Shown here piece after piece: positions 1 to 64,000 of a DNA stretch of 64,000 nt; position 1 is the stretch's first letter; the number at the start of each line of letters is the position of its first letter. The notes beneath the pieces were generated by a model. The model ran no database searches, was not told the DNA's origin, and saw only the letters and a list, made by a program, of their open reading frames with translations. Source of the stretch: Candidatus Latescibacterota bacterium. GTDB lineage: Bacteria; Krumholzibacteriota; Krumholzibacteriia; WVZY01; JAKEHA01. The translations under genes were made by a program, and so were the position numbers. The stretch covers positions 2,464,001 to 2,528,000 of the forward strand of contig OY970173.1 of the NCBI GenBank assembly GCA_963707635.1. The letters run 5' to 3'.

Positions 1-652
1 TGCGCCGCTCCACGGCCGGGTTGAGCGCGACGAAGTCGTTGATCACGGCCTCCACGCAGGTGCGCACGTCGATCGGCTCGCGCTGGACGTGGAGCACGCC
101 CGTCAGGTCGCGCGTGAGGTCGAGATAGCCGTCGACCATGCGCGCGAGCCGGAGCGTGGCGCGCTGGAGCGCGCTGACGAAGCGGCGTTGCGGGTCGGTG
201 AGCGGCCCGGGTGCGCCGGAGGCCAGCAGGTCGAGCGCGTTGCGCATCGAGGTGAGCGGGTTGCGCAGCTCGTGCGCCACCGCGGCGACGGTCTCGTCGG
301 TCCACAGTTCCCGCGCGAGGCGCTCCGCGGGAGCGTGAAAATGCAGAACCGAAAGCGTGCGCTCCCCCGGGCCCCGCACCGGCTCGACGTCCACCTGGAT
401 CCCGGTCGGTCGTCCGGCGCGGTCCGGCACGGCGATGGCGCGCGCACGCACGCTGCGCTGCACGAACCCCCGGAAGACGCCGGTATCGAGGACCAGGCGG
501 CCCATGACGGTCGTCATGCCCGCGTTCTCGGCGAGACCGAACAGCCGCACCGCCGCCGCGTTGGCGGCGTGGACATCGCCGGTCTCGTCGACCACGATCA
601 GCGGGTCGCGCACCGCGTCGAACACCATGCTCTGAAGACGGGTTGTTTCCAT
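1..652 (-). CDS. PAS-domain sensor histidine kinase (partial, runs off the left edge; not in ORF track)
   Basis: Manual translation from ATG 652 gives METTRLQSMVFDAVRDPLIVVDETGDVHAANAAAVRLFG (PAS start), then VAAVAHELRNPLTSMRNALDLL (HisKA H-box) and LARMVDGYLDL. Confidence 0.88.
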   Translation of the reverse strand, partial: METTRLQSMVFDAVRDPLIVVDETGDVHAANAAAVRLFGLAENAGMTTVMGRLVLDTGVFRGFVQRSVRARAIAVPDRAGRPTGIQVDVEPVRGPGERTLSVLHFHAPAERLARELWTDETVAAVAHELRNPLTSMRNALDLLASGAPGPLTDPQRRFVSALQRATLRLARMVDGYLDLTRDLTGVLHVQREPIDVRTCVEAVINDFVALNPAVERR

Positions 653-702
653 GGAGCGAATGCCTCGCGCCAGCCGGCGTCGAGGCGGTTCACCCGGTGA
701 GG

Positions 703-717
703 GCAAGGGGGGTGCCA
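703..717 (-). promoter_or_regulatory. sigma54 (-24/-12) promoter candidate
   Basis: Minus strand TGGCAC-CCCCC-TTGC matches the consensus TGGCAC-N5-TTGC, about 50 nt upstream of the kinase ATG. Confidence 0.6.
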
Positions 718-851
718 GAGTGGCGCTTTGAGCGCGCAATCGATGTTTTCATAGCTGTTTATGCGCCAGACTTCGGGTCAAGTCTTCAAGTGGGTGGCAG
801 CCGAAGTGGAAGAATCCTGCCCATGCCGCCCGGCTTCCGGCCGGCGGCGGT

Positions 852-2738
852 TCACGATCGGTCGCGCCGATCGCGGGGGCGGCGGCGGCGGTCGCTGCGC
901 GTGTTGCGCCGGTCCCGGTTGGCGGAGATCGGAAACGTAATGGCGAGAATCGTCTTCCAGGACGCCGACGACTTGACCGTGATCTCGCCGGCGTGCCGAT
1001 GCAGGATGTCCCCCGCCAGCGCCATCGTGTCGGCGGGTTCCTGGCCCTGTCCGCGGGGTGCGAACGGGAGGAAGAGACGCGACAACAGGGTGCCGTCCAC
1101 CTTGCCCGCCGTGTCCGCGAACAGCAGCACCGCCTTTTCCGCGGACGCCGTGCACTCGAAGAGAACGCGGTCCCCCTTGCCGACGTGCTCCGCCAGGACG
1201 CGCACCACGCCGTCGAGCGCGCCGCGCACGCTCGCGCGATGCATGAGGAGCGTGGGCCCGTCGTCGGGAATGCGGATCGTCACCTCGACGCCGGCGGCAC
1301 GGAGCTTCGTCGCCCACACCTCCACCGTTTCCTTCGTCAGCGTGAACACGTCGACCAGTTCCAGCTCCGTCGCCGCGACATCCGCTTCGAGACGATACGC
1401 TTCCGCTTCCGCCTCGACGCGGTCCATGATCTCGCGCACGCGCTCGACGCGCTTCTCGAACGCCGAGCGCGAGTCGACCGCCTGGCGGATCTCCTGCGCG
1501 CGGGTGATGAGCGCGTCGTACTGCTCGAGCGCTCGCGCGGCCGCGCGCGACGCCGCCTTCTCGCGGATCCAGTTCGACTGCGCCTCCTCCAGCATGCGCT
1601 CGGAGCGGCGGAGCCGGTCGGCCTTGTAGAGCGAATCGAGCCGTTCCGCCAGCATGCCCGCGCACAGCTCCAGGAAAAGCCGGTCGCGCGCGGTGAATTC
1701 GCGCGGGCCGGTGCCGGCGCCGTCGACCTCGGAATACACGGCGACCGCGCCCAGGCAGTCCCCCCCGGCCAGCAGTGGCAGCGCCACGAAGTGCTGGATC
1801 GCGCCCGCGGCGGCGTCGCTCAAGAGCGCGTGCCCGGAGTCTCCGCGCAGCGGGCGGGTCGAGCCCGCCACCCGGTCGAGAATCTCTTCGAAGGATTCGG
1901 TGATGGAGATGTCGGTGTCGCGATCGGTGTCGTCGACATCGTCGACCGACTTGACGTGGGTGGTCTTGTTGCGCACGAGGTCCTTGAGCAGCACCCCGGT
2001 GCCGCCGGCGGCGCGCGCCATCATCGACAGCATCGCCGATAGACTGTCGCCGAAGCGCCGCGAGTCTTCCGCCGACGCGAGCACGTCCTGGAGCTTGCGC
2101 AGCACCCGGAACTTCCGCGAGTTGTCGGTCGAGTCGAGCAGGCGTTCGATCGCGGTGGCCGCCTGCTGCGACATGCTGTACACGAGCGAGATGTCCTCGA
2201 GGCCGATCGACTCGCCGTCTTCGCCGTTGTCGGCGGCCAGGACCGCGCTGATCCGGCCGCGCACGCGCAACGGAACCGCGACATAGGCGGAGGTCTGAAA
2301 AAAGTCGAAGTAGGGGTCGCTCGCGAACTCGGTCAGGCGCCGGTCGGCCAGCGCGGGCATGCCGCTGTCGACGGCTTTCGCGATGCCGCAGCGCAACCAG
2401 TCCAGCGGGACGGTGAACGCGCGCGCCCGCAGCGTCAGGTCGTTGGTGTCGATCTGCTGGGTGGTGTCGACCACCCGGCGCGCCAGCGCCTCGAACGTGG
2501 CCGGCTCCGCGCCGGGCCCGTCGTCGGACGCGCGCTCGGCGGCGAGATGCCCGCGGACCGACCGGTTGCGCTCGTCGACCACGAAGAAGAACGCGCGCCG
2601 CACGCCGATGGTGCGCCACGCCGTGCAGAAGGCGAGCAGCACTTGCTGGATGCGGGCGACGTTGTCCGCGTCCGGAATGACCTGGATCATGCGGAGCAGC
2701 GAGGAGAGCTCCGCGACGGTGAGCTGGGTTTTTTCCAT
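852..2738 (-). CDS. GAF-GAF protein with degenerate histidine-kinase module (pseudo-kinase) and Arg/Asp-rich tail
   Basis: Two GAF-like segments (YVAVPLRVRGRISAVLAADN; FVALPLLAGGDCLGAVAVYS), HATPase-like remnants (FADTAG, RLFLPF, ILHRHAGEITVKS) and a tail RDRRNTRSDRRRRPRDRR. Confidence 0.75.
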   Translation of the reverse strand: MEKTQLTVAELSSLLRMIQVIPDADNVARIQQVLLAFCTAWRTIGVRRAFFFVVDERNRSVRGHLAAERASDDGPGAEPATFEALARRVVDTTQQIDTNDLTLRARAFTVPLDWLRCGIAKAVDSGMPALADRRLTEFASDPYFDFFQTSAYVAVPLRVRGRISAVLAADNGEDGESIGLEDISLVYSMSQQAATAIERLLDSTDNSRKFRVLRKLQDVLASAEDSRRFGDSLSAMLSMMARAAGGTGVLLKDLVRNKTTHVKSVDDVDDTDRDTDISITESFEEILDRVAGSTRPLRGDSGHALLSDAAAGAIQHFVALPLLAGGDCLGAVAVYSEVDGAGTGPREFTARDRLFLELCAGMLAERLDSLYKADRLRRSERMLEEAQSNWIREKAASRAAARALEQYDALITRAQEIRQAVDSRSAFEKRVERVREIMDRVEAEAEAYRLEADVAATELELVDVFTLTKETVEVWATKLRAAGVEVTIRIPDDGPTLLMHRASVRGALDGVVRVLAEHVGKGDRVLFECTASAEKAVLLFADTAGKVDGTLLSRLFLPFAPRGQGQEPADTMALAGDILHRHAGEITVKSSASWKTILAITFPISANRDRRNTRSDRRRRPRDRRDRS

Positions 2739-2780
2739 GGCAACGCGCGTGTCCGGGAGACGGGAACCGCCCCACGGATC

Positions 2781-2795
2781 GCAAGCTTCGTGCCA
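2781..2795 (-). promoter_or_regulatory. sigma54 (-24/-12) promoter candidate
   Basis: Minus strand TGGCACG-AAGC-TTGC is a near-perfect consensus, about 43 nt upstream of ATG 2738. Confidence 0.7.
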
Positions 2796-2805
2796 CGGAA
2801 GCTGA

Positions 2806-3699
2806 TCAGGCGCGGACGCGGCCGCGGCGGTGGCGCTCGTAGAGCAGGTGGACGATTCCGTCCGAGAGACCCACCTGGGGCACGAAAATGGTGTCGATCC
2901 GGCCCCACTTCATCACGGAGAGGTAAACCTCGGCCGCGTACACGATCACGTCCGCGCGGTCCGGCCGCAACCCCAGCGTCACCACGCGCTCTTCCAGCGA
3001 GTGCGAACGGACCAGCCGGTGGATGTCGCGAACGGTTTCGAACGACAACGGCCGGCCCTGCTTGACGCGCGCCAGCTTGAAAATAGTGTTGATGTTGCCG
3101 CCGCTCCCGATGGCGGTCATGGGTCCGTATTCCTCGCGGTGCTGCTTGATCCATTTCTTCAGCCCGTCCATCGCGCGCTTCACCGGCCGGCCGCGGAGCA
3201 TTCGCACCGTGCCCACCGAGAAGGAACCGTCGCCCACGCGCTTGCCGCGCGCGATCAGCGACACCTCGGTGCTGCCGCCGCCCACGTCCACGTACAGGTA
3301 ATTCTTCTTCGGGTCCAGCCGGTGCTCGATGTGATTCGCGTAGACGACTTCCGCCTCGCGCGAGCCCTCGATGATCTCGATCGTGATCCCCGTCGCCTTG
3401 CGCACGCGTGCGACCACCTCGCGCGAGTTCCTCGCCTCGCGCATGGCGCTGGTCGCGTAGGCGGCAAAGTCCATGGCCGGGTATGCCGCGATGAGGTGCT
3501 TGAAGCCGACCATGGTCTCGACCAGGCGCCCGGCCATCGCGTCCGAGATCGCGCCGGCCCGGAATGCGTCGTCGCCCAGGCGCAACGGCATGCGCACCAG
3601 CACTTCCTTCTTGAAGAGGGGCTCGTCTCCCTCCTCGATCACCCGCGCCAAGAGGAGCCGAACCGCGTTGCTGCCGATGTCGATGGCGGCGAATTTCAC
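2806..3699 (-). CDS. ppx: Ppx/GppA exopolyphosphatase (short form)
   Basis: AAIDIGSNAVRL, ATSAMREA, EGSREA, DVGGGSTE, GLRPDRADVI. Confidence 0.93.
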   Translation of the reverse strand: MKFAAIDIGSNAVRLLLARVIEEGDEPLFKKEVLVRMPLRLGDDAFRAGAISDAMAGRLVETMVGFKHLIAAYPAMDFAAYATSAMREARNSREVVARVRKATGITIEIIEGSREAEVVYANHIEHRLDPKKNYLYVDVGGGSTEVSLIARGKRVGDGSFSVGTVRMLRGRPVKRAMDGLKKWIKQHREEYGPMTAIGSGGNINTIFKLARVKQGRPLSFETVRDIHRLVRSHSLEERVVTLGLRPDRADVIVYAAEVYLSVMKWGRIDTIFVPQVGLSDGIVHLLYERHRRGRVRA

Positions 3700-4478
3700 G
3701 ACTTCCTCCCCGCTGTCCGCCGGCGCCCGCCGCTGGGCGCGCGCGGTTTCCTGGCGGCGGCCGGACCGGCGCCGCGCGACGAACGCGCGCCCCGGACGCG
3801 CGAGGGCTCCACGAACGGCCGCACCGCAGCGGCGACCCGCGCCCCGGCGCGCGCCACCGCCTTGACCACCTCGCGGTTCTCCGCGATTCCCAGCTCGCGG
3901 AGCGCGGCGAACACCGCCGTGCGCACCCGCCGCGCCAGCGCGTCGAGCAATTCCTCCTCGACCCGCTTCTGGTCCGCCGCCGCGGGCGGGCGCTCGAACG
4001 CGGCCAGTTTGCCGCCGCCGCGGCGCACGCCGCGCCAGGCCTTCCTCGGCACGTCGATCACGACGATTCCAGCCTTCGGGATCACGTCGGCGAAACCCGG
4101 AACCAGGAAGGCGGCGAATTCGCTGAAGGACGGGTCGTGACCGAACAGCATCACGCTCGCGCAGGCGTCGTCGAATCCGTTGACGATGCGCTGAAAGTCG
4201 TCCGGCAGCAGTCCGCCGTAGAGCTCTTCGCGCACGACGATGCGGTTGTGGGCGCGGCCGAACCGGTCGGCGAAGGCGCGCGCCGTCTCGATCGCGCGGT
4301 CGGCCGGACTCGAAACCATGAGGTCGGGCGCGCCGGCGAGCGACGCCGCGCGATCCGCCATGATCGCCGCCTCCCGGCGGCCGCGCTTCTTCAGCCGGCG
4401 GTGGAAGTCCGACCCCTTGAACCCGGTATCGACCGCGGTCGCGTGCCGCACCAGCACGATTCTCTTCATCGGTCTCAC
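3696..4478 (-). CDS. sixA: SixA-type histidine phosphatase with C-terminal extension
   Basis: LVRHATA, DFHRRL, SSPADRAIETA, LFGHDP; located in the polyphosphate cluster. Confidence 0.82.
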   Translation of the reverse strand: MRPMKRIVLVRHATAVDTGFKGSDFHRRLKKRGRREAAIMADRAASLAGAPDLMVSSPADRAIETARAFADRFGRAHNRIVVREELYGGLLPDDFQRIVNGFDDACASVMLFGHDPSFSEFAAFLVPGFADVIPKAGIVVIDVPRKAWRGVRRGGGKLAAFERPPAAADQKRVEEELLDALARRVRTAVFAALRELGIAENREVVKAVARAGARVAAAVRPFVEPSRVRGARSSRGAGPAAARKPRAPSGGRRRTAGRKS

Positions 4479-4482
4479 CCCT

Positions 4483-6026
4483 TCATTCGTTTGCGAGCAA
4501 ACCGTCGAACACGCGCCGCGACTTCCGGCCGTCGAGCAACGCCAGGCGGCGCTCGCAGCGCGAACGCAGCCGCACCAGGCGCGCGTCGAGCGCGCCGATG
4601 ATGGCGCCGACGGCGGCTGCCATCAGCGGCGAGTCCATCCCGGCGCCCGCGTCATCGCGCACCAGCGTCGACAGCTGGCGCACCTGCACCGCCGCGTCGT
4701 TGTACTCGCCGAGCGCGTTCTGCACCCGGGCGAGCGACGCGATCGCGTCGTCGACGCCCGGGCCGAGCACGCCGGCGAAGAACTCCAGCAGGTAGCGCAC
4801 CTTCTTGCACTCGATGCGCGCGCGGTGCAGCGCGGCATCGTCGAGCGCTCCCGTCCGCCGCGCGATTCGGCGCAGGCGCGCATAGCGCCGGCGCAGCAGC
4901 GCGCGTCCCGCGTCCGCGGAGCGGGATTCCGCCTCCACGCCGGCCTTCCTGCCGGCGGCGAGCCCGCGCACCTCGCGCTTCCAATCCCGCATCAGGCGCG
5001 CGTGCGAGGGGTGGTCCAGCACGTTCAGCAACGCCTCGCGCGCGTCCTCCCGTTCCCCTTCCACCCGCGCCGAGACCGGTTCGAATCCCCGGCGCAGCGA
5101 CGCCGGCAGCGCGTTCGCGTACTCGTCGTGGCGAGCGAGCTGGACGTCGAGGTCGCGAAGCCGCCCCGTCGCGGCCACCAGGCGCGCGAAACGCGCCCGG
5201 TACTCCCGGGCCACCTCGGGCGTAAACGCGCCGCGAAACTGCGACAGCCCGGTCCGCGTGCGCCGCAACGCCACCCGGTAGTCGTGGAGGAATTCCGGGT
5301 CAATATCGTCGCGCACCCCGGGTTCGTTGCGCCGCATCACCTCCAGCAGGTGGGTGAACACGGCGGCGGCCACGGCGCGCAGCGGCGCGTCCGGCGCGAG
5401 CGTCACGCGCGGCCGGCCGAAATACGGCGGCGAACTCACCGCGGCCACCGCGTACACGCGATCCACGAAACCGCGGCTCGAGCGCCGAAAACCGGCCGCC
5501 GCGAGTGCGTCCGCCGTGGAGCGCAGCGCGCGCCGCGCCCGTCCGGCGCCCGCGACCGGGACGACCGTCAGCGTGCGCACGGATCGCGTCGACCCGCGCC
5601 GCCGCACCCGCGCCGATTGCAGCCGAACCCTCGCCACCACCGCGCCCCGCCGGGACAGCTCCAGCTCCTGCTCCCGCACCGTCGCCCGCGCCACTTCGAG
5701 CAGCGCCCGCGCGCCGATCAATTCCGGCACGCGCGTCGCCAGGTCGCTCCCGGCAAAGTCCCGCGCCTTCGGGGGGCGTTTCCGCCGCGGCTCCGCGCGG
5801 ACCCCACCGCTTCGCCCGTGTTCCGGTCTTCGAGCACCAGCACGTTCGCGTGTGCCACCAGTGCGACGCCCGCCCGCTGCAACCGGCGGTCGAACGTGTC
5901 GAGGAACACCCAGCGCCCCGACCGCCCCGCGACCGACTCGACCGCGAATTCGCCCGCCAGCGCGCGCCGCACGTTCCGCGCGGTCGCGCCGCGCGGCACC
6001 GTGAAAAAGCGAGCGTCCTCACTCAT
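4483..6026 (-). CDS. CHAD-domain polyphosphate-binding protein with CYTH-like N-terminus (one apparent frameshift near 5771-5776)
   Basis: N-part FLDTFDRRL (ORF 5718..6155). C-part DIDPEFLHDYRVALRRTR, RLRDLDV, LHRARIECKKVRYLLEFF, QNALGEYND. Removing one base from the 6-nt homopolymer joins the frames. Confidence 0.88.
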
Positions 6027-8085
6027 CCGAGGCCCGGTGCGCCGCGGCGCGCGCCAGCCACCGGTAGATGTCCACCTGCGCGCGGTGATTGCGTGTTCCC
6101 CGCCGGTACGAGTTGTCCTGCGCGGCACCCAGCACCCGCGCCTTGCTGGTGTCACGCAACTGCAGGTTGAAGTAGTAGCGCAGCTCTTCCTTGATCGCGG
6201 GGTCCAGGATCGGAACCGCCACCTCCACCCGGTAGTCGAGGTTGCGCGTCATCCAGTCCGCCGAGCTCAAATAGCAGCGTTCGTTGCCGTCGTTGCAGAA
6301 GAAGAACACGCGCGAGTGCTCGAGGTAGCGGTCGACGATGCTGATCGCCTCGATGTTGTCGCTCTCCCCGGGCACGCCCGGCACGAGCGAACACACCCCG
6401 CGCACGATGAGCCGCACCTTCACCCCCGCGCGCCCCGCTTCGCACAGGAGTTCGATCATCTCGAGGTCCACCAGCGCGTTCACCTTGGCGTCGATGTACG
6501 CCGCCTTGCCGTTGCGCGCGTTCTTGATCTCGCGCCGCACCAGCTTGCGCAGCTGGCCGCGCATGGCGAACGGCGACACCAGCAGTCGCTCGTACGACTG
6601 CGCGCGGTAGTTCGTCTCCAGGAACTCGAATACCTTCCTGACTTCATCCGTGACGCGGCGGTCGCGCGTGAGCAGGATATGGTCGGTGTACACGCGCGCG
6701 GTGACTTCGTTGAAGTTCCCCGTCCCCACCACGGCGTAGTCGACTTGCTTGCCCTCTTCCTTGCGCGTGATCAGGGCGAGTTTCGCGTGCACCTTGAGTC
6801 CGGGCACGCCGCCGATCAGGCGCGCCCCTTCGTCCTCCAGCTTGCGCGTCCACAGAATGTTCGCCTCCTCGTCGAAGCGCGCCTGCATCTCGAGCAGCAC
6901 GGTGACCTTCTTGCCGTTCCGGGTCGCGTTGATCAGCGCATTCACCACCCGCGAGTCGTTCGCCACGCGGTAGAGCGTCATGCTGATCGAGCGCACCTTC
7001 GGGTCGATCGCCGCCTCGCGCAGCAGATCGATGACGTGGTGGAAGGACTGATAGGGCATGTGCAGCAGCACGTCCTGCTTGCGGACCACGGCCAGCACGC
7101 TGCGCGAACCTTCCAGCGCCGGGTGGTGCAGCGCCGGCTGCGGCTCGTACTCGAACTTCGAGCCGCCGACGTTGGGAAACGACACGAAGTCGCGCGCGTT
7201 GTGGTAGCGGCCGCCGGGGATCGAATTGCCCAGCTTGCCCAGGTCCGCACGCTTCATGATGTAGTCCAGCATGTCCCGGGGGATGTCGCGGTCGTAGACG
7301 AACCGGACCGGCAGCCCCTCTTTGCGCTTCTTGATCGATTTCGAGATCTTCTCCATCAGGCTCATGGTGACGTCGTCGTCGATCTCGACCTCGGCATCGC
7401 GCGTGAGCTTGATTGTGTAGGCGTCCGCGCGCGTGATGTCGAATATGGAGAAGATGTCCTTGAGCCCCCAGCGGATGACGTCGTCGAGCATGATCACGTA
7501 GCGCTTCGCGCCGATCGGGGGCAGCACCAGGAAGCGGGTCAACAGTTCGGTCGACACTTCGATGAGCGCGTGGCGCGGCCGATCACCGCCGCGCCCGGTC
7601 AGCAGCACGGCGAGATAGACCGCGCCGTTCTTGAGGTAGGGAAATGTGCCGAGCGAGTCGAGGATCACCGGCACCAGCGTCGGGCGGACCACCTCTTCGA
7701 AATAGGTCTGGACGAATTCGCTGTGCGCCGGCGTGAGGTTGCGCTCGTCGATGATGAAGATGTTCTCTTTTTCCAGCGCCGCGCGCACCTCGGCGAAAAC
7801 GCTGTCGAAGCGGGCGCGCTGGGCGAGGACGGCCTCGTGGATCTGCTTCAGCACCTTGTGGGGGTTGCCGCCGTACACCACCCGGTTCGACGAGATGCCG
7901 GCGTCGACCATGCGTTGCAGCGTGGCGACGCGGACGCGGAAGAACTCCTCGAGGTTGGCGGAGAAGATGCCGACGAACTTGAGCCGTTCGATCAGCGGCA
8001 CCGACGGGTCGGCCGCCTCCTGGAGCACGCGGTCGTTGAACGAGAGCCAGCTGATCTCGCGGTTGATGAGGTTCGGCCTGGACAT
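6019..8085 (-). CDS. ppk1: Polyphosphate kinase 1
   Basis: INREISWLSFNDRVLQEA, NLEEFFRVRVA, ARFDEEANI, KVHAK, GTGNFNE, SSADWMTRNLDYRVE. Confidence 0.97.
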   Translation of the reverse strand: MSRPNLINREISWLSFNDRVLQEAADPSVPLIERLKFVGIFSANLEEFFRVRVATLQRMVDAGISSNRVVYGGNPHKVLKQIHEAVLAQRARFDSVFAEVRAALEKENIFIIDERNLTPAHSEFVQTYFEEVVRPTLVPVILDSLGTFPYLKNGAVYLAVLLTGRGGDRPRHALIEVSTELLTRFLVLPPIGAKRYVIMLDDVIRWGLKDIFSIFDITRADAYTIKLTRDAEVEIDDDVTMSLMEKISKSIKKRKEGLPVRFVYDRDIPRDMLDYIMKRADLGKLGNSIPGGRYHNARDFVSFPNVGGSKFEYEPQPALHHPALEGSRSVLAVVRKQDVLLHMPYQSFHHVIDLLREAAIDPKVRSISMTLYRVANDSRVVNALINATRNGKKVTVLLEMQARFDEEANILWTRKLEDEGARLIGGVPGLKVHAKLALITRKEEGKQVDYAVVGTGNFNEVTARVYTDHILLTRDRRVTDEVRKVFEFLETNYRAQSYERLLVSPFAMRGQLRKLVRREIKNARNGKAAYIDAKVNALVDLEMIELLCEAGRAGVKVRLIVRGVCSLVPGVPGESDNIEAISIVDRYLEHSRVFFFCNDGNERCYLSSADWMTRNLDYRVEVAVPILDPAIKEELRYYFNLQLRDTSKARVLGAAQDNSYRRGTRNHRAQVDIYRWLARAAAHRASDE

Positions 8086-8192
8086 AGGATCGAACGGGCG
8101 TATCGAACGGGCGGGTGGGCGGGCGGACACGCTATGGCCGGCCCCCGTCTCGCGCGCCAGACGCGCCCACGGTTGCGACCGAACCGAGTTGG

Positions 8193-8221
8193 ACTCTACC
8201 CCAGAAGTGTCAGAGTGTCAA
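8193..8221 (-). promoter_or_regulatory. sigma70-type promoter candidate for the ppk1 operon
   Basis: TTGACA-N17-TAGAGT on the minus strand, overlapping a direct repeat TGACACT-c-TGACACT. Confidence 0.5.
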
Positions 8222-8231
8222 GCGGTTGTCT

Positions 8232-9209
8232 TCAGCGGGGGTATCCGCGCGGGTGCGCGAGGCGCCACTCCAGCGCCGACGCGATGATGGACTCCAGGGC
8301 ACTCGCGCGCGGCGTCCACCCGAGCACCTCCCGGGCGAGGCGCGAGGACGCGACCAGTGCCGGGGGGTCGCCGGGGCGCCGCGGGCCCACCTCCCGGCGG
8401 ACCGGTCGTCCCGTGACGCGCTCGGTCTCGTGAATGACTTCGAGCACGGTGAAGCCGGACTCGCTGCCGAGGTTCAAGGCCCCGCCGAATCCCCGCGCGA
8501 GCGCGTCGAGCGCACGCACGTGCGCGTCGGCCAGGTCGACGACGTGGACGTAGTCGCGCAGGCAGGTCCCGTCGCGGGTCGGGTAGTCGCCGCCGAACAC
8601 GGTGACGCTCGCGCGCGTCCCGAGAGCGGCGTCGAGGACGATCGGAATCAGGTGCGACTCGGGGCGGTGATCCTCGCCGAGCGTCCCGCTCGCCCCGCCC
8701 GCGTTGAAGTAGCGCAGCGCCACGTAGTCGAGCTTGCCCGCCGCGCGCGACGCCTCGAGCACGCGCTCGACCATCAGCTTCGAGCGGCCGTAGGGATTCT
8801 CCGGCTGGCAGGTGGCGGTTTCTTCGATGGGGAGCGCGGCCGGGGTCCCGTACACCGCCGCGGTCGACGAAAACACGAAGCGGCGCACGCCCGCGCGCCC
8901 CATCGCGCGCAGCACCTGCAGGGAACCCCCGACGTTGTTGTCGAAATACTCGAGCGGTCGCTGCACCGACTCGCCGACGACGCTGGAGGCGGCGAAATGC
9001 AGCACCGCGTCGACGGACGCGTCGATCGTGCCCGCGAGGGTCGCGTCGTCGCGCACGTCGCCTTCGACGAACCGGCACCCGGACGGGATCGCGTCCCGGT
9101 GTCCGGTGGAAAGGTTGTCGACGACGACGACCTCGTGGCCGTCCGCCACGAGCCGCTGCGCGACCACCGACCCCACGTATCCGGCGCCGCCGGTGACGCA
9201 CAGCTTCAC
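8232..9209 (-). CDS. galE: UDP-glucose 4-epimerase
   Basis: VTGGAGYVGS, FSSTAAVYG, PYGRSK, LRYFNAGGA, DGTCLRDYVHV. Confidence 0.95.
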   Translation of the reverse strand: MKLCVTGGAGYVGSVVAQRLVADGHEVVVVDNLSTGHRDAIPSGCRFVEGDVRDDATLAGTIDASVDAVLHFAASSVVGESVQRPLEYFDNNVGGSLQVLRAMGRAGVRRFVFSSTAAVYGTPAALPIEETATCQPENPYGRSKLMVERVLEASRAAGKLDYVALRYFNAGGASGTLGEDHRPESHLIPIVLDAALGTRASVTVFGGDYPTRDGTCLRDYVHVVDLADAHVRALDALARGFGGALNLGSESGFTVLEVIHETERVTGRPVRREVGPRRPGDPPALVASSRLAREVLGWTPRASALESIIASALEWRLAHPRGYPR

Positions 9210-11971
9210 GACGCGCTCCGGGCCTGCGCGCCCAGGATTTTGCGTAGGAATTGTCCGGTGTAAGAGCCTTCCACCTTCGCCACCTCCGCCGGCCGTCCGG
9301 CGGCCACCACGCGGCCGCCCTCGTCGCCCCCCTCGGGGCCCAGGTCGACCACCCAGTCCGACTGCGCGATCACCTGCAAATTGTGCTCCACCACGATCAC
9401 GGTGTTGCCGGCCGACTGGAGCTCGCGCAGCACCGCGATCAATGTCTCCACGTCGTCCACGTGCAGGCCGGTGGTCGGTTCGTCGAGGATGTAGACGAAA
9501 CCGCCTTCGAGGTTCTCGGCCAGCTCACGGGCGATCTTGATGCGTTGCGATTCGCCCCCGGAAAGCGTGGTCGACGGCTGGCCGAGCCGGAGGTAACCGA
9601 GCCCGACCTTCTTGAGCACGCCCAGGCGCGCGACCAGCTCGCGGTGGGCCGCAAAGTGCGCCATCGCGTCCTCCACCGTCAGGTCCAGCACCTCGGCCAG
9701 ATTCAAACCGCCGTGGGTGATTTCCAGGGTCTCGCGGTTGAAACGCGTGCCGTTGCACTCGCTGCAGCGCACGAACATGTCGGCCATGAAGTGCATCTCG
9801 ATCCGTTCGTAGCCCATGCCCTGGCAGCGGGCGCAGCGGCCGCCGGCCACGTTGAAGCTGAACCGTCCGGACGTGTACCCGCGGCGGCGAGCCTTCTTCT
9901 CCGCCGCGAAGGCCTCGCGGATGTGCGCGAATGCCTTGACGTACGTCACCGGGTTCGACCGCGGGGTCTTCCCGATCGGCGCCTGGTCGACCATGAGCAC
10001 GCCGCGCACCGACCCCGCGCCCTCGAGCGCGCGGAACGGGCCCTTGCGCCGCTCGCCGCGCGAGCGCAGCGCGTCGTGGAGCACGTCGCACACCAGCGTG
10101 CTCTTGCCGGAGCCCGACACCCCGGTCACGCTGGTGAACCCGAACAACGGAAACTCCACGTCGACATGCTTGAGGTTGTGCTCGTGTGCCCCGCGCAGCG
10201 CGAGCACGCCCCGTCCGTCGCCGGCCGTCGGCGCGGCCCCGGGTATGCGCACGGGCACACCCTCCAGCGCGTAGCGAACCGTCCGCGACGCGTGCGACGC
10301 GCCGGCCACCGGCCCCTGGTAGACCACGTGTCCGCCACCTTCGCCCGCACCCGGCCCCAAATCGACCACGTAGTCGGCCCGGCGAATGATGTCGAGGTCG
10401 TGTTCCACCACCACCACGGTATTGCCGCGCGCGCGCAACTCACCCAGCACGTCGATCAACTGATCCGTGTCGCGCGGGTGCAGCCCGATGCTCGGTTCGT
10501 CCAGCACGTACAGAACGTCGAGCAGGTTCGAACCCAGCGAGTTGGCGAGCGAGATGCGCTGCGCTTCGCCCCCCGAGAGCGTGCGCGCCAGACGGTCGAG
10601 GGTGAGATAGTGCAGTCCGACCGCAACCAGAAAGCCGAGGCGGGACTCTAGCTCGATCAGCACGTCGCGCGCCACGGTCGCGTCGCGCGCGGACAATTCC
10701 AGTCCGCGGAGGAACGCCAGCGCAGCGGCCGGCCGCATCGCCGCAACCTCGCGTATCGTTTGCCCCCCCAACCGCACGTAGTACGCTTCCGTCCGCAGGC
10801 GGCCGCCGTCGCACCCGCGGCACAGGCGAAACGCCAGGTAGCGGCGGGTGAAAAAGCGCGCGTATTTCTTATACGTTTTTTCGCGCATGTTCTCGAGAAA
10901 CGGAAGCACCCCGGTGTAGTCGCCGCTCCCGTCGAGGATCAGCCGCCGCGCGGCCGCTTCGAGCTCGCTCCACGGCCGCTCGGTGGAAATTTTGCGACGC
11001 CGGCAGAAGCGGACCAGCTGGTTGTAGAAGTACTCGAACTTCTCGCTCGCCCACGGGTCGATCGCGCGCTCGCGGATCGAGCGCCGCGGGTCGGACACGA
11101 TCAACGCCTCGTCGAACTCCATGCGGCTGCCAAACCCCCGGCACTGCGGACACGCGCCGAAGGGGGTGTTGAAGGAGAACAGGATCGGCCGCGGTTCCTC
11201 GAACGCGCGGCCACAGGTCGTGCACACCAGGTGTCCCGTGAACGAGAGCGATTCGCCCCCGTCGACGGCGTCGAAGCGAACGGTCCCGTCGGCCATCCGA
11301 TACGCGGTCTCGATCGCTTCCAGCAGGCGCGCGCGCCGGCTGTCGTCGGCTTCCACCCGGTCGAGCACCAGTTCGACGGCGGCCAGGCGTCCGAGCCGTT
11401 TCGGCGGCTCTTCCAGCCGGACCACTTCCCCCCGGATCACGAAGCGCGAGTAACCCTCGCGGATCAGCTCCTCGACCTGCTTCGCGGCGCTCCCCTTTTC
11501 CACCTTGCGGCTCGCGACCACGTGAAACACGCGCCCGCGCTGCGTCTCCAGCAGCGCGTCGATGACCTCGTCGGGCGTGTGGCGACGCACCTCCCGGTTG
11601 CAGGTCGGGCACACGGTGCGTCCCAGACGGGCAAACAACAGGCGCAGGTAGTCGTAGATTTCGGTCGCCGTGCCGACGGTGGATCGCGAGCTGCGGGTGG
11701 TGTTGCGCTGCTCGATCGCGATCGCGGGGGAGAGGCCCAGGACCTCGTCGACATCGGGGTGACCGATGCGCTCCAGGAACTGCTTGGCGTACGTGGACAG
11801 CGACTCGATGTAACGCCGCTGCCCCTCCGCGTAGAGGGTGTCGAACGCGAGCGAAGACTTCCCGGAGCCCGACACGCCGGTGATGACGGTCAGGCTGCCG
11901 CGCGGGATTTCCACGTCGATGTTCTTGAGATTGTGCTCGCGCGCGCCGCGCACGACGATCTTGTCGATCAT
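9206..11971 (-). CDS. uvrA: Excinuclease ABC subunit A
   Basis: [41 protein letters not shown], two ABC signatures ([18 protein letters not shown]) and Zn fingers. Confidence 0.96.
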
Positions 11972-12098
11972 GTTGGTGCGACCTTTCCCGGCGCCGCGGC
12001 GGCCCGGGGGAAACCGCATATTGTAGGCATCGAGGTCGCGCGCTCGCAAGCCCGAACTTGGGCTTGTGGCACGCGGGCGCCGCTCCTATGATCGCGGA

Positions 12099-12881
12099 AT
12101 GCGCGAACCCGAACCATCGCTCGACCGGCTTTTCGGCCTCATCGCCCGGCTGCGGGGTCCCGACGGGTGTCCGTGGGACCGGGCGCAACGCCTCGACGAC
12201 ATTCTCTCGGACCTGATCGAGGAAGCGTACGAGCTCGAGTGGGCCGGCACGCACTACGGCGACGCCGAACTGCTAGACGAAATGGGTGACGTGCTGTTCC
12301 TGGTCTGCTTCGCGATCTCGGTCAAGCGCGAGACGATGCGCGAATTCTCGCTCGACCGCGTCGCTGCCCACGCCCACGACAAGATCAAGGCCCGCCACCC
12401 GCACGTCTTCGGCGATGCGCGGGCGTCCACGCCGGAGGAGAGTGTGGTGCACTGGGAACGCGCCAAGGCGCGCGAGCGCTCGGAGGGGAACGCGGGTGCC
12501 CTCGAGGGAGTGGCCGGCAACCTGCCCCCGCTGCGCCACGCGGTGAAGATCCAGGAGCGCGCCGCGTCGGTGGGTTTCGACTGGCCCGAACTCTCCGGCG
12601 TGGTCGCAAAACTCCGGGAAGAAATCGAGGAACTCGAGCGCGCCGTCGCTGCCGGCGACCGCGCGCACGTCGAGCACGAAATGGGCGACGTCATTTTCTC
12701 CGCCGCCAACGTGTGCCGCTTCCTCAAGCTCGACGCCGACGAGGCCCTGCAGCGGTCGGTCTCGAAATTCATCCGCCGCTTCGAATGGATGGAGAAGACG
12801 ATCGCGGCCGACGGCAAGCGCTTCGACGCCATGACGCTCGACGAGATGAACGCCTACTGGGTGCGCGCGAAGGCGCAGTAG
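12099..12881 (+). CDS. mazG: Nucleoside triphosphate pyrophosphohydrolase MazG
   Basis: LRGPDGCPWD, EEAYE, EMGDVL, RHPHVFGD, VGFDWP, KLREEIEE. Confidence 0.94.
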   Translation: MREPEPSLDRLFGLIARLRGPDGCPWDRAQRLDDILSDLIEEAYELEWAGTHYGDAELLDEMGDVLFLVCFAISVKRETMREFSLDRVAAHAHDKIKARHPHVFGDARASTPEESVVHWERAKARERSEGNAGALEGVAGNLPPLRHAVKIQERAASVGFDWPELSGVVAKLREEIEELERAVAAGDRAHVEHEMGDVIFSAANVCRFLKLDADEALQRSVSKFIRRFEWMEKTIAADGKRFDAMTLDEMNAYWVRAKAQ

Positions 12882-13010
12882 CTTTGCCCAATCGCCGCGG
12901 GTCCTGTCATCTCGCCACCCCGCGGGCTTCGCCTCGCGGGGTCCCCGCCTCGATGCCACCCGCGGCGAGTTCGCGCTGCGCCCCGTTCCAAACGCACCGA
13001 CAAGAACAAG

Positions 13011-13040
13011 TCGGGGGCCCGTCCTGCGACGAGCCCCCGA
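13011..13040. terminator. Hairpin between convergent mazG and ompA, likely intrinsic terminator
   Basis: TCGGGGGCCCGTC-ctgc-GACGAGCCCCCGA forms a 13-bp stem with one wobble, followed by a T-rich tract (CTTGTTCTTG) on the minus strand. Confidence 0.6.
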
Positions 13041-13068
13041 TTTCATGTCCCGCGATGCGAGGTCGACG

Positions 13069-14952
13069 CTAGTTCAGCCGTCGGAACTCGATGCGGCGGT
13101 TTTGGGCGCGGCCCTCGGGCGTCGCGTTCGACGACGTGGGCTCTTCCTCTCCGATGCCGATCGCCGTCACGCGCGAGCGGTCGATGCCGGCGTTGACCAG
13201 GTACTGGCGAACCGCGTCCGCTCGCTTCTGCGAGAGCTGCAGGTTGAAGTTCGCCGGCCCCTGGCCATCGGTGTGGCCGCGAATCTCGAGCCGGGCTTCC
13301 GGATACTTGTTCATGGACGCGACCACCTGGTCGAGCACCGTGTACGAATCCGGCGTCAGGTTCGAGCTGCCGCTCTCGAAATTGATCCCGCGCAGCACGA
13401 ACTGCTTGCCGATCTCGCGCGCGTCCGGGCACCCGTCGTCGTCCTCGACGCCGTTGAAGGTCTCCGGCTGCGTCGGGCATTTGTCCGTCGCGTCCGGGAT
13501 GCCGTCGAGGTCGTTGTCCAGATCCGGGCACCCGTCGTCATCCTGGTAGCCGTCTACGTCTTCCGCCTGGAGCGGGCAACGGTCGAGATCGTCGGGCACC
13601 GCGTCGTTGTCGCTGTCCTTGACGAGATCCGGGCATCCGTCCTGATCCATTTCGCCGTCGAAATCCTCCGGCTCGTTCGGACACTTGTCCTGGGCATCGG
13701 CGATGCCGTCCTGATCGTTGTCCAGGTCCGGGCAACCGTCGCCGTCCTCGAAACTGTCCATGTCCTCGGCCAGATCCGGACACTGGTCGTCCGCGTCGGC
13801 CAGGCCATCGTGGTCGTTGTCCAGATCCGGGCAGCCATCGGCGTCCTCGAACCCGTCGAAATCTTCCGGGGTGTCGGGGCACCCGTCGACCTTGTCGGCG
13901 ACCTTGTCCCGGTCGGAGTCGCGGGCGACGATCTCCGCCATGTAATTGAACGCCATCCACACGCCCCAGTCGGGCGGGTTGATGCCGGACGGCGTGTCAC
14001 CCGAGTTCAGATTGATGTCCGCCGCGAGTTCGAGCGAGGAACCCTTCCCGCCCTTGAACTCGACGCCAGGGGTGAGCGTGTAGGTGCTCGTGCTCACCGT
14101 GGCATTCGGGGGCAGGTCCACGTCCATCAGGTCCTGCCAGTCGAATTCGACGAAGAAGGTCACCTGCGGCGCCGGAAACTCGATGCCGGCTCCGAACAGG
14201 AAGGCGTCGTTATAGGAATCGTTCTCGGTCGTCGGCGTGGCGGGATAACCGGGCGGGGCGAACCCGTTCGAATCGGGGAATTCCGGCAGGAAGGTCCCGT
14301 AGCCGAAGTCCTCCTGCTTGTTGAATCGGTAGCCGGCGTTGACGTGGAGTCGCGTCGGCACGAACGACTGCAGGTCGCTCAAGTCGATCGTCGCCAGGCC
14401 CAGCACCGTGATGTCGTTCGAGTCGGTGGTGAAGCCGCGGTCCTTGCTCCCGGTCGGAAACGTCACGTTCCCGTACGCGCCGAGCTTGAACGTCTCCGAA
14501 GGCAGAGGGAGGCACAGCTTCGCGGACACATCCGTATCGCCGATGCCGCCGCGCGTGTAGGTGTCCAGGTCGTACGCGCCCTTGTCCTGCGCGGTCCGCA
14601 CCCAGCTGCGCGCGTCCAGGTTAGCCCCGATTTCGAAGAAGTCGGAGAGCGCGTAGGTGGCGCTCACGCGCGCGATGAACGTGTGATAGTCGACGACGGC
14701 GTCCCCGTTCAGAGAATCGGAGAGGGGGAAGAAGCCGCCGGGGGTCAACAGCTCGTTGTCCTGCTTTCCATAGTTGGCGGAAAGCTGGAAGCTGAGCGTG
14801 CCCTTCTGAAACGTGTCGGCCGAGCGAACCCGAATCAGCCCGCGCGTGCCGTTGTAGGCGACGCCGGCCTGGGCCGCCGCCGGGAGGCACGCGAGGCATG
14901 CCGCCGCGACCAGCGTCCAGCCGAACCCGCGCGCACGAAGACTACCGTGCAT
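13069..14952 (-). CDS. OmpA-family outer membrane protein with thrombospondin type-3 repeats
   Basis: Signal peptide, barrel-like N-domain, D-rich repeats and an OmpA C-domain (GINFESGS, RGHTD, NLQLSQKRADAV, NRRIEF). Confidence 0.92.
   Translation of the reverse strand: MHGSLRARGFGWTLVAAACLACLPAAAQAGVAYNGTRGLIRVRSADTFQKGTLSFQLSANYGKQDNELLTPGGFFPLSDSLNGDAVVDYHTFIARVSATYALSDFFEIGANLDARSWVRTAQDKGAYDLDTYTRGGIGDTDVSAKLCLPLPSETFKLGAYGNVTFPTGSKDRGFTTDSNDITVLGLATIDLSDLQSFVPTRLHVNAGYRFNKQEDFGYGTFLPEFPDSNGFAPPGYPATPTTENDSYNDAFLFGAGIEFPAPQVTFFVEFDWQDLMDVDLPPNATVSTSTYTLTPGVEFKGGKGSSLELAADINLNSGDTPSGINPPDWGVWMAFNYMAEIVARDSDRDKVADKVDGCPDTPEDFDGFEDADGCPDLDNDHDGLADADDQCPDLAEDMDSFEDGDGCPDLDNDQDGIADAQDKCPNEPEDFDGEMDQDGCPDLVKDSDNDAVPDDLDRCPLQAEDVDGYQDDDGCPDLDNDLDGIPDATDKCPTQPETFNGVEDDDGCPDAREIGKQFVLRGINFESGSSNLTPDSYTVLDQVVASMNKYPEARLEIRGHTDGQGPANFNLQLSQKRADAVRQYLVNAGIDRSRVTAIGIGEEEPTSSNATPEGRAQNRRIEFRRLN
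13420..13925 (-). repeat. Five ~33-aa TSP3-like Ca-binding repeats within ompA
   Basis: Unit D(N/S)DxDxxxDxxDxCPxxxExxxGxxDxDGCPD repeated five times. Confidence 0.85.
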
Positions 14953-15072
14953 AATCGAACCGTCTCCTTTCCGGCCACTCGCCCGGGGAATCCCGCGGGT
15001 CAATGCAAGAACCTTTCCAACCATTCCGTGCCATCGCGGGAAATACCGGGTCCTCCCCGGCCATCCATCCCG

Positions 15073-15399
15073 CTACGGCGCCTCGCCCGGAGCCGAATCC
15101 GCCGGCCCGGGCGCCTCGCCGGAGCCCTCCTCCCCGGCGCGCTTGCACTCGTCGATGTAGTTCATACGCAACTCGAACAGCACCTTGTCCAGGATCTCCG
15201 CCTCCCCCGGCGTTCGGCCCGCCTGGGTGCGCGCCTGCAGCATTTCGATCATGTCGATCGACAGCCGCGCCTGTTCGAGGTCGCGCTCGATCTTCCCGGT
15301 GACGGGGTTGGCGATCTTCCCCATCTGCTGCATCGCGGCGAACTGAAACATCGCCACCAGCTGCACGAACAAGACTTCGTTCCGCGACGGTTCCGCCAT
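15073..15399 (-). CDS. DUF1844-family protein
   Basis: MAEPSRNEVLFVQLVAMFQFAAMQQMGKIANPVTGKIERDLEQARLSIDMIEML...LRMNY (C-terminal part of ORF 15073..16095). Confidence 0.82.
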   Translation of the reverse strand: MAEPSRNEVLFVQLVAMFQFAAMQQMGKIANPVTGKIERDLEQARLSIDMIEMLQARTQAGRTPGEAEILDKVLFELRMNYIDECKRAGEEGSGEAPGPADSAPGEAP

Positions 15400-15437
15400 G
15401 ACCACACTCCGTGTGCTCCACACCCGGAGCACGGGTG

Positions 15438-15467
15438 ATGATAGGAACGCGACAAAAAACGTGTCAA
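15438..15467 (-). promoter_or_regulatory. sigma70-type promoter candidate
   Basis: TTGACA-N18-TATCAT in an AT-rich gap upstream of the DUF1844 gene. Confidence 0.55.
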
Positions 15468-15479
15468 AGCAAAATCGGG

Positions 15480-16055
15480 CTATTCGACCTCGCGCCGCGT
15501 CGCGATCCACACCAGAATCGCTTCCACCTCGCGCGACGCGTTGGTGTACGCGTGCGCGAGCGTGGCGTCGTAGTGCGCCACATCGCCCTCGGCGAGCTCC
15601 ATCGACTGGCCGCCCGCGTCCACCCGCACGCGTCCGGAAATCGCGACCACGGCCTCGGCGCCGTCGTGTTCGTGGCGGGCGCCGCGGTGCGACCGCCCCG
15701 GGGCGAGCACCACGCGCGCAACCTGCAATCGCCCGCCCGGGATCGACGTGGTCAAGCGCTCGATGTGCGCGGCGCCCCCCGCGCGCGATTCGCGCACCCG
15801 GTTCTCCGCCGACACCAGCGACACCTCCGCCAGCTCGACTTCCTCCAGAAAGAACGCGGTGCGACGACCCAGCGCGCGCGCGATCCTCGCCAGCGCACCG
15901 ACCGTCGGCGTGGTCTCGCCGCGTTCGATCTCGGAGACGTGTGTCGCCGACACCCCGGAGGCTGCTTCCACCATCTTGAGCGTCAGGCGCCGCTCCTGAC
16001 GCGTGCGCTTGATCCGGGCGCCGAGCCCGGATTCGCTCCCCGGCCCCGGCGTCAT
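15480..16055 (-). CDS. XRE-family HTH regulator with cupin domain (copy 2)
   Basis: LGARIKRTRQERRLTLK...SATHVSEIERGETTPTVGALARIARALG; cupin HDGAE...EGDVAHYDATLAHAYTN. Confidence 0.88.
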   Translation of the reverse strand: MTPGPGSESGLGARIKRTRQERRLTLKMVEAASGVSATHVSEIERGETTPTVGALARIARALGRRTAFFLEEVELAEVSLVSAENRVRESRAGGAAHIERLTTSIPGGRLQVARVVLAPGRSHRGARHEHDGAEAVVAISGRVRVDAGGQSMELAEGDVAHYDATLAHAYTNASREVEAILVWIATRREVE

Positions 16056-16603
16056 GCCGGAACCCGCGGCGAGGTCGCGCACAAGAGGCGCGCACCGCCG
16101 GTTCCCACGCTGCGCAGCTCGCTCGCTTCGCCCGGGGCGAAGTGACAGGCGTCCCCTTCCTTGAGCGTCAGTCGCTGCGCGCCGGTTTCCAGCTCGACGG
16201 CCCCGCGCAACACCAGCACGAATGCCTCGCGCGCGCCGGCCGGCACGCGGCCGCCTTCGGTCCGGCCTCCCGGCAAGTCGATTTCGAACAGCGAGAGATC
16301 CTCGACGTCGATGGGGTGCGACAGGCGCTGGAAGGTGACGCCGCCCTCGACGAACGCGCCGCGATCGCTGCGGCGCACCAGACTCACGCGCGGCGACGCG
16401 TCGTCCTCCACCAGCCGCGCCGCGTCTTCGCCGAGCGCGCGCGCGATCCGGACCAGCGCCCCGACGGTCGGGGAGGTCTTGCCCCGCTCGATCTCGGAGA
16501 GATGGGTGGCCGAGACGTTCGACTTCGCCTCCACCTGTTTCAAGGTGAGGTTGCGCGCGAACCGCAGCCGCCTCAACCGCTCTCCCAACTCCGATGGAAC
16601 CAT
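16052..16603 (-). CDS. XRE-family HTH regulator with cupin domain (copy 1)
   Basis: LGERLRRLRFARNLTLK...SATHLSEIERGKTSPTVGALVRIARALG; cupin EAFVLVLRGAVEL...LKEGDACHF. Confidence 0.88.
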   Translation of the reverse strand: MVPSELGERLRRLRFARNLTLKQVEAKSNVSATHLSEIERGKTSPTVGALVRIARALGEDAARLVEDDASPRVSLVRRSDRGAFVEGGVTFQRLSHPIDVEDLSLFEIDLPGGRTEGGRVPAGAREAFVLVLRGAVELETGAQRLTLKEGDACHFAPGEASELRSVGTGGARLLCATSPRVPA

Positions 16604-16760
16604 GCGTCACCGCTCCCTCGAGCACGATGATACCGGCGAGATTCCGCAATCGCGAAGATCGCATCGATATCGTGGCCGATATCCGGTATAGTTGGCGCCA
16701 GTCTCGTCGGGTCCCGCGCGCGGTGTCAAGCGCGAACGACGAGCCCGCCGATTCCGATCG

Positions 16761-17771
16761 ATGGATGTCTTCGTCATCAGATTCAGTTCGCTGGGCGACT
16801 GCGTGCTCCTGTGCCCACTGCTGGAACGCCTCAAGCATGCGGGCGCGGGCGAAGTCGTCGTGCTCACCAAGCGGGCGTACGCCGATTTGTTCGCGGCGGC
16901 ACACGGCGTCGATCGCGTCGTCGCCATCGACGAAGGCACGACCCTGCGCGACCTCGTCGGCATCGCGAAGGAGTGGCGCTCCCGCGAGACGACGGTGATC
17001 GACGCGCACGCCAGCTGGCGCAGCCGGGTGGTGGCGGCCCGTATGGGCGGCGCGGCGGCCCGCATCGAGAAGCACACCGGCTCCCGTCTGAAACTGATCG
17101 TCTTTAAGCGAACCGTCGCCCTTCCCACCATGCTCGAGCGTTACGCGGCGCTGGGAGCCGCGGCCGGCGCCGGGACCGCGCCGCTCTCGCCGGGCGGCCT
17201 CGGGATCGACCCGGATCTGGACCAGCGCGCGGAACGCGCCATGCGCGGCGACACACCGTTTGTGGCGGTGGCCCCGGGGAGCCGCTGGCCGTCGAAGCGC
17301 TGGCCCGGCTACGCCGCGGTGTGCGCCTCGCTCGCGGAGTCGGCCGTTCGCATCCTGCTGGTCGGAGACGAGCGCGACCGCGCCGCCGCAGCGCCCATCG
17401 CCGCCGCGCTCGGGGACCGGTGCGTCGACCTGACGGGGCGGGCGCGGCTGATGGAGGCCGCGGCGCATATCGCGCGCTGCCGCGCGTTTCTCGGCAACGA
17501 TTCGGGGCTGATGCACCTGGCCGAGGCGGTGGGCGTGCCGGTGGTGGGGCTGTTCGGGCCGACGGTGCGCGAGTTCGGCTATTTCCCGTCCCTCCCCCGG
17601 AGCCGCACCATCGAACGCCGCCTCGCGTGCCGGCCGTGCTCGCGCAACGGTTCTACCCCGTGCCCGAAAGGCTCGGTCGAGTGCCTGCGGGACATCCCGC
17701 CGCACGCCGTGGTCGACGCGCTGGCCACGCTCTTCGACGAGTCGGCCCCGCGGCGCGTGGTGCTCGAGTGA
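16761..17771 (+). CDS. Glycosyltransferase family 9 (LPS heptosyltransferase, WaaF/WaaC-like)
   Basis: IRFSSLGDCVL, APGSRWPSKRWP, GNDSGLMHLAEAVGVPVVGLFGPT. Confidence 0.9.
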   Translation: MDVFVIRFSSLGDCVLLCPLLERLKHAGAGEVVVLTKRAYADLFAAAHGVDRVVAIDEGTTLRDLVGIAKEWRSRETTVIDAHASWRSRVVAARMGGAAARIEKHTGSRLKLIVFKRTVALPTMLERYAALGAAAGAGTAPLSPGGLGIDPDLDQRAERAMRGDTPFVAVAPGSRWPSKRWPGYAAVCASLAESAVRILLVGDERDRAAAAPIAAALGDRCVDLTGRARLMEAAAHIARCRAFLGNDSGLMHLAEAVGVPVVGLFGPTVREFGYFPSLPRSRTIERRLACRPCSRNGSTPCPKGSVECLRDIPPHAVVDALATLFDESAPRRVVLE

Positions 17772-17773
17772 CG

Positions 17774-19048
17774 ATGAGCCTCCCCCGCGGTGTCTATAAC
17801 ATGGTGTTTCCCGCGGCGGGCGCGCTGGCGCACGCGAGCGCGTGGTTTCTCCCGAAAATGCGGGAAGCGATGGCCGGCCGGCGCGGGTACCGCGCGCGCT
17901 GGGAGGCTCTCCGCCGCGACCTTCCCGCGCAACCGGTGTGGTTCCACGTCGCCAGCGTCGGCGAGTTCGAGCAGGCGAGACCGGTCATATCGGCGCTCGA
18001 GCGAGCGCGGCCCGACGTGCCGGTCGTGCTGACCTTCTCCTCGCCCTCCGGCTACCACTTCGCCCGCCGGAAGGAGACCGTCGGCGCGGGTTCGATTCGC
18101 TTCATCGACTATCTCCCCCTCGACTCTCCGCGCGCGATGCGCTTCTGTCTGGACTGCGTCAACCCGCGCGCGCTCGTGCTGGTCAAGTTCGACATCTGGC
18201 CCAACCTGGTCTGGGAAGCCAGCGATCGCCGCATTCCGATCCTCCTGATCGACGCCACCTTGAGCGCGTCGTCGCGCCGCCTCTCGGTCGCGGGCCGCTG
18301 GCTCTACCGCGACCTGTACCGGCGCATCGACCGCATTCTCGCCATCAGCGACGACGACGCGCGTCGGTTCGCCGCGTCGGTGCCCGGGCCCGATCGGATC
18401 GACGTGACCGGCGACACGCGCTTCGACCGCGTGATGGAACGCTGGCGCGCGCGCCAGGGAGTGAAGCTTGATTTTCTGAGCGACAGCTCGCCCACGCTGA
18501 TTGCCGGGAGCACGTGGCCGCCCGACGAAGTCCGGCTCCTGCCGGCGGTCGCGCGGCTGCTACGCGAACACGCCGCGCTGCGCTTCGTGGTGGTGCCGCA
18601 CGAACCCACGCCGGAGCACGTGGAGAAGCTGCGACGCTGGGCGGGCGCCGAAGGCTTCGCGGCGGGCGCCGCGAGCACGGGCGCGGCCGGGGCGCGCGTC
18701 GTGATCGTCGACGTGGTGGGGATCCTGGCGGAAGCGTACCGGGCAGCCCACGTCGCCTACGTCGGCGGCGGTTTCACCACCGGCGTGCACAGCGTAATCG
18801 AGCCGGCGATCGCCGGCATTCCCGTGCTCTTCGGCCCTCGCCACGACAACTCGTTCGAGGCGCTCCAGCTGGTCGCGCGCGGAGGTGCGGTGCCGATCCA
18901 GACCGCCGACGACGCCCACGCCGCGCTCGCGCGCTACTTCACCGACGAAGCCGCGCGCGCAGCGGCGGGCCGCGCGGCGCGCGCGTACGTCGAATCCCAG
19001 CTCGGGGCCACGGAGAAATGCATGGCGGCCCTCGCCGCCTACCTGTAA
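17774..19048 (+). CDS. waaA: 3-deoxy-D-manno-octulosonic acid transferase
   Basis: WFHVASVGEFEQ, YLPLDSP, IWPNL, TGDTRFD, AGSTWPPDE, HSVIEPA. Confidence 0.92.
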   Translation: MSLPRGVYNMVFPAAGALAHASAWFLPKMREAMAGRRGYRARWEALRRDLPAQPVWFHVASVGEFEQARPVISALERARPDVPVVLTFSSPSGYHFARRKETVGAGSIRFIDYLPLDSPRAMRFCLDCVNPRALVLVKFDIWPNLVWEASDRRIPILLIDATLSASSRRLSVAGRWLYRDLYRRIDRILAISDDDARRFAASVPGPDRIDVTGDTRFDRVMERWRARQGVKLDFLSDSSPTLIAGSTWPPDEVRLLPAVARLLREHAALRFVVVPHEPTPEHVEKLRRWAGAEGFAAGAASTGAAGARVVIVDVVGILAEAYRAAHVAYVGGGFTTGVHSVIEPAIAGIPVLFGPRHDNSFEALQLVARGGAVPIQTADDAHAALARYFTDEAARAAAGRAARAYVESQLGATEKCMAALAAYL

Positions 19049-19081
19049 TATTTCGAGCGGCGGCCCTTTCCCGCCGTTCCC

Positions 19082-19951
19082 ATGGTCCAACTCGCTCCCC
19101 CCAGGTTCATCCAGATCGAGACCACGCTCGCGTGCAACGCCGAGTGTCCGTTCTGCTCGCACGCCACCCTGACCCGCCGTCCGCGGCGCATGGAAGACTG
19201 GGTGTGGAAGAAGATCATCGACGAGACGCGGGGGCTCGACATCACCTACCGGCCGTTTCTCATCAACGAGCCGCTCGCCGACCATCGCCTGGGCGAGATC
19301 ATGCGCTACATCCGCCGGGACCCGACCGCGAAGATCGAGCTCAACTCCAACGGCGAGCTCATGAAGGAAGAGCGCGCGCTCGAGATCCTCGACGCCGGCA
19401 TCGACATCATTCGTTTTTCCATCGACGGTTTCAGCGAGGAGACGTTTTCGAAGTCGCGGGTCGGGCTGGACTACCAGCTCACCGTCGAGCGCACGCGCCG
19501 CTTCGTCGAGCTCGCGCGTGAGCGGGGCGGGGCCGGGCACGTGGAGGTCCGGATGATCTCCATGGACCACAACCGGCATGAGCAGGAGGCGTTCGTCGAT
19601 TTCTGGACGAAGGCCGGCGCCGTCGCCGTCACCACGGATCTCTACACGTGGCCGTGGGAGCCGGGGGTGAAGCCGGCGCGGGTGCCGTGCAAGAAGGTGC
19701 TCAAGGAAATGTTCTTCTTCGTCAACGGCAAGGCGACCTTGTGCTGCTGGGATTCCCACGAGCGCGGCGTGGTCGGGGACGTGACGCGGGAGCACGTGCT
19801 GGACATCTGGAACGGCGAGCTCAACCGCCGTTACCGCGACTTGCTGGCGAAGGGGCGCCGCGAAGCGATCCTGCTATGCTCCAACTGCGAGGCCTACCAG
19901 CACCACTACTTCGAGGGATTTCCGTCGCCGGCGCCCGCCGGCCAGGCATAG
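19082..19951 (+). CDS. Radical SAM protein with SPASM/twitch domain
   Basis: CNAECPFC (CxxxCxxC) and C-terminal PC...LCCWD...IWNG...CSNC. Confidence 0.88.
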   Translation: MVQLAPPRFIQIETTLACNAECPFCSHATLTRRPRRMEDWVWKKIIDETRGLDITYRPFLINEPLADHRLGEIMRYIRRDPTAKIELNSNGELMKEERALEILDAGIDIIRFSIDGFSEETFSKSRVGLDYQLTVERTRRFVELARERGGAGHVEVRMISMDHNRHEQEAFVDFWTKAGAVAVTTDLYTWPWEPGVKPARVPCKKVLKEMFFFVNGKATLCCWDSHERGVVGDVTREHVLDIWNGELNRRYRDLLAKGRREAILLCSNCEAYQHHYFEGFPSPAPAGQA

Positions 19952-20536
19952 CGCCCGCGCCGCACCACGCGCGGCGAGTTCCCGCACAGATCCACCAGCG
20001 TCGACGGAGCGCGGTCGTGCGTGTCGCCCAGCACGATCAGGTCCACTTCGGCGCCGAACTCGCGCCGGATCGCGTGCGCGTCGTCGAGCGGTTCCTCGCC
20101 CGCGCGATTGACGCTGGTGGAAACGATCGGCTCGCCCAGCTCCTCGATCAACGTCGCGCAGCGTCTCGAGCGCGGGAACCCGAATCGCGACCGTCGGCCC
20201 CACCCACGCCGGGCACGCGGGCCCGGCGGGAAGGATCACCGACAGGGGAGCCGGCCACATGGTCGAGAGCGTGTCGCGCGACGCACAGCCGAACGACCGC
20301 ACGAAACGCCCCGCCATCTCGACCGAGGAGGCGAGCAGGATATAGCGGCGGTCGTTGGGTGCGCGCTTGGCGGCGGAAATCCGGCGCACCGCGTCCTCGG
20401 CGGACAGCCGCGCGCTGAACCCGAAGAGCGTGTCGGTGGGGAGAACCACCACGCCGCCGCGTGCGAGGGTTTCGCGCGCCAGCTCCCGCGCGCGCACGTC
20501 GTCGATGGCGCCTGCGATCGAGGCGTCCCGGCTCAT
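19906..20536 (-). CDS. tsaC: L-threonylcarbamoyladenylate synthase TsaC/Sua5 (apparent frameshift near 20150)
   Basis: GGVVVLPTDTLFG, WPAPLSVIL and VAIRVP in one frame; PIVSTSVN and PSTLVDL in the next. Removing one T (GTTG to GTG) gives LRDVIEELGEPIVSTS. Confidence 0.85.
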
Positions 20537-21000
20537 CCGGCGCGCAGCTCCTCGCGGTACACCCGCAGCCGCTCGGCGATCTTCGCGTCCGCGAGGGCGA
20601 GGATCTGGGCGGCGAGGATGGCGGCGTTCTTCGACCCGTTGGAGCCGACACCCACGGTGGCGACCGGAATTCCGCCGGGCATCTGCACCATCGACAGGAG
20701 CGCGTCGATGCCGGACAGCGCGCCGCCGGGAATCGGCAGCCCGATCACCGGCCGCTGCGAGATGGATCCAATGACCCCGGGGAGCGCGGCGCTCAACCCG
20801 GCCGCGGCGATGAACACCTGCGTGCCGCCGGCGTCCGCCGCGCGCACGTACTCGTGCAGCGCCTCCGGCTGGCGGTGCGCCGAGATCACCTTCAACTCCC
20901 AGTCGATCCCGAACCGATCCAGGAGGTCGGTGGTCGCCTTGAGGTGACCTTCGTCGCTCGAGCTGCCCAGGAGAATCGCGACCCTCGGAGTCTTCGCCAT
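20533..21000 (-). CDS. purE: N5-CAIR mutase
   Basis: ILLGSSSD, ISAHRQP, AAGLSAALPGV, DALLSMVQMPGGIPVATV. Confidence 0.96.
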   Translation of the reverse strand: MAKTPRVAILLGSSSDEGHLKATTDLLDRFGIDWELKVISAHRQPEALHEYVRAADAGGTQVFIAAAGLSAALPGVIGSISQRPVIGLPIPGGALSGIDALLSMVQMPGGIPVATVGVGSNGSKNAAILAAQILALADAKIAERLRVYREELRAG

Positions 21001-21001
21001 A

Positions 21002-22288
21002 CTACCTCTTCGTCCTTTCCGTCGAAGCCGCCAGATGGCGCCTTCCAATATCCTTCCGGTAGAACGCGCCCGCGATGCGCACGCTCGCCACCGCGTCGTA
21101 CGCGGCCCCGACCGCCGACGGCAGTCCGTCCGCCCACGCCGTCACCGCGAGCACGCGCCCGCCGGCGGTGACCACGCGGCCGTCCTGCGCGCGCGTGCCG
21201 GCGTGGAACACCGCCACGTTTTCGCCGCGCACCTCGTCCAGCCCTTCGATGGGAACGCCGGTATCGTACTGATCCGGGTATCCGCGCGAGGCCACCACGA
21301 CCGCGGCCGCGCTGCGCGCGAAGGTGTCGACGCGGTCCGGAACCCGCCCGGCGGCCGCGGCGGCGAACAGCTCCGCCGCGTCGTCCTTGAGCAGCGGCAT
21401 CAGCGCCTCCGTCTCCGGATCACCGAAGCGCGTGTTGAATTCCAGCACCCTCGGCCCGGACGACGTCCACATCAGGCCGGCGTAGAGCGTGCCGGTGAAG
21501 GGACTGCGCTCCGCGATCATCCCCTCGAGGACCGGTTCGACGACGGCACGCCGCACGAGGTCCAGGTCGGCGGGCTTGATCCACGGCACCGGCGCGATCG
21601 CCCCCATGCCGCCGGTATTGGGTCCGGTATCGCCGTCGAACGCGCGCTTGTGATCCTGCGAAGCGGGCAGCACCACCGCGCGGTCGCCCGCGCAGATCGC
21701 GTGCACCGACACCTCTTCGCCGGAGAGAAACTCCTCGACCACCACCCGTCGGCCCGCGTCGCCGAAGCGCCGCTCCACCATCATCTGGTCGATGGCGCGC
21801 GCGGCGGCGGCGTGGTCCGGCGCGATCACCACACCCTTGCCGGCGGCGAGCCCGTCCGCCTTGACGACGACCGGAGCGGCGAGCGATCGCGCAAAGTCTT
21901 TCGCGCGTGCGGCGTCGTCGAAGACGGCGAAAGCCGCGGTCGGGATGCCGTGGCGGCGCATGAAATCCTTCGCGAACGCCTTGCTGCCTTCCAGGCGCGC
22001 GGCGGCGGCGGTGGGGCCGTAGCACGCGACCTTCGCCGCGCGAAATCGGTCGACCAGTCCCGCGGCGAGCGGTGCCTCGGGCCCGACCACGGTGAGGTCG
22101 ACTTCCCGTTCGCGCGCGAAGGCGAGCAGCCGCTCGACGTCGGTAGCCGGGATGTCGACGTTCTCTGCGATGGCGGAAGTCCCGGCGTTGCCCGGCGCCA
22201 CGAACAGCGCCGTGACGCGGGTGGAGGAACGGATCGCCCACGCGAGCGCGTGCTCGCGCCCGCCCGAGCCGACCACCAGAACTCTCAA
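21002..22288 (-). CDS. purD: Phosphoribosylamine-glycine ligase
   Basis: TTG start; LRVLVVGSGGREHAL, APGNAG, VGPEAPL, KADGLAAGKGV, QDHKR, GPNTGGMG, EFNTRFGDPE. Confidence 0.96.
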   Translation of the reverse strand: MRVLVVGSGGREHALAWAIRSSTRVTALFVAPGNAGTSAIAENVDIPATDVERLLAFAREREVDLTVVGPEAPLAAGLVDRFRAAKVACYGPTAAAARLEGSKAFAKDFMRRHGIPTAAFAVFDDAARAKDFARSLAAPVVVKADGLAAGKGVVIAPDHAAAARAIDQMMVERRFGDAGRRVVVEEFLSGEEVSVHAICAGDRAVVLPASQDHKRAFDGDTGPNTGGMGAIAPVPWIKPADLDLVRRAVVEPVLEGMIAERSPFTGTLYAGLMWTSSGPRVLEFNTRFGDPETEALMPLLKDDAAELFAAAAAGRVPDRVDTFARSAAAVVVASRGYPDQYDTGVPIEGLDEVRGENVAVFHAGTRAQDGRVVTAGGRVLAVTAWADGLPSAVGAAYDAVASVRIAGAFYRKDIGRRHLAASTERTKR

Positions 22289-23454
22289 GACGCCGTCCCC
22301 GGCATCGACGCGGCGATCTTCTCGATCGCGCGCCGGATGTTCGCCTGCGAATTCGCATACGAGAGGCGAATGAACCCCTCGCCGTGGGTGCCGAAGGCCG
22401 TCCCCGACAGCACCGCGACGCCGGCCTTGTCCATCAGGTGATTCTCCATCTCCTTGGAGGTTCGTCCCGTGCCGGTGATGTCGGGGAACACGTAGAACGC
22501 GCCCGCCGGGCGGTGGCAGCGGAAGCCCGGAATGCGGTTCAGCCCGTCCACGATGAGGTCGCGGCGCAGGCGGAATTCCTGCACCATCCGGGTCACACTC
22601 TCCTGCGGGCCGCGCAGCGCCTCGATCCCCGCGATCTGCGTGAAGCTGGCGGTGCAGCTGTTGCAATTCGTGTTGAGTTTCGCGACCTTCAGCGCCATCT
22701 CCTTCGGCATGACGCCGTAGCCCAGACGCCACCCGGTCATGGCATAGGCCTTGGAGTGACCGTCGAGGATGATGGTGCGCTCGGGCATGCCGGGATACGC
22801 GTACGGGGTCACGTGCTCGCCCTCGTACATGATCCGCGAATAGATCTCGTCGGAGAGCACGTAGAAATCGTGCTTCACCGCCAGCTCGGAGAGACGCGCG
22901 ACCGTTTCGCGCGAGAGGATGGTACCGGTCGGGTTGTGGGGCGAATTGATGATGACCAGTTTGGTCTTCGGCGTCACCAGTGAGGCCAGGCGCTCGGGGT
23001 CGATCGCGAACCCGTCCGCGGTTCGCAGCGGAATTGGCACCCGCGTCGCCCCCACGTAGTCGATCATGCTCTCGTAAATCGGGAACCCGGGGTTGGGATA
23101 GATCACTTCGTCGCCGGGGTTGAGCAGTGCGAGCGCGGTGAAGAAGATGATCGGCTTGGCACCCGGCGTAATGACGACCTGCTGCGGATCCACCGACACG
23201 CCGCGTTGCGCGCTCACGTATTGCGCGACCGCTTCCCGCGCCTCCGGCATGCCCGCCGACGGTCCGTAGTGCGTGAAGCCGGCCTCGATCGCGCGAATCC
23301 CGGCCCGCTTGATGTTCTCGGGTGTGTCGAAGTCGGGCTCGCCGATCTCCAGGTGGATGATCTCGCGCCCCTTCGCTTCCAGGGCCCGGGCCCGCGCGAG
23401 CACCTCGAAGGCGGTCTCGGTGCCCAGATGGTTCATGCGCTGTGCAAATTTCAT
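22285..23454 (-). CDS. PLP-dependent class I/II (aspartate-type) aminotransferase
   Basis: IGEPDFDTP, NSPHNPTG, SDEIY, SKAYAMTGWRLG. Confidence 0.93.
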   Translation of the reverse strand: MKFAQRMNHLGTETAFEVLARARALEAKGREIIHLEIGEPDFDTPENIKRAGIRAIEAGFTHYGPSAGMPEAREAVAQYVSAQRGVSVDPQQVVITPGAKPIIFFTALALLNPGDEVIYPNPGFPIYESMIDYVGATRVPIPLRTADGFAIDPERLASLVTPKTKLVIINSPHNPTGTILSRETVARLSELAVKHDFYVLSDEIYSRIMYEGEHVTPYAYPGMPERTIILDGHSKAYAMTGWRLGYGVMPKEMALKVAKLNTNCNSCTASFTQIAGIEALRGPQESVTRMVQEFRLRRDLIVDGLNRIPGFRCHRPAGAFYVFPDITGTGRTSKEMENHLMDKAGVAVLSGTAFGTHGEGFIRLSYANSQANIRRAIEKIAASMPGTAS

Positions 23455-23482
23455 GGTCGTCGCGTAAGCCGTTGAAAACATG

Positions 23483-23511
23483 ACGGTAGCAAGCGACGCC
23501 GTGCTTGTCAA
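23483..23511 (-). promoter_or_regulatory. sigma70-type promoter candidate for aminotransferase-purD-purE-tsaC
   Basis: TTGACA-N17-TACCGT with an extended -10 TG. Confidence 0.55.
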
Positions 23512-23538
23512 AAGGGATTTGTCGCCGCCGGGGCGCCG

Positions 23539-24982
23539 CTAGAACGCCAGCGACGCGAAGAAACGAAGCGACGCGTCGGAACGCCCGGAGCACGATCCCT
23601 GCGCGCCGAGCCCCGCGTGGGCCCCCAGCGCGACCCGCACCGACGCGATCACCCCGGTGCCGCTGGCGGAGGTGGCGGTGAACGCGCTCGAGCCCACGAG
23701 GCCCGCGTTCGAAACGTACGCCACCTGTCCGCCGCGCAGCGCGAGGGCGCTTGCCCGCACCCGCGCGTCGAACGCACCCGCGCGCAACCGTCCCGCCCAC
23801 GTCACCACCAGCCCGGCGGCGGCGCCCGCGTCCCGGATCACCTCCAGACGGTACTGGTTCTCGACCGCGAGCGTCGGCGACAACGCATCGCGCGTGGACA
23901 GCGATACCCGCGCCCGCAGCTCGTCGTCGCGCGTGATGGAAGCGGGAACCACGAACGGCCCGGGCGGCGCGGACGTCTCCTCGTCGCGCGTGAAGCGTAC
24001 CCCGAGCTCGAGTCCGACCCGTGTGCTCACCCGCCACGCGCCGGACCACTCGACGCGCCGCCGGTGCGCTTCCGCGCCGGATCGCCGGCGCGTGCTCACC
24101 AGGAAGACCGTCCGGCTGGTTGCGGCGGCCCACGCGTCGCGACGTTCGATGGCACCGCCCCAGCGCGCGCTGGGGGTGAGAATTTCGTCCGGCGGAGTCG
24201 CGCCGGCGGCCACCGCTGCCCGCCACTGGTGCCGTTCGCCGACCACGGCGCGCGCCAGCGCCCGGGCCGTGCCGTGCGCCAGTCCGGCCTCCGCCGACAC
24301 CCATCCGCTGTCGGCATGGTGGCCTGCGAATGCGGACACCGCCGTTTCGCGTCGCCGGTCCGCCGCGCGCCACGCGCCGGCGCCGACGCCGGCCGTCGTG
24401 CCTCGCGCGCTCCACTCGAGGCTGGTCCACAGCGCGCGCGTGGAGGGGTCGTCGCGAACGCTCCATCCGCCGACCGATATGACGAACGGCTCCATCGCCA
24501 TCGCCACGCCGGCTCCGACGCTCGTGCCCCATACCAGGGTCGAGGGCACGAGGCGCAAGCCCGCGACGGCCGGCGACGGGCGCGCGTGAAGCTGGGCGTC
24601 ATCACGACGGTCGGCAAGCAGCGCTCCTTCGCCCACCGTCGGGCGTACGACCCCGGCCACGGCGTGGCGGAGCGTTCCGGACCCCGTCCATTCCACGGCC
24701 CCCGACACGGCCGATTCGGTGGTGCGCACCCGCGCCGACGCCCCGCGATACACCGGCGCGCGCGGACGCCACGCGTGTCTCCCCCATCATTGCGTTTGCA
24801 ATGAACGAGGCGCGGCTGTCGTCATCGACCTGTTCGTCCAGGACCAGACCCGGGTGCTCGTCGCCCCACTCGGCGCGCGTCGTGTCGGACGCGTCCGCGA
24901 CGCTCCTCGAAATCGGGCGCGGACCGCCGCACGCAGGCACGACGGTGAGCGCCGCGATCCACGCCGCCGCGCGCAGCTTCAT
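23539..24982 (-). CDS. Putative outer-membrane beta-barrel protein (apparent frameshift near 24750)
   Basis: Lipoprotein-like signal MKLRAAAWIAALTVVPAC, amphipathic strands and terminal Phe (LRFFASLAF). Confidence 0.6.
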
Positions 24983-25752
24983 CGCGTCCACGTCACCGAG
25001 ACGCCATGGGAGAGACCCATCACCGCGTGGTGGGCCACCCCGGTCGCGACCTCCACACGATCCATCACGATGCGCGCCGCGACGCGCGAGGTATCGGTGC
25101 CGTCGTCGTAGCCTGCGATCAGCCCCAGCCGCGCGTCGGGACGCGCAACCACCGCCACGCCGGCGGCCACCACCCGTGACCCGTCGAAGCGCAGCGACCC
25201 CACGACGGTGGCCATCGCGCCCGCGCGTCCCAGAACCGCGACGGATACCGACGTCGACCGCACGAACGCGCCCGACATCGCTTCGACGTCGGCGACCAGG
25301 GAGACCGGGCCGAGGTCGGCGCGCGAGAACGCGCCGCCTAGCAGCGAGCGCTCGGAGAGGACGCCGCGCAGATCGACTTGCTCGACACCGGCCCGCATCC
25401 CACCCTGCCACACGCCGGCGTGGGCGTGCCCGGCTTCGACCACCACGCGCGTGTGGCCGCCGACCGGCGAATCGATCTGGGCCAGCTCGATCCGGAGCAT
25501 TGCTGGACCGAGCATTGCTGCGGATTGCACGCCGACGACGCGCAGACCGGCGATGCCGAACAGCTCCGCGTCGGCGACCTCGACGCTCCAGCGCCGGGGC
25601 TCGTTCCCTTCGACTGCACCCGGGTAGAGGGCCGTGCGCACCCCCACCGCGCGGTCGACGACACTCGGAAACGTCACCTGCGCGACGGCGGATCCCGCCA
25701 GAAACGCCGAGGCCACTGCGGCGAGCACTCCCCTACTGTCTCCGCGCCGCAC
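24979..25752 (-). CDS. PorV-like small beta-barrel protein (start uncertain)
   Basis: Signal peptide, ELFGIAGL and C-terminal AHHAVMGLSHGVSVTW, similar in style to the barrel at 58356. Confidence 0.55.
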   Translation of the reverse strand: MRRGDSRGVLAAVASAFLAGSAVAQVTFPSVVDRAVGVRTALYPGAVEGNEPRRWSVEVADAELFGIAGLRVVGVQSAAMLGPAMLRIELAQIDSPVGGHTRVVVEAGHAHAGVWQGGMRAGVEQVDLRGVLSERSLLGGAFSRADLGPVSLVADVEAMSGAFVRSTSVSVAVLGRAGAMATVVGSLRFDGSRVVAAGVAVVARPDARLGLIAGYDDGTDTSRVAARIVMDRVEVATGVAHHAVMGLSHGVSVTWTR

Positions 25753-27430
25753 ATCCCACCACCACCTTCTCCACGCCCGCGCGCGTGCCATCGGACAAGA
25801 GCGCCTCGCACGCCACCACGTAGATTCCGGGAGGCACGATCCGTCCCATCGCGTCGCGGCCGTCCCATACCATCAAAGTCGGAAACGCCGAGGCGGCGCC
25901 CAGCTCCGCCACGCGCCGCCCGTCGAGGTCGTAGACGCGCGCCACGACCCGCGCCACCGCTGACCCCGGGTGCATTGCCACCCGAAGCAGTTCGCCCTCG
26001 TGCGGGGCGAACGGGTTGGGCGACGCGTCCACGCCGCCGGCACGGGGCGCGTCGTAGAGCGACGCGGAATTGGCAATGGCCGGTGAGCAACCACTCGCCG
26101 ACGACGAGAGCCGCCACACGGCCGGGCCTTTTCCGACGAAGAGGTCGACGCGCTCGAGGCTGCGACCGGCGAGCGAACTGCCGATGGCGGGATATGCGAC
26201 GGCATCCACCGCGATCCCGAGCGGGTCGAGAACCACGACGCTGTCGGCGACCGCGCCGCCCGAGCGGTTGAACGTCGGCCATGTGCCGGCCACACCGACC
26301 ACGCGGGACGGCGGGGCGGACGGCGCACAGGCGAGCAGGCCCGCGGGATCCGGCGTCACCGCCACCACCGCACCCGGCTCCAGGACGAACACATCCACCG
26401 CGAGCCGCGCGGGCCGGGCGCGCGTATCACGGAGCGAGAAACCGGCGAGGTCGATGGGCACCTCGCCGGCGTTCATCAATTCGACGAACTGGGGGCACCC
26501 GTCGCGCGGCGAGCTCCACACTTCGCTCACCAGGAGCGGAATTCGCGCGGCGCGACGCACCAGCGCCACCGCGTCGTTGGCCGCGCGCTCGTCCGGCCCG
26601 TAGCGCGTGCGGATCGAGAGCCAGTGGTAACCCGGGCCCAGGGCGACGTGCGCGAGCGTCTCAATCGACGCGCCCGGCGCGATGGCGAACGCGTTCGGCG
26701 CGCCGTCGAATGTCGTCGCACCGGCCGACGACGAATCGCGGCCCGAGACCTCCACCGCGCCAGCGGGCACGGGCTCGATGCCGAGGTTCACGATCAGCAG
26801 TCCCAGCCGCTCACGCCCCGGGCCGTCGCGCCCCGCGCGCGACGGAGTTCCGCTCGCGAGTGCGAGCGCCACGTCGTGGCGGGCGACGTTGCGTCTGCCC
26901 GGGGTTGGAAACGCCGCCACGAAGTCCGCGTCGTTGTCGTCGGTATCGACGCCGTCGCCCGCGCGGGCCAGCGACTGCCCGGCCGTCACCGCCCGGGCGG
27001 CCCGGGTCTCGACGTAGGCGTCGTCGTCGAGGCCGCCGTAGCCGACGACATCGAGCGCGGCGCCCGCAGCGTCCACGATCCGAATCGCGTCCGGCCCGTT
27101 CTGTAGCGAGAACGAGCTGACCGCGTCGGGCGGCGGACTCACTAGATCGCCGCCGATCACGAACAGCCCGTCGGCCGCGATCACTCGCCCGGGATCCGCG
27201 CGCCAGATCACCGTCCAGCCGGTCCCGGCGCCGTTGTGGAATTCCAGCGTCAGTCCGGCGATGTCGACCGGCAGCGGCCCGCCGTTGATCAGCTCGACGA
27301 ACTCGTGGCCGGCATCGGCGCCGGGATGGTCATAGTAGAGTTCATTGACGAGGATGCGCGCGGATGCACTTCCCGCGGCGATGCCGTACAGCGCAAACAA
27401 GAGAACGTACCGGAGAGACGAGCAGACCAC
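25733..27430 (-). CDS. Secreted protein with two lamin-tail domains and a C-terminal FlgD-Ig/T9SS-like sorting domain
   Basis: ILVNELYYDHPGADAGHEFVELIN, LLVSEVW...QFVELMN; CTD SPNPFAP...VYDLDGRRV...WDGRDAMGRIVPPGIYVV. Confidence 0.82.
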   Translation of the reverse strand: MVCSSLRYVLLFALYGIAAGSASARILVNELYYDHPGADAGHEFVELINGGPLPVDIAGLTLEFHNGAGTGWTVIWRADPGRVIAADGLFVIGGDLVSPPPDAVSSFSLQNGPDAIRIVDAAGAALDVVGYGGLDDDAYVETRAARAVTAGQSLARAGDGVDTDDNDADFVAAFPTPGRRNVARHDVALALASGTPSRAGRDGPGRERLGLLIVNLGIEPVPAGAVEVSGRDSSSAGATTFDGAPNAFAIAPGASIETLAHVALGPGYHWLSIRTRYGPDERAANDAVALVRRAARIPLLVSEVWSSPRDGCPQFVELMNAGEVPIDLAGFSLRDTRARPARLAVDVFVLEPGAVVAVTPDPAGLLACAPSAPPSRVVGVAGTWPTFNRSGGAVADSVVVLDPLGIAVDAVAYPAIGSSLAGRSLERVDLFVGKGPAVWRLSSSASGCSPAIANSASLYDAPRAGGVDASPNPFAPHEGELLRVAMHPGSAVARVVARVYDLDGRRVAELGAASAFPTLMVWDGRDAMGRIVPPGIYVVACEALLSDGTRAGVEKVVVGCAARRQ

Positions 27431-27606
27431 CCCACCACCTCCACCACCCGAACACCACGCGCATGCTATGAGAACGACGCGCGCGAATCAATTTGCACGT
27501 GGTTCACACCCGGGGTGAACCTTGTGAACGGTGACAAGTCGTTCGCCTGACGACGGAAGGGCGATATATCGCCCGCAAAGGACAGCGACAGGACCCGCGT
27601 GGTTGA

Positions 27607-29793
27607 CTAGATCATGCCGGCGCGTTTGCGCAGGAGCCACTCGCAGGAGAGCAGGGCCAGCACCAGCACGAAAAGGAGCGCGCTGGAGCGCAGCACCGTT
27701 TCGGACGTCGTCGGCACGACGCGCGGCGAAACGTCGAGACGATCGGCCACGTCGGCGGCCTGTTCGAGGTTGAGGTAGGCGCCGCCGGTGCGGCGCGCGA
27801 TGCGCTCGAGCTGCGCCCGATCCTGCTGGGTGCGCTGGAATTCGACCGACGTCTCGGACACACGGATTTCGAGCGCCTTCGACTGGATCGCGCGGTCGGG
27901 CAGTTCCGCGCTTCCGCGCACCGTGTAGCGCCCCGGGGGGAGCGCGTCGAGCGCGACCGAGAGCCGGGTGTCGTCGGGACGCTCGCGGCGCATCGGCGTG
28001 CGGTCGAGCGGGGTTTCCGCTCCGTTCGCGCCGACGCGGGCCACTTCGACCCACACCGGCGCGCCGGTGACCGGCTGGAGTTTTTCGTTGAAGACCTCGG
28101 CGTAGAGCTCCGGCGCCTCGCCGGCGTCGAACACGTTCTTGCTCGCCACCAGCACGAAGCGACCCGATTCCTCCCCGCGCGTGAGCACGTCCAGGAGCCG
28201 GGTCATGAGTTCGTCGTACACACCGTTGCTCTCGGCGACGAACTTCCAGCGCCAGAGCGGCCCGGCCGCGATCGCCGCCACCCGTCCCTTGCCCACGGTC
28301 GCGTAGGCGAGCGCGGGAACGTTGCGCCCGCGGACCCCGACCAGCACCTCGGCGGCCGCCGTCGGCGCGACCCCGGCGTAGAAGCCGAGGAGCGGCGCGC
28401 GTTCCTGCCATTCCGATTGCGACAACAGCGGCACCAGGTCGGCGGTGACTGGGTTGGCAGCGGCCCGCGGGGCCGGACCCACGGACGTGTATTGGAGCGT
28501 GAACGAAAAGGGGGCGCTCCCTGCGACCGGCAACACGCCGGCCAGGCGGCCCCACGCCGCGGGAGTCTCGAACAGCGACGAGGGTCCCGGGAGAACCAGC
28601 AACCCGCCGCCGCGGTCGGAGACGAAGCGCCGGATGGCGTCCGTGACCGGTGCGGAGAGAAAGTCCTCGCTCACCGACGCGAGCACCACCGCGTCGGCGT
28701 CGGCGAGCGCCGCGACGAACTGGTCCGGGCGCCGGGCGCGGCCGATCGGGGCCGCAGGACGCCGGGAGGTGACGAACCACTCGTATTCGAGCGCGGGGTC
28801 ACGGGTGATCAACGAGGTGAGGAAGGAAAGCTCCCAGCCCGGAGTGAGGTCGACGATCAGGATCTTCGCGCGCGCCTTCTCGGCGTCGATCACGACCTCG
28901 CGGCGATTGTTGTCCGGCTCGGCGTCGGCTCCGGCCGCGGAGACGGTGAGCACGAACTCCCGGCGTCCCGCGGCCGCGACATGAACCGGGATGCGCACGG
29001 CGGCTTCGACGGCTCCGGCGGCGAGCGAGGTGTCCGCCTCGAACACGCTGCGTTCCCCTTCCGCGAGGCGCAGGTGGATCCGCTTGGCACGGGAACCGGT
29101 CGAGGCGACGGTTGCCGTAACGATGGCACGCGAGGGGGCCCTTACCACGGGGCTGTACGCGACGCCGGCGATACGCACGTCGTCCGGAGCCAGGGTATCA
29201 CCGACGCCGACGGTCCACACCGGCAAGTCGGGCAGCGGCGCGCGTACCAGCGACGGCTCCGTCTCGACCCCGTCTCCAATCGCGACCACGGCACTGACGT
29301 GTTCGCCTTCGTAGCGCGCGCCCAGTTCCCCCAGCGAGCCGACCAGATCGCTTCCCTGGCCGTCCGGGCGCAGGGTATCGCCCGCCTCGGGCTCGAGGTG
29401 GCCGGCGTAGTGAGCCACGTCGACGCGGGCTCCCCGCGCTTCCAGCCTTCGTCCCAGCTCGGCCGCGGTGCGCTCCGCGGCCGCGAACCGGCTCTCGCCC
29501 GCCTTGCCCCCGCCCGCCGGAAGCGACATGCTGGCGGAACGGTCGACCATCACCACCACACGCGCGGGTTCTTCGCGCTGCCCGGTCAGTATCGACCGGG
29601 GGTCCATCAATAGCATTGCCAGAATCACCAGAGCGAGCACCCGGAGGGTGAGCAGCAGGGACCGCATCCGGCCCGCGAGGACTGGGATCGTCCGCCAGTA
29701 CGCGAACAGGGAGACCGCCACGAGCAGCGCCGCCAGGGCGATTACCCAGGCGCGAACCGCGAGGCCGAGGCTGGCGTTGGTTTCGGAAAGCAT
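27607..29793 (-). CDS. Membrane-anchored VWA protein with Ig-like and GATase-like domains
   Basis: N-terminal TMs, MIDAS-like DRSASM, PDNN, FVSDRGGGLL, GKGRV...LWRW and a C-terminal TM with LSCEWLLRKRAG. Confidence 0.75.
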   Translation of the reverse strand: MLSETNASLGLAVRAWVIALAALLVAVSLFAYWRTIPVLAGRMRSLLLTLRVLALVILAMLLMDPRSILTGQREEPARVVVMVDRSASMSLPAGGGKAGESRFAAAERTAAELGRRLEARGARVDVAHYAGHLEPEAGDTLRPDGQGSDLVGSLGELGARYEGEHVSAVVAIGDGVETEPSLVRAPLPDLPVWTVGVGDTLAPDDVRIAGVAYSPVVRAPSRAIVTATVASTGSRAKRIHLRLAEGERSVFEADTSLAAGAVEAAVRIPVHVAAAGRREFVLTVSAAGADAEPDNNRREVVIDAEKARAKILIVDLTPGWELSFLTSLITRDPALEYEWFVTSRRPAAPIGRARRPDQFVAALADADAVVLASVSEDFLSAPVTDAIRRFVSDRGGGLLVLPGPSSLFETPAAWGRLAGVLPVAGSAPFSFTLQYTSVGPAPRAAANPVTADLVPLLSQSEWQERAPLLGFYAGVAPTAAAEVLVGVRGRNVPALAYATVGKGRVAAIAAGPLWRWKFVAESNGVYDELMTRLLDVLTRGEESGRFVLVASKNVFDAGEAPELYAEVFNEKLQPVTGAPVWVEVARVGANGAETPLDRTPMRRERPDDTRLSVALDALPPGRYTVRGSAELPDRAIQSKALEIRVSETSVEFQRTQQDRAQLERIARRTGGAYLNLEQAADVADRLDVSPRVVPTTSETVLRSSALLFVLVLALLSCEWLLRKRAGMI

Positions 29794-29900
29794 TCGGGTC
29801 GCGCGCCGGCCGGCCGCTACCGGCCCGGAGCCACGACAGTATATACACCCGGGAGCGCCCGGCTATGCCGAAAGCGCAAGAGGAAGGGGAATTGTGCCCG

Positions 29901-30278
29901 TCACGCGGACGTGTCCGCCACTTTGAACGCTCCGATCGCGTCCTGCGTGGTCGGATAGGCTTCCAGAATCGAGTGGAACTCGAGCAGCTGGAAGACCTCG
30001 TGGACGTCGCCGGTCATTCCCGAGAGCTTGAGATCCCCGCCGTGGTTGCGGATGCGCTTGATCTCCCCGATGAAGATGCCCCAGCCCGCGGAGCTGATGT
30101 AGTTCACGCCGGAGAGGTCGACGACAATCTTGAAGAGACTCCGGTCGAGCAGCCCGTAGAGGGCGTTCTCCAGCTCGCCGGCGGTCGTGGTGTCGAGGTA
30201 TCCGCTTACCTTGAGGATCGATACCCCGGCGCTGTTGTTGCCCGAGATGACGCTCACAACGATTCCGTCTACAGACAT
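29901..30278 (-). CDS. STAS anti-anti-sigma factor (RsbV/SpoIIAA-like)
   Basis: SGYLDTTTA, VVDLSGVNYISSAGWG, GGDLKL, VFQLLEF. Confidence 0.92.
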   Translation of the reverse strand: MSVDGIVVSVISGNNSAGVSILKVSGYLDTTTAGELENALYGLLDRSLFKIVVDLSGVNYISSAGWGIFIGEIKRIRNHGGDLKLSGMTGDVHEVFQLLEFHSILEAYPTTQDAIGAFKVADTSA

Positions 30279-30324
30279 CGCACCCTTCCTCATCCGGTTG
30301 TATACCCCGCCGGGGCCGCCGCGG

Positions 30325-30726
30325 CTAGTGCCGGCGACCCGACGGGCCTCCCTGCGGACTCGCGTCGCCTGCCACCGCGAAGTCGCGAATTGCGTCCTCG
30401 GTGCGCTCGAACGGCTTCAGAATATTACCGAACTCGAGCAGGTCGAACACCTCTCGCACCTCGGGCGACATGGCCGCGAGTTTGATGTCACCGCCGTTGC
30501 GCCTGATGCGCTTGATCTCGCTGATGAAGATACCCCAGCCCGCCGAGCTGATGTACGTCACCGCGCCCAGGTTCACGACGATCCGGTAGCAGCTCTCGTC
30601 GACGATCCGGGCCAATGTCTCCTCCAGGCCGGACGCATTGGTGGTCTCGATGGTGCCCCGGAGGGTCAGCACGGAAACCGGGTTCGTCGAGCCGGTACGC
30701 TCTTCAGTAATGACCAGTTTTTCCAT
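30325..30726 (-). CDS. STAS anti-anti-sigma factor (RsbV/SpoIIAA-like)
   Basis: RGTIETTNA, VVNLGAVTYISSAGWG, GGDIKL, VFDLLEF. Confidence 0.92.
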   Translation of the reverse strand: MEKLVITEERTGSTNPVSVLTLRGTIETTNASGLEETLARIVDESCYRIVVNLGAVTYISSAGWGIFISEIKRIRRNGGDIKLAAMSPEVREVFDLLEFGNILKPFERTEDAIRDFAVAGDASPQGGPSGRRH

Positions 30727-30761
30727 GAGATCAAGTCCCGAACTGCTTCTCGATGCAAGAG

Positions 30762-31880
30762 CTAGTCCAATAGGGCCTTCAATAGAAAATGTATGCCCTG
30801 CCTGTCGTTACCCGACAACTTGAGGTTCTTCTCGGCCTTCCTGAACCCCGGGTTGCGAACCAGAGCGTGCCGGAACGCTTCATGCGCCTTGTCGATGAAG
30901 AGTTTGCATTTTGCGGCATAGAGCACCCCCAGGTCGTTCTGTATGTCCGCATAACCGGGGTTCGATTCAAGCGCGACCTTGAGCCGTTCGATCAGGGCGT
31001 CGATTTCCTGCTCGGTGAGCTCGTCCGCGCGGAACTTGAGCACCAGGTATATCTCCAGCGACAGGTCCGTCCCGGCCGCCGTGTCCAGTTCCTGGCGAAT
31101 CTTGGCCAGGCGTTCGTGCACCACGTCGTATTGCTCGCTCTCGGTGGCACGCACCGCCTCGCGAAAGTCCTCGGTGTCCAGCTGGGGCTTGAGCTGCAGG
31201 TTGAGCTGCAGGACCCGGCTGAGCCGGGGCCGCAGGTCGCGCGAGAGCTCGTAATCCTGCTTGAGGACGACGTTCAGCGTGAGCGCGAGCGCGATGTTCA
31301 GCAGCGCCGACTGATAGTAACGGTTCAGCTCGAGCGCCCGTTCGAACTCGGCCACGGCCTCGCGGCAACGCTCGAGCCGCAGGTAGGCCGTGCCCAGGTC
31401 ATTATGTAGGTCGGCGTAGTCCGGCGCCAGCTCGATTCCTTTCTGAAACGATCGCAAGGCCTTGTCGTGGTCGCCCAGCGCCAGCAGGCAGTTGCCCAGG
31501 ATCGAATAGCCGCTCGCGTCCTCTAGCCCGAGCTTGATCGAGCGAATCACCTCCGCCATCGCCTCGCGGTAGAGCTTCTGGCGGAACAGCGCCTCGCCGA
31601 GCTTGAGGTGGGCGCGGCCGTCGACGTCCTTCTTCAGACGATCGCGCAGGTCGAGCAGGGACATGAGCCGGGACTTGTACTCGTCGTGCACGCGCCGCAC
31701 CAGCGGGCGCAGCGATTCCGGCGTGAGCGAGGGGTCGTAGGCGACCGCGTGGCGCGAGAGCATCGTGCCCTCGTGGAACAGGGACGTCACCACCGTCCGC
31801 TGCGACGCCACCAGGCTCGACTGGACGTAGTACTTCGTCCCGCTCGAAAGAATCTCGCTACGGTGATCGTAGCCTTCCAT
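30762..31880 (-). CDS. TPR-repeat protein with uncharacterised N-terminal domain
   Basis: PDYADLHNDLG, PGYADIQNDLG, ALELN; RBS GAGAGGT before MEGYDH. Confidence 0.85.
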   Translation of the reverse strand: MEGYDHRSEILSSGTKYYVQSSLVASQRTVVTSLFHEGTMLSRHAVAYDPSLTPESLRPLVRRVHDEYKSRLMSLLDLRDRLKKDVDGRAHLKLGEALFRQKLYREAMAEVIRSIKLGLEDASGYSILGNCLLALGDHDKALRSFQKGIELAPDYADLHNDLGTAYLRLERCREAVAEFERALELNRYYQSALLNIALALTLNVVLKQDYELSRDLRPRLSRVLQLNLQLKPQLDTEDFREAVRATESEQYDVVHERLAKIRQELDTAAGTDLSLEIYLVLKFRADELTEQEIDALIERLKVALESNPGYADIQNDLGVLYAAKCKLFIDKAHEAFRHALVRNPGFRKAEKNLKLSGNDRQGIHFLLKALLD

Positions 31881-31907
31881 CGTCGCTACCTCTCTCATCG
31901 CGGTTCC

Positions 31908-31936
31908 ACTATAGCTCGCCCCGCGCGCGCACACAA
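31908..31936 (-). promoter_or_regulatory. Internal sigma70-type promoter candidate
   Basis: TTGTGT-N17-TATAGT upstream of the TPR gene. Confidence 0.4.
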
Positions 31937-31959
31937 GCCGGCCCGGCACCCGCGCGTCT

Positions 31960-32232
31960 TCACGCCACGTCGTCCGGGGTCAGCAGCGTGATCGCGATTC
32001 GAATCAGCTCGTCGCGTGACACCTCGCGCCCGCGCTCGGCCAGCCGGGCCCGCACCGCGTCGATGTGCTTGAGCACGGCGGGTGTGAGCCGCACTACCAC
32101 CTCGACTTCCTTGGCGTCGGGTGAGAGCGGCGAGCGGCCGCGAATCAGCTTCGACACCGTGTCGGAGGCGGCTGCCTCCTTCGCGTCCTCGAACGGGTCG
32201 CGCCCCATCGATCGCTTGCGTCGTTCAGGCAC
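31960..32232 (-). CDS. Small ParA-partner protein, putative ribbon-helix-helix
   Basis: Overlaps the parA stop; basic N-terminus RRKRSMGRDPF; C-terminal VVVRLTPAVLKHID...VSRDELIRIAI. Confidence 0.65.
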   Translation of the reverse strand: MPERRKRSMGRDPFEDAKEAAASDTVSKLIRGRSPLSPDAKEVEVVVRLTPAVLKHIDAVRARLAERGREVSRDELIRIAITLLTPDDVA

Positions 32233-32962
32233 GGGACAACACTTCCTCCGTCAACTGGTAGTAGTCGAACGCCCCGCGCGACATGGGCGAATACTCGAAA
32301 ATGGTCTGGTTAAAGCTCGGTGCCTCGCGCAGCGACGTATTCACCCGGATCACGGTCTTGAAGACGAGATCCTTGAACCGGTCGCGGAGCGTGTCCAGCA
32401 CGTCGATCGACAGTCGGGTGCGCCCGTCGTAGAACGTGGGCAGGATGCCGAGGATCGAGGTCTGGCGCGTCGAATTGTCGTTGATCTCGTCGATGATCTG
32501 CATGGTCTGGCGCGCGCCCGCCTGCGCCAGGTAGTCCATGCTCACCGGGATGATCACCTGGTCGGCGTACACGATCGCGTTGATATTGATGAGATTCACC
32601 GTCGGCGAGCAGTCGCAGATCACGACGTCGCATCCGCGCAGGTTGCGAAGCGCCATGTCGAGACGCCGCTCGCGGCTGGTGCGCGACGCCAGCACCATCT
32701 CGATCTCGGCCAGGTCGCGCCCGCCGGAATCGATGACGAACAGGTTCTGCCGGGCCTCGATCACGTCGACCTCGCCGTACTGGAGCAGGTCGCACAGCGT
32801 GCGCTGCCCCTTCAGGTCGAACGCGATGGCCACGTTGCGCTGTGGGTCGCAGTCGACCACCAGCACCTTCATGCCGCACAGGGCCAGCCCATGGGCGAGG
32901 TTGATGGCGGTGGTCGTCTTCCCGGTTCCGCCCTTGGACGTGATGATGGCGATCTTCCTCAT
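32225..32962 (-). CDS. ParA/Soj-family ATPase (orphan)
   Basis: Deviant Walker A KGGTGKTTT, DCDPQ, ICDCSP, IRVNTSLREAPS. Confidence 0.93.
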   Translation of the reverse strand: MRKIAIITSKGGTGKTTTAINLAHGLALCGMKVLVVDCDPQRNVAIAFDLKGQRTLCDLLQYGEVDVIEARQNLFVIDSGGRDLAEIEMVLASRTSRERRLDMALRNLRGCDVVICDCSPTVNLININAIVYADQVIIPVSMDYLAQAGARQTMQIIDEINDNSTRQTSILGILPTFYDGRTRLSIDVLDTLRDRFKDLVFKTVIRVNTSLREAPSFNQTIFEYSPMSRGAFDYYQLTEEVLSRA

Positions 32963-35900
32963 GCCGCGTCGTCGTCCTCGTCGCCGTCGTCGGCTTGCTC
33001 CTGCTCTGAACCGCCGCGATCGCGCAGCTGCTTGCCGTACTTCTCCCACCCGAGCGCGCGGAGCTTGTGGTCGCGGTCCACGTTTCGGTCTGTCACGGCC
33101 GAGTCGATGTCGAGATCGCCGGGCGTCGCCTCGTCGCCGCCGGCGTCGGCGAACTTGCCGCGGCCGAAGACCGGGGGCTCGTGGGGGGCCTCCGGCGGCG
33201 GACTCCCGTCGCGTGGCGTGCGGATGCTCGGGGCGCTATCCGCCGGTTTCCGGGTCGGCCGGACGGCCGGCGCGTCGGCTGGCCGGCCCGGCAGGGTCGC
33301 CGCACCCGGTCGCTCGCCCAGCACGTCGTCCAGCCCGTCCGCGTGCGTCTCGGGAGCTGCCGGGGCCACCGGCCTGGGCGGCCTGGGCGGCGGGCTGGCG
33401 GCAGGTTCCCCGGGACGCTGCTCGCGCACCGCCGCCACCGCCTCCGCGCGGGTGGCGAAGGCCGAAATGAAGGTCCGAAATTCGAGGCACGCGAACACGT
33501 CGGCCAGGTCGGTCCCCATGCCCGCCAGCGCCACCGCGCCGGTGGCCTCGAACGCGCGCGCGAACTGCCCCCACCCGCTGCTCGAGATGTACTCGACGCG
33601 CGTCAGGTCGAACACGATCGCGCGCGGAGCGCGCGCGAGCTCGCGCGAAAGCTCGTCGGACAAGAGCGACACCGCGGTGGTCTCCACCACGCCCGCGAGC
33701 GTGGCCACGCGCACTCCCTCGTCGCCGTCGCTCCATTCGAGGTCCATCCCCGGCGTGCTCGCGAACGAACGCCCGCGGGCCGTCTCCTCGGCGGCGGCCG
33801 CCGCCGGGGGCTCGTCCGCGATGGGCGCCGCCACGCGCCGGAAATCGTCGATCGCGTCGGCGAACATGTCGAAGGACGCGAGCACGATGTTGAACCCGAG
33901 CATGGTGAACACGTAGTACACGTCGGGGTCCATGCCGAAGAGTTTGATGTCCCCGCCCGCGCGGCGCACCTCGCGCAGGCGCTCGGTGAACACGCCCCAG
34001 CCGCCGCTCGACACGTACTCCACGAACGTCATGTCGACGACGACCCGGTTGCGCCCGCCCGCGAGCACCTGGTCCAGCGCGGCCCGGAGCCGCTCGGCGC
34101 TCACCGTGTCGATGATGCCCTTGAGCTGGAGCACCGCGATCTCTCCGCGTTCGCCGACGGTGGTGGCTTCGATGCGCAGGCTCTGCCATTCCATCGACGC
34201 CCCCGCCGGGGTCCCGCCCGTGTCGATGCCGTGCGACGACGCCATCGTATCGGCGCCCAGGTCGCGCCGGACCGGAGGCGCGCTGACGCGCCGTTGCTCG
34301 GGCGGGAGTGCCAGGTACGCGCGCGCTTCCGCGAGGCCGGGAAACGCACGCAGCACGTCGGCGAACCCGAGCAGCTCGTACACGTCGAACACCTCGGTGG
34401 TCATCCCGCACAGCACGATGTCGCCGCCGTGGTCGCGGAGCCCGCGCACTTCGCCGACGAACAGCCCCCACCCGCCGCTCGACACGTAGGATGTCTCGCC
34501 GAGGTCGACGACGATGCGCAGTGCGCCGGCCACGATCAGGTCATGCAGCTTGCGCTCGAGCGCGGACGAAGACGACGAATCCAGGTGCCCGGCCAGCCGC
34601 ATCTCTGTGATGCCGTCGGACGACGAAACCGCGATGCCCACGCCCTCGACCCGCTCGGTGATCTCGGCCGGGAGCGGCGCGCCGTCCGGCGCGGACGCGG
34701 GGATCGCCGGGGGCGCGACCCCCGGGATCTCGCGCAGGAGGTCGTCGACCAGGTCGCGGCGCGGCGCGGGTATCGGCTCCGCGCCCGGCACCTCGGGCGC
34801 CTCACGCCGCAGGCGGTTGCGGCGCAGGTAGTCGAGGCGGAGGTCTTTGGTATTCAAATTGAGCCGCTTGAGCTCCTCGTACACCATGCGCTCGGAAATG
34901 TGCTGCGACGGGTCACGGTCGCGGTTGTACTCCTCGGTGATGCGCTTGGCACCGAAATCGGGGTTGGCGGCGATGGTGCGGATGATCGCCTTGCGCGCCT
35001 CCAGGCTCACGCGCTTCAAGCTGACGTCGTCGCGCAGGATGTCGTTGCGCAGGCCCCGCTCGCCCATGGTTTCCAGCCGCTTCTTGTACCGGTAGAAGGT
35101 CGCCGGGGAGACCCGCATCTGCTGGCAGGCATCCTTCACACTCATGCCCTGCAACTCGACCATGTCGATCAGCTTCTTGCGAATGTCGAAGAGCACGTCG
35201 TCCGCCGTCATCTTCTCCTTCACCGCCACGACGGTGATGTCGTCGCTCTGCGGGTAATCCAGCGTGAAGCGCTTGATGTCCAGATCCAGCTTGGCGATGA
35301 ATTCCTCGGGCGAGAGGTAGCCGTGGGTCTTCACCATGTCCAGCAGGCGCTCTTCGCCGTACTGCTCGCGGCGCTCGTTCATGGCCTCGGTCACGCCGTC
35401 GGTGTAGATGACGAGCATGTCGTCCTTCTTGAGGCGGACCTTCTCGACGCTGATCGAGCGGCGGAACAGCGATTCGTCCGGCAGGCTGATGCCCACCGGG
35501 AAGCCGCGCGGGTTCAGGAAGAACGTCTCCCGGGTCTCGTGGCGGTAGAGAATCATCGGGTTGTGGCCCGCGCTCGCGTAGCTGATCACGCGGTTCTTGG
35601 AATCCAGAATGACGTAGAACATCGTGACGAACATGCCCTTCTTCATGTCGTCGGTCACGAAGGCGTTCATCTTCGACATCACGTCGCTGGCGTTGCGGTT
35701 GCCGCGGGCCTCCATGCGCAGCGCGGTCCGGATCATGGTCATGACCAGCGAACCCGGCACGCCCTTGCCGGACACGTCGGCGACCACCACCCCGATGGTG
35801 TCGTCGTCGACCTGCACGAAGTCGTAGTAGTCCCCGCCCACCTCGGCCGCGGCCTGGTAGAGCGGCGCGATGTCGTAGCCGCTGATCTGCGGGCGGCGCC

Positions 35901-37215
35901 GCGGGAGCAACGACTGCTGGATCTGCTTCGCGACCTCGATCTCCTTCTGCATCTTCTCCTGCTCGAGAATCGACGTCTGCGCCTTGCGGAACTTCTCGGT
36001 GATCTCGTTGAACACACCGGCGATGGCGCCGATTTCGGCCGGACCCCGGATGTCGAGCTTGCCCTCCAGGTTGCCGTCGCCGATCGCGCGCACGCCGTCG
36101 GTGAGCACCTGGATCGGCCGCACGAAGACCTGCACCAGCCCGATGACGAGCACGAGGCCGACTGCGAAAGTCGCCAGCAGGAGCAGCGACGTCTGCAGCC
36201 GCGTGTCCCGGATGGCGGCGCTCACGGCGTCCTCGTACACGCCGAGGTGGAGCCGCCCGATTTCGAACGAGCGTCCAGCCTCCCCCTCCACCGTCACCGC
36301 CACCGCGACGTCGCGGACGTCCTGATCGCCCTGGCGGTGGCGCGACCACGAGATCGCGCCGTCTTCGAGCAGCAGCTTGCCGGCCGGGGCCTGGTAGGGC
36401 TGGAACACTTCGTCGATCTGTCCGGACGCGCGAATATTGCCGGTCGCGTCAACCAGCCGCACGTAGGCCACCTCGTTCGAGCGCGCGACGAGCTTCGAAA
36501 GCTCCGCGGTCAAGTTCGTCTGCTCGATCGAGAACTCGCTCGGGTCGGTCAGCACGGGGAGGCTTCGACTCCCGAGGCTCTCCGCCAGCCGCCGTTTCTC
36601 GACCCACTGGTTCGCGCGCTGGGCCCCGATGTCGCGCGTCTGCCGGAGGAACACGAATCCCCACAGCACCGCCATCAGCAGGAACAGGCCCCCGCTGGCG
36701 CGCACCATGAACTTGAAGCGGAGCGTGCCGCGCAGCGGCATCTTCTCGGGGAGCACCGCGGCCGAGAACGCCGCCTGGCTGCGCTTGGTCAGGATGAGCT
36801 CGTTGCCCGCGTCGGTGGTGCGGTACTCGACCCCGTCCATCAGGCGGTTGATGAGGAATACGCCGAGCCCGCCCTTGCGCCCGGTCTCGACGTACTGGTC
36901 GAGGTCGGGGTCCTTGACGCTCGAGAAGTCGAAGTTCCGGCCCCGGTCCTTCAGGTGGATGCGCACGCGGCCGGAATCGATCTCGGCCACAACGGTGATA
37001 TCGCCGCCGGCCGTCTCGTACGCGTGCTTGATGATGTTGGTGCAGGCCTCGTCGACGGCGAGCTTGGTGTTCGAGACCTCGCGCGGGCTGAAGCCCGCGT
37101 CCTCGCACACCTCCACCACGAAGTCGCGAACCCGCCCCAGCTGCCCTTCCTCCGCCGCGACCGTGAGGTCGCGGACGTTGGGCTTCCGCTCCAGCATCGC
37201 CGCCGCGCGCGCCAT
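32959..37215 (-). CDS. Multidomain partner-switching protein: RsbW-like kinase, 2TM with periplasmic sensor, HAMP, SpoIIE/PP2C, tandem HTH, three STAS
   Basis: LAVDEACTNIIKHAY, DRG and GGLG (kinase); TMs near 36650-36710 and 36130-36200; VGGDYYD, ADVSGKG, YTDGVTEA and DDIT (PP2C); SVKDACQQMRVSPATFYRY (HTH); three Y(V/I)SSxGWG STAS motifs. Confidence 0.9.
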   Translation of the reverse strand: MARAAAMLERKPNVRDLTVAAEEGQLGRVRDFVVEVCEDAGFSPREVSNTKLAVDEACTNIIKHAYETAGGDITVVAEIDSGRVRIHLKDRGRNFDFSSVKDPDLDQYVETGRKGGLGVFLINRLMDGVEYRTTDAGNELILTKRSQAAFSAAVLPEKMPLRGTLRFKFMVRASGGLFLLMAVLWGFVFLRQTRDIGAQRANQWVEKRRLAESLGSRSLPVLTDPSEFSIEQTNLTAELSKLVARSNEVAYVRLVDATGNIRASGQIDEVFQPYQAPAGKLLLEDGAISWSRHRQGDQDVRDVAVAVTVEGEAGRSFEIGRLHLGVYEDAVSAAIRDTRLQTSLLLLATFAVGLVLVIGLVQVFVRPIQVLTDGVRAIGDGNLEGKLDIRGPAEIGAIAGVFNEITEKFRKAQTSILEQEKMQKEIEVAKQIQQSLLPRRRPQISGYDIAPLYQAAAEVGGDYYDFVQVDDDTIGVVVADVSGKGVPGSLVMTMIRTALRMEARGNRNASDVMSKMNAFVTDDMKKGMFVTMFYVILDSKNRVISYASAGHNPMILYRHETRETFFLNPRGFPVGISLPDESLFRRSISVEKVRLKKDDMLVIYTDGVTEAMNERREQYGEERLLDMVKTHGYLSPEEFIAKLDLDIKRFTLDYPQSDDITVVAVKEKMTADDVLFDIRKKLIDMVELQGMSVKDACQQMRVSPATFYRYKKRLETMGERGLRNDILRDDVSLKRVSLEARKAIIRTIAANPDFGAKRITEEYNRDRDPSQHISERMVYEELKRLNLNTKDLRLDYLRRNRLRREAPEVPGAEPIPAPRRDLVDDLLREIPGVAPPAIPASAPDGAPLPAEITERVEGVGIAVSSSDGITEMRLAGHLDSSSSSALERKLHDLIVAGALRIVVDLGETSYVSSGGWGLFVGEVRGLRDHGGDIVLCGMTTEVFDVYELLGFADVLRAFPGLAEARAYLALPPEQRRVSAPPVRRDLGADTMASSHGIDTGGTPAGASMEWQSLRIEATTVGERGEIAVLQLKGIIDTVSAERLRAALDQVLAGGRNRVVVDMTFVEYVSSGGWGVFTERLREVRRAGGDIKLFGMDPDVYYVFTMLGFNIVLASFDMFADAIDDFRRVAAPIADEPPAAAAAEETARGRSFASTPGMDLEWSDGDEGVRVATLAGVVETTAVSLLSDELSRELARAPRAIVFDLTRVEYISSSGWGQFARAFEATGAVALAGMGTDLADVFACLEFRTFISAFATRAEAVAAVREQRPGEPAASPPPRPPRPVAPAAPETHADGLDDVLGERPGAATLPGRPADAPAVRPTRKPADSAPSIRTPRDGSPPPEAPHEPPVFGRGKFADAGGDEATPGDLDIDSAVTDRNVDRDHKLRALGWEKYGKQLRDRGGSEQEQADDGDEDDDAA

Positions 37216-37217
37216 GG

Positions 37218-39101
37218 CTAGCGCTGCCCCTCGACCTTGCGCACGCGCTCGCGCGCCTCCTCGATGGACCGCTGGACGCTTTCGTTGGTGGGATCGATCT
37301 CGAGGATCTTCTCCCATTCCGCGATCGCCTGCGCGTACTGGTCCCTGGAGAAGAACTGCATGCCGGCCAGGTAGAGCTCGCGCACCCGCGACTTCTCGGC
37401 GTCGGTGAGCGGCGTGGTGCGCCGCTTGGTCAACGCCATGAGTTTCTTGGCGTCGGCGTGGTCGGGCTGCAGAGTCAGGAGCTCGCGCAGGTCGGTCATG
37501 GCGCCCTGGTAGTTGCCAGCGTTGTACTTGGTGAGCGCGTCGTTATACAGCGTGACGATGCGGAGCTTGCGCTGCGAGGCCGCGTAGTCCTGGCTAACCG
37601 ACTCGATCTGCTTGCGGATGCGCGCGATCGACGTGCGGGCATTCGCGTTGTCCGGTTCGTATTGCTGCACGTTGTTCCACTCCGCGATCGCCTCGGTCAG
37701 GCGGCCGTCGCGTTCTAGCTGCTGCGCGCGTTCGGAGTGCGCACGGATCCGCTCGTTGATCTTCGCATTGGTTTGATCCAGGTAGTCGTGGGCGCCCACG
37801 TTGAGCGAATCGATCGCGAGGATCGCGTGCCACTCGGTGCGCGCGCCGATCATGTCGCCCTCGTTGAACAGGTCGAGCCCGCGGGCGAAGCGCGTGCGAA
37901 TCACGGCCTGGTTCCCCAGGTCCCGCACCGCCGCCGCCTGCTGGGCCAGCACCTGCTCGCGCGCCGCGTCGCGGGCCGCGGCCGCCTCCGCGTCGTCGGG
38001 CACGAATTCGAGGACGATCAGCCACTGGTTGAGGGCTCCGGCCCAGTCGTCGCTCGCCTCGAGCGCGCGCGCCTTCTCGCGGTGGGCGTTGATTCGCGTC
38101 TCGAAGGTGCGCTGGATGAGCAGCCGCTCGTCCTCGGCGCGCTGCGCCTCGATCGCCTCGCGCTTCTCGTCGAGGGTCTGGCCGAAGCGGCCGGTGAAGG
38201 TCACGGCCTGGTTCGAACCGCTCTCGTCACGCGAGTAGAATGCATAATCCACGCCGTAGTTGAACGCCCCCACGCCGAGCCCGAACGTGGGCGTGTCGTC
38301 GTCGAATCCGACCCGCAGCGCGACCAGCCGCGAGAACACGTACTCGGCGCCGGCGTGGAAGCGCCCGTCGGCACGCTCCGGGAGATCGTACTGCAGCATG
38401 AGCCGGAGCGCGGACCCGTTGTCGAACCTGCGCGTGTACCCGGCGCCGGCCAGGATGGTTCGATCAACCGTGTCGTCCTCGAGGTCGAGCTTGTACTGGG
38501 CGCCCACGATGTCCTGCAGGTTCACTCCCAGGGAAAGCGATCGCGCCCCGTCGGGTATGTAGCGGAAGCCGATGTCGACGCCGGGCGCCGTGCTGCTGAA
38601 CGGATCCACCTGCTGGCGGCTGATCTTGAAGGTCGCCCCCGCGGCCAGATTCCCGAACATCCACCCGAAATGGCGCTCGGCCGCGTAGGAGATGAGGAAC
38701 TGGCTCTCGCTGGCGTTACCTTCGCCGAGCGGGCGGCTGAACTCGTCGTACAGATCAAAGGTGGTGCCGACGTTCATGTAGCCCACGCCGAATGCGCCCG
38801 CCGAGAGGGTCGGGTAGACGAAGCCGAAGTAGGTATAGCCCGCCCCGGTGAACTCCCCGTAGAGCGGCATGTACATCGCCATGAACTGCATCGACTGCAC
38901 GTTGCGCAACGACGCCGGGTTCCAGTACACCGAGCTGGCGTCGTCGGCGAGGCTCACGAATGCCCCGCCGAGACCGATCCCACGCGACCCGGCGCCCAGC
39001 TTGAACGTGCTCGCGGTGCCGCCGTCCTGCGCGAAGGTGGGCGTCGTCAGCGCGACGAGCGCGGCGAGCAGCGCAACGATCACAACGCTCTGGTTTCTCA
39101 C
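37218..39101 (-). CDS. PorV-like beta-barrel fused to a C-terminal TPR/coiled region
   Basis: GTG start overlapping the upstream stop; signal peptide; GAGSRGIGLGGAFVSLADDASSVYWNPASL; FHAGAEY...LRVG...DYAF; TPRs (AIAEWEKILEIDPTN). Confidence 0.82.
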   Translation of the reverse strand: MRNQSVVIVALLAALVALTTPTFAQDGGTASTFKLGAGSRGIGLGGAFVSLADDASSVYWNPASLRNVQSMQFMAMYMPLYGEFTGAGYTYFGFVYPTLSAGAFGVGYMNVGTTFDLYDEFSRPLGEGNASESQFLISYAAERHFGWMFGNLAAGATFKISRQQVDPFSSTAPGVDIGFRYIPDGARSLSLGVNLQDIVGAQYKLDLEDDTVDRTILAGAGYTRRFDNGSALRLMLQYDLPERADGRFHAGAEYVFSRLVALRVGFDDDTPTFGLGVGAFNYGVDYAFYSRDESGSNQAVTFTGRFGQTLDEKREAIEAQRAEDERLLIQRTFETRINAHREKARALEASDDWAGALNQWLIVLEFVPDDAEAAAARDAAREQVLAQQAAAVRDLGNQAVIRTRFARGLDLFNEGDMIGARTEWHAILAIDSLNVGAHDYLDQTNAKINERIRAHSERAQQLERDGRLTEAIAEWNNVQQYEPDNANARTSIARIRKQIESVSQDYAASQRKLRIVTLYNDALTKYNAGNYQGAMTDLRELLTLQPDHADAKKLMALTKRRTTPLTDAEKSRVRELYLAGMQFFSRDQYAQAIAEWEKILEIDPTNESVQRSIEEARERVRKVEGQR

Positions 39102-42100
39102 TTCGCCACCGCGATTCGGAACTTGGCCGACTTCGAGCCCGCGTTCAGCACGCACACGTAGACGCCGTTGCGCACGACTTCGCCCTGACCGTTGCGGCCG
39201 TCCCAGGTCGTCTCCTGCGGCCCGGCCTGGGCGCGCGCGTCGCCCGAGGGAATCGTCTCTTCGTACACCAGGTCCCCGGTCAGCGCATAGATCTTGAGCG
39301 AGACGTCCGCCGGAGCGTCGAGGAAGTACGCGATTCGCGTCGCCTGCGATCCGGCGCGGAACGGATTCGGATAATTGTGCGTGTACTCCTGGAAGTTCCC
39401 GCTCAACACCACCAGCGATTGCGAGGTGACCTGCCCGTCGAGCGGCTGTCCCTGCGCATCGGTCACCCCGAGCGGGAGCGTCGAGGCCGGGTCTCGAACC
39501 ACCAGGCCACCCGATCGCACTCCCACACGAATCTCCGTCTCGCGCGGCTGCGCGTCCAGATCCAGCGCCACCACCGCGTTGACCGACGCGTTGGGCGCGA
39601 TCGTGCGATCCGCGCCCCCACCCAGGAGCGAGACCACGATCGGGTTGGTGGCGGGACTGGTGACCACGTAGGGCTGCGCACCGCCGAGGTCGATCTGGAG
39701 CCGCGCGAGCGTCGCCCCCACCGAAGCGGCCGAGAGCGGCTGGCCGTTCTTGCCGATCACGGTGATCGCAATGGTGTCGATCTGGGCATCGTTCACGCTG
39801 GGGTCGCTCGCGTTGTACGCGATCTCGACGCCCAGGAGGGTCACGTCGGCCGCGCCCGCGGGCACCACGCCGGTATTGATCCCGAGACTCTGCGACACGT
39901 TGCGCACCGCCACCGCGGCGCCTTCGGTCACCATGGCGATATTCGCGGTCCCGTTCGCCACCTGGGCGGGAAGACCGCTGTTTTCGTCGGCGGGGACGGC
40001 GGAGATCGTCACCGCGATCTGGTCGGGCCCGGACGGCTGCAGCGCGGCGTTGACATCCCACGCCACCGGTGTGCCCACCACGAACGGCTTCGCGACGGTT
40101 TCTCCACCCGCGAGCGTGTACCCGGGCGGGAGGCCGATCGAGAGCTGCCCGCCGGCCGCCACGCCCGCCGCGCCGGCTGCATTGGTCACGTTCGCCGTGA
40201 CCGTGAACGGAACCCCCACGCCGACCGCGTTGTCCGTGGCCTCCGGTGGCGCGGTCACACTCGCCGCCACCGAGAGCGAGGCGCGCGGCACCGTCGTGAC
40301 GGCGACCGTGTCCGCGACGGAAGGCACCGGGTTCTGCGAGTTCTCGTCGATACCCGCGAAGGTCACGACCGCGTCCGCCGCGCTCGCCGGCAGGCCGGGC
40401 GCAATCACGCTATACGTCACCGACAACACGCCGCCAGTTCCGTCGCCAAGGTCCCGCACCGGCCCCCCACTCGTCACGATATACCCCGCGGGCAGTGCCA
40501 GCGTGGCGGTAACGTTGTCCGTCGTCGAGGTCGCGGTCACTGCCGCCCGCAACGAGAAGGTCTGGCCCACGCTCACCGTGTCGTCCACCGCACCCGCCGG
40601 ACTGGTCGCCGACAGGCTCGGAGCCGAGAGCGCGCCGCCCGTCGCCACCGTGATCGACACCTGGTCGTCCGGCTGCGACGAGAATGCCGGCGCCGCCAGA
40701 TTGACGTCGTCAGGCGTGGTCGTGAGCGTGCATGTGAAAGCGACGGCCGCCTGCGGCGCCGCCGGCGCGGTCACCGTCCAGTCGATCGCAACGCCCGCGC
40801 TAAACGCCTGCACGGGCGATTCCAGCACCGAGAACCCGGACGGGCTCGTCAGCTTCACGTCAGCCGCACCGGCGAGGCTCGCCTGACCCGCGTTCGTCAC
40901 CAGGCCCGTCACCGTGAAGGTCTGATTCGGGCTCACCACCCCGCCTACGGCGGAGCTGGTCAGCGACAACACCAGGTCGGCGCGTCGCTGCGTCACCACC
41001 AGGTAGGTGTTGTCGACCGGGGGCTGCGGAATCACCGGCTGCCCGGAGTTGTGCGACACCACCCCGGATAGGATCGAGGAAGTGAACGTCTCGAGCGCCG
41101 CGGGCGCCGCCGGTGCGGTCACGCGGAACACGAAGGTGTGGCTCTCGTCCACGGCGATCGACTGGCGGCGCAGGCTCGCGGGCGCGACGCTCGACGCGCC
41201 GTCCTTGGCCAGCGACACCCGCACACTGTCCACGTCCTCGCCGCTGTTCTGGACGGTCACGTGGATCTCGTACGCGAAGCCGGTATTGACCGTGTCGCGA
41301 TTGGCGGTCGCGTGGTTGAAGGTCCCGAAGCCGGTAGTCGCGAGAATCGCGAGGCCGGCGACCTCCTGCACGCGCACGGTGGTGGCCCCGGCGTCGGAGA
41401 GTGCGATCGTCGGGTCGTTGCGGTCGTTGCCGCGCGCCCCCAGTGCGATGTCGACCAGCCCGGTGTCGCTCCCGGTCACGATCACGCTGTATACGAGCGA
41501 GTCCACCGCGCCTCCCGGCAGGCGCCAGGCCGGCGCGCCCGAGCCGAACGCCGTCGGCGGCTGAACCACGTAGTCGATCTTCGTGGCTCCCGCGATGGAG
41601 AAGGCGACGTCGGCCGCGACCGGCGGCGTCAGGTCCGCGCTCGCCTGTCCCGTATTCCGGAGCGCCACGACGATGTTCCACGGGTTCGACTGTCCCTGGG
41701 TCACGGACGCCTGCGACGGCCGCACGCTGGTGATGTCGAGCACCGCCGGCGACTGGATCGCGACGGGTGCAGTCGCATCGAGGGGAGGATTGTTCAGCGC
41801 CACGAGGTTGCTCTGCGCCGAGTTCTCGTCAACGGCGGATACGAGCGTGGTCGTGAAGGTCTCCAGCGTCGACGACGTCGCCGACGCCGTCACCGGCCAG
41901 GCGTACGCCACGGTCTGCCCGGCGGCGACCTCCGCGATCGGAGACACCGGCTGTATCGTGCTGAGCCCATCCGTCGCCATGCCGACCACGACGTCGCGCG
42001 CGTCCGCCTGACCGGTGTTCTGCACCTGCAGGATCACGTCGAAGGCCTGGCTTTCGTTCACGGCGACCGGATTCGGGGCCGCGACGGTCGTGGTGGTGAT

Positions 42101-45100
42101 GCGCAGCTGCGCCAGCGTCTCCACCACGATCTGACCGTAACCCGTCGACGCAACCGTCGTCGCCGAGCCCGCCGTCTGCGAATTCGCCTCGATCCAGGGC
42201 ACGGTCGCGTCGATACGACGCGTGCCGGCCGTAGTCCCGGTGGTGTCGACTATAAAGAGCAGGCTGTCGACCGACCCGCCCTCGAGCACGGTACCTCCGC
42301 CCAGCAGCGCGGACGAGGCCACGAACGCCCATCCCGCCGGCGGGCCCGCAAAGGCGATCCCGGCGCTCGCCGCGGCGACATCGACGTCCGCGCCCCCGGT
42401 GTTCGCGAGCACGACCCGCACCGACCAGTCGGCTACCTGGCCCGCGGTCACGTCCGGTCGCGACGTGTGCGTCGCGACCACCGCCACCGCCGCCGGCGAC
42501 TGCACAACGACGCTCCCGCGCCCGCCGTCGAAGGTATTGTCGTTCACGATCGTGAGATGGTTCAGGTCGCGCCCTTCGACGCGCCCGCTGATCACGATGT
42601 TGCCGGTCCTCGTCCCGGTCTGGGTCACGAGAAACTCGATGGTGCCGGTCTCGAGGGAGTCCAGAATGTCGCTGGCGCCGCCTCTCATCACGGGCGGGCT
42701 GACCGTGTACGTGAGATCCGGCTGCGCGTCCGGCGCGATGAACGTGAGGAACGTCTCCGCCGGCGAAAGGTCGAGGTCGATGGGAGCGGCGCCGGTATTC
42801 ACGACCGTCATGGTCGCGGTCCAGTCCGCGGTCTGTCCGGCGGTGACGCTCGGCTGCGACACGACGATCTGCTGGATCGACAGCTGCGGCGGCACCTGAA
42901 CGGTGACACCGTTGGGCACGACTTCCGACTCGGTCATGTCGATCTCATTGGCGTTGTAGCCGAAGTCCACGTTGAAGGCGTAGGGGCCGAGCGGAATCCC
43001 CGATTCAACGACCTTGGGCTCGAACAGGAGTCTGACCGTCTCGCCGCCGCGAATCGAATCGGGGCTGCCGAGAGCCAGGAACGCGCTGAATTGGTTGGCC
43101 GCAAAATGGACGCGCGTCAGGCCGTGGTCGAGCACCGCCGTTGCCGCGTTGGGGTTCGCGTTCGCCACGTCGACCTCGAAGGGGACGACCGAGCCGCTCG
43201 TGACCCCGGACGGGTCTATGTCGACGACGGTCAGGTTCGGCGACGCCTGCACACGGATCGAGCCCGCGCCCGGCGACGACAGCACGCGGGTGCTGTTCGT
43301 CTCCACTGCCGACACGGAAATGTTGAGCGCCTTCACGCCGTAACTCGAAAACGTCCCGGTGTTGTTGGCGTGCGCGATCAATGTGCCCGAGCTGCCCCCC
43401 GCGAGAATGAGTCCACCCTCCTCCAGATCCGTCGGCTTTACGAACACCGTGGGGCCGCCATCGTCCTGGATGCCGATCGTGAACCCGGCTGGCAGCGTGA
43501 GGCGCGCGTCCGATTGTCCGGAGTTGTGCACCGCGACGGTCACGTCCCAACCGAACGCCGTGCCCGCGGTCACGGTGCTCTGCGACGGCGTGACCGAGTC
43601 GACGACGATGTCCGCCGGGGTCTGGAGCGTGATCGAGCCCGTCCCGCCGCTGCCCGTGTCGTCGATGACGATGGTCCCGGTATTGATCTCGCTGCCGGTC
43701 ACGGTCCCGCCGATGGTCGCCACGCCGGCGCCGCCCCCCGTCGTCGTGACCAGGAAGCGCAGCGTGTCGGTCTCTCCGCCGGTGAGCGTCGCGCCCGACG
43801 GCATGGTGGCGGGGTTGACCGCCCAGCCCGTCGTGCCCGGGAACGTGAGGAACGAGTTCGCCTGAAGCAGCGACACACCGACCGCCGCACCGCCGGTGTT
43901 GCGCACCGCCATCTTCACCGCGTACGACTTCGCCGTCTGTCCCACCGTCGCCGTGGTCTGCGCGGTGGTGATGCTCTCGATGCTCAGCGCACCCGGAAGC
44001 TGGAGGGCAAAGCTGCCGGTGCCGCCATCGCTGGTGTCGTCGGTGAGAATGTCGCTCGAATTGAGATCGGTGCCGCGCACGAACCCGTTGACGATGATCG
44101 TCCCGACGGTATTCCCGGCCCCCTGCATACTAAAGACGAGCGAGTCGATGGCGCCGCCGTTGAGTATGGTGTTGCCCGCGTCCTCGAGTGCGGTCGGCGA
44201 CACGATCGTGTACTCCGAAGTGACGGGGGCGCCCGTGCCCAGCACGTTCAGCCCGAGTTTCGTCACCGCCGGGTCGAGGTCGAGGTCGACCGCCGCCCCA
44301 CCCGTGTTCTGCACCACCATCGTCACCGTCCAGGGCACGGCCTGCCCCTGCGTCACCGTCGCGCGGCTCGATCGCACGCCCACGATACTCAAGCTGGGCG
44401 CGTTCTCAACCGTGATCGCGCCCCCAATCGGGATGGTGCGCGTGCCGGTGACGCCGTTTTGCGTCCAGTGCAACTCGAGCACCGCGTCGGCCTGACCTCC
44501 CGTCAGAATCCCAGCCCCCACCACGGCGCCCGTGAAGAGCAGCGTAACCTGCGCGTCGGCGGCCACGTCCACCGGGCTCGTCTGGGTCAGCCCCACGTTG
44601 AACTGGTTCGAACCGAAGCGCAGGCGCGACGTCGTGCGGTCGAGGGTCAGCGTCGCCCCGCTGGGCGTCACCGGGTTGCTCACGGTCACCGCGAAGGCGA
44701 CGGACGTCCCCTTCGACACGCTCCCCGGCGCCAGCGACACGTAGGCGGCATCCGGCGCCTGCTGGACGGTCACGCTGCCCGTGTCGAAATCGTTTCGCGC
44801 CACCCCCGAGTTGAGCTCGGTGCCGTCGACGTCGATAGTGATTGTTTTCGACCCGAACGAGCTGTATGCGCCCGCGGTGGTGAGCGGGATCAGGAGCTGA
44901 TCGGTTTCGCCCCCGGAGAGCAGCGTGCCGCCACCGACGAGCGAGGCCGGCACAATGTACGCGGGCGGGGTAGTCGCATTCTGGAAGACGACGCTGACCG
45001 CCGCCCCGAGATCCAGGTCGACATCCGACTGGCCGGTGTTGGTGAGTGTCGCGACGACCGCCCACGGCACACTGGTCCCGCTCGTGATCGTCGTCCGCGA

Positions 45101-48100
45101 CGGCGTGATACCCGACACGGCGATCAAGCCCTGCGACTGCACGAGCACGCTTCCCAGCCCCGAAGACGAGACGGACAGCGCGCGCGCACTGTTGCTCTCC
45201 ACACCCGCGGTGGCCACGTCGACCATGGTCGGCCCGGTCACGCTGCCCGACTGCGTCACGTCGAACACCATCGTGTCCACTTCGCCTCCGGAGAGCACCG
45301 TCCCGCCGCCCACGAGCGCGGGCCGCACAGTGGATACCCAGCCGGCCGCCGGCGAGAACACGAGCCGCGACGTGGGTCCGGCGAGCGTGAGCACGACGTC
45401 GCTCCCGCCGGTGTTACGCACCGCGGCGCGCACCTGGAACGTCTTGCTCATCCCCTGCGTCACCTTCGGCTGCGACGGAATCACGGCGTTGAACGTGACC
45501 GCCGCCGGAGACTGGACCAGCAGGTTGCCCTTGCCGCCGAGGTTGGTGTCGGCGAACAGCGGCTGGCTGGTGTTGACGTCCTCGACCTCGAGCGCGCCCT
45601 CGATGGTCATGTTCCCGACCGTGGTCGCGTTGCCGGTGTTGTCCGAGACGTTGAACACCACCGTGTCGACGTCGCTGCCGGTGAGCAGCGTCCCTCCGGA
45701 AAAGGCCGCCGGGGTGGAGACCACGAATTGATTGGTACGGTCGACGCCGGCGTGGATGAAGCGCAGCGTCGCGGCCGTGAAGGTGACGTTCGCCCCGCCG
45801 TTGTTGGCCACCACCATGCGCACCTTGATGGGCTTGCCCTGGTCCTGGGTGAACAGCGGCTGCGACGGGATCATGGAGAGGATGGCGATGTTCGGCGCGT
45901 CCTGGACCAGCACGTTGTCCGCGACTGTGATCAGCTGGCCGAAGGGGAGGCCGTTTTCGAAGCCATTCAACTGGACCTGCGGGACATATGACGCGCTCGC
46001 GATGGATCCGCTGACGGACGTGCCCAGGAATTGCAGCGTGGTGGTACCGGGCGGCAGCGACGTCGGACCCGACGGGTTGAGCGCCGCGGTGAAGGCGCCG
46101 GCGGCGAACCGGATCGTGGTCGTCGCCGGGGAGAGGTTCACGGTGGCAAGGCCGGTGTTCACGAGCTGGACGGTGAACGCGACCGTCGCGGTCTTGCTCA
46201 CCTGGTCCGGGTCCAGCGCGTCGCCGGCCGCCGACGCCACACTCGCCGGCGTCACGACCGACACCGGGCTGCCGGTGAGCAATACGGGCGGCCAGGTGGA
46301 TGGCGCGCCGTTCTCGGTGCCGTGGGCGTCGAGCGTCACCGGATACGAACCGGGCGTGAACGTCCCCGGCACCGCCCGCGGCCGGAACGTCATGGTCTGC
46401 ATCGCGTTCCCGCCGGCGATCGCGTAGTTCTGCGTGGGCGACGCGCTGAACGTGCGCACGCCATCGGTGAAGGTAAGGCGCGTCGTCGTGGAATCCAGGA
46501 ACGCGAGCCCGCCGCCGGTGTTCCGTATCGTCGCCTGGAATGCGTAGATCTTGCCGCGAGAGGCGACCACCGGCGTCAACGTGGACGGCTCATAGGCCAG
46601 GATGGCCGCGGCCACGACTTCAACGGTCGCGCGCGGGTAAGGCGCCACCGCCAGGTCGACCACGGACTGTCCCCCCACGGTGCCGGTCGCAGCAGCATCG
46701 ATGCTGTAGAAACCCAGCGTCGCTCCGGTCTGTACGGTCACCGGGACGTTGAACACGCCGGATGCGCCCGGGCCGAGCGCGAGCCCCAGCTCGGGAGCAT
46801 TGCCGACGATGAACAGACCGGCGGGAATGAAGGTCAAGTCGATGTCGTTGATGGTCGTGCTCTGGGCCCCGTCGTTCTTGACCGTGACGGCGATGCTCGT
46901 CCCATAGCCCCGGCTCACCTGCCCCGACGCCGGCACGATGCCAGTGATTTCGATGTTGGTGACGAGCAGCGAGAGCGCGGGGAGGCTGCAGGCCACGTTG
47001 ACGGGCGCGGTATTCGCGTCCGCGCCGATGAGCGTCGCCGTCGGCGCGTACTGGGCGGTCAGGAAGGCCGGGTCGATGGCGGCCGACGCGAAGGCGAGGA
47101 TCGCGTTGCCGCTGCCCGGCACCAGCTGCTGCGCGGCCAGATTGGCCGAGTAGCTGTGGGTCCCGTCCGTGAACGAAAACGTGGTCGCGGTCGTCAGGTT
47201 GACCGACGTCGGCGACGAGTTATTGACCACCACGCTGAACGCGACCGAACTCCCCGGCACCACGATGGCCGGTGTGGGCGGGGTGTTGCACACCAGCACG
47301 GGCGGCGGCGCGAACGTGATATCGATGGTCCCGCTCGCCGTCCCGGTGGCGCTGGTCATCGTCACCGTCGACACGCCCACCGTGGTGGACGAACGCAGGT
47401 CGAACGTGATGGTGCCATTCGCCGCGATCGTCTTCGGGCTTCCACCCACGATGAAGCCGCCGAGGTTGGCCGACACGTTCACCGACAGCCCCGCCGTTAC
47501 CTGGTTGGCAAACGCGTCTCGAATGACGCCGCTGGTGATGGTCGTGGTCGAGGTGCCGTTGGCCGTGATCGTGGTGCGGGTCGCGGTCGCCGTGATTGCC
47601 CCGGCGGGTGCGGCGGGAACGACCGTCACCGCTTCACCCAGCCCCGTCACCGAGGGGTTGCCGACGGTGGCGGCGCGCACCTGGTAGGTCTGCACCTGGG
47701 TCGCGGTGACGGTCGTGACCGCGACGCCGTTGGACAGAGTCAGCGGGTTGGTGCCGAACACCAGACCGACGCCGGGATCCCCGGAGAGTGCGACCTGCGT
47801 CGCGTCGTCGTCGACGGGGTTGTTGTTGATGTCGTATGCCGTGATGGTGGCGTTCTTCGAAACCCCCGCCGTCGTCGACGACGCATTCATGACGACGGTG
47901 TAGTAGGCGATTCCGCCCGCGACCGTGGTGACGTTGAAGGTCACGCGCTCGCGTGCGGCCGGGGTGCCGTCCAGAATCGTCGCGGCCACCGTGCTAGGCC
48001 CCGCGGTGGTGGACGTGTGCAGACGCGCGACCGCGCGGCCGTTGGCCGCCGACGCGGCGATACCATCCGTCGAGTCGCCCACCGAATCGCGCAGGAACCC

Positions 48101-51100
48101 GCTCGGCGCCGGCGACGACTGGACGAGATACCTCACCGCCTGGCCCGCGACCGGGTTGCCCCACTGGTCGCGCACTTCCGTGCGCAGCGGTTGAGTCACC
48201 CCCACCGGTATCGACGGTGGGCTCGATCCGGCCACGTAGACCACGCGATACGCGGGGCCGTTGGTGACGGTCACTGTCGGGCTGATCCCGGTGGGACCGC
48301 CGCCCTGCGTCTGCGCCCCGACGGTGAACGTCTCCGCGACGGTGTCGCGCACGGTGGTCACGAACTGACCGGCGGCGAGCGTGCCCGAGACCGCGCCCAG
48401 GGTGGCATTCCCGGTGTGCAACACGTCGATAACGGTCGAGTTGTCCTGTGTCCGGTAGTTGTTGTTGGCGTCGCGCGCCTTGATGGTCACCGAGGTCACC
48501 TGGTTGGCGACGAGCGCCGTCGACCCGGTCGTTATCTCGTAGCTCGCGATCGGACCCGCGACCGTACTCACCGTGAAGTTCACCGTCTCCAGGGCCGGCG
48601 GCGCCCCGTCGAGAATGGTCGCGCGCACCAGGTTGGTCCCCGATCACGGTCCCGGTGGTCAGCGTCGTCGACACGTCTCCGGCCGCGTTGGTCGTCCCCG
48701 ACGGCGGTGCCGGCGACCCGCCGCCCTGGGTGACCGCGAACGACACCAGCTGGCCGACGACCGGATTGCCGAACGGATCGAGCACGCGCGCCGTCAAGAG
48801 CCGCGTCGCCCCCGCCACGATCCCGCTCCCATCGCCCGCCACGTTGGTCACGCGGTAGGCGGCGGCGGGTTTGATCTTTACAATGTTGGAGTAGCCTTCG
48901 AAGCTGCCGGCGTCCCGCGCCCGCACGCGCATCAGCTCGGCCACGGTGTACGATTCGTTGACCACCACCGCGCCCGCCACCAGCGTCGCCTGCGTGACCG
49001 ACAGCGGATTCCCGGTGGGGGTCGTCGTGACGTCGTCGACCGCGGTGAGCGTCACCGAGTTGCCCGCCGACGTCACCTTGTTGTTGAAGGCGTCGCGCGC
49101 CTCGATCGAGACGTTGAACGCCGCGCCCGCGATCGCGCTGTCGGCGGCGATCACCGCATAGCTCGCCACCACGCCGGTGTGGGTGACGGTCACGACTCGC
49201 TAGGTCGCCGGTGAGCCCCGCGGCTGCCGCCGCGATATCCCAGCCCCCAGCCGTCGGTCCGCGGCCGTAGACCGTCCGCGAGCCGCCGATCAGGTTGAAC
49301 GTGGTCGTGCCGACGCCGAAGTCGGTGAGGCTGAAGACCAGCGAGCTGCCCGCCTCCGGCGTCAGCGTCACCAGGCTGGTGTTGCCCGTGTCGAGGTTGT
49401 CGCTGCCGTCCAGCGCCTCCACCTTGAACGAAAACGGACTGCCCCGCCGGCGCCGTGCTGGCCGACAGGAACGTGATCTTCAGGTGGGTCGCGCCGCTCG
49501 AGACGGTGTTCACCGCGAACGTCACGCGTTCGCGCGCGAGCGGCGAGCCGTCGAGAATCTGCGCGTTCACCTGGTTCGTCCCCGCGGTCAGCGCGGTGTG
49601 GTAGGTCACGAGCCCGCGCCCGGAGCCGTTGGTGACGACGATGCCGTCGTTGGGATCGCCGTCGGTGTCGGTGAACGACGGTGTGCCGTCCGGCGCCGAC
49701 GCCACGGAGAAGGTGGCGAGCGCGCCGGGGACCGGGTTGCCGTAGAGGTCGCGGACCTCCACCTCCAGCGGGCGCGTCGTCCCCGCGGTGACCCCGCTTC
49801 CGTCGCCGCTGATCTTCACCACGCGGTAGGTGCCCGCGTTGGAAACCGAGACGACCGCGCTGGTGCCGCTCGGCGGTCCCCCGCCCGACTTCTCGGCGGT
49901 GATGGTGAACGTCTGCACGACCGTGTCCCGCACGGTGGTGGCGAACACGCCGTTGGTCAGCACCCCGGTCGCGGCCCCGAACTGCGCGCTGCCGGTCGAC
50001 GAGAGCGTGACCGACGTCGTATTGTCCAGCGTGACGACGTTGTTGCCCGCGTCGTAGGCGGTGATCGTGAGCGGCACCGTCTCGCCCGCGAGCAGCGAGG
50101 TCTGCTGCGGCACCACCGTGAAGTAGGCGATGCCGCCGGCCACGGTCTGTCACGCTGAACTCGACCAGCTCGTCGCTGGGAGGAACGCCGTCGAGGATGG
50201 TCGCGCGCACGCGGTTGTCGCCGGCGACGAGACCGGTGGTGAGCGTGGTGGCGGCGGTCCCGCTCCCGTTGCGTGGCGATCGACGCCGGCAGCACCGACC
50301 CGCCACCCTGGAACGCGACGAATGACACCTGCTCCCCCGCGACCGGGTTGTCGTAGGCGTCGAGCACCTGCGCGGTGAGCACGCGGGTCGCGCCGGCCGC
50401 GACGCCGATGGCGTCGCCGGACACCTTGGCGATGCGCTTGGCGGCCGCGGCGGAAACCGTGACGATGCCGCTCGTCCCTTCCTTGCTCCCCGCGTCGCTG
50501 ACCTTGACGCGGATCGCTTCGGCCTTGGTGTACGACTCACCGACCGTCGCCTGACCGCCAGCCAGGGTCGCACCGGTAACGAGCAGCGTCGACTGGGCGG
50601 GCCCGGGATTGATGTCGTCGATCGCGGCCAGCGTGATCCCGTTCGACGCTCCCACCACCCGGTTGTTGTACTCGTCGCGCGCTTCGATCGAGACGTTGAA
50701 GGTCGCCCCGGCCACGACACTCGCGACGGTAGACACGGCGTAGTCGTCGACGAGGCCGGTGTCGGTGACGATCAAGGGTTCGGTATCCGCGCCCAGTCCG
50801 CCGCCGCTGGTGGTGACATCCCAGTTCCCCGCCAGCGTGCCGAGCGTGTAGACCGTGCGCGCGCCGGAGGCGAGTGTGACCTGGGTGACGGTCGCGCCGA
50901 AATCGGTGAGGCTGAATTGCAGCCCGCTGCCCGCTTCCGGGGTCAGCGTGACGATGGCCGCGTTGCCGGTGTCGACGTTGCCGGTGCCGTCGACGGCCTC
51001 GACCAGAAACTGTACGCTCTGCCCCGCGGGCCGGGTCGAGGGTCCGACGAAGGTGATGCGCAGATTGGTGGCGCCGCTCGCGGTGGTGGTGTAGGTCACG

Positions 51101-53668
51101 TCGCCGACCGACACTTGCGCCACGTTGGCAGTGAACGCGTCGAGCACGTCCGCCAGACGCCGCGCCGGGCGGCGCCTGATAGCGCACCGTGATGCGGCCG
51201 TGGCGTCGGAGTTCCCGCAGCGCGCGGTGGGTTGAGGTGGTGGTCGGGTTGCGGGTCGACCGGGTCTCGGATACCAGCGACCCGTCGGCCGCGTTCTTGA
51301 TGAAAATGTCGACGCGCTCGCCGCTCTTGACGTTGCCGAACGCGTCGGTGAGCGTCGCCGTCACCACTTCGAACGAACTCACCGTGACGCTCTTGCTGCC
51401 CGGCGTGATCACGAGGTTGGCGCCCGGGCCTGCCGTGCCCGTGGCCGTGAAGTCGACGCTGGGCGTGCTTCCGCTCGCGATCAGCGCGCGCAGGCGGTTG
51501 AGCCCCACGATCGTGCCCAGGCGCCAGACATCGCAGTCGATGGTTCCGTCGGCGATGGTGACGCCGGTGCTGTCGACGCCGCCTCCGGCGACCACATCCA
51601 CGGTGCCTCCGCCACCGACGGCGCGAAACGTGACGGTGGCGCCGGAGACGAGGTTATCGAAGGCGTCGCGCACGCGCACCTTCGGCAACACCGCGACCGG
51701 CGTGTTGACCGCCGCCGACTGTCCTGCGCCGGCGACGAGTTCCACCTTGTCCGCGCCGCCGCTGGACACGGTGATGACTTGCGACTGGCCGCTGGCGGCG
51801 CCCTGCACCGCGTTCAACTGAAACAACTCGGCGCGCGTATCGGTGACGCGAAGCGGCGCGACACCGTTGTCACCGGGAGCGAACGTATACGTCGCGTCGT
51901 CGCCTGAGAGATTGACGAGTGTTCCCTGCGCGAGCGGTGCCGCCCACTCGACCACACCATTGCCCACGCCGCCGCTCGTCGTCGAGAGATTCACGGTGCC
52001 GGTGTAGCTGGTGACGACGTGGCCCTGTGCGTCGAGCGCGGTGAGCGTGACCGGCTTGATGGTCCCCGCGATTGCGTTCCCGTCGGGCATCGACCACTGG
52101 AAGCTCGCGATCCCGCCCGCGGTGAAGTTCACCACCGCGGAGTCGGTTACCGCGGTGGCGCCGATCACCGCCTTGACGGTGCGCGTGCCGACGATGGTGG
52201 TCGCCAGGGTTCCTGTCGCCTGACCGCTCCCGTTGGTGACCCCGCCCGGCTGGGTCAGCGTGGCGCCGGCGGCCGGGATGGCGGAGAGCGTCACCGACTG
52301 GCCGGAGACCGGGTTGTTGTTCGCGTCCCGGGCCGTGACCGTGATGGTGCTGGTGGAGGTGCCGTTCGCCGTCACCGGGGTGGTTGCCGCGACCAGGCTC
52401 GCGCCCCCGCTCACCGGTCCCGGCTGGAACGTGACCTGCGCCGTCGGCGTGAGCGCCTGTCCGTTGATGGTCGCCGAGACCGTCACCAGCTGCGCCGTCG
52501 TGTTCGTCACCGACCCGATCGCGCGCCCGTCGGCGCCGGTGGCGCTGCCCGGGTCGGCCTTGTTGGCGTTGCCGGTCACCGCCAGCACGACCGTGTCGCC
52601 CGCCCGCGGGTTGGCAAACGCGTCTCTCGAGGTCACGGTGACGGTGCTCTGGCTGGTGCCGTTGGCGATGACCGGGCCGGTCGCGGAAATGGTCGACACC
52701 GTCGTGCTCAACGGGCCGGGTAGCACGGAGACGGTGGCCACACCGCCGAGCACCGGCGATCCGGAGGTGGTGAGCATGGTGAGCGAATGAGGTGTCCCGG
52801 TCGTCGCGAGTGTCGCCCGGTAGTCGACGCGCACCGAACTCTGCCCGGTGGAGATCACGATGCTCGTAATCGGCGTCGAGTGATTCCCGGGCGAGTAGTA
52901 CGAGCCGTGGGTCGAAAACAAGCCGATGGTGCGATTCGCCGGCACCGCGGTGCGGTTGCCGAAGGCGTCGCGCACGACGATCCGGTACGCGGCGAAGTCG
53001 CCCGCGGTCATGGTGGTGTCGCCGGGAGCCGGATCCAGCGACGACGGGGCGCCCGCGACGACCGTCAGCTGCGGTGAGGTCGCGATGGAGACCGGGGACG
53101 CGCCCGCCGGGTCGGACGCCACCAGAAAGACGTGCACGCCGGTCGCCGTCGCGGCACTCGCCCGCGCGACGGCGCCGCCGGCGTCGTCGCCGTAAATGAG
53201 CGTGAGTGTGTTGCCGGCCGTCAACGTATCGACGTCAATCGTGACGACCTGGCCCCCCACCGTGAGCAGCGGGTTGCCCGTGGGCTCGTTGGTGCCAATG
53301 CTAACGAACGCCTCGGAGGTGGAAGACGAGGTCTGGGGCGCGCTCCATCCGGAGGGAATCGTCACGCGCACGGTGCCGTCGGTGATCGTCTCGGCCGCCG
53401 TGTAGACGATGGTCCACTTTCCGGCCGCACCTGCGGGAACCGATGCCGGCGGCGATATCGTCGCCGTCCCGCTGCCGGGGCCGGCCAGCGCAGGAACAGC
53501 GGCCGCGACCCACGCCATCGAGAGCCCCGCCGCGAGTCCCCGAGAGCACGCGCGGGTGGCGCTGCGACGGGGTCCCCGCCGCGCGGAGCCGGCGGGGTGG
53601 CGCGGCGACAGGACCCGCGCTAGCGGCGACAGGCCCCGCGAAGCTGCTGCGAAAACAGGCATGCTCAT
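39098..53668 (-). CDS. Giant (~4,800 aa) Ig-repeat surface protein with C-terminal FlgD-Ig/T9SS-like domain; split by at least 6 apparent indels
   Basis: Continuous T/V/G/S-rich beta protein across ORFs 50537..53773, 49957..51147, 49368..50720, 49190..50143, 48580..49422, 47994..49193 and 39098..48628. Invasin Big_1-like DxxxNP motifs; CTD HNYPNPF...IYALTGDLV...WDGRNGQGEVVRNGVY. Confidence 0.85.
47930..51100 (-). repeat. Approximately 1.58-kb (about 525 aa) diverged tandem duplication within the giant gene
   Basis: TNLRITF...PAGQS...VEAVDG (near 51060) recurs as THLKITF...PAGQS...VEALDG (near 49490). RATILDG occurs near 50200 and 48620; ILDG..ARERVTF near 49550 and 47970. Confidence 0.75.
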
Positions 53669-53740
53669 TTTTCGAACGGGCGTGCTCGACTTCCTGGGAC
53701 GGCGGCCGGCTGGACCGGGCGGAGAACCCATATCGACGCG

Positions 53741-53756
53741 TGCAACTCCCATGCCC
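53741..53756 (-). promoter_or_regulatory. sigma54 promoter candidate for the giant-protein locus
   Basis: Minus strand GGGCAT-GGGAG-TTGCA has the GG-N10-GC spacing, about 75 nt upstream of the likely ATG. Confidence 0.55.
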
Positions 53757-54022
53757 CACCAGCGGTTCCCCATTTCGGGGCATGACTACCCCGGGCTGGA
53801 GTCGGACTCAATCGGCGGGAACTCCAGCACCGACGCGAGCCGGGATTCCCGGGATGGTAGCAGCCGGAGGCGGAATAGGCAATCCCCGCAAGGGATTAGC
53901 CGGGACGACGGGGAACTGGCGGGAAGGGTGCCAGGGGGCGACCCGACACGGGTCGCTTGACCCAGGCGGCCGGGGCCAGGCCAACGGTTCGTGGCGGGGT
54001 GGACGGGCGGTTTGCCCCGTCG

Positions 54023-54403
54023 TCAGGGGGCAATGGCGAGCACTTTCACGATCGAGTTCCGGCTGTTGAACCCGTCGGGTTCCGACAGCGGGTTGGCGGG
54101 ATCCGGGACCCAGTTCTTCCCGTCCACCACGAACTTGTACGCGTACGTTCCCGGCGACAGCGGGTAGTAGAGCGTCCACTCGCCGTCGGAGTTGTCATCC
54201 GCCATCGGATCGGCCGTCGGCGACCAGTCGTTGAAGTCGCCGACGACACAGACCTTCTTCGCGTCGGGATTGCGATAACGAAACAGCACTCCGCCTTCGA
54301 CCAGTTGCGGGCCGGCCGCCGGGGTCGGCGGCGGCGGTCCCCCGCACCCCGTACACAGGACAGCAACGAGGACCGCGGTCCCAACCCGGCGACGTGTCAT
54401 CAT
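54023..54403 (-). CDS. Lipoprotein with CBM48/AMPK-beta-like glycogen-binding domain
   Basis: Lipobox-like LCTGC; VVGDFNDW, PGTYAYKFVVDGKNWVPDPANP...DGFNSRNS. Confidence 0.88.
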   Translation of the reverse strand: MMTRRRVGTAVLVAVLCTGCGGPPPPTPAAGPQLVEGGVLFRYRNPDAKKVCVVGDFNDWSPTADPMADDNSDGEWTLYYPLSPGTYAYKFVVDGKNWVPDPANPLSEPDGFNSRNSIVKVLAIAP

Positions 54404-54831
54404 CGAACCTCCAGTTCTCCGCCGCGACCCACCAGCAGAATCTCCGACGCCCGGCCCGCCGGGCCCGCGTCCACCTCGGCGGGATTGCCGGGGTCGAGAC
54501 GCCACACCGCCTCGTCGAGCCAGAAGAGGTACTGGTACCTTCCCGGAGAGAGCGTGACGACGATGTCCCACACGCCGTCTCCGTCGTCGTCGCTCATCAG
54601 ACCGATGTCGGCCTCGCCCGCGGGACCGTCCCCCTTCGCCCAGTTGTTGCCGGGCCAGCTGCCCGCGAGCTGCACGCGGTGCGCGGTCGGCGCGAAGAAG
54701 CGGAAGCGGACTCCGTCGTGGGTCACCGCCGGCATCGGCGCGCGCGAGCGCGGGGCCAGCGACGCGCACGACACCGCGCCCGCGACGGCGAGAGCCACGA
54801 TCGCAATCCGTGCGCATTTGAATCGCTCCAT
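54400..54831 (-). CDS. Lipoprotein with CBM48-like domain
   Basis: Lipobox-like AVSC; VRFRFFAP, DDDGDGVW, PGRYQYLFWLD...WRLDPGNP. Confidence 0.82.
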   Translation of the reverse strand: MERFKCARIAIVALAVAGAVSCASLAPRSRAPMPAVTHDGVRFRFFAPTAHRVQLAGSWPGNNWAKGDGPAGEADIGLMSDDDGDGVWDIVVTLSPGRYQYLFWLDEAVWRLDPGNPAEVDAGPAGRASEILLVGRGGELEVR

Positions 54832-54842
54832 CGCCTTCGCTT

Positions 54843-56900
54843 CTAATCCAACTGAATGACGCATTCAAGCTTGATCGTGCCGAGATCTTCCAGCGACGTC
54901 TCCAGCCCGCGCAAGCTCTCGAGGAGCGGCGCCGCGTCGCTGCGCCGCACGCCGCTCTCGATGGTCCCGCGCAGGTACCCGGTCCGGCCGATGTCGGCGT
55001 AGTCCCCGACCACCGGGTCGAACACCACCGGGTCGAATCCGAATCCCAGGTTGAGCGAGACCCCGTCCCACGCGTAGCCCGCTTCCAGATAACCGTCCCA
55101 GTAGGAGGCCGCCGCCTGTGCCGGCGTGTCATCGTACCACGCCATTCTCGCGTCGGCTCGCGCAACCCAGCGCTGGCGGAGCGTGGTCTGAACGAACGCC
55201 CGCGCGCTCGCGTGCCGGACTTCCCCCGCCCACCCGCGCATCTGCACGCGCAGCGTCACCCCGGCCTCGGTCCGCCCGGAGTCCTTCTCCGCGGCGAAGG
55301 TGACCACGTCGTGCGACTCGAGGCCGAGACCGACGATCGAGGGCTCGTCGACCTCGTCCCAGAGTTGAAGCCACGGGTTGCGTTCCGGCCAGTCCGCATA
55401 CAGCGCATCTGGCGTGTCGCCGTAGCTGGCGTCGGTGTAGGTGAGCGTGGCGCGCAACGACCACCCGTGCCACGGGAGCGTGCCTTCGGCCACCACTCGC
55501 TGCACGTCGGCCCGCGACGACCCCTCGATGCCGTCGAAGTCGAAGCGCGTCCCGTCCCAGCGCAGCCGCACGCTTCCCCCCGCCACCGGGGCGGCCAGCT
55601 CGAAGAGCGCGCGCTTCGTGTCCATGATCGGCATGCGCGCGACCGCCGGCACCGCGTCCGCGCCGGGAGCAATCGTCGGCGGCAGCGTGCCCGTCACGGA
55701 TTCCGACGCAAACGCGTGCGCGTCGCAGTCCCCCTGGCCGTACGCGCCCGTGATGCGCAGCCCGTACACGTCGCGGGCGCGCAGCCACGCATTCGTCACG
55801 CGGCGATCCTCGCGGGTCGCGTACTCCGTGGTGGTGAACCCGGACGCGCCGCGCAGCACCGAAGCAAACACGCCGGGGTTGACCCCCAGGTCCTCCCGGC
55901 GCGTGACGCCGAGGTCGAAGCCGCCCAACGACGCGGTCGCGTCCAGCGCGAGGACGTCGGAATCGTCGAACGTGTACGCGTAGGTGTAGACCGTCGTGTC
56001 GGCGGCGGCGCCGGCCGCGAAGGACGCGAGCGCGGACGCCGGGATGGTGACCGCGGGACGCGGCGTGCGGGTGGTCTCGTCGGCGTAGAAGACGCGCAGC
56101 GACGCGTGCGACGCCGACGCCACCGCCGCGACGCCGTGGCGGCGGAACCCGGCGTCGTAGCCGAACACGCCCGCGTCCCCCACCAGCGCCATCGGATCGC
56201 TCGACGCCCACGTGGAGTCGTTCTCGAGGCCGCGCACGTCGATGCGTCCGAAATCGAGGTCGACGCGGCCGCGGTCGAAATACGCGTCGAGCGAGGGCGG
56301 CGACCACGTCCACGACGAATCGTCGGTCGCGACCCGCGCGCGCGCATCGAGGCGGGCGTACGACCCGTTCACTTCCGCGTCGACCCGCTGGGTCCCGTCC
56401 GCGTCGCCGTCGTCGACGCGGAGTGCCCCGATGTAGCGCAACCAGCCGTGCACATGCCGCGCGGGAGCGCCGGTTTCGCGGCGCTCGGTGTCCAGAATCA
56501 GCCCGCCGCTTCGCTCGATGAGCTTGATCGGAGAGCCCTTCTCGGCCGACCCCGGGTTGTCCGGGTCCGCGATCCAGTTCCCGTCGACGACGAACTTGTA
56601 CCGGTATTCACCCGCGACCAGGAACAGGCGCACCTCGAACTCCTCCCCGTTCGCGCGCATGCGCTCGACGGTCGGGTTCCAGAGGTTGAAGTCGCCCACC
56701 AGGTACACCTCCTGCGCGCCGGGCGCGCGCAGGGTGAAAACGACCTCGTCCTGCTCGACGCGAACGGCGGCGTGCGCCGGGAACGCGACAGCGGCGACGA
56801 CGGCGGCGCACAGCACTGCTAACCACGTGTGGCGCGCGCGTCGGGTATCCCCGCGAGCGGGGGCCCCTCCCGACACGCGCCCGCAAGTTCGCCGAATCAC
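54843..56900 (-). CDS. Exported CBM48 domain fused to a putative large beta-barrel
   Basis: Signal peptide ending AHA; VYLVGDFNLWN...GEYRYKFVVDGNWIADPDNP; long amphipathic-strand region. Confidence 0.72.
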   Translation of the reverse strand: MIRRTCGRVSGGAPARGDTRRARHTWLAVLCAAVVAAVAFPAHAAVRVEQDEVVFTLRAPGAQEVYLVGDFNLWNPTVERMRANGEEFEVRLFLVAGEYRYKFVVDGNWIADPDNPGSAEKGSPIKLIERSGGLILDTERRETGAPARHVHGWLRYIGALRVDDGDADGTQRVDAEVNGSYARLDARARVATDDSSWTWSPPSLDAYFDRGRVDLDFGRIDVRGLENDSTWASSDPMALVGDAGVFGYDAGFRRHGVAAVASASHASLRVFYADETTRTPRPAVTIPASALASFAAGAAADTTVYTYAYTFDDSDVLALDATASLGGFDLGVTRREDLGVNPGVFASVLRGASGFTTTEYATREDRRVTNAWLRARDVYGLRITGAYGQGDCDAHAFASESVTGTLPPTIAPGADAVPAVARMPIMDTKRALFELAAPVAGGSVRLRWDGTRFDFDGIEGSSRADVQRVVAEGTLPWHGWSLRATLTYTDASYGDTPDALYADWPERNPWLQLWDEVDEPSIVGLGLESHDVVTFAAEKDSGRTEAGVTLRVQMRGWAGEVRHASARAFVQTTLRQRWVARADARMAWYDDTPAQAAASYWDGYLEAGYAWDGVSLNLGFGFDPVVFDPVVGDYADIGRTGYLRGTIESGVRRSDAAPLLESLRGLETSLEDLGTIKLECVIQLD

Positions 56901-58372
56901 AGGTCCCCCCGCACGGAAAACGTGAGCACGCCGTCGCTGTCGGGGGCGGGCGCCCAGTCGTTCTCCTCGAGGAAGTACGGGTCGTCGCCCACGACGGCGC
57001 GGCCGTAGCCGAGGGTGAGCCAGGTGCGCCGCGTCGGACGGAACTCGAGGCGCGCGAATACCGCCTGCGTCCATGGCGGTGCATCGCGCACGATCCAGCG
57101 CAGGTAGAGCGCGCTGGTCGCGCTCCAGTTGACGCGGCCTTCCACGCCGGCCGAAGCGACGCTCGCGACGCCGATGCGGTCTACCATGGCGTCGACGCGG
57201 CCCGAAAAGCGCTGCAGCCCGCGTCCGTACCCGACGTGCACGAGGCCCGCGTCCTCACCGCCATCGGCGTCGTCGCGCGCCACACCCGCGCGCACCAGCA
57301 CGCCCGAGTTGTCGCGGAGCAACGCGTGCGCGGAGAGCTCGAGCGACCGTCGCGTCGCGTCGAAGAACTCGAAGCGGGTTTGCTCGCGCAGCGCGAGCCG
57401 CGCGTCGACCGCGTAGCGCCGGTGCGACCAATCCAGCCACGCCGCGCGGTCGACCGTCCCGGGGCGTCGCGACGAGAGATCGTCCACGTAGTCGGCGCCC
57501 GCCAGGTCATAGTGAAGCGTCGCCGTGATCCACCCGCTGGCGCCGACGCCGACGCGGTTCGCGCGCACCTCCGCAAACGTCGCCGAATTCTCCGGCGCGG
57601 CCGCGCGATACCCGGAACCCAGGTCGTCCCACGACGCGCCCGGGAAGAACATCCCGCTCCCGAACCCGGATTGCTCGTACGAGACCACCGCGGTCGCCCA
57701 GCGCGCGCAGGCCGATGCTTCGGCCTTCGCGATCGCGTGGTCGTCGCCCTGCTCGGGCGCGTTGTGGAGGTAGGAAAGCGAGGCGAATGCGTGCGAACCG
57801 GCATAGCGGGCGGCGCCGAGCTGAAGCACGCGGGTCGAAGGGCCCTCGTCGAGCCCGGCCGCCAGATACATCGCGCCGAAGTCGCCGCGCGAGCCGTCGA
57901 CGCGGATGCCGAGGCGGTGCGTGAAGCGTTCCACGCGGTCGTCGTCGACGATCGGGGTCCCGAGCTCGCCGGTGAAGAAGCGGCGCTCGTCGCCGAACGC
58001 GCAGGCTTCGATCGCGGTCCGGGAGGTGTCGCGCCACGCGTAGCGATACTCGCCCTGTGCGAGCCGAAACGCCACCCGGCCGAGCGCGTCGTCGGTCTGG
58101 TTCCACGACGCGACCCCCTTGAGGTAGAACCGGCCGCTGCGCTCGCCGCCGACCGTGGCGTCCGCCATGAAGCGCGACGAATCGGCGGGCGATCGTGACG
58201 CGAGATTCCACGCCGGCACCGCAGACTCGTCGGCAACCAGGCGGATGTCCAGCCGGGCACGCAGCGCCACCGGGACCGGGGAGCGCACGCCGATCGCATG
58301 CGCGCCCGATGCGAGCGCGCCCGACGCGAGCAGGATCGCGCCCGCGAGTCCCGTGCTAGCGCGACGAACCAT
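56897..58372 (-). CDS. Putative outer-membrane beta-barrel protein
   Basis: Signal peptide ending AHA; aromatic, alternating beta-strands; C-terminal LTLGYG...DDPY...LTFSVRGDL. Confidence 0.6.
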   Translation of the reverse strand: MVRRASTGLAGAILLASGALASGAHAIGVRSPVPVALRARLDIRLVADESAVPAWNLASRSPADSSRFMADATVGGERSGRFYLKGVASWNQTDDALGRVAFRLAQGEYRYAWRDTSRTAIEACAFGDERRFFTGELGTPIVDDDRVERFTHRLGIRVDGSRGDFGAMYLAAGLDEGPSTRVLQLGAARYAGSHAFASLSYLHNAPEQGDDHAIAKAEASACARWATAVVSYEQSGFGSGMFFPGASWDDLGSGYRAAAPENSATFAEVRANRVGVGASGWITATLHYDLAGADYVDDLSSRRPGTVDRAAWLDWSHRRYAVDARLALREQTRFEFFDATRRSLELSAHALLRDNSGVLVRAGVARDDADGGEDAGLVHVGYGRGLQRFSGRVDAMVDRIGVASVASAGVEGRVNWSATSALYLRWIVRDAPPWTQAVFARLEFRPTRRTWLTLGYGRAVVGDDPYFLEENDWAPAPDSDGVLTFSVRGDL

Positions 58373-59246
58373 AGGGGGTCACTTTCTGTGGCCGCGAGTA
58401 GCGCAACGTCACGGCATAGCTCGCTCCGAGCGTTTCGTGGCCGGTCATGCCCGCGTCGAAGGCGAACCCCTGCCACAGAATGCCAACGCCGATCGTCGCG
58501 CGGTTGGAATCCAGGCCGCCGCGCAGCGCCAGGTGGCGCTCGAGACGCAGCTCCGCGCCGCCCCGATTCCTCCACGCGCCGGTGGCGTCCTGACGCGTCT
58601 CGACCGTGACCACCAGGCGATCCTGCCAGTAGTACGCCAGGCCCACCGCCTGGGCGGATTCCAGCGCGGTCGATCCGCCGCCCGGGACGAGGTCGATGTC
58701 GGGCTGGTTGAGATTGCGAATCGAGTAACCGACTCCGATGAACGCGAATGGACGCAGCAGCACGCCGGCGCCGAAGGCGACCGCGGTGGCGGGGTCGGCC
58801 GCTTCGTCCCCGGCGGCGACACGCGCGAGGTCCACGGACGCGCCGACTGAGAGCGACGCGTCTTCGGACGTGCGCTTCACGTCGCAAGCCACCGCGACCG
58901 TCAGCAGGTCTTCGGAGTACGCGCCGGCGAGGCCGCGGTGAAACCACGACGCGCCCAGGTTCACGCCTGGCACCGGCACCGCCACGGCGAGGTAGCCGTC
59001 GTCGAGGCCGGTGACGCCGTACGGGCGCTGGTAGGTGGCGAGGAGAGAGAGCGTGGGCAGGCTGCACAGGCCGGCCGGGTTGTCGACGACCGCGGAGGCG
59101 TCGTCCGCGATGGCAACGAACGCCCCGCCGAGCGCTGCTGCCCGCGTGGACAGGAGCGGGCGTTCGAAGTGCGCCGACGCCGCCGGAGCCAGTCCCGCGG
59201 CGAACAGCGCGACCACCGCACCGATGCGACCACCCGCCGGTGTCAT
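58356..59246 (-). CDS. PorV-like beta-barrel protein
   Basis: RAAALGGAFVAIADDASAVVDNPAGL, RPYGVTGL, GAE...LRGG, HETLGASYAVTLRY. Confidence 0.78.
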   Translation of the reverse strand: MTPAGGRIGAVVALFAAGLAPAASAHFERPLLSTRAAALGGAFVAIADDASAVVDNPAGLCSLPTLSLLATYQRPYGVTGLDDGYLAVAVPVPGVNLGASWFHRGLAGAYSEDLLTVAVACDVKRTSEDASLSVGASVDLARVAAGDEAADPATAVAFGAGVLLRPFAFIGVGYSIRNLNQPDIDLVPGGGSTALESAQAVGLAYYWQDRLVVTVETRQDATGAWRNRGGAELRLERHLALRGGLDSNRATIGVGILWQGFAFDAGMTGHETLGASYAVTLRYSRPQKVTPYGSSR

Positions 59247-60352
59247 CGGACGACCGCGACTCCGATGCTCGCGCGCGCGCGGCTGCGCTCGGCGCCGCCG
59301 GTGAACTCCAGGTCGAACGTGGCCACGAATACGCCGCCGGGGACGATGCGCCCCTGCGCGTCGCGCCCGTCCCAGGTGATCGAGGCCTGCGGGGCGGGGC
59401 CGGCCAGTGCAACCGCAAACTCGCGGACTTCGCGGCCGTCCACCGAGAAGATCGTGCACGACCCCGAGACATCCTCGAACTCACCGGTGTGCGGGGCGAC
59501 GGTGAACGTCGCCGCCTCCGCGCGATCCGGCGCGAAGGCGCGCGTGTCCACGCGAACCCCGAGCGACTCTTTTCCCTGCGCGAGCGTCGCCTCCGTGCTG
59601 GTCTCGATGGCCGCCACCGCGCGCGGGGAGACGCCCGCGTCCGGACGACCGTCGGCGTCGGCGTCGGCGACGACCGCCAGCACGCGGTCGAGCCGCGCGC
59701 GCGCGAAGCGATCCGCTTCGGGCACGACGCGCGGATCCGGCGCCGCATCGCCGCTGCCGGTGCCCACGCCGCCGGTGATCGCACTCACCAGCCGCACCGG
59801 GCTCTCGAGGGAGAGGCGCGCCCACGGGATCGCCAACTCGAAACCGGCGCGGCCGTCGATGCTGGATTGCACCGCCGCCGGGAGCGTCGCCCGGTCCACC
59901 AGCGCGAACGGGTGGGACGCGTCGACCATCGCGACGCTGGGCGCCGCGTGGGGAGCGGCGAGCGCGATCAGGTTGGGTCGAATGCCGGGAAGGTCGATCG
60001 CCCGCCGAAACGAACCGGCGCCGTCGAGCTCGCTCAACCCGCCCGCCGTGGCGGCGAGGAACACGGCGGCGTATTCGCCGCGCGAACGAAAGTCGACGGC
60101 GAGATACAGGAACTCCGCGTCCCAGGTGAGTGCCACGCGGGCCAGATCGCGGTCGCTGCCCCAGCGTGAATCGGTGTCGCTCTCCGGAAACGTGCTGGTG
60201 GAGTCGAGCACCCACTCGTCCGCCGCGTACTCGTCGAGGACACCGTCGATGGAAATGCGGTCGCGAAGCGAGGTCGCGGTGGTGGGGTGGACCGCGGTGG
60301 GGGCGAGCGAGGCGAGGAGAGCGAGGCAGCCCGCGCGGCGCCGCAGCTTCAC
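59243..60352 (-). CDS. Secreted CBM9/DOMON-like protein with C-terminal FlgD-Ig/T9SS-like domain
   Basis: ISIDGVLDEY, TWDAEFLYLAV, FELAIPW; CTD FAPD...IFSVDGREV...WDGRDAQGRIVPGGVFV. Confidence 0.75.
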   Translation of the reverse strand: MKLRRRAGCLALLASLAPTAVHPTTATSLRDRISIDGVLDEYAADEWVLDSTSTFPESDTDSRWGSDRDLARVALTWDAEFLYLAVDFRSRGEYAAVFLAATAGGLSELDGAGSFRRAIDLPGIRPNLIALAAPHAAPSVAMVDASHPFALVDRATLPAAVQSSIDGRAGFELAIPWARLSLESPVRLVSAITGGVGTGSGDAAPDPRVVPEADRFARARLDRVLAVVADADADGRPDAGVSPRAVAAIETSTEATLAQGKESLGVRVDTRAFAPDRAEAATFTVAPHTGEFEDVSGSCTIFSVDGREVREFAVALAGPAPQASITWDGRDAQGRIVPGGVFVATFDLEFTGGAERSRARASIGVAVVR

Positions 60353-60834
60353 CGGGTCGCTCCCTCTTCGTCCAGTCGCTTGAGGCCCTCGAGGATCAGG
60401 TGGTCGAGCGGGATGTCGATGAACACGTCCTGCGTCTTCGGCTTGCGCCCGTAGGTGAAGCGAAACTTACCCGTGCGCCAGCGGACGACTTCGTACACGA
60501 CTTCCTTGATCTGCTCTTCGATCGCCCGCCGCAGCGTGAGCGCGTCGATGGCCCCCATCTCCACGAGCACCGTCCCCAGCCGCGTCCGCTCTTCCTTCAT
60601 CTCCAGCGCGCGTTCCAGGTGCTCGCGGGTGATGAACCGCTGCGCCACCAGATACTCGCCCAGCTTGACCCGCCGGTTGGTGATCTCCGCGTAGGTCACG
60701 CTCCCCTCGTCGAAAAACACGCGGGCAGTGCTGGGGCCGTGTTCGAGCGCCAGCTCGCCGGTGCTCTGCGCGAGATTGATCAGTTGCAGGACCGAAATGG
60801 GTCCGAAGATCGCGAGATTACCGCGCAAGTCCAC
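60349..60834 (-). CDS. DUF4388 (PatA_N-like) protein with MshEN-like c-di-GMP-binding motifs
   Basis: LRGNL...LQLI...TGEL; KLGEYLVAQRFITREHLERAL and RLGTVLVEMGAI...LRRAIEEQ; W..GKFRF. Confidence 0.82.
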   Translation of the reverse strand: MDLRGNLAIFGPISVLQLINLAQSTGELALEHGPSTARVFFDEGSVTYAEITNRRVKLGEYLVAQRFITREHLERALEMKEERTRLGTVLVEMGAIDALTLRRAIEEQIKEVVYEVVRWRTGKFRFTYGRKPKTQDVFIDIPLDHLILEGLKRLDEEGATR

Positions 60835-60843
60835 TTCGCTACC

Positions 60844-61722
60844 TCACATCGCGCGCCGGGCGCGCCGCCGGTGCATCCACCCCAGACGGGCCTGGGAAAC
60901 GACTATAGACGCAAATCCGAGGCCGAGAAAAGCGAATAGAGCCTCTCGGACCGCGGGCGAGAGACGCGCGCCGCCCGCGCTCGCCATGAGCACGGCAACT
61001 CCTGCCGCCTGCACCACCCCGACCACCTTGCCCGGTATCGTCGCTCGAAACTCGATGCCGCCGGTCGCGAGGAACAGACCCAGCGAGCCCGCCAGCAGCA
61101 TGGCGTAGCGCACGGTCAGGAGGAGGTATAGCCACCCGGGGACGAGATTGTCGACTACAAACACGGTGAAGACGGCGTAGGTGGAAACGACGTCCGCCAC
61201 CGGGTCCATGACGACGCCGAACTCGCTCGGTTCGCGCCGCGCGCGGGCGACGACGCCGTCGGCCACGTCGGTGATCGCGAGCAGCGCGTAGACGGCCAGC
61301 GCCGCCTGGTAGTCGTGCCGGGCGAGCAGCACGACCACCGGGCCGATCAGGACCAATCGAAGCACGGTCAGGGCGTTGGCGGCTCCGAACCGGGAGAGCG
61401 GGTGCGCGTCGCCTCCGGCCGACGGCGAAACGACCAGCGTGATCGCGCTGCACCAGACGAGCGCGGCCGCGAACAGCCCCCCCGCGAGGGTCGCGCCCAC
61501 CATCGTGAGCGCGTCGCGAAGCGGGCCGGGGAAACCCATGCACGACCCGGCGGCGGCAACCGCCGCGAGCGCCAGCGACGCGCGCATGCCGGCGCGAACC
61601 ACGGGGCCGTGCGCCCGGCGCGCCTCGGCCGCGTCGCGCCCGCTCTCGCGGACGAACACGGCGAACGACGCGATCCCCCCGCGTCGGAGCATCGCGGCGC
61701 GGGCGCGGGCTGAGAACATCAT
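60844..61722 (-). CDS. CDP-alcohol phosphatidyltransferase family protein
   Basis: ANALTVLRL, TDVADGVVAR...SEFGVVMDPVAD; multiple TMs. Confidence 0.88.
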   Translation of the reverse strand: MMFSARARAAMLRRGGIASFAVFVRESGRDAAEARRAHGPVVRAGMRASLALAAVAAAGSCMGFPGPLRDALTMVGATLAGGLFAAALVWCSAITLVVSPSAGGDAHPLSRFGAANALTVLRLVLIGPVVVLLARHDYQAALAVYALLAITDVADGVVARARREPSEFGVVMDPVADVVSTYAVFTVFVVDNLVPGWLYLLLTVRYAMLLAGSLGLFLATGGIEFRATIPGKVVGVVQAAGVAVLMASAGGARLSPAVREALFAFLGLGFASIVVSQARLGWMHRRRARRAM

Positions 61723-61758
61723 GCGTGCGTCGCGGGCCGGGCGGGCCGCCGGAGGGTC

Positions 61759-64000
61759 CTAGAGCGCGGCGTGCGCGGCCGCGAGCCTCGCCACCGGCAC
61801 CCGAAAGGGCGAACAACTGACGTAGTCGAGTCCGATCTCGTGCATCAAACGCACGGACGCCGGGTCGCCGCCGTGCTCGCCGCACACCCCCACCTTGAGA
61901 GACGGCTTCGCGCGGCGGCCCTCCTCGGTAGCCAGCCGGACCAGCCGGCCGACGCCATCCACGTCGATGGTCTCGAACGGATCCCGGGACAGGATCCCGG
62001 CGTCGATGTACGCACGAATGAACTTCGGCGAGTCGTCGCGACTGAAGCCGAACGTCATCTGCGTGAGGTCGTTGGTTCCGAAGCTGAAGAAGTCCGACAC
62101 GTCGGCGATCTCCGCCGCCGTGAGCGCCGCCCGTGGCACTTCGATCATGGTGCCCACCGTGTAGTCGATCCGCTCGTGCAGCCCCGCGAGCACCCGCTCC
62201 GCCTCGCGCACGATCAGCGAGCGCAGCCACACGAGCTCCGCGCGCAACCCCACCAGCGGCACCATGATCTCGGGGTGTACAACGGTGCCGCCGGCCCGCA
62301 CCGTACACGCGGCCTCGATGATGGCCCGAACCTGGATTTCGTAGATCTCGGGAAAGGTGATGCCGAGGCGGCACCCGCGGTGGCCGAGCATCGGGTTGAA
62401 CTCGTGGAGCGACTGGATCTTGAGCGTCAGGGCGTGCGCGTCGACACCGATTCGCCGCGCGAGCGCGTCGATTTCCGCCGCCTGGGTGGGGACGAATTCG
62501 TGCAGCGGCGGGTCGAGCAGCCGGATCGTGACCGGAAACCCGTCCATCGCTCGAAAAACGCCGGCGAAGTCCTCGCGCTGCATGGGAAGAATTCGCTCGA
62601 GCGCCTCCAGACGAGCCTCCCGCGTGTCGGCGAGGATCATGCGACGCACCCAGTCGATGCGATCTTCCTGAAAGAACATGTGCTCGGTGCGGCACAGCCC
62701 GATGCCCTCCGCGCCGAAACGGCGCGCCTGCACGGCGTCCGTGGGCGTGTCCGCATTCGCGCGCACCTTGAGCGTGCGGAAGCGATCGACCCAGGTCATG
62801 AAGCGGTCGAAGGTGCGGTCGAGCGTCGCTGCCACGGTCGGAACCTCGCCTGCGTACACCTTGCCGGTGCTACCCTCGACCGTGATGGTGTCTCCCTCGC
62901 GAAACACGCGGCCGTTTGCGCGAAACTCCTCCGCCGCGTAGTCGACGGTGATGCCGGTGCACCCGACCACACAGCACTTCCCCATCCCCCGCGCCACCAC
63001 CGCGGCGTGCGACGTCATGCCGCCGGTGCTGGTGAGGATGGCCCGCGCCACCTTCATGCCGTCGATGTCCTCCGGGGAGGTTTCCGAGCGCACCAGCACC
63101 ACGCGCTCGCCGGCCCCCGCGCGCTCTACCGCGCGCGCTACCGTGAACACCACGCGCCCCGACGCGGCGCCGGGGGACGCGGGCAGCCCCTGCGCCACGG
63201 CGGCGGGGGCGTCCGCGGGGTCGATGGTGGGGTGGAGGAGCTGCTCCAGCTGCTCCGGCGCCACTCGCTGGACGGCGGTGCGCTCGTCGATCAGTCCCTC
63301 GTCCACCATGTCCACCGCGATGCGCACCGCGGCGTGCCCGGTCCGCTTCCCTCCCCGCGTCTGCAACATCCACAGGCGCCCCGACTCGATCGTGAACTCG
63401 ATGTCCTGCATGTCGCGGTAATGGTGTTCCAGGCGCTCGTAGACGTCGACCAGTTGGCCATACAGCGCCGGCATGCGGGCCTCGAGACTCTCCGCCGTGC
63501 CGTTGATCGCCATTGGCGTGCGGGTACCAGCGACCACATCCTCCCCCTGCGCGTTGACGAGATACTCGCCGAAAAAGCGTTTGGCTCCGGTGGACGGATC
63601 GCGTGTGAAGGCGACTCCGGTCGCGCAGTCGTCACCCATGTTGCCGAACACCATTGCCTGGACGGTGACGGCCGTGCCCCAGTGGTCGGGGTAGCCGTGC
63701 ATGGCGCGGTAGGAGACGGCGCGGGGGGAATTCCAGGAGCGGAACACCGCTGCGATCGCGCCCCAGAGCTGCTGATGGGGATCCTGCGGGAAGTCCGCGC
63801 CGGTGGCGGCGCGGACGATCTCGCGCTGCTCGCGCACCAGATCCTCCAGCACGTCGGCGCGCAGCTCGTGGTCCGCGTCCGCGCGGGCCGCGACGCGACG
63901 CGACGTCAGCGCGTGCTCGAATCGCTCGGAGGGGATCCCGAGGACGACGTCGCCGTACATCTGGATGAGGCGGCGATAACTGTCGAGCGCGAAGCGGGGG
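61759..64000 (-). CDS. ppdK: Pyruvate, phosphate dikinase (5' part outside window)
   Basis: QAMVFGNMG, GEDVVAG, GGMTSHAAVVAR, GLCRTEHMF, NPMLGHRGCRL, FSFGTNDLTQ, CGEHGGDP. Confidence 0.97.
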   Translation of the reverse strand, partial: PRFALDSYRRLIQMYGDVVLGIPSERFEHALTSRRVAARADADHELRADVLEDLVREQREIVRAATGADFPQDPHQQLWGAIAAVFRSWNSPRAVSYRAMHGYPDHWGTAVTVQAMVFGNMGDDCATGVAFTRDPSTGAKRFFGEYLVNAQGEDVVAGTRTPMAINGTAESLEARMPALYGQLVDVYERLEHHYRDMQDIEFTIESGRLWMLQTRGGKRTGHAAVRIAVDMVDEGLIDERTAVQRVAPEQLEQLLHPTIDPADAPAAVAQGLPASPGAASGRVVFTVARAVERAGAGERVVLVRSETSPEDIDGMKVARAILTSTGGMTSHAAVVARGMGKCCVVGCTGITVDYAAEEFRANGRVFREGDTITVEGSTGKVYAGEVPTVAATLDRTFDRFMTWVDRFRTLKVRANADTPTDAVQARRFGAEGIGLCRTEHMFFQEDRIDWVRRMILADTREARLEALERILPMQREDFAGVFRAMDGFPVTIRLLDPPLHEFVPTQAAEIDALARRIGVDAHALTLKIQSLHEFNPMLGHRGCRLGITFPEIYEIQVRAIIEAACTVRAGGTVVHPEIMVPLVGLRAELVWLRSLIVREAERVLAGLHERIDYTVGTMIEVPRAALTAAEIADVSDFFSFGTNDLTQMTFGFSRDDSPKFIRAYIDAGILSRDPFETIDVDGVGRLVRLATEEGRRAKPSLKVGVCGEHGGDPASVRLMHEIGLDYVSCSPFRVPVARLAAAHAAL

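Follow-up and report, generated by a model that had tools for sequence, protein, structure and literature searches.

Gene pairs in the window

The analysed window is a stretch of 64,000 nucleotides from an uncultured bacterium of the Krumholzibacteria type. Direct reading of the DNA located three genes for secreted proteins, each with a gene for an outer-membrane barrel immediately 3' on the same strand, and an Ig-like C-terminal domain (CTD) was common to the C-termini of all three secreted (cargo) proteins (Table 1). Alignment of the three tails bore out the motif drawn in an earlier sequence-only reading: WDGR and 13 more columns were invariant, 17 in total. The stop/start overlaps claimed there were likewise found in all three pairs, as ATGA in pair 1 (the stop of 59243-60352 overlaps the ATG at 59246), as GTGA at 39098-39101 in pair 2, and over 20 nt in pair 3, in which the barrel start GTG at 25752 sits 20 nt within the cargo gene (stop TAG, 25733-25735). 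An alternative GTG at 25728 is preceded by AGGGGA; several orthologues of the pair 3 barrel, P0004, start with M at the column equivalent to 25752 (family alignment A3). CBM48 proteins adjoin pair 1.

Table 1. Cargo and barrel genes of the three pairs, with positions in the window
Feature	Length	Position	Strand	Description
Cargo 1, P0001	369 aa	59243..60352	-	Signal-peptide-like N-terminus, domain without family match, divergent CTD at about residues 280-369
Barrel 1, P0002	296 aa	58356..59246	-	PorV/PorQ-family 14-strand barrel (profile, phmmer, AF2 model)
Cargo 2, giant	~4850 codons	39098..53668	-	Big_1/invasin-type Ig-repeat surface protein ending in a CTD; Big_1, Invasin_D3 and FlgD_ig matches
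Barrel 2, P0005	627 aa	37218..39101	-	PorV/PorQ-family barrel (~1-310) and C-terminal coiled-coil/TPR region (~300 aa)
Cargo 3, P0003	565 aa	25733..27430	-	Signal-peptide-like N-terminus, lamin-tail domain(s), divergent CTD
Barrel 3, P0004	257 aa	24979..25752	-	Compact, very divergent PorV-like 14-strand barrel; family without annotation

The giant gene is not a single open frame in this assembly. At least six frame changes occur between ~51250 and ~48650; the 3' part stays in one frame over 39098-48628 (3176 aa). Its orthologues in relatives, which are assembled in many contigs, are single frames of 4902, 4864, 4540 and 5918 aa, so it is reasonable to read the giant as one gene.

Barrel fold

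Two of the three barrels, P0002 and P0005, were assigned to the PorV/PorQ family from sequence. P0005 exceeded the NF033709 cut-off (91.8 vs 90 bits), and its residues 497-609 matched TPR families; given the usual barrel topology, the coiled-coil/TPR region would be periplasmic. P0002 scored 35.5 bits with NF033709, in its N-terminal part only and under the cut-off of 90, and was matched by phmmer to other PorV-family barrels of the same genome. The AF2 model of P0002 (pLDDT 84.4; 16 strand segments by DSSP) had the 14-strand PorV 8gl6_F as its top PDB match (E 9.6e-10, TM 0.73).

P0004 had no Pfam or NCBIfam match, including NF033709, and sequence comparison with PDB chains detected none either. 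A profile of its family was searched against the genome's 19,494 frames and found P0002 as the sole other match (E 0.003), and hhalign of the family against the PorV-family barrels of the genome gave a probability of 75% (E 2.5e-5) over 240 columns, end to end. The AF2 model of P0004 comprised 14 strands (pLDDT 87.5) and was aligned with VIA-align to PorV 8gl6_F from residue 20 onwards (Z 25.1, rmsd 2.3, 233 residues); FadL and TodX tied with PorV as structural matches (Z 24-24.7). The PorV-like fold proposed for all three barrels was thus recovered as a PorV/FadL fold, by NF033709 for P0005, by models for P0002 and P0004, and additionally by profile comparison for P0004.

With FadL and TodX tied, the barrels could be read as FadL-type uptake channels for small hydrophobic or other substrates, where the upstream protein would feed the channel as part of a nutrient-acquisition unit; a TonB-dependent-receptor-like gene that precedes one PorV-family barrel and the CBM48 neighbours of pair 1 fit this. 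Built from the nine barrels of the genome (P0002 and P0005 included), a profile nevertheless matched F. johnsoniae PorV 6h3i_F over its full length with E 1.2e-30 and gave just marginal matches to FadL and TodX (E 0.01-0.09). The T9SS tail is moreover the sole feature common to the upstream proteins, the predicted contact described below uses that tail, and the PorU-PorV and PorQ-like/propeller pairs of the genome show the same gene layout. P0004 shares with FadL and TodX the 14 strands and an N-terminal segment that lies within the barrel, and differs from them in the marginal profile matches and in a context of CTD cargo instead of catabolic genes. We consider the uptake reading quite improbable.

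Type IX secretion genes and CTD proteins in the genome

The T9SS-like pathway in which the sequence-only reading had placed the pairs was recovered in part when SprA and PorKLMN were searched. SprA was present (492.1 bits summed, cut-off 200), while GldL, GldM and GldN gave no match with the TIGRFAM models at E≤0.1-1; these models derive from Bacteroidota and could miss divergent forms, and the GldN model had no match in the control genomes either. GldK-like FGE-sulfatase proteins scored 96.9 bits, under the cut-off of 350, and had no PorLMN-like neighbours. PorU (529.7 bits, cut-off 420) was encoded immediately before the top-scoring PorV-family barrel, which reached 224.5 bits for PorV_fam and 153 bits for the equivalog NF033710, under its cut-off of 250. 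Judged by these profile matches, the genome contains a T9SS core of SprA, PorU and PorV.

The lack of GldL, GldM and GldN matches and the tight translational coupling of the paired genes would also suit two-partner-like export, with each barrel acting as the exporter of its neighbour independently of SprA. A 14-strand barrel is, however, too narrow in its dimensions for a folded protein or one of ~4850 residues, its N-terminal segment corresponds in the alignment to the hatch of FadL and PorV, and the genome encodes complete SprA, PorU and PorV; such self-contained exporters are very unlikely.

The best match of the PorP/SprF model TIGR03519 in the genome was 15.8 bits, located in barrel b (cut-off 90.55), and the type B CTD model TIGR04131 had no match in the genome at E≤1. 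With no PorP/SprF member and no type B CTD detected by these models, the PorV/PorQ-family barrels are the only candidate private carriers. CTDs of the other kind were numerous. PF13860 gave 119 matches in the genome and TIGR04183 gave 108, in each case with 100 above the cut-off (23 bits for TIGR04183); 121 frames carried a CTD, which was C-terminal in 115, and about 115 CTD proteins are without a barrel of their own.

Atypical CTDs of the paired cargo

Seven cargo proteins of the genome are paired with a barrel. With TIGR04183, the type A model, two of them scored at or near the cut-off, namely an FG-GAP propeller protein (38.3 bits) and the giant (22.1 bits, or 23.9 including neighbouring matches, borderline to the cut-off), and one further paired cargo was under the cut-off with 18.0 bits. 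The TIGR04183 matches of the genome did not include PorU, P0001, P0003 or the cargo of barrel h, P0001 and P0003 being undetected at E≤0.01. Paired cargo was less often found by the type A model (Fisher P ~0.003), and with PF13860 paired cargo ranked 75, 77, 79, 85, 105 and 114 of 119.

The three window cargoes scored 34.4 (giant), 24.4 and 15.4 bits with PF13860. The P0001 CTD reached just 13-15 bits with FlgD_ig. P0003 matched LTD with 75.3 bits and FlgD_ig with 21.2 bits, under the cut-off of the latter, and its CTD carries two conserved cysteines in an alignment of 21 orthologous CTDs. At the level of sequence, the three cargo CTDs resemble the type A/FlgD_ig domain, yet are divergent; P0001 and P0003 fall outside TIGR04183, and the giant is borderline.

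Frequency and conservation of pairing

A CTD gene lay directly upstream of six of the nine NF033709-matching barrels of this genome (4/7 of those above the cut-off), and P0004 is a seventh barrel paired with a CTD gene. The claimed adjacency is well above chance, as ~4.5% of genes carry a CTD (binomial P 6e-7, assuming ~2700 genes). Among the six pairs are PorU-PorV and one in which the propeller protein, with its type A CTD, precedes a PorQ-like barrel; these two pairs resemble the two known pairs with a retained CTD, PorV-PorU and PorQ-PorZ. The remaining three of the nine, barrels b, f and g, lack a preceding CTD gene, so pairing is not universal in the family. A TonB-dependent-receptor-like protein is encoded upstream of barrel b and a sigma-54 regulator upstream of barrel g; barrel f is fused to a periplasmic SPOR domain.

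Adjacency recurred in relatives. Among the best 30 PorV-family loci of 13 genomes, a CTD frame was directly upstream in 24, and with the two loci of genome G000 left out the count was 23/28 high-scoring loci in 12 related genomes. For pair 1, 29 loci were examined, four of which were cut by contig ends, and a CTD-bearing P0001 orthologue was directly upstream of the P0002 orthologue in all 25 informative loci. The barrel-TPR orthologue of pair 2 was directly behind a long CTD-ending frame in 7/8 related loci, the exception being the G016 locus, with a barrel-TPR gene and no giant's CTD upstream. A P0003 orthologue was directly upstream of the P0004 orthologue in 21/21 loci, with P0004 orthologues sharing 20-45% identity. 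Pairs were kept together across order and class, and in two genomes (G027, G031) pairs 1 and 3 were ~0.9-1 Mb apart, both intact.

Predicted complex of P0004 and the P0003 CTD

Complex prediction of P0004 with the P0003 CTD gave ipSAE values of 0.90, 0.90 and 0.87 in three runs, where the best of three controls gave 0.00. The partner had a pLDDT of 89, and the runs shared at least 95% of their contacts. In the calibration, the mark was reached by 116/157 solved complexes and by 2/215 mismatched pairs, rates that are rough here as custom alignments were used. All contacts of P0004 were in loops of one rim (residues 64-72, 93-100, 126-134, 162-166, 195-196, 218-221 and 242-246). Conservation within this fast-evolving barrel peaks in contact loops L1, L2, L6 and L7, with mean column values of 0.61-0.81 vs 0.31-0.43 in the turns of the opposite rim. 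P0004 is predicted by the model to bind the P0003 CTD via its extracellular loops, and the prediction could partly reflect the remembered geometry of the solved PorV-CTD complex 8gl6, although P0004 itself resembles no PDB chain in a detectable way by sequence.

The conserved loops also bear on another explanation, that the barrels are extra PorV/PorQ paralogues of the general T9SS or attachment complex which serve all CTD proteins, with adjacency reflecting operon co-expression. The barrels do belong to the general carrier's family, and a general route must exist for the ~115 CTD proteins that have no barrel of their own. Under such general service, however, one has to account for pairs that persist across order and class despite the strong divergence of the barrels, for pairs that stay intact even where the cluster is split, for atypical CTDs on the paired cargo, and for a P0004 whose most conserved parts are the loops predicted to contact the cargo CTD. 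We consider this explanation improbable, though it is the strongest of the three alternatives.

Interpretation and proposed mechanism

The preferred reading is that each pair consists of a secreted protein with a divergent T9SS CTD and a 14-strand PorV/FadL-fold barrel, the predicted CTD binder, which serves as its private carrier or anchor; we give this a probability of roughly 0.7. It agrees with the dedicated PorV-family barrels of a T9SS-like pathway proposed in the sequence-only reading, and draws on the core genes, the adjacency, the conserved pairs, the atypical CTDs and one complex prediction. A code of cargo-barrel matching, in which each cargo would be specific to its cognate barrel, is an inference.

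By analogy with the Bacteroidota system, Sec would carry the cargo across the inner membrane. The cargo CTD would then be presented at the SprA translocon, where the cognate barrel, not the general PorV, would take it on its extracellular loops, and the cargo-barrel complex would exit the translocon. The cargo would be kept at the cell surface, held by its own barrel: if the CTD stays bound, as we propose, PorU would make no cut and the cargo would remain surface-held, in the manner of PorZ on PorQ, PorU on PorV and SprB on SprF. The other ~115 CTD proteins, with typical type A tails, would use the general PorV encoded beside PorU.

More speculatively, the split between general type A tails and private forms read by the loops of their own barrel may amount to a sorting code for ~120 secreted proteins, some of which PorU would cut and then release or link to lipid, with others kept whole on a dedicated anchor. 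This would operate in a T9SS without a recognisable PorLM motor, in which some other energy source would free the carriers from SprA. We hold this extended version only tentatively.

Comparison with known systems

The Bacteroidota background given in the sequence-only reading matches PMC9143113, PMC10994853 and PMC10202324. Inside the translocon, a cognate carrier receives the T9SS substrate on its extracellular loops (PMC10994853), and adjacent type B cargo is anchored by PorP-like barrels (PMC9143113). The cognate-carrier principle of type IX secretion is already published; the present pairs, if read correctly, would extend it beyond Bacteroidota to another phylum.

In structure, P0002 and P0004 come closest to F. 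johnsoniae PorV (6H3I, 8GL6 chain F), with FadL tied in the case of P0004, and the placement of the CTD on the carrier's extracellular loops, reported in PMC10994853, is also predicted for P0004 and the P0003 CTD. Unlike PorV, which has many substrates, P0004 is always encoded with one cargo; it is ~110 residues shorter and is without the conserved N-terminal motif of the PorV-family alignment A4.

In the P. gingivalis pairs PorQ-PorZ and PorV-PorU, an uncleaved, atypical CTD holds the protein on a 14-strand PorV/PorQ-family barrel (PMC10947112, PMC10202324). In the present genome, PorU is encoded directly before the best PorV, and the CTD propeller protein directly before the PorQ-like barrel. 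The window pairs differ in that the partners are not machine parts, but a giant Ig-repeat adhesin, a lamin-tail-domain protein and a small protein with an unknown domain, that this single genome of a Krumholzibacteriia lineage has seven or more such pairs, and that the P0004 family is beyond the reach of PorV models.

SprB-SprF of F. johnsoniae and PG1035-PorP-PorE of P. gingivalis, as outlined in PMC9143113, share the gene order, in which the cargo comes first and then the FadL-fold barrel that anchors it, and in SprB-SprF, as in pair 2, the gene of a giant repetitive adhesin precedes its barrel gene. Unlike in SprB-SprF, the barrels here are of the PorV/PorQ family, outside TIGR03519, and the cargo tails are divergent kin of type A/FlgD_ig, outside TIGR04131. 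PorE has been shown to bind peptidoglycan and complexes with PorP in the periplasm (PMC9143113); its link to the cell wall has a parallel here in barrel fusions with periplasmic TPR (P0005) or SPOR (barrel f) domains.

Cargo and barrel pairs in the window

Three genes whose products end in a C-terminal domain (CTD, or tail) of type IX secretion system (T9SS) cargo are each followed by the gene of a PorV-like barrel, and the best-supported reading is that these dedicated PorV-family barrels are cargo-specific shuttles or anchors, as has been proposed, in a T9SS-like pathway. The three pairs had been pointed out in the sequence-only reading, and the observation proved real at the level of translations, gene junctions and barrel folds. 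Translation confirmed the three cargo proteins as described there, and their last ~100 residues align with 17 invariant columns, W-D-G-R among them. An overlapping stop and start was likewise found at each pair: ATGA (pair 1), GTGA (pair 2) and a 20-nt overlap (pair 3).

For pair 2, the giant Ig-repeat cargo before the barrel-TPR gene P0005 does end in a CTD, as had been claimed; its interval is not one open frame in the present assembly. The coding frame moves at least six times from ~51250 to 48650 on the minus strand, as determined by GC3 tracking and three-frame translation. Each shift at three closely read junctions is explained by a single extra base, one of them in a G run, and near 51200 the frame change looks more complicated than that. 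Orthologues of the giant are single frames (4864-5918 aa) in relatives assembled in many contigs, and frames were short in four few-contig assemblies (the source genome G000, G012, G013 and G027). Because the gene is unbroken in the former and broken in the latter, the frame breaks are probably errors in the long-read consensus of a repetitive gene and not the mark of a pseudogene. Public sequencing runs covering the giant region were searched for and none was found (shares of words only 0.05-0.07).

Features of the window and of other loci mentioned in the text (L numbers, loci of the source genome or, for L106, of the related genome G054)
Feature	Position	Strand	Remarks
Co-directional ~37-kb cluster	about 23539-60834	-	holds the three pairs
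DUF4388/PATAN protein	60349-60834	-	MshE-type c-di-GMP-binding motif
P0001	59243-60352	-	cargo, pair 1
P0002	58356-59246	-	barrel, pair 1
P0007	56897-58372	-	follows P0002; signal peptide; no family match
Three CBM48 proteins	54023-56900	-	
Giant Ig-repeat cargo	39098-53668	-	cargo, pair 2
P0005	37218-39101	-	barrel-TPR, pair 2
HATPase_c_2-HAMP-SpoIIE-HTH-STAS regulator	32959-37317	-	1452 aa
ParA/MinD-like ATPase; TPR protein; two STAS proteins	within the ~37-kb cluster	-	
P0003	25733-27430	-	cargo, pair 3
CTD of P0003	25736-26065	-	cysteines in motifs VACE and VVVGC
P0004	24979-25752	-	barrel, pair 3
P0008	23539-24753	-	follows P0004; outer-membrane-protein-type C-terminus (…SLAF); no family match
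PorV-family barrel with additional parts	L005:5129-6496	-	
PorV-family barrel with additional parts	L004:4597-5883	-	
PorV-family barrel with additional parts	L002:3427-7515	+	
Barrel h and its CTD cargo	L007:5028-6260	-	then an O-antigen-ligase-like (Wzy_C) gene
1759-aa frame	L098 (G000:C1:2358001-2366500)		directly before a polysaccharide-biosynthesis gene (Polysacc_synt_2)
1568-aa open frame	L106 (G054:C5:70688-74560)		195-bit PorV-family match

Family and fold of the barrels

P0005 reached the cut-off of the PorV/PorQ family model (NF033709, 90 bits) and carries ~300 additional residues with TPR matches. Only the N-terminus of P0002 was matched by this model; with phmmer, P0002 matched other PorV-family barrels of the source genome, and its AF2 model (24-sequence alignment, pLDDT 84.4) had PorV (8gl6_F) as best PDB match.

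P0004 had no family match and no phmmer match to any other frame of the source genome. Its family alignment was built by adding 20 orthologues from the genus and order (20-44% identity), and the model built from it is 14-stranded (pLDDT 87.5, pTM 0.81). Foldseek listed OmpG, PorV and FadL together. VIA-align placed PorV 8gl6_F first (Z 25.1, rmsd 2.3, 233 residues aligned from residue 20), with FadL and TodX tied with PorV (Z 24-24.7) and OmpG lower (18-20). When the P0004 family was compared, profile against profile, with the nine PorV-family barrels of the source genome, the probability was 75% and the E 2.5e-5 over 240 collinear columns, and the sole other match of the P0004 profile in that genome was P0002. 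The profile had no meaningful match among PDB sequences; among 5.8 billion proteins it found 10 relatives, none with a Pfam domain and with ‘hypothetical protein’ as the sole name. The expected PorV/FadL fold was thus borne out for all three barrels, by the family cut-off for P0005, by the models of P0002 and P0004 and by the profile comparison for P0004. On its predicted fold, P0004 is a divergent, unannotated branch of the PorV/FadL-fold barrels. Current PorV models miss this compact family, so T9SS carriers of uncultured phyla are undercounted.

Type IX secretion components of the genome

The window spans positions 2464001-2528000 of a single 3.2-Mb contig (~70% G+C, 96% complete), and the lineage lies outside Bacteroidota. 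SprA was found (492 bits summed), as was PorU (529.7 bits), whose gene immediately precedes that of the best PorV-family barrel. The FlgD_ig model PF13860 had 119 matches and the type A CTD model TIGR04183 had 108, in each case with 100 above the model's cut-off; our own iterated profile found 121 CTD frames, the domain being C-terminal in 115. Searches of the genome for PorP/SprF members and type B CTDs found none, nor did searches for GldL, GldM and GldN with TIGRFAM models. GldK-like FGE-sulfatase proteins scored below the model cut-off and had no candidate motor genes adjoining; the one encoded at genome position 970639 was rejected as a motor locus, its neighbours being housekeeping enzymes and not PorLMN. 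With over 100 type A tails beside SprA, PorU and PorV, and with GldLMN undetected, the genome encodes either a motor-less T9SS or one with a very divergent motor, which bears on what powers release from the translocon.

The PorZ model matched only CTD regions, with a top score of 72.3 bits (cut-off 260). This best match is the tail region of the 1759-aa frame in L098, which groups with the giant's tail and that of the barrel d cargo.

Pairing of barrels and CTD genes across the genome

NF033709 matched nine frames of the source genome at E<=1e-8, and seven of these scored above its cut-off. Six of the nine lie directly behind a same-strand CTD gene, and P0004 makes a seventh pair. The CTD genes in front encode PorU, a type A-tailed FG-GAP protein (before a PorQ-like barrel), a Big_1 protein (before barrel d, which has a CTD of its own), a Big_13 protein (before barrel h), the giant (before P0005) and P0001 (before P0002). 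Without a CTD gene in front were barrel b, behind a TonB-dependent-receptor-like protein, and barrel g, behind a sigma-54 regulator; barrel f, with a C-terminal SPOR domain, had no called gene in front. The genome-wide count of PorV-family matches adjacent to FlgD_ig/CTD genes therefore upholds the proposed association (6/9, binomial P 6e-7, with ~4.5% of genes carrying a CTD and 2700 genes assumed), and the seven above-cut-off barrels alone give 4/7 (P about 1e-4, own arithmetic).

In 13 sampled genomes of the class, with 6-9 PorV-family matches each, a CTD frame was directly upstream in 24 of the 30 best-scoring PorV-family loci (23/28 without the two of the source genome). Further barrels were sought behind the CTD genes of the source genome: a tightly linked downstream gene followed 18 of the 121 CTD frames (crude gene list), and none of the candidates examined was PorV-like (a PAP2 phosphatase, a small OMP_b-brl protein, a polysaccharide-synthesis enzyme and an aldehyde dehydrogenase).

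Additional parts were seen among the three barrels in L005, L004 and L002, namely a C-terminal SPOR (peptidoglycan-binding) domain, an own CTD and an abutting 1033-aa TonB-dependent-receptor-like gene. The PorV-family match in L106 lies within a longer open frame with no separate upstream CTD frame, and could be a cargo-barrel fusion or reflect a missed stop.

Conservation of the pairs

A CTD-bearing P0003 orthologue was directly upstream of the P0004 orthologue in 21/21 loci. Pair 1 was kept in 25 of 29 loci; in the other four, the contig stops at the barrel. For pair 2, a long CTD-ending frame directly preceded the barrel-TPR orthologue in 7/8 loci, including four genomes of other families; none was found at this position in the locus of genome G016. 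Eight related genomes have P0004-like and P0002-like genes on one contig, and in six of these the two are 29-33 kb apart, as in the source genome. In the two others, of one genus, they were ~0.9-1 Mb apart, each with its cargo; the pairs are thus intact although separated, which makes the pair the unit of conservation.

Tails of the paired cargo

Just one of the seven paired cargoes, the FG-GAP propeller protein, had an ordinary type A score (TIGR04183, 38.3 bits); the giant was borderline (22.1 bits) and the barrel d cargo below cut-off (18.0 bits), and PorU, the barrel h cargo, P0001 and P0003 were not found by this model at E<=0.01. Atypical tails occurred in paired cargo with a Fisher P of about 0.003, based on approximate counts. 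A tree of 117 tails placed the giant and the barrel d cargo in a supported four-member group and gave long branches to P0001, P0003 and the barrel h cargo.

Predicted contact between P0004 and its cargo

Complex prediction was done with P0004 residues 27-257 and the last 101 residues of P0003, with a 21-row alignment each. The ipSAE was 0.90, 0.90 and 0.87, whereas none of three controls exceeded 0.00; the partner had a pLDDT of 89, and runs shared at least 95% of contacts. In calibration the tool's mark was reached by 116/157 solved complexes and 2/215 mismatched pairs, a rough guide here since own alignments were used. The prediction supports binding of the P0003 CTD by P0004, and likeness to an already solved PorV-CTD complex may add to the score. 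All barrel contacts in the predicted complex are in loops of one rim, which would be extracellular given the usual topology with both termini periplasmic. Conservation in the P0004 family is highest in four of these loops (0.61-0.81) and lowest in the turns of the other rim (0.31-0.43). A correlation of P0004 and cargo CTD distances (Spearman 0.60, 21 genomes) was set aside as confounded by shared ancestry.

Of the two cysteines in the CTD of P0003, one is kept in all 21 orthologues and the other in nearly all. Both lie inside the predicted interface, and they may form a disulfide.

Comparison with known systems

To our knowledge, the concept of cognate carriers is new to the T9SS field, and its details come from two Bacteroidota only. 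As put in the passages on carriers of a 2023 review, cognate PorV-like barrels are proposed to handle particular CTD substrates and to shield the CTD from cleavage, the examples there being the PorZ-PorQ pair and the PorP/SprF barrels of type B cargo (PMC10202324). Type B cargo is described, in sections of a further article, as bound and anchored by PorP-like barrels, sprF adjoining sprB (PMC9143113); in extracts from a third, the extracellular loops of the cognate carrier bind the substrate inside the translocon and motor energy is required for release (PMC10994853).

The cognate-carrier principle itself is already published, and a literature search for type IX secretion in Krumholzibacteria found no paper. 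New as a combination are the lineage, private partners for divergent type-A-like tails that come from the PorV/PorQ family of barrels and not from the PorP family, a compact barrel family that current models fail to see, the TPR or SPOR fusions (periplasmic) and the apparent lack of GldLMN. Compared with the cognate carriers of Bacteroidota, this is the same logic in another phylum, and genetically cleaner. With ~7 private barrels each fixed beside one cargo and ~115 cargoes without, the genome itself supplies tail-barrel combinations, both matched and unmatched, for the study of carrier specificity.

Gene cluster around the pairs

The three pairs form one co-directional cluster with the regulatory and CBM48 genes listed in the table, and the whole may be one regulated surface-adhesion locus. 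P0007 and P0008, the proteins encoded behind barrels 1 and 3, had no similarity to each other. Their nearest clusters in the ESM Atlas had no names, and DUF6029 came up only as a weak lead.

What the first reader, a model, noticed from the sequence alone, without database searches (positions are those of the whole stretch)
27607..53760. Candidate trans-envelope surface-sensing system: giant adhesin, PorV-TPR, all-in-one partner-switching receptor, ParA module and STAS proteins
Seen: nine co-oriented genes, the first five abutting or overlapping (giant/PorV-TPR GTGA overlap, 2-nt gap to the receptor, ATGA overlap to parA, 8-nt overlap to the partner). Together they span the envelope: surface Ig-repeat protein, outer-membrane barrel with TPRs, inner-membrane sensor with kinase and phosphatase, and cytoplasmic STAS, TPR and ParA. 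Established: RsbW/RsbU/RsbV partner switching, PorV as a CTD-cargo shuttle, and orphan ParA ATPases positioning protein complexes. Inference: contact sensed by the giant protein passes through the TPRs to the periplasmic domain and changes STAS phosphorylation, with ParA localising the complex. I know of no characterised locus with this composition. No sigma factor gene lies in the window.
Basis: partly seen in the sequence, partly recalled or inferred. Interest (0 to 1): 0.92.

Follow-up and report, generated by a model that had tools for sequence, protein, structure and literature searches.

The report
Adhesin-barrel-receptor envelope signalling cassette
A giant protein with a type IX secretion signal, an outer-membrane-type barrel with a predicted periplasmic arm and an inner-membrane-type receptor are encoded back to back here and in many related bacteria, with interchangeable enzymes on the receptor's inner end, which likely makes them an undescribed line carrying signals from the cell surface to the cytoplasm.

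Summary
The genes, order and four junctions are as described. The giant gene is one ~4,800-codon frame broken by six frame changes, likely assembly errors. The conserved unit is smaller and more widespread than the nine genes: CTD cargo > PorV-family barrel with TPR arm > TM-sCache-TM-HAMP receptor. It held at 40 of 40 fetched Krumholzibacteriota loci and 30 of 30 Calditrichota loci. The receptor's output is swappable: PP2C with the kinase in front, behind or separate (35), or HD-GYP (5). Among 80 barrel loci picked by a barrel motif alone, 9 of 13 TPR-tailed barrels but 0 of 42 plain ones precede such a receptor. The arm is predicted periplasmic (14 strands). Against: the giant is not adjacent at 21 loci; ParA, partner, TPR protein and last gene are lineage add-ons; no SigB/F/G-type sigma in 27 genomes. 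This scan noted the orthologous locus before on at least nine genomes; the notes shown did not mention paralogous cassettes or the output swap.

The parts
39098..53773 (-). Giant Ig-repeat surface-type protein (~4,800 aa if read through; start codon uncertain, between 53,773 and about 53,520), Big_1/Invasin_D3 repeats
   Evidence: Pfam; colinear with intact 4,820-aa protein of G002 at 50-64% identity
48640..51230 (-). Zone of six frame changes in the internally repeated part of the giant gene; likely assembly errors
   Evidence: GC3 frame switches, tblastn frames, relatives' contigs lack a base at 49,435 and 50,148/50,150
39101..39382 (-). C-terminal FlgD-Ig/T9SS-type CTD of a distinct subtype
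   Evidence: ranks 1 of 111 genome CTD-like hits with a profile of cassette CTDs from other genomes; rank 2 is another barrel-adjacent cargo
37218..39101 (-). PorV/PorQ-family 14-strand barrel (signal peptide, N-terminal plug) with a C-terminal helical stalk and TPR arm, 627 aa
   Evidence: NF033709 over cut-off; AF2 pLDDT 91, 14 strands; Foldseek best hits are the chain F barrels of T9SS translocon entries 8gl6 and 6h3i, then FadL
37221..37403 (-). Terminal TPR of the arm, the part kept even in shortened forms; candidate receptor-binding tip
   Evidence: G580, A592, W596, P604 in 94-97% of 94 rows
32959..37215 (-). Inner-membrane receptor, 1,418 aa: RsbW-type kinase, TM1, periplasmic sCache, TM2, HAMP, PP2C, tandem HTH, three STAS, conserved tail
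   Evidence: kinase and PP2C catalytic-motif residues invariant in 140-143 of 143 rows, the rest gaps
36190..36648 (-). Periplasmic single Cache (sCache_3-type) domain, residues 190-342
   Evidence: AF2 fold; PF17203 on homologues; profile hits DcuS, WalK, CitA sensor domains
34837..35181 (-). Tandem helix-turn-helix module like the N-terminus of IS481/IS630 transposases, without the transposase body
   Evidence: second unit recurs at the C-terminus of cognate STAS proteins in other phyla
33025..33051 (-). Conserved C-terminal tail motif (GW-x2-Y-x3-L) of the receptor
   Evidence: Present at 25 of 25 loci where parA follows, absent at 37 of 37 where it does not (some rows are the same genome twice)
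32225..32962 (-). Orphan ParA-family ATPase, 245 aa
   Evidence: AAA_31 1.9e-38; about 34% identical to the genome's other ParA
31960..32232 (-). Small ParA partner, 82-90 aa, probable ribbon-helix-helix C-terminus and conserved N-terminal LGRD-x-F peptide
   Evidence: RHH_1 matched weakly by 13 of 16 homologues, best E 5.6e-4, under cut-off; alignment; Atlas
30762..31898 (-). Cytoplasmic TPR protein, 372-378 aa, N-terminal domain unassigned
   Evidence: no TM; no Atlas hit
30325..30726 (-). STAS protein 1, 133 aa, phospho-site motif YISSAGWG
29901..30293 (-). STAS protein 2, 124-130 aa, motif YISSAGWG; orthologues found in 25 of 25 distant receptor-bearing genomes
27607..29793 (-). Three-TM membrane protein, 728 aa, no family hit; conserved neighbour in Krumholzibacteria only, probably not part of the core
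   Evidence: a transposase-sized ORF separates it from STAS2 in G002

Best explanation
The core is a three-gene cassette that likely works as an outside-in signalling line: the giant protein would be exported by the type IX translocon and likely held on the surface by its own PorV-like barrel, whose predicted periplasmic TPR arm would touch the receptor's periplasmic Cache domain and so likely shift, through HAMP, the balance between the receptor's phosphatase and kinase on the STAS serine. Shown: gene order and its conservation, the CTD, a SprA and PorU/PorV in the genome, the barrel family, intact catalytic motifs, output swapping. Predicted: periplasmic side of the arm, Cache fold. Inferred: barrel binds this CTD (by analogy with cognate T9SS shuttles), arm binds Cache, signal runs inward, the stimulus is the load, binding or secretion state of the cargo. 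The output in this lineage is likely not a sigma-B/F-type factor; the most likely route is STAS-phosphorylation control of the tandem HTH module or of an unknown conserved STAS partner, and in sister cassettes c-di-GMP turnover. ParA and its partner are a later add-on that likely positions the receptor through its tail.
For: (1) Order CTD cargo > barrel-TPR > membrane receptor at 40 of 40 fetched Krumholzibacteriota loci, 28 of them picked on barrel score alone, and 30 of 30 best Calditrichota loci (79 of 86 genomes there hold the barrel). (2) Output differs while arm and Cache stay: PP2C at 35 loci with the kinase fused in front, fused behind, or in a separate gene; HD_5 domain with HD and GYP motifs at 5. 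In trees of both the tip and the Cache domain the 3 HD-GYP rows used fall inside one 18-row clade with PP2C-kinase receptors (SH-aLRT 98 and 99). (3) Cargo type also differs (Big_1/invasin versus DUF11 repeats) while the CTD subtype stays. (4) 80 barrel loci found by a barrel motif only: receptor start follows 9 of 13 TPR-tailed barrels and 0 of 42 plain barrels with at least 1 kb downstream. (5) Reverse test in 20 genomes: 28 of 31 strong Cache-profile hits lie just downstream of a barrel-TPR; 9 of 12 among hits not in the profile. (6) 14-strand barrel puts the C-terminus on the plug side; the terminal TPR survives in shortened forms. (7) SprA and PorU over cut-off in the own genome; SprA-like matches in 25 of 25 distant genomes, 17 over cut-off. 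(8) Precedent for cargo followed by its own shuttle barrel that also anchors it: PMC12618676 (passages), PMC9143113 (abstract).
Against: No direct evidence of any contact or of expression. The giant is not adjacent at 13 loci titled Bacteroidota/bacterium (hflX upstream), 7 loci of the FCPU426 type (rnr upstream) and L043, although giant relatives lie elsewhere in 11 of 12 such Bacteroidota-type genomes. Receptors without a barrel exist (L054, L081, L272), as do TPR-tailed barrels without this receptor (4 of 13; 5 of 8 fetched FCPU426-type loci with short tails; L146). Most loci come from related lineages, so counts are not independent, and the HD-GYP swap may be one event. The Cache domain is related to DcuS/CitA small-molecule sensors. 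The AF2 model's pTM is 0.69, so the reach and angle of the arm are uncertain. Congruent trees are expected of any neighbouring genes.
Confidence: 0.58

Rival explanations
1. Inside-out control: the receptor reads the cytoplasmic state and, through Cache and the TPR arm, decides whether the barrel holds or releases the giant protein (the logic of LapD/LapG/LapA, recalled).
For: Same gene linkage as above; HAMP-Cache receptors can signal outward (recalled for LapD); the cargo is huge and costly, so release control would be useful.
Against: The output domains look catalytically intact, not degenerate sensors: kinase and PP2C motifs invariant, HD and GYP motifs present in 5 of 5; downstream genes include STAS substrates, a GGDEF cyclase, PilZ, MCP and histidine kinases. 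No protease gene was seen in the cassettes I listed.
Confidence: 0.12
2. Secretion monitor: the Cache domain binds the cargo's CTD, or an empty versus loaded barrel, in the periplasm and reports export status rather than surface contact.
For: In Porphyromonas the CTD of the cargo PorA activates the sensor kinase PorY in the periplasm (PMC12152298, abstract). The cassette CTDs form their own subtype.
Against: If the CTD were the ligand the TPR arm would not be needed, yet the receptor tracks TPR-tailed and not plain barrels, and barrel plus receptor stay together where the giant has moved away.
Confidence: 0.12
3. Co-regulation only: the barrel is the cargo's anchor (its TPR binds the wall or another envelope protein), the receptor senses a small molecule independently and controls the operon; adjacency reflects shared regulation.
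For: Cargo followed by a PorV-like gene is a general pattern: 31 of 53 plain barrels have a CTD gene upstream, several in the own genome. Cache relatives bind carboxylates (DcuS, CitA hits; ligands recalled). Orphan receptors and receptor-less TPR barrels exist.
Against: Does not explain why barrel and receptor, not cargo and barrel, are the pair kept adjacent when the locus breaks up (20 loci), why plain barrels never have the receptor (0 of 42), or why the Cache family is almost confined to this position. No conserved charged pocket residues stand out in the Cache alignment.
Confidence: 0.15
4. The barrel is a FadL-type importer whose TPR hands a hydrophobic ligand to the receptor; the giant is incidental.
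For: FadL structures follow PorV in the fold search; Treponema FadL-like barrels with C-terminal TPR bundles were proposed to pass substrates to a periplasmic transporter (PMC8407342, passages). A FadL-type porin and GDSL lipase follow the receptor in Bacteroidota-type loci.
Against: PorV ranks above FadL and NF033709 is met; a CTD cargo directly precedes the barrel at 70 of 70 loci.
Confidence: 0.03

Closest known systems
T9SS cognate cargo-shuttle pairs: SprB/SprF (Flavobacterium johnsoniae), PG1035/PorP/PorE (Porphyromonas gingivalis); PMC12618676 passages, PMC9143113 abstract
   Same: Large CTD cargo with its own barrel gene directly downstream; barrel proposed as surface anchor and linked to a periplasmic protein.
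   Different: Barrel here is PorV/PorQ family with an Ig-like (FlgD) CTD, not PorP/SprF with a type B CTD; the periplasmic part is fused to the barrel; no inner-membrane signalling receptor is described for those pairs in the text I saw.
SiaABCD of Pseudomonas aeruginosa (PMC7647112, abstract; PDB 6k4e is the second Foldseek hit)
   Same: PP2C phosphatase and kinase balance the phosphorylation of a STAS-type protein by partner switching, tied to a diguanylate cyclase and to aggregation; sister cassettes here lie beside GGDEF, PilZ or carry HD-GYP.
   Different: NF038263 SiaA cut-off not met (68.4 of 700); kinase fused; serine motif; no outer-membrane barrel or T9SS cargo in Sia.
SypE/SypA of Vibrio fischeri (PMC8256260, passages)
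   Same: One chain with serine kinase and phosphatase acting on a STAS protein whose target is unknown and not a known sigma factor; controls biofilm.
   Different: SypE is a soluble response regulator (receiver domain, recalled); here the input is a membrane-spanning Cache-HAMP unit, with HTH and fused STAS domains.
Rv1364c of Mycobacterium tuberculosis (PMC9138534, passages; PDB 3ke6 is the top Foldseek hit)
   Same: Sensor, PP2C, kinase and STAS on one polypeptide.
   Different: Order PAS-PP2C-kinase-STAS, cytoplasmic, regulates SigF; here kinase-TM-Cache-TM-HAMP-PP2C-HTH-3xSTAS and no SigB/F/G-type sigma.
Treponema pallidum FadL-like barrels TP0548/TP0859/TP0865 (PMC8407342, passages)
   Same: 14-strand barrel with N-terminal hatch and a C-terminal, presumptively periplasmic TPR bundle.
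   Different: Proposed nutrient importers with a short three-helix tail; no cargo or receptor link described there.
PorA-PorXY-SigP (PMC12152298, abstract)
   Same: A T9SS cargo feeds a membrane sensor.
   Different: CTD binds a histidine kinase directly in the periplasm; output is an ECF sigma; no barrel arm.
Cell-surface signalling (FecA/FecR/FecI) and LapA/LapD/LapG; both recalled, not read
   Same: Outer-membrane protein coupled across the periplasm to an inner-membrane regulator; adhesin tied to a Cache/HAMP receptor (Lap).
   Different: No TonB-dependent transporter, anti-sigma or ECF sigma in the cassette; no T1SS or LapG protease seen.

Membership tests
PorV/PorQ barrel family | NF033709 score over cut-off; 14-strand barrel with N-terminal plug | tested here: met
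   91.8 bits vs 90; 14 strands; T9SS chain F best fold hits
PorV equivalog (general type A shuttle) | NF033710 over cut-off; gene beside porU | tested here: not met
   23.9 of 250 bits; a different PorV-family gene sits behind porU at C1:2,284,683
PorV/PorQ barrel family | Binds a CTD on its extracellular face | not tested
   Complex prediction unavailable; only gene adjacency and CTD subtype
T9SS substrate | N-terminal signal peptide and C-terminal Ig-like CTD; SprA translocon in the genome | tested here: met
   Signal-like N-terminus seen in the intact relative (read by eye); FlgD_ig; TIGR04189 over cut-off
Complete Bacteroidota-type T9SS | GldM/GldN motor and ring | tested here: inconclusive
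   0 of 5 genomes matched, but no control genome rang either
Type B CTD / PorP-SprF pair | PorP/SprF-family barrel | tested here: not met
   No PorP/SprF hit in Pfam or NCBIfam for the barrel; PorV/PorQ hits instead
Partner-switching module (RsbU/V/W type) | GHKL serine kinase, PP2C phosphatase and STAS with phospho-serine motif, catalytic residues intact | tested here: met
Canonical sigma-B/F partner switch | A SigB/F/G-type sigma factor in the genome | tested here: not met
   TIGR02980 over cut-off in 0 of 27 genomes, best 134 of 234 bits on RpoD-sized frames; 1 of 14 control genomes over cut-off
Partner-switching module (RsbU/V/W type) | Kinase and phosphatase act on these STAS domains | not testable with these tools
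   Needs an assay
SiaABCD | SiaA equivalog score; diguanylate cyclase in the operon | tested here: not met
   68.4 of 700 bits; no GGDEF among the window genes scanned
Rv1364c-type regulator | Soluble PAS-PP2C-kinase-STAS order, SigF target | tested here: not met
   Different order, two TM helices, no SigF-type sigma
TonB-dependent cell-surface signalling | TonB-dependent transporter, FecR-type anti-sigma, ECF sigma in the locus | tested here: not met
   None among the cassette genes
ParA/ParG-type (type Ib) or cargo-positioning ParA pair | ParA ATPase with small RHH partner | tested here: inconclusive
   ParA met; RHH only below cut-off in 13 of 16 rows; no centromere site looked for

The most novel reading that the evidence does not exclude
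A categorically new class of trans-envelope signalling: T9SS shuttle-type barrels with periplasmic arms act as surface receptors that relay the state of a tethered giant cargo to interchangeable inner-membrane effectors (PP2C/kinase/STAS switch, HD-GYP phosphodiesterase, perhaps CHASE2-PP2C or a FliG-domain protein), in several copies per genome across many FCB-related phyla; in this copy the switch would act on DNA directly through a transposase-derived HTH, without a sigma factor, and be positioned by its own ParA.
Probability: 0.42. Interest if true: 0.9.

Novelty: new variant of a known kind. Interest (0 to 1): 0.74.

Why it matters
It would give the type IX secretion machinery a sensory role and supply a surface-sensing route for widespread, mostly uncultured phyla with 2,000-6,600-residue surface proteins. 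It is modular at both ends, so one interface (terminal TPR to Cache domain, both small and soluble) decides the matter and can be tested in vitro. A cultured organism appears to carry it: genome G192 encodes a protein identical to P0278, which a source names as from Caldithrix abyssi DSM 13497, in the order giant (at least 3,786 aa) > barrel-TPR > 1,201-aa receptor > STAS-HTH. It also offers a conserved case of a partner switch with no sigma-B/F-type target, an open question for SypA-like STAS proteins. I file it as a new variant because each part has a described counterpart and the link is unproven; with the link shown it would be a new kind.

Tried and rejected
Inter-protein covariation (MI-APC, 94 pairs, effective 57) did not exceed clade-wise shuffles (73 of 100 reached the maximum, 89 of 100 the top-ten mean): uninformative. 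Mirror-distance correlation 0.55 is expected of neighbours and not counted. Sequencing runs: no RNA holder listed; the four DNA holders had shares under 0.1, so nothing on expression or habitat. Promoter/terminator scans found no promoter-like site and nothing interpretable. PF14349 SprA_N and GldM/GldN searches rang in no control; TIGR04189 was used for SprA. PDB sequence search of the HTH gave only a weak TetR-like-sized hit, Lin0861; of the partner only chance hits. Atlas gave no hit for the TPR protein's N-terminal domain. Rejected: giant as true pseudogene (intact in G002, G020, G026); HTH as an inserted IS (no transposase body, in frame, conserved across phyla); nine-gene unit as the system; anti-sigma-B/F output. 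Literature searches that returned no description of the cassette: (open-access library only; supplements not read).
Full report
1. What is in the sequence. The window lies in a 3.2-Mb single-contig genome whose closest receptor relatives are titled Candidatus Krumholzibacteriia or Latescibacterota. Family scans confirm the domain calls. The giant gene changes frame six times between about 51,230 and 48,640; it is colinear with an intact 4,820-aa protein in G002, and intact forms of 3,160 and 4,537 aa occur in G020 and G026. Contigs of related strains lack one base at 50,148/50,150 (runs of two studies) and 49,435, where frames change. I take the breaks as likely assembly errors; reads of the window's own sample were not seen.

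2. The export side. The genome has a SprA translocon (492 bits, cut-off 200), PorU followed by a PorV-family gene, 107 FlgD_ig matches and nine PorV-family loci. The barrel of this locus is therefore a dedicated paralogue. Its AF2 model (138 rows, pLDDT 91, pTM 0.69) has an N-terminal plug, 14 strands, a 40-residue helix and TPR units; an even strand number places the C-terminus on the same side as the plug, the periplasm (inference from barrel topology). Foldseek ranks the chain F barrels of two T9SS translocon entries first, FadL next. With a profile of cassette CTDs from other genomes (a few of them orthologous giants) the giant's CTD ranks 1 of 111 CTD-like hits in the own genome and the cargo in front of another PorV-like gene ranks 2 (88 and 83 bits, the rest 67 or less), so these cargos share a CTD subtype.

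3. The receptor. Two TM helices flank a Cache-fold domain, PF17203 on many homologues. Kinase residues E56, N60, H64, D90, G92, G116, G118 and PP2C residues D462, D480, D606, D658, D659 are invariant wherever aligned in 143 rows. All five STAS domains carry S-S-[AG]-G-W-G, and a near-identical STAS protein was found in 25 of 25 distant receptor-bearing genomes, in many with an HTH tail. No genome of 27 has a SigB/F/G-type sigma over the cut-off; the own genome has RpoD, three RpoD-related and 14 further, mostly ECF-sized, sigma matches.

4. Orthologous loci. Of 75 loci from the genome collection, 61 hold the fused receptor; 4 start inside it; at 55 of the other 57 the barrel-TPR gene is directly upstream. 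Record titles include Krumholzibacteriia, Bacteroidota, KSB1, Calditrichota, FCPU426 and Spirochaetia. The full nine-gene order is limited to part of Krumholzibacteria; the partner is missing at L044, L047, L049-L051, and ParA, partner, TPR protein and the fused STAS domains at L040 and L052. The giant is adjacent in Krumholzibacteria (not L043), KSB1 and Calditrichota, but not at 13 Bacteroidota-type and 7 FCPU426-type loci; giant relatives of up to 6,593 codons lie elsewhere in 11 of the 12 Bacteroidota-type genomes searched. So barrel and receptor are the pair that stays together. In the Calditrichota phylum search 79 of 86 genomes hold the barrel, and the 30 best loci all read CTD > barrel-TPR > kinase start of the receptor.

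5. Paralogous cassettes, the main new result. A profile search of 151 Krumholzibacteriota genomes showed further TPR-tailed barrels. I fetched 40 of the 150 listed matches, favouring long contigs and spread over families; for 12 I already knew of a PP2C hit nearby, 28 were picked on the barrel hit alone. All 40 have a CTD-ending frame directly upstream (36 of at least 2,000 codons) and a membrane receptor gene directly downstream. At 35 the output is PP2C, with the kinase N-terminal (3), C-terminal, or in a separate kinase or kinase-STAS gene; at 5 it is an HD_5 domain behind sCache_3 and HAMP (L209 without a Cache hit at the threshold), with HD and GYP motifs. Cargos differ too: DUF11 repeats instead of Big_1 in the three scanned. 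FCPU426-type genomes carry split versions, giant > barrel-TPR > kinase > Cache-PP2C > STAS > kinase, followed by MCP and PilZ or CBS-GGDEF genes, and others with receptor right behind the barrel (L280-L282). Quick trees of 50 of the 94 paired rows (36 paralogous-type rows and 14 of the orthologous type) recover the same deep groups for tip and Cache, with HD-GYP receptors inside the PP2C-kinase clade: the output was exchanged behind HAMP while arm and Cache stayed, possibly only once.

6. Tests against chance. Forward: 80 metagenome loci found by the barrel's N-terminal motif (best 80 of 450, ranked by similarity to the query, so enriched for this family). Thirteen barrels end in the TPR tip, 58 are plain, 9 are cut off. 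A receptor start follows 9 of 13 tailed barrels (6 of 10 counting only a Cache hit with at least 1 kb of sequence) and 0 of 42 plain barrels with at least 1 kb downstream (Fisher p 1e-7 and 1e-5, overstated by kinship). Reverse: in 20 genomes 31 Cache-profile hits reach E 2e-20; 28 lie just downstream of a barrel-TPR; of the 12 not used in the profile, 9 do; the 14 weaker hits are mostly ordinary kinases and cyclases without a barrel. Exceptions are real: orphan receptors (L054, L081, L272), TPR-tailed barrels followed by other genes (L294, L298, L327, L351; 5 of 8 fetched short-tailed FCPU426-type loci; L146).

7. ParA module. The receptor's tail motif and a following parA go together at 25 of 25 loci and are both absent at 37 of 37 (some rows repeat a genome, three come from broken or masked assemblies, and the pattern rests on few independent events). 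The partner has a weak RHH signal. This fits positioning through the tail, a lead from note e1-5333488, but is not a test of it.

8. Mechanism. Most likely the cargo is exported through SprA, handed to and kept by its own barrel, and its state is passed by the arm to the Cache domain, then through HAMP to the enzyme behind it. Shown are the parts, their order and the swaps; the contacts and the direction are inferred. Intact catalytic motifs favour outside-in over inside-out. The output of this copy is open; the HTH module, shared with cognate STAS proteins of other phyla, is the best candidate.

9. Comparison with print. Read: PMC12618676, PMC8407342, PMC8256260, PMC9138534 (passages); PMC9143113, PMC7647112, PMC12152298 (abstracts). 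They give precedents for cognate cargo-shuttle pairs, a TPR-tailed 14-strand barrel, sigma-less partner switches, an all-in-one switch, and a T9SS cargo feeding a sensor kinase, but not this cassette. Searches found no description; the library is open-access only and supplements were not read. FecARI, Lap and the DcuS/CitA ligands are recalled, not read. Earlier notes of this scan describe the orthologous locus on at least nine other genomes; their statement that the giant is always adjacent is contradicted here, and a search for the HD-GYP or paralogue reading returned nothing.

10. Verdict. Confidence in the arm-to-receptor signalling model 0.58; interest 0.74.

Noticed in passing
L294:2937-5057, L298:7563-9623, L327:7696-9654: A second class of partner behind CTD cargo > TPR-tailed barrel: ~650-700-aa protein with signal-like N-terminus, one TM helix, FliG middle and C-terminal domains and TPRs. 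A rotor-switch domain coupled to a T9SS-type barrel is unexplained.
   Followed up: partly
L314:904-6213: PorV-like barrel with a 500-aa non-TPR extension followed by a CHASE2-PP2C protein: possibly another receptor variant.
   Followed up: partly
G000:C1:231,955-241,946; also L157, L158: CTD cargo (same CTD subtype) > PorV-like barrel with its own C-terminal FlgD-Ig > ~1,030-aa TPR protein > ExbB/ExbD/TonB-like genes (names read by eye). A candidate energiser or motility unit in genomes where GldM/N were not found.
   Followed up: partly
window 54,026-61,722 (minus strand): Upstream block conserved in G002, G012, G020, G026: two CBM48 lipoprotein-like genes, CBM48-barrel, unassigned barrel, weak PorV-like gene, FlgD-type protein, DUF4388 protein with an MshE-type c-di-GMP motif (NF053729 over cut-off), CDP-alcohol transferase.
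   Followed up: no
window 23,539-27,430 (minus strand): Lamin-tail/FlgD-Ig protein and two unassigned barrel-like genes follow the last gene and are conserved with it in Krumholzibacteria.
   Followed up: no
L068-L070, L081, L156, L292: KSB1-type receptors replace the fused STAS domains by a long C-terminal region ending in TPRs (up to 1,990 aa); some genomes hold a second STAS-HTH gene elsewhere.
   Followed up: partly
L194, L197, L198, L202, L208, L211: Paralogous cassettes are often followed by a ~450-480-aa histidine kinase gene (HisKA + HATPase): a possible STAS target.
   Followed up: no
G027:C1 (L043, L107) and G031:C1 (L054, L108): Receptor locus is split or lacks its neighbours in two single-contig assemblies with N runs; may be misassembly.
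   Followed up: no
G057, G061: FCPU426-type genomes hold 43-44 PorV-family matches each and several cassettes in tandem.
   Followed up: partly

Follow-up and report, generated by a model that had tools for sequence, protein, structure and literature searches.

Architecture of the fusion protein

The window, a 64,000-nucleotide stretch of a Candidatus Latescibacterota contig from an uncultured bacterium of the Krumholzibacteria type, carries the following features, listed in the direction of transcription with the parts of the fusion gene beneath it.

53854..53882 (-): sigma70-like -35/-10 site with a 17-bp spacer (strict pattern in 10 of 19 loci, 0.16 expected)
53741..53756 (-): sigma54 -24/-12 promoter site upstream of the operon (19 of 19 close loci, 0.11 expected)
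39098..53662 (-): giant surface protein of ~4,900 aa with Ig repeats and a C-terminal FlgD-Ig / T9SS-type domain, divided in the window among seven reading-frame pieces
37218..39101 (-): 627-aa beta-barrel of the PorV/PorQ family that carries a TPR region at its C terminus (NF033709, 91.8 bits, cut-off 90; TPR by Pfam)
32959..37215 (-): fusion gene P0001, one open frame of 1,418 aa without internal stop
36778..37182 (-): RsbW/SpoIIAB-type GHKL kinase domain, aa 12-146 (Pfam; aligns with RsbW 6m36)
36649..36705 (-): TM1, aa 171-189 (hydropathy 1.81; unbroken helix in model)
36190..36648 (-): periplasmic single Cache/PDC-fold domain, aa 190-342 (structure model; sCache_3_2 matches in homologues)
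36133..36189 (-): TM2, aa 343-361 (hydropathy 2.74)
35974..36129 (-): HAMP, aa 363-414, then coiled linker (Pfam)
35212..35880 (-): PP2C/SpoIIE phosphatase domain, aa 446-668 (Pfam)
34801..35202 (-): two-lobed HTH, aa 672-805, resembling the IS481/IS630/IS3 transposase N terminus, with no DDE domain after it
34312..34638 (-): fused STAS 1, candidate phospho-Ser913 (Pfam, alignments)
33841..34191 (-): fused STAS 2, candidate phospho-Ser1070 (Pfam, alignments)
33430..33738 (-): fused STAS 3, most divergent, candidate phospho-Ser1212 (homologue alignment)
33025..33090 (-): tail motif W1390-x-x-Y1393-x-x-K/R/Q-L1397, conserved and preceded by a low-complexity linker, a candidate docking site for ParA
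32225..32962 (-): Soj/ParA-like ATPase, 245 aa, whose start overlaps the fusion stop
31960..32232 (-): protein of 90 aa, judged ribbon-helix-helix-like on visual inspection and observed in no family but f1 and f2
30762..31895 (-): TPR protein, with a homologue in the phylum of genome G208 that sits inside an exopolysaccharide cluster, after a Wzc-like gene
30325..30726 (-): free STAS A, clade-specific paralogue (Pfam, STAS tree)
29901..30293 (-): free STAS B, slow-evolving, grouping with the lone STAS partner found in other phyla

A preliminary description had placed a kinase, an opposing phosphatase, and three candidate substrates in one membrane protein, and this domain set was confirmed in the single 1,418-aa frame. 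Pfam profiles matched HATPase_c_2 at aa 20-144 (E = 6e-29), HAMP at 363-407, SpoIIE at 470-666 (E = 7e-48), HTH_28/29/23 at 678-724, and STAS and STAS_2 over three stretches apiece. From N to C terminus, the order is RsbW-type kinase, TM, single Cache, TM, HAMP, PP2C, bipartite HTH, three STAS, and tail. The positions originally given for the kinase, PP2C, and three STAS domains match ours to within ~80 bases, and the N-box, GGLG, PP2C Asp motifs, and tail peptide were all found as quoted. Hydropathy revealed two hydrophobic segments, aa 171-189 and aa 343-361. The protein is predicted to sit in the inner membrane with the kinase (before TM1) and the PP2C (after TM2-HAMP) both cytoplasmic, which fits the earlier proposal that the kinase lies N-terminal to the TMs and that both enzymes face the cytoplasm. 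A periplasmic domain is indeed present between the two TMs, but it measures ~153 aa rather than the ~170 first suggested. It was modeled as a single Cache/PDC fold (pLDDT 92), and its best Foldseek matches were to WalK (E = 3e-7 to 4e-5).

The N-box, G1, and G2 motifs of the GHKL kinase are intact, and the motif residues (N-box E56/N60, D90-x-G92, and GGLG at 115-118) show 95 to 99% conservation across 114 homologues. The nearest solved relative of the kinase is RsbW (6m36, E = 4e-14), and the NCBIfam RsbW equivalog cut-offs were missed (82.5 versus 145 bits; 72.2 versus 155 bits). For the PP2C domain, the SpoIIE Pfam score was 163.6 against a cut-off of 25. Its metal-binding aspartates (D462/D465, D480, D606, and D658/D659) are invariant in 114/114 homologues, and 137 of its 223 columns are at least 98% conserved. 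The NCBIfam SiaA profile matches aa 340-665 of the fusion with 68.4 bits, far from its cut-off of 700. An assembly artefact, the objection raised in the preliminary description, was excluded: 114 of the 120 homologues listed exceed 1,300 aa, and of 13 loci retrieved for families f1, f2, f5, f8, and f9, 12 have the three-STAS form intact and the 13th is frameshifted. The fusion is likewise no artefact because the catalytic motifs and the three phospho-acceptor serines are kept in the 114 full-length homologues.

Origins of the STAS domains, HTH, and tail

All three candidate acceptor serines of the fused STAS domains are invariant (114/114 homologues), and the STAS score is above the TIGR00377 cut-off. 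The fused copies share the serine motif of free STAS B, which departs from that of SpoIIAA in having Ser for the Asp before the acceptor Ser and Trp for the Leu that follows. The free STAS B serine aligns with the S58 position of SpoIIAA, which is alanine in 1tid and serine in 1th8; the 1tid residue is reported as S58A (PMC8256260). Other phyla pair the same core with a single, separately encoded STAS protein. In the STAS tree, free STAS B clusters with this ancestral partner with moderate support (82/86), on short branches compared with the longer ones of the fused copies, so the claim of a "self-contained" switch is doubtful. In several phyla, the kinase-to-HTH core occurs together with a separate STAS gene, and this pair is the ancient unit; the three fused STAS domains are later paralogues, and free STAS B is likely the orthologue of the ancestral partner.

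The HTH matched NCBIfam NF033577 (aa 679-793 to profile positions 2-109 of 284, E = 1e-13) and was modeled as two helical lobes (pLDDT 83). Its likeness to the N-terminal DNA-binding region of IS481/IS630/IS3 transposases lies in the two-lobed HTH and positions 2-109 of the IS481 profile. Unlike those transposases, it has no DDE catalytic domain after it, as the profile match stops at 109 and the STAS domains come next, and it is single copy in a fixed place after the PP2C across phyla; on these grounds, we excluded a live or recently inserted IS element. With the HTH model, Foldseek returned nothing at E ≤ 0.001, the weak matches being TnsB, Pax5/6, SETMAR, and Tc3 (E > 0.1), and a sequence search of the PDB gave one uninformative match, Lin0861 (E = 9e-5). 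The family exemplifies a signaling enzyme in which a transposase-like DNA-binding module has become fixed. Neither this transposase-like nature nor the T9SS-cargo setting of the operon appeared in the preliminary description.

The tail motif is found in 112 of 114 homologues. It occurs in 28 of 29 loci with an adjoining ParA gene and in none of the 43 without, which supports the earlier suggestion of an interaction peptide. The ParA neighbor has a deviant Walker A motif and resembles Soj (1wcv, E = 1.5e-41). The second Arg of Soj's RNVRL stretch, which has a DNA-binding role, is replaced by S, A, Q, or G in each of the 30 aligned rows. The adjacent 90-aa protein (31960..32232, minus strand) had no Pfam or NCBIfam match.

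Genomic context

Of 69 loci with sufficient DNA, 66 have genes for a giant T9SS-type cargo and a PorV-TPR protein ahead of the core; the other three (L169, L173, and L190) contain the core but lack the adhesin and PorV genes. The giant surface protein is probably secreted. In the window, the cargo tail scored below cut-off with T9SS C-terminal-region profiles, and its relative in locus L084 passes TIGR04183. Genome G000 contains SprA, together with 97 frames that match a C-terminal-domain profile built in this analysis. The sigma54 site was found in none of 10 loci in the phylum of G209, two of which fell short of the gene start. It was likewise absent from all 8 loci of lineage G208 that were examined.

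In lineage G208, a gene for a GGEEF protein (diguanylate cyclase) directly follows the STAS gene in 12/12 loci, 4 of them Pfam-confirmed. In the two loci scanned in full, Wza, Wzc-like, and kinase genes come next, along with deacetylase or sugar-transferase genes. No GGDEF gene adjoins the switch in the window's clade or lies in the window's operon. In genome G000, a GAF-GGDEF gene at C1 2060350-2061393 leads an exopolysaccharide cluster, and a sigma54 site like that of the operon was found for this cluster in 25/25 loci (0.075 expected). The product of the GAF-GGDEF gene shares 28 to 39% identity with the lineage-G208 cyclases. Orthology was not upheld, since another G000 GGDEF protein is about as close (40 to 41%, over shorter alignments).

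Interpretation and alternatives

The fusion represents a further version of switches already known, not a new type. The preliminary description took such domains to be normally separate proteins, with pairwise fusions known; a limit to pairs is refuted by Rv1364c of Mycobacterium tuberculosis, where phosphatase, kinase, and STAS substrate share one polypeptide (PMC9138534, PMC7693655, PMC12143880) that (de)phosphorylates its own STAS (PMC9138534, PMC7693655). The order there is PAS-PP2C-kinase-STAS with one STAS and a SigF link, and the cited texts describe no TM segments or HTH; the order of the fusion differs, and its sensor is TM/Cache. SypE of Vibrio fischeri matches the fusion in kinase-sensor-phosphatase order, its single chain running from an N-terminal serine kinase through a central sensor to a C-terminal phosphatase (PMC3610818). 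SypE targets a STAS protein of the same surface-attachment locus, SypA, through which it controls biofilm downstream of transcription, and the locus is driven by sigma54/SypG (PMC3610818, PMC10162802). SypE has a central REC, which neither Pfam nor NCBIfam found in the fusion; the fusion instead has TM-Cache-TM-HAMP, the HTH, three fused STAS domains, and the tail motif, and its locus encodes a T9SS-type cargo. In SiaABCD of Pseudomonas aeruginosa, a membrane PP2C and an opposing kinase act with a small phospho-switched partner and a diguanylate cyclase (PMC7278518), the same cast as the lineage-G208 operon. Those are four separate proteins with a Thr-68 acceptor (PMC7278518), whereas the fusion carries the kinase in the same chain, falls far below the SiaA cut-off, and in the window has no cyclase in its operon. 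Literature searches, mostly outside subscription journals, found no published description of the fusion family or operon.

We give an even chance to the reading that a SypE-like membrane kinase/phosphatase sensor sets the phosphorylation of its private STAS proteins and thereby controls surface attachment, probably without a SigB-type sigma factor. Its likely outputs would be the giant adhesin-like protein, joined in some lineages by c-di-GMP and exopolysaccharide. This reading is suggested by the SypE domain order, by the conservation of the catalytic residues and three serines in 114 full-length homologues, and by functional links drawn from gene context in related, non-independent genomes. 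These links are the PorV-TPR and giant cargo genes ahead of the core (66/69 loci), with SprA and the 97 C-terminal-domain frames in G000; the sigma54 site ahead of the operon (19/19), as in sigma54-driven syp; the GGEEF gene after STAS in lineage G208 (12/12), with exopolysaccharide genes beyond; and the G000 GAF-GGDEF gene, first in an exopolysaccharide cluster that has a sigma54 site of this type. The absence of SigB-type control is proposed because none of 6 SigB/F/G matches in G000 exceeded the cut-off.

At rest, the N-terminal kinase would hold the STAS serines phosphorylated. A cue from the envelope, perhaps the TPR portion of the co-encoded PorV-type barrel in the periplasm, would be sensed by the Cache domain and pass through TM2-HAMP to activate the PP2C. 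Dephosphorylated free STAS B could then bind an effector, for which the best candidate is the GAF-GGDEF cyclase, compare SiaC-SiaD. The three tethered STAS domains may serve as derived local substrates acting as a buffer, threshold, or autoinhibitory lid, and the transposase-like HTH and tail-docked ParA may anchor the complex to DNA or at a set cellular position.

A possible but somewhat unlikely alternative is a membrane-tethered transcription factor, in which the two-lobed HTH binds DNA under the gating of STAS phosphorylation, as CapK releases CapS, and directly regulates the adhesin operon or a sigma54 regulon. CapK is an anti-sigma-type kinase governing a DNA-binding STAS-like protein; that system is soluble, ssDNA-activated, and regulates immune operons, with no PP2C or membrane sensor described in the cited text (PMC13373217). 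Retention of the HTH in 75 of 79 kinase-bearing cluster representatives favors such a role, as does the partner STAS of other phyla, which carries a copy of the second lobe in a STAS-HTH fusion reminiscent of CapS (PMC13373217). However, in eleven representatives that were inspected essentially just the second lobe remains, the free STAS proteins of the window's clade and of family f7 have no HTH, and visual inspection of 19 aligned upstream regions showed, apart from the two promoter motifs, no conspicuous conserved operator or inverted repeat. We regard as improbable a classical partner switch, in which the kinase is an anti-sigma factor holding a sigma factor encoded elsewhere at the membrane until dephosphorylated tethered STAS domains release it. 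RsbW is the nearest solved kinase relative, Rv1364c binds SigF in vitro (PMC7693655), and G000 yields 18 matches to sigma70 region 2, of which four resemble group 1/2, yet no sigma gene lies in the operon or its conserved neighborhood, and the RsbW equivalog and SigB/F/G results both speak against it.

Least probable of these, and in our view very doubtful, is the closed toggle of the preliminary description, with the cis STAS domains as the sole relevant substrates and their state read by the HTH or tail of the same chain. The invariance of the three cis serines and the auto(de)phosphorylation of Rv1364c are in its favor. Yet any fused STAS is present in only 7 of 79 kinase-bearing representatives, and three in 2 of those, while free STAS genes are retained beside the fusion in 13/13 loci of the window's clade, the B copy evolving more slowly than its fused counterparts. 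A further reading, which we consider unlikely, is an ancient multiphylum trans-envelope T9SS signaling machine, in which the giant adhesin on its PorV-TPR barrel would signal via the periplasm to a kinase/phosphatase with a domesticated transposase DNA-binding domain and a docked ParA. Pax paired domains, which have a transposase origin, offer a parallel. If true, surface contact would be coupled directly to DNA, cell position, and c-di-GMP.

Sigma-less partner switches (SypE/SypA and SiaABCD) are few in number, and the target of SypA was still unknown as of a 2015 abstract. The family also points to a way in which T9SS adhesins outside Bacteroidota could be regulated. With its core constant, the family forms a naturally varied series over several little-studied phyla: its members differ in the tail, which can be three STAS, TPR, or absent, in whether the partner STAS has gained or lost an HTH lobe, and in the presence of ParA and of the cyclase. 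It is single copy in 81 of 86 genomes in the phylum of G209 (record label Calditrichia), which has cultured members, and the family should therefore be testable.

Architecture and spread of the fusion protein

The fusion protein is encoded in a single unbroken frame of 1,418 residues on the minus strand (37215 to 32959). Pfam and hydropathy delimited the following features:

aa 20-144, RsbW-type ATPase (Pfam)
aa 171-189, membrane segment (hydropathy)
aa 343-361, membrane segment (hydropathy)
aa 363-407, HAMP (Pfam)
aa 470-666, SpoIIE (Pfam)
aa 678-724, HTH (Pfam)
three stretches, STAS (Pfam)

The segment between the membrane helices was modeled with a pLDDT of 92 and resembles single Cache/PDC sensors, with WalK as the best match. 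Because the kinase precedes the first membrane segment and HAMP-PP2C follows the second, both enzymes are predicted to be cytoplasmic; the preliminary description's placement of them thus holds as a prediction.

The fusion protein is real and conserved. Among the 120 best homologues listed, some of which are labelled Krumholzibacteria or Latescibacterota in their sources, 114 exceed 1,300 aa. Across these 114, the residues of the kinase N-box, the G1 Asp/Gly, and GGLG are 95 to 99% conserved, and the PP2C aspartates and the STAS serines S913, S1070, and S1212 are invariant. In SpoIIAA, the position aligned with the STAS-type serine holds Ser in structure 1th8 and Ala in 1tid.

Rv1364c already unites PAS, PP2C, kinase, and STAS and acts on its own STAS (PMC9138534, PMC7693655), and SypE already combines kinase, sensor, and phosphatase (PMC3610818), so the all-in-one idea is known. 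The fusion protein has no PAS, has a domain order that differs from that of Rv1364c, and lacks the REC of SypE; it therefore lies outside both families. A literature search on the architecture or its operon found no description.

Using the end of PP2C plus the HTH as a query against 208 genomes of the phylum, and counting from the listed E-values, we obtained strong matches in 83 of the 87 other genomes of families f1, f2, f5, f8, and f9, in 6/10 genomes of f7, and in 1/7 of f4. Families f3 (91 genomes) and f6 (12 genomes) gave weak generic PP2C matches only.

An older core and its STAS partners

The ancient unit covers only part of the three-STAS fusion. Among the matches listed, the order kinase-TM-sensor-TM-HAMP-PP2C-HTH also occurs in f7 loci and in records labelled Eisenbacteria, Calditrichia/Calditrichota, KSB1, Zixibacteria, FCPU426, Omnitrophota, and Ignavibacteria; a separate STAS gene usually comes next in these loci. 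Used as a profile, the PP2C-HTH junction matched 81/86 genomes in the phylum of G209, 33/151 in that of G208, and 32/121 in that of G211 (three genomes naming other phyla), with one core gene per genome in these phyla except for a single genome with two junction matches. When 79 cluster representatives, all beginning with the kinase, were compared, 75 had the HTH, 28 ended in TPRs, 7 had fused STAS, and only 2 had three STAS. Ten relatives of 1,360 to 2,253 aa (P0212, P0218, P0222, P0226, P0227, P0233, P0238, P0239, P0240, and P0265) retain the second HTH lobe alone and end in TPR arrays.

Residues 679 to 793 align to positions 2 to 109 of the IS481 transposase profile (E = 1e-13), with weaker matches to IS630, IS3, and ISNCY; no DDE domain follows the HTH in the fusion protein. 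The model shows two helical lobes joined by a flexible linker. The top Foldseek rows include TnsB, Pax5/Pax6, SETMAR, and Tc3, all at E > 0.1, so the fold search is consistent with a transposase-like HTH and does not prove one. The part of the HTH that persists best is its second lobe, and in several phyla the partner STAS carries a fused copy of that lobe. Two stand-alone proteins of about 305 aa (P0258 and P0260) consist of two such two-lobed HTHs in tandem.

In a tree built from 67 STAS domains, the operon's two free STAS and fused STAS 1, 2, and 3 each cluster with their positional counterparts from other families. The branches of free STAS B are short, and it groups, with moderate support (82/86), with the single partner STAS of other phyla. 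The three fused domains are thus old, derived paralogues, with the free partner retained. All five STAS of the operon contain Y-[IV]-S-S-x-G-W-G, in which Trp replaces the Leu or Met of other STAS; this motif is a signature of the family in different phyla and may govern kinase specificity.

The probable operon and its promoter sites

Features flanking the core in the window are as follows:

25733-27430 (-), lamin-tail-domain protein with FlgD-Ig tail
27607-29793 (-), membrane protein with GATase1-like/VWA look-alikes
31960-32232 (-), RHH-like small gene after ParA
39098-53662 (-), giant Ig-repeat gene
53756..53741 (-), sigma54 -24/-12 site
54023-57074 (-), three successive CBM48/AMPK glycogen-binding domain genes, just upstream of the operon

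A giant Ig-repeat gene (FlgD-Ig/T9SS-type tail) and the gene of a TPR-bearing PorV-family barrel precede the core in 66 of 69 loci, the exceptions being L169, L173, and L190; the 69 are those with enough upstream DNA, leaving aside six that were too short, one duplicate, and the window itself. The barrel scores above the PorV/PorQ family cut-off, the genome carrying the window (G000) encodes SprA, and 97 of its frames share a similar C-terminal tail. In the window, neighbouring genes from the giant gene through the small gene behind ParA touch or overlap, suggesting a single operon. Six frame changes (about 48.6 to 51.3 kb) split the giant gene into seven pieces here; the changes are probably sequencing indels, since relatives have open frames of 4,540 to 5,918 aa.

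The CBM48-type gene nearest the operon also sits upstream in many relatives. The GATase1-like/VWA and lamin-tail genes come after the STAS genes in the window phylum and the phylum of G211; DUF4159 and DUF4175 take their place in that of G209. L190 (G210:C35 1-4321) is a second core copy in one KSB1-labelled genome, with no adhesin operon before it; the preceding 411-aa gene has a STAS match and, by eye, a TIR-like N-terminus.

Of 29 proteins with ParA next, 28 carry the motif [WFMI]-x-x-[YL]-x-x-[KRQL]-L within their last 32 residues (the 29th has a near match); of 43 without ParA, none does. These counts leave out one frameshifted locus, two that are truncated, and two that are duplicates or paralogues. 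Since the pattern was drawn up after the tails were seen, and the loci with ParA represent only about three lineages and those without it about five, this association is not a statistic; it is a strong lead, from sequence comparison, to a candidate ParA dock. The RHH-like protein, seen only in f1 and f2, could be a second ParA partner.

A sigma54 site precedes the operon in 19/19 loci (0.11 expected; the first 19 of 30 returned, the window among them); 10/19 also have a sigma70-like site some 110 bases farther upstream. Among 20 more distant loci, the sigma54 site was found in six (2/4 from the phylum of G211, both from f7, and those of f9 and genome G044) and in none of the ten from the phylum of G209; a further 12 loci yielded one strict match. 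G000 encodes RpoN and has 14 strong activator matches and 14 strict sigma54 sites. Apart from the one before the operon, these strict sites lie ahead of a PilT-like ATPase, a prepilin-like gene, two glycosyltransferases, a bactofilin, a GAF-GGDEF gene, a lipid A acyltransferase, an M49 peptidase, a HEAT-repeat protein, or unannotated frames. The GAF-GGDEF gene heads a sugar-nucleotide/Wzc/glycosyltransferase (exopolysaccharide) cluster (L245, G000:C1 2051000-2061500), and its site is kept in 25/25 loci.

Possible readings of the proposed switch

The best reading, to which we give about an even chance, is a SypE-like bifunctional inner-membrane sensor, of which we infer everything beyond the anatomy. 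The kinase would hold the STAS set phosphorylated until an envelope cue switched on PP2C through Cache-HAMP. Dephosphorylated free STAS B would then act on a surface-attachment effector, most plausibly a diguanylate cyclase; the tethered STAS would tune the threshold, and the complex would be anchored or positioned by the HTH and ParA.

The HTH could instead make the protein a tethered transcription factor, which we consider unlikely. A classical anti-sigma role, to which the RsbW-type kinase would point, is less likely again: no sigma factor gene was present in any neighbourhood examined, and no SigB/F/G scored over the cut-off in G000. Most doubtful is a closed cis toggle, in which the protein would act on its own STAS as Rv1364c does; the invariant STAS serines speak for it, the retained free partner against it.

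For the SypE-like sensor, the phylum of G208 offers a cyclase context. Its gene order is core, ParA, STAS-HTH, and GGEEF protein (the last in 12/12 loci), followed in the loci scanned by Wza, a Wzc-like protein, a TPR homologue, a kinase, and a deacetylase or sugar transferase. This arrangement resembles the SiaABCD cast (PMC7278518) joined to a syp-like polysaccharide cluster. In locus L169 the adhesin and barrel have been lost but the cyclase/polysaccharide half is retained.

Follow-up and report, generated by a model that had tools for sequence, protein, structure and literature searches.

The switch gene and its operon

The DNA analysed here, called the window, is a stretch of 64,000 nucleotides from a Candidatus Latescibacterota bacterium of the phylum Krumholzibacteriota. 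An initial annotation had placed a transposase-like tandem HTH at 34820-35190; this interval corresponds to residues ~710-833 of the minus-strand open reading frame 32959..37317, and the peptides it quoted are present there. Residue numbers count from 37317, the start of that frame. In the database the gene is called at 1418 aa, with its start at residue 35 (37215) and the stop codon of the upstream gene 2 bases before. The domain order of the protein is an RsbW-like kinase, two transmembrane (TM) helices, a HAMP domain, a PP2C phosphatase, the HTH module and three STAS domains. The features of the locus are as follows.

25733..29793, minus strand, membrane protein of 728 aa and LTD/FlgD protein, which form the conserved end of the operon
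29901..30726, minus strand, two stand-alone STAS proteins, likely substrates
30762..31949, minus strand, TPR protein (Pfam)
31960..32232, minus strand, 90-aa protein with a weak RHH match (E 0.03), in the two closest families only
32225..32962, minus strand, ParA-family ATPase, its ATG overlapping the stop codon of the host gene
32959..37215, minus strand, host gene, membrane partner-switch protein of 1418 aa from the likely start codon (open reading frame and database gene call)
33424..34647, minus strand, three fused STAS domains with a serine motif in each (Pfam)
34813..35211, minus strand, IS481-like module, residues 703-835 (133 residues), comprising HTH1, linker, HTH2 and extension helix (NF033577, AlphaFold2, hhalign)
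34819..34851, minus strand, extension helix, residues 823-833, with a near-invariant R827 in common with one IS481 subgroup
34852..35004, minus strand, HTH2, residues 772-822, recognition helix acidic at 814-815 (alignment, AlphaFold2)
35044..35184, minus strand, HTH1, residues 712-758 (Pfam, homologue alignment)
35218..35808, minus strand, SpoIIE/PP2C phosphatase, residues 504-700, metal-binding aspartates conserved
35995..36129, minus strand, HAMP domain, residues 397-441 (Pfam)
36124..36708, minus strand, TM1, periplasmic domain and TM2 (hydropathy)
36784..37158, minus strand, RsbW-like serine kinase (HATPase_c_2), residues 54-178, motifs intact
37218..39200, minus strand, PorV/PorQ-family barrel with TPRs, start approximate (NF033709)
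39098..53773, minus strand, giant Ig-repeat protein (T9SS-type adhesin) whose C-terminus is of FlgD type, read in several frames
53742..53755, minus strand, sigma54-type -24/-12 promoter element of the operon

Hydropathy placed the TM segments near residues 204-225 and from 373, and sCache_3_2 (PF17203) was found in the periplasmic domain of some homologues. The N and G boxes of the kinase, the metal-binding aspartates of the phosphatase and the phospho-acceptor serine motifs of the STAS domains are all conserved, and the partner switch is for this reason probably active. Since the fused STAS domains are absent at loci L031-L034 and L146, and other relatives end in TPRs, the constant core of the protein is the kinase, sensor, HAMP domain, phosphatase and module.

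The order giant Ig-repeat protein, PorV-like/TPR protein and switch gene was found in 19 of 20 loci, the twentieth lying in a scaffold with N runs, and is met again in other phyla. The barrel passes the NF033709 threshold only narrowly, scoring 91.6 bits where 90 are required. Directly downstream of the switch gene, parA is present in 15 of the 20 loci.

The leader at 53750-53960 had been named in the initial annotation among the DNA to be probed with the isolated domain. It was found to carry a conserved sigma54-type promoter; no operator motif stood clearly above controls in the 20 leaders compared. The sigma54-type element lies upstream of the giant gene in 20/20 leaders (shuffles, mean 0.2 and maximum 2) with a pattern derived from these same 20 leaders; L159, one of 21 regions, was omitted because its upstream boundary is undefined. 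The name of the element follows the sigma54 -24/-12 consensus. Outside this set, the pattern recurs ~75-110 nt before the giant open reading frame in two loci of other phyla and ~700 nt away in a third. The source genome encodes sigma54 and gives 14 strong matches to enhancer-binding proteins. The syp locus, part of a comparison made below, is reportedly sigma54-dependent, as the title of one study has it. None of the 18 Sigma70_r2 matches of the genome falls inside the window as a candidate cognate sigma gene, though a target sigma factor may be encoded elsewhere in the genome. A sigma70 consensus scan of the leader found nothing. Gibbs motif searches of the 20 leaders gave best scores of 183/214/260 against ~171/195/227 for controls, at sites that were scattered and partly in coding DNA. 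The IS481 end box, allowing ≤2 mismatches, was found in 0/20 leaders. An IHF-like pattern occurs in 5/20 leaders; it has no control set and is not used in the conclusions.

Fold of the module and its match to IS481 transposases

The module begins 2 residues beyond the end of the PP2C domain. In the profile comparison set beforehand, Pfam HTH_29, HTH_28 and HTH_23 all scored above their cut-offs at residues 712-758, and HTH_32 matched weakly over both HTH units (E 3.7e-4, under its cut-off). The NCBIfam profile of IS481 transposases, NF033577, matched the module over profile positions 2-109 of 284 with an E of 3.7e-15 and 56 bits, which lies under the whole-protein cut-off of 224 bits. Profiles of IS630, ISNCY and IS3 were far weaker (E 1e-6 to 3e-6), and the bipartite transposase-type HTH recognized in the initial annotation is thus narrowed to the IS481 family, for which background is given in the accessible part of PMC10045372. 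By hhalign, the module and an IS481 transposase matched at 97.2% over 104 columns with 28% identity.

AlphaFold2, run with a 29-row alignment, modelled two three-helix units followed by a C-terminal helix (pLDDT 88, pTM 0.50). A homodimer prediction of the module (score 0.00, mark 0.42) bears on dimerization neither way, and the model of the phosphatase together with the module (26 sequences, pLDDT 72, pTM 0.62) does not fix the packing of the domains. A PDB sequence search with the module returned the TetR-like Lin0861 only. Foldseek, which had been suggested as a check, gave no match at E 0.001, although Pax5, Prd, Pax6, Tc3 and SETMAR were listed at E 0.08 or worse. The best VIA-align hit, TnsB (Z 6.6, rmsd 12.3 over 122 residues), is within the range of common helical arrangements. 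Among the best fold neighbours are bipartite DNA-binding domains, namely those of Pax/Prd, TnsB, Tc3, IstA and MuA, no single match being significant. The ESM Atlas returned HTH and transposase-fragment clusters only (0.85-0.86), a lead and nothing firmer. The host bacteria are uncultured, and the module is small, basic and confidently folded.

The likeness ends with the N-terminal region. No rve/DDE domain was matched in the whole 1452-aa open reading frame (Pfam, E 0.05), and the NF033577 match stops at position 109. Long inverted repeats do not flank the module, the longest arms (17 nt, 88%) lying inside the coding sequence. At ≤3 mismatches, 34301-35700 contains no copy of the end box that belongs to the nearest IS481 subgroup; genuine elements of the extension-bearing subgroup do have terminal inverted repeats. 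The earlier description of the region as in frame, with neither DDE domain nor terminal repeats, therefore held through the Pfam, repeat and end-box searches. With no DDE/rve domain, no terminal repeats and a fixed single-copy locus, the segment is not an insertion sequence.

One subgroup of IS481 transposases has a further helix after HTH2, which aligns with residues 821-830 of the module. R827 is present in 96% of 47 family modules, in 10/10 transposases of this extension subgroup and in 4/20 other IS481 transposases. The subgroup was defined by a pattern over 816-821, so only positions 823 and 827 are independent of its definition. The N-terminal HTH-linker-HTH with its helix, including R827, is thus common to module and transposases. 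Unlike the transposases, the module has no DDE/rve domain and no terminal repeats, occupies a single fixed locus, is fused in a host protein, and has an acidic HTH2 recognition helix.

Conservation, origin and spread of the module

Retention of the module was assessed in 208 genomes of the phylum. Module matches were found in 101 of them, and the orthologous HAMP-phosphatase (E 1e-60) in 90, all within the module-bearing 101. Of the other 11, G076 carries a module where its contig stops, and the remaining 10 match only weakly. No phosphatase orthologue without the module was found among the 208. These counts serve as an unbiased test of retention because the 98 full-length homologues used below were retrieved with a query that contains the module; a retrieval bias also attaches to a set of 304 family proteins, fetched and having the phosphatase end complete, in which the module is strong in 293, weak in 11 and absent in 0. 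The gene as a whole is patchy, since 0/91 genomes of family f9 hold the phosphatase. Two stops lie inside the module in G204, and in G195 it runs across two frames. The split module of G200 and the isolated gene of G201, both on scaffolds with N runs, are likely assembly effects.

Across the 98 full-length homologues, HTH1, linker and HTH2 align without gaps. Median identity to the query was 0.84 in PP2C, 0.755 in HTH1, 0.70 in the kinase, 0.59 in HTH2 and 0.47 in the periplasmic domain. The STAS domains reached 0.54/0.73/0.43, so that HTH1 ranks above the kinase and all three of them. Among 7 close relatives (Nei-Gojobori, 21 non-independent pairs), dN/dS for the module had a median of 0.166 (range 0.055-0.339). 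Medians for the parts were 0.13 in HTH1 and 0.19 in HTH2 with the extension, compared with 0.13 in PP2C, 0.21 in the kinase and 0.40 in the periplasmic domain. The codons used are native in character, with GC3 at 0.917 and a CAI of 0.75 where the genome median is 0.735, and neither a second copy of the module nor an IS481 match at E 1e-30 was found in the source genome. Conservation and selection, both named in the initial annotation as tests of the idea, thus came out in its favour, with the module kept in 90/90 orthologue genomes at a dN/dS of ~0.17. A transposase-like module in this bacterial signalling family is real, ancient and under selection.

These data also dispose of the notion that an IS was inserted here recently, or that the segment is a remnant in decay or a chimera made by the assembly; the chance of any of these is close to nil. 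Assembly frameshifts do occur nearby, in the giant adhesin gene. Against such an origin, one position is kept in all the orthologues, the two HTH units and linker are gapless, dN/dS is low at 0.17, and the segment is a single copy of native codon use in a genome with no IS481 match at the threshold above. Recent insertion, remnant and chimera are refuted by the conservation data.

Relatives carrying the module are labelled Gemmatimonadota, Zixibacteria, Eisenbacteria, Calditrichota, KSB1 and Goldbacteria. The module profile was found in 46/201 genomes sampled from the phylum of the Eisenbacteria record and in 6/201 from that of the Gemmatimonadota record. A search of 1.84 billion representatives gave 2713 matches at E 0.001. 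The best 150 of these comprised 71 proteins of the phosphatase family, 35 membrane GT2 glycosyltransferases that carry the module twice at the N-terminus, 21 with repeated N-terminal matches (mostly GT2-type fragments, 2 being other repeat proteins), 1 STAS-bearing fragment and 22 unassigned proteins; rve probes found no match in the same 150. Named members of the GT2 fusion are mostly Patescibacteria. Three proteins of the glycosyltransferase family carry a MerR/HTH_17-type domain instead, with no IS481-type HTH match, which suggests that DNA-binding domains may be interchangeable there.

Domestication is well supported because a bipartite HTH stands in frame with no catalytic domain or element ends, is conserved in orthologues and is under purifying selection; the module was very probably domesticated from a transposase, and the capture likely took place long ago. 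To judge by the additional C-terminal helix, the putative donor is one IS481 subgroup. Trees of 126 columns (30/47 family modules, 20 glycosyltransferase modules and 30, or 29, transposases), which are unrooted, joined the family modules in one clade (support 97-98) and set the fused modules apart from, and beside, all sampled transposases (support 85-89, not starred). The extension subgroup was nearest to the fused modules in one of the two trees only, with support of 66, and neither tree displays the modules nested inside a donor clade. The co-option first proposed therefore stands as domestication at a conserved locus under purifying selection, while we infer the donor and the direction of transfer from motif and distribution, and not from phylogeny.

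The converse history, in which the module is an old cellular tandem HTH that shares common descent with the IS481 N-terminus or was itself donor to the subgroup, is highly improbable. It would fit the position of the fused modules on their own side of the tree and the make-up of the best 150 of 2713 matches, where phosphatase-family and glycosyltransferase fusions appear and rve-bearing proteins do not. However, the match runs in order through the whole IS481 N-terminal region, including the subgroup-specific extension with its R827 contrast between that subgroup and other IS481 transposases. Fused forms occur in few lineages, at fixed positions and in unrelated hosts, whereas transposases are widespread. 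Among weak matches in the 208 phylum genomes, 17 of 19 were fetched, 12 carrying rve/rve_3 and 14 HTH_32; plasmid matches with a named feature were IS481 transposases or HTH proteins.

Possible output of the module and known systems

The balance tips just barely towards a single capture of an IS481-family HTH-linker-HTH-helix, placed in frame after PP2C, that now serves as a DNA-binding output. The periplasmic domain would sense an envelope or surface cue, and HAMP with the coiled coil would set the balance between the phosphatase and the kinase as they act on the STAS serines. HAMP domains and RsbU-type phosphatases dimerize; because the protein would do likewise, two modules would be presented, and the state of the switch would govern their access to DNA. 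The outcome would be a transmembrane transcription regulator independent of any cognate sigma factor. Its target may be the leader of the adhesin operon itself, the least certain step of the proposal.

Judged from residue patterns, the module leans towards sequence-selective DNA binding. In favour are the basic, transposase-like recognition helix of HTH1 (median charge +3, transposases +2.5), in which S737, T740 and Y742 are invariant over the 98 homologues, and the basic character of the module overall (median net charge +6). In 47 divergent family members S737 is kept in 85%, an aromatic residue at 741 in 98%, Y742 in 83% and K/R743 in 92%; residues 738-740 are variable in KSB1 and Calditrichota. 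Against it stand the lack of an operator in the 20 leaders, the acidic recognition helix of HTH2 and the loss of the HTH1 motif in Goldbacteria-type members. In HTH2, E/D occupies 814 and E occupies 815 (81%); the transposases carry R, C or G at the first of these positions and a hydrophobic residue at the second.

The same acidic helix is what a different use of a domesticated module would draw on, in which it acts mainly as a protein-docking surface and HTH2 with the extension would bind the STAS substrate, the enzyme domains or some further protein encoded in the operon. We regard this as rather unlikely overall, yet as an alternative to be taken seriously. L816, R818, L821 and R827 are among the best-conserved positions across phyla (89-98%), and eleven Goldbacteria-type proteins keep HTH2 and the extension with the HTH1 recognition motif gone. 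HTH2 and the extension also stand alone on a downstream STAS protein, clearly at L139, L142 and L146 and weakly at L144, L145 and L147. RodZ is a precedent for docking and not a homologue: like the switch protein it is a membrane protein with a cytoplasmic HTH, but in the accessible part of PMC6946637 that HTH is single, XRE-type, and binds MreB rather than DNA. Set against docking, it is HTH1 that is better conserved in Krumholzibacteriota, and its recognition helix is invariant, basic and transposase-like. R827, equally conserved in active transposases, may simply be structural. In family f5, where the switch has no fused STAS, the free STAS proteins (130-192 aa, stop to stop) have no HTH2-type tail. 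The two halves may have split roles, HTH1 acting on DNA and HTH2 on protein.

Related to the ParA tether of the initial annotation is a scheme of unselective DNA binding, in which the module, together with the ParA-type ATPase, positions the receptor, and perhaps a site of adhesin export, relative to the nucleoid. The basic module, the absence of an operator in the 20 leaders and the position of parA, which comes right after the switch gene in 15 of 20 loci and here begins within the stop codon region of that gene, would agree with such a tether. Yet the module is kept at 8 loci with no parA downstream (L031-L034, L129, L139, L142 and L146), so tethering with ParA is unlikely as its general role, and invariant recognition-helix residues are more readily explained by a defined target than by generic tethering. 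We consider this explanation improbable.

Partner-switching circuits are normally read out via a sigma factor, and the canonical RsbU-V-W-sigma module has a cognate sigma gene, unlike the window described here. By domain content, the switch protein resembles two known proteins and is the orthologue of neither. The first, Rv1364c of Mycobacterium tuberculosis, joins PAS, PP2C, kinase and STAS and regulates sigmaF, according to the accessible part of PMC9138534. It shares with the switch protein the kinase, PP2C phosphatase and STAS in a single chain; the latter differs from that account in having no PAS, two TM segments, HAMP, the kinase first, three STAS domains, the HTH module and no neighbouring sigma gene. 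The second, SypE of Vibrio fischeri, has an N-terminal serine kinase, a central REC and a C-terminal PP2C and acts on the STAS protein SypA, as described in the accessible part of PMC10120452. Both pair a serine kinase and PP2C acting on a STAS protein with a surface-attachment locus; the switch protein has no REC, and TM, HAMP and HTH go unmentioned for SypE in that part of PMC10120452.

Transmembrane transcription regulators are defined, in the portion of PMC10269533 available, by a predicted TM region plus a predicted DNA-binding domain, a description that takes in the switch protein. In 9 supplementary files of that study SpoIIE has 0 occurrences, and HTH_28 and HTH_29 occur in 10 and 13 proteins only. 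In literature searches, with subscription journals largely outside reach, no paper on the switch family was found, nor any bacterial case of an IS481 DNA-binding domain domesticated into a host regulator.

In eukaryotes, host regulators with domesticated transposase DNA-binding domains are well known; the Pax paired domain derives from Tc1/mariner. SETMAR likewise places a domesticated transposase DNA-binding domain in a eukaryotic host protein (accessible part of PMC2847698). The likeness lies in a bipartite transposase HTH retained in a host protein; unlike Pax and SETMAR, the present case is bacterial, with an IS481 donor and a membrane-bound host joined to a serine kinase and phosphatase, and its DNA binding is predicted. 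Tentatively, it may be their bacterial counterpart: the end-binding region of one IS481 subgroup would have been captured before several FCB-related phyla split and become a reusable regulatory domain, placed on membrane switches, in half form on STAS partners and twice over on Patescibacteria glycosyltransferases. Here it would let partner switching act on DNA directly at the membrane, independently of a sigma factor, and control a giant adhesin operon driven by sigma54.

As a case of domestication, the module is old, spans several phyla and is under measurable selection. If it binds DNA, partner switching would gain a new type of output, and there would be a first handle on the control of giant T9SS-type surface proteins in uncultured FCB-related phyla.

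Promoter region and reading frame of the giant adhesin gene

The switch-gene operon begins with the gene for a giant Ig-repeat T9SS-type adhesin (window 39098-53773, minus strand). Upstream of this gene, a sigma54-type promoter element is located at window 53755-53742 (-), and such an element was present in all 20 of the leaders examined, the leader being the DNA upstream of the adhesin gene. The same type of element was also found at two loci of other phyla. A sigma70-like element lies a further 120-280 nt upstream of the sigma54-type element in 13 of the 20 leaders, a raw count made without a control set.

Within the window, the adhesin gene is split over at least five frames. A single ORF was observed in many relatives (loci L151-L153, L155, L158, L160, L166 and L168) and the gene is likewise split in some others; the frame breaks in the window are likely sequencing indels. 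The region upstream of the adhesin (window 54023-63960, (-)) contains, in this order, ppdK, CDP-alcohol phosphatidyltransferase, DUF4388, unknown and CBM48-type genes, and many relatives share the arrangement ahead of their adhesin gene. A complete Krumholzibacteriota-type operon was also found at L097, a record titled Patescibacteria, possibly through a binning or labelling error.

The transposase-like module and its halves in other proteins

The membrane partner-switch protein carries an IS481-transposase-like module (residues 703-835, numbered from window 37317 (-)) consisting of HTH1, a linker, HTH2 and an extension helix. Two N-terminal copies of the module, followed by long variable C-termini, are present in Patescibacteria membrane GT2 glycosyltransferases (P0161, P0199, P0206 and relatives), and three relatives of these enzymes have a MerR/HTH_17-type domain in its place. 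The HTH2-plus-extension half occurs by itself at the end of stand-alone STAS proteins (L139:12001-12684, L142:12222-12908 and L146:8441-9607). Goldbacteria-type orthologues of approximately 775 aa (P0383-P0394) have lost the HTH1 recognition motif and retain HTH2 and the extension, and the 487-aa protein P0219 is built from approximately five repeats of this HTH2-plus-extension unit. Close to its C-terminus, the switch protein has a short conserved motif (residues 1405-1440, window ~33000-33100), which is preceded by a variable linker.

Signalling genes at related loci and elsewhere in the genome

At two related loci, a GAF-GGDEF diguanylate cyclase gene (L144:10704-11735 and L147:10559-11593) follows the STAS gene, an order which we take to resemble SiaABCD-type coupling to c-di-GMP. 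Outside the switch locus, the genome holding the window contains RsbW-like, STAS and sigma70-family genes together (G000:C1:17715-19066). These genes make up a canonical-looking partner-switch locus, which is also a possible cross-target.
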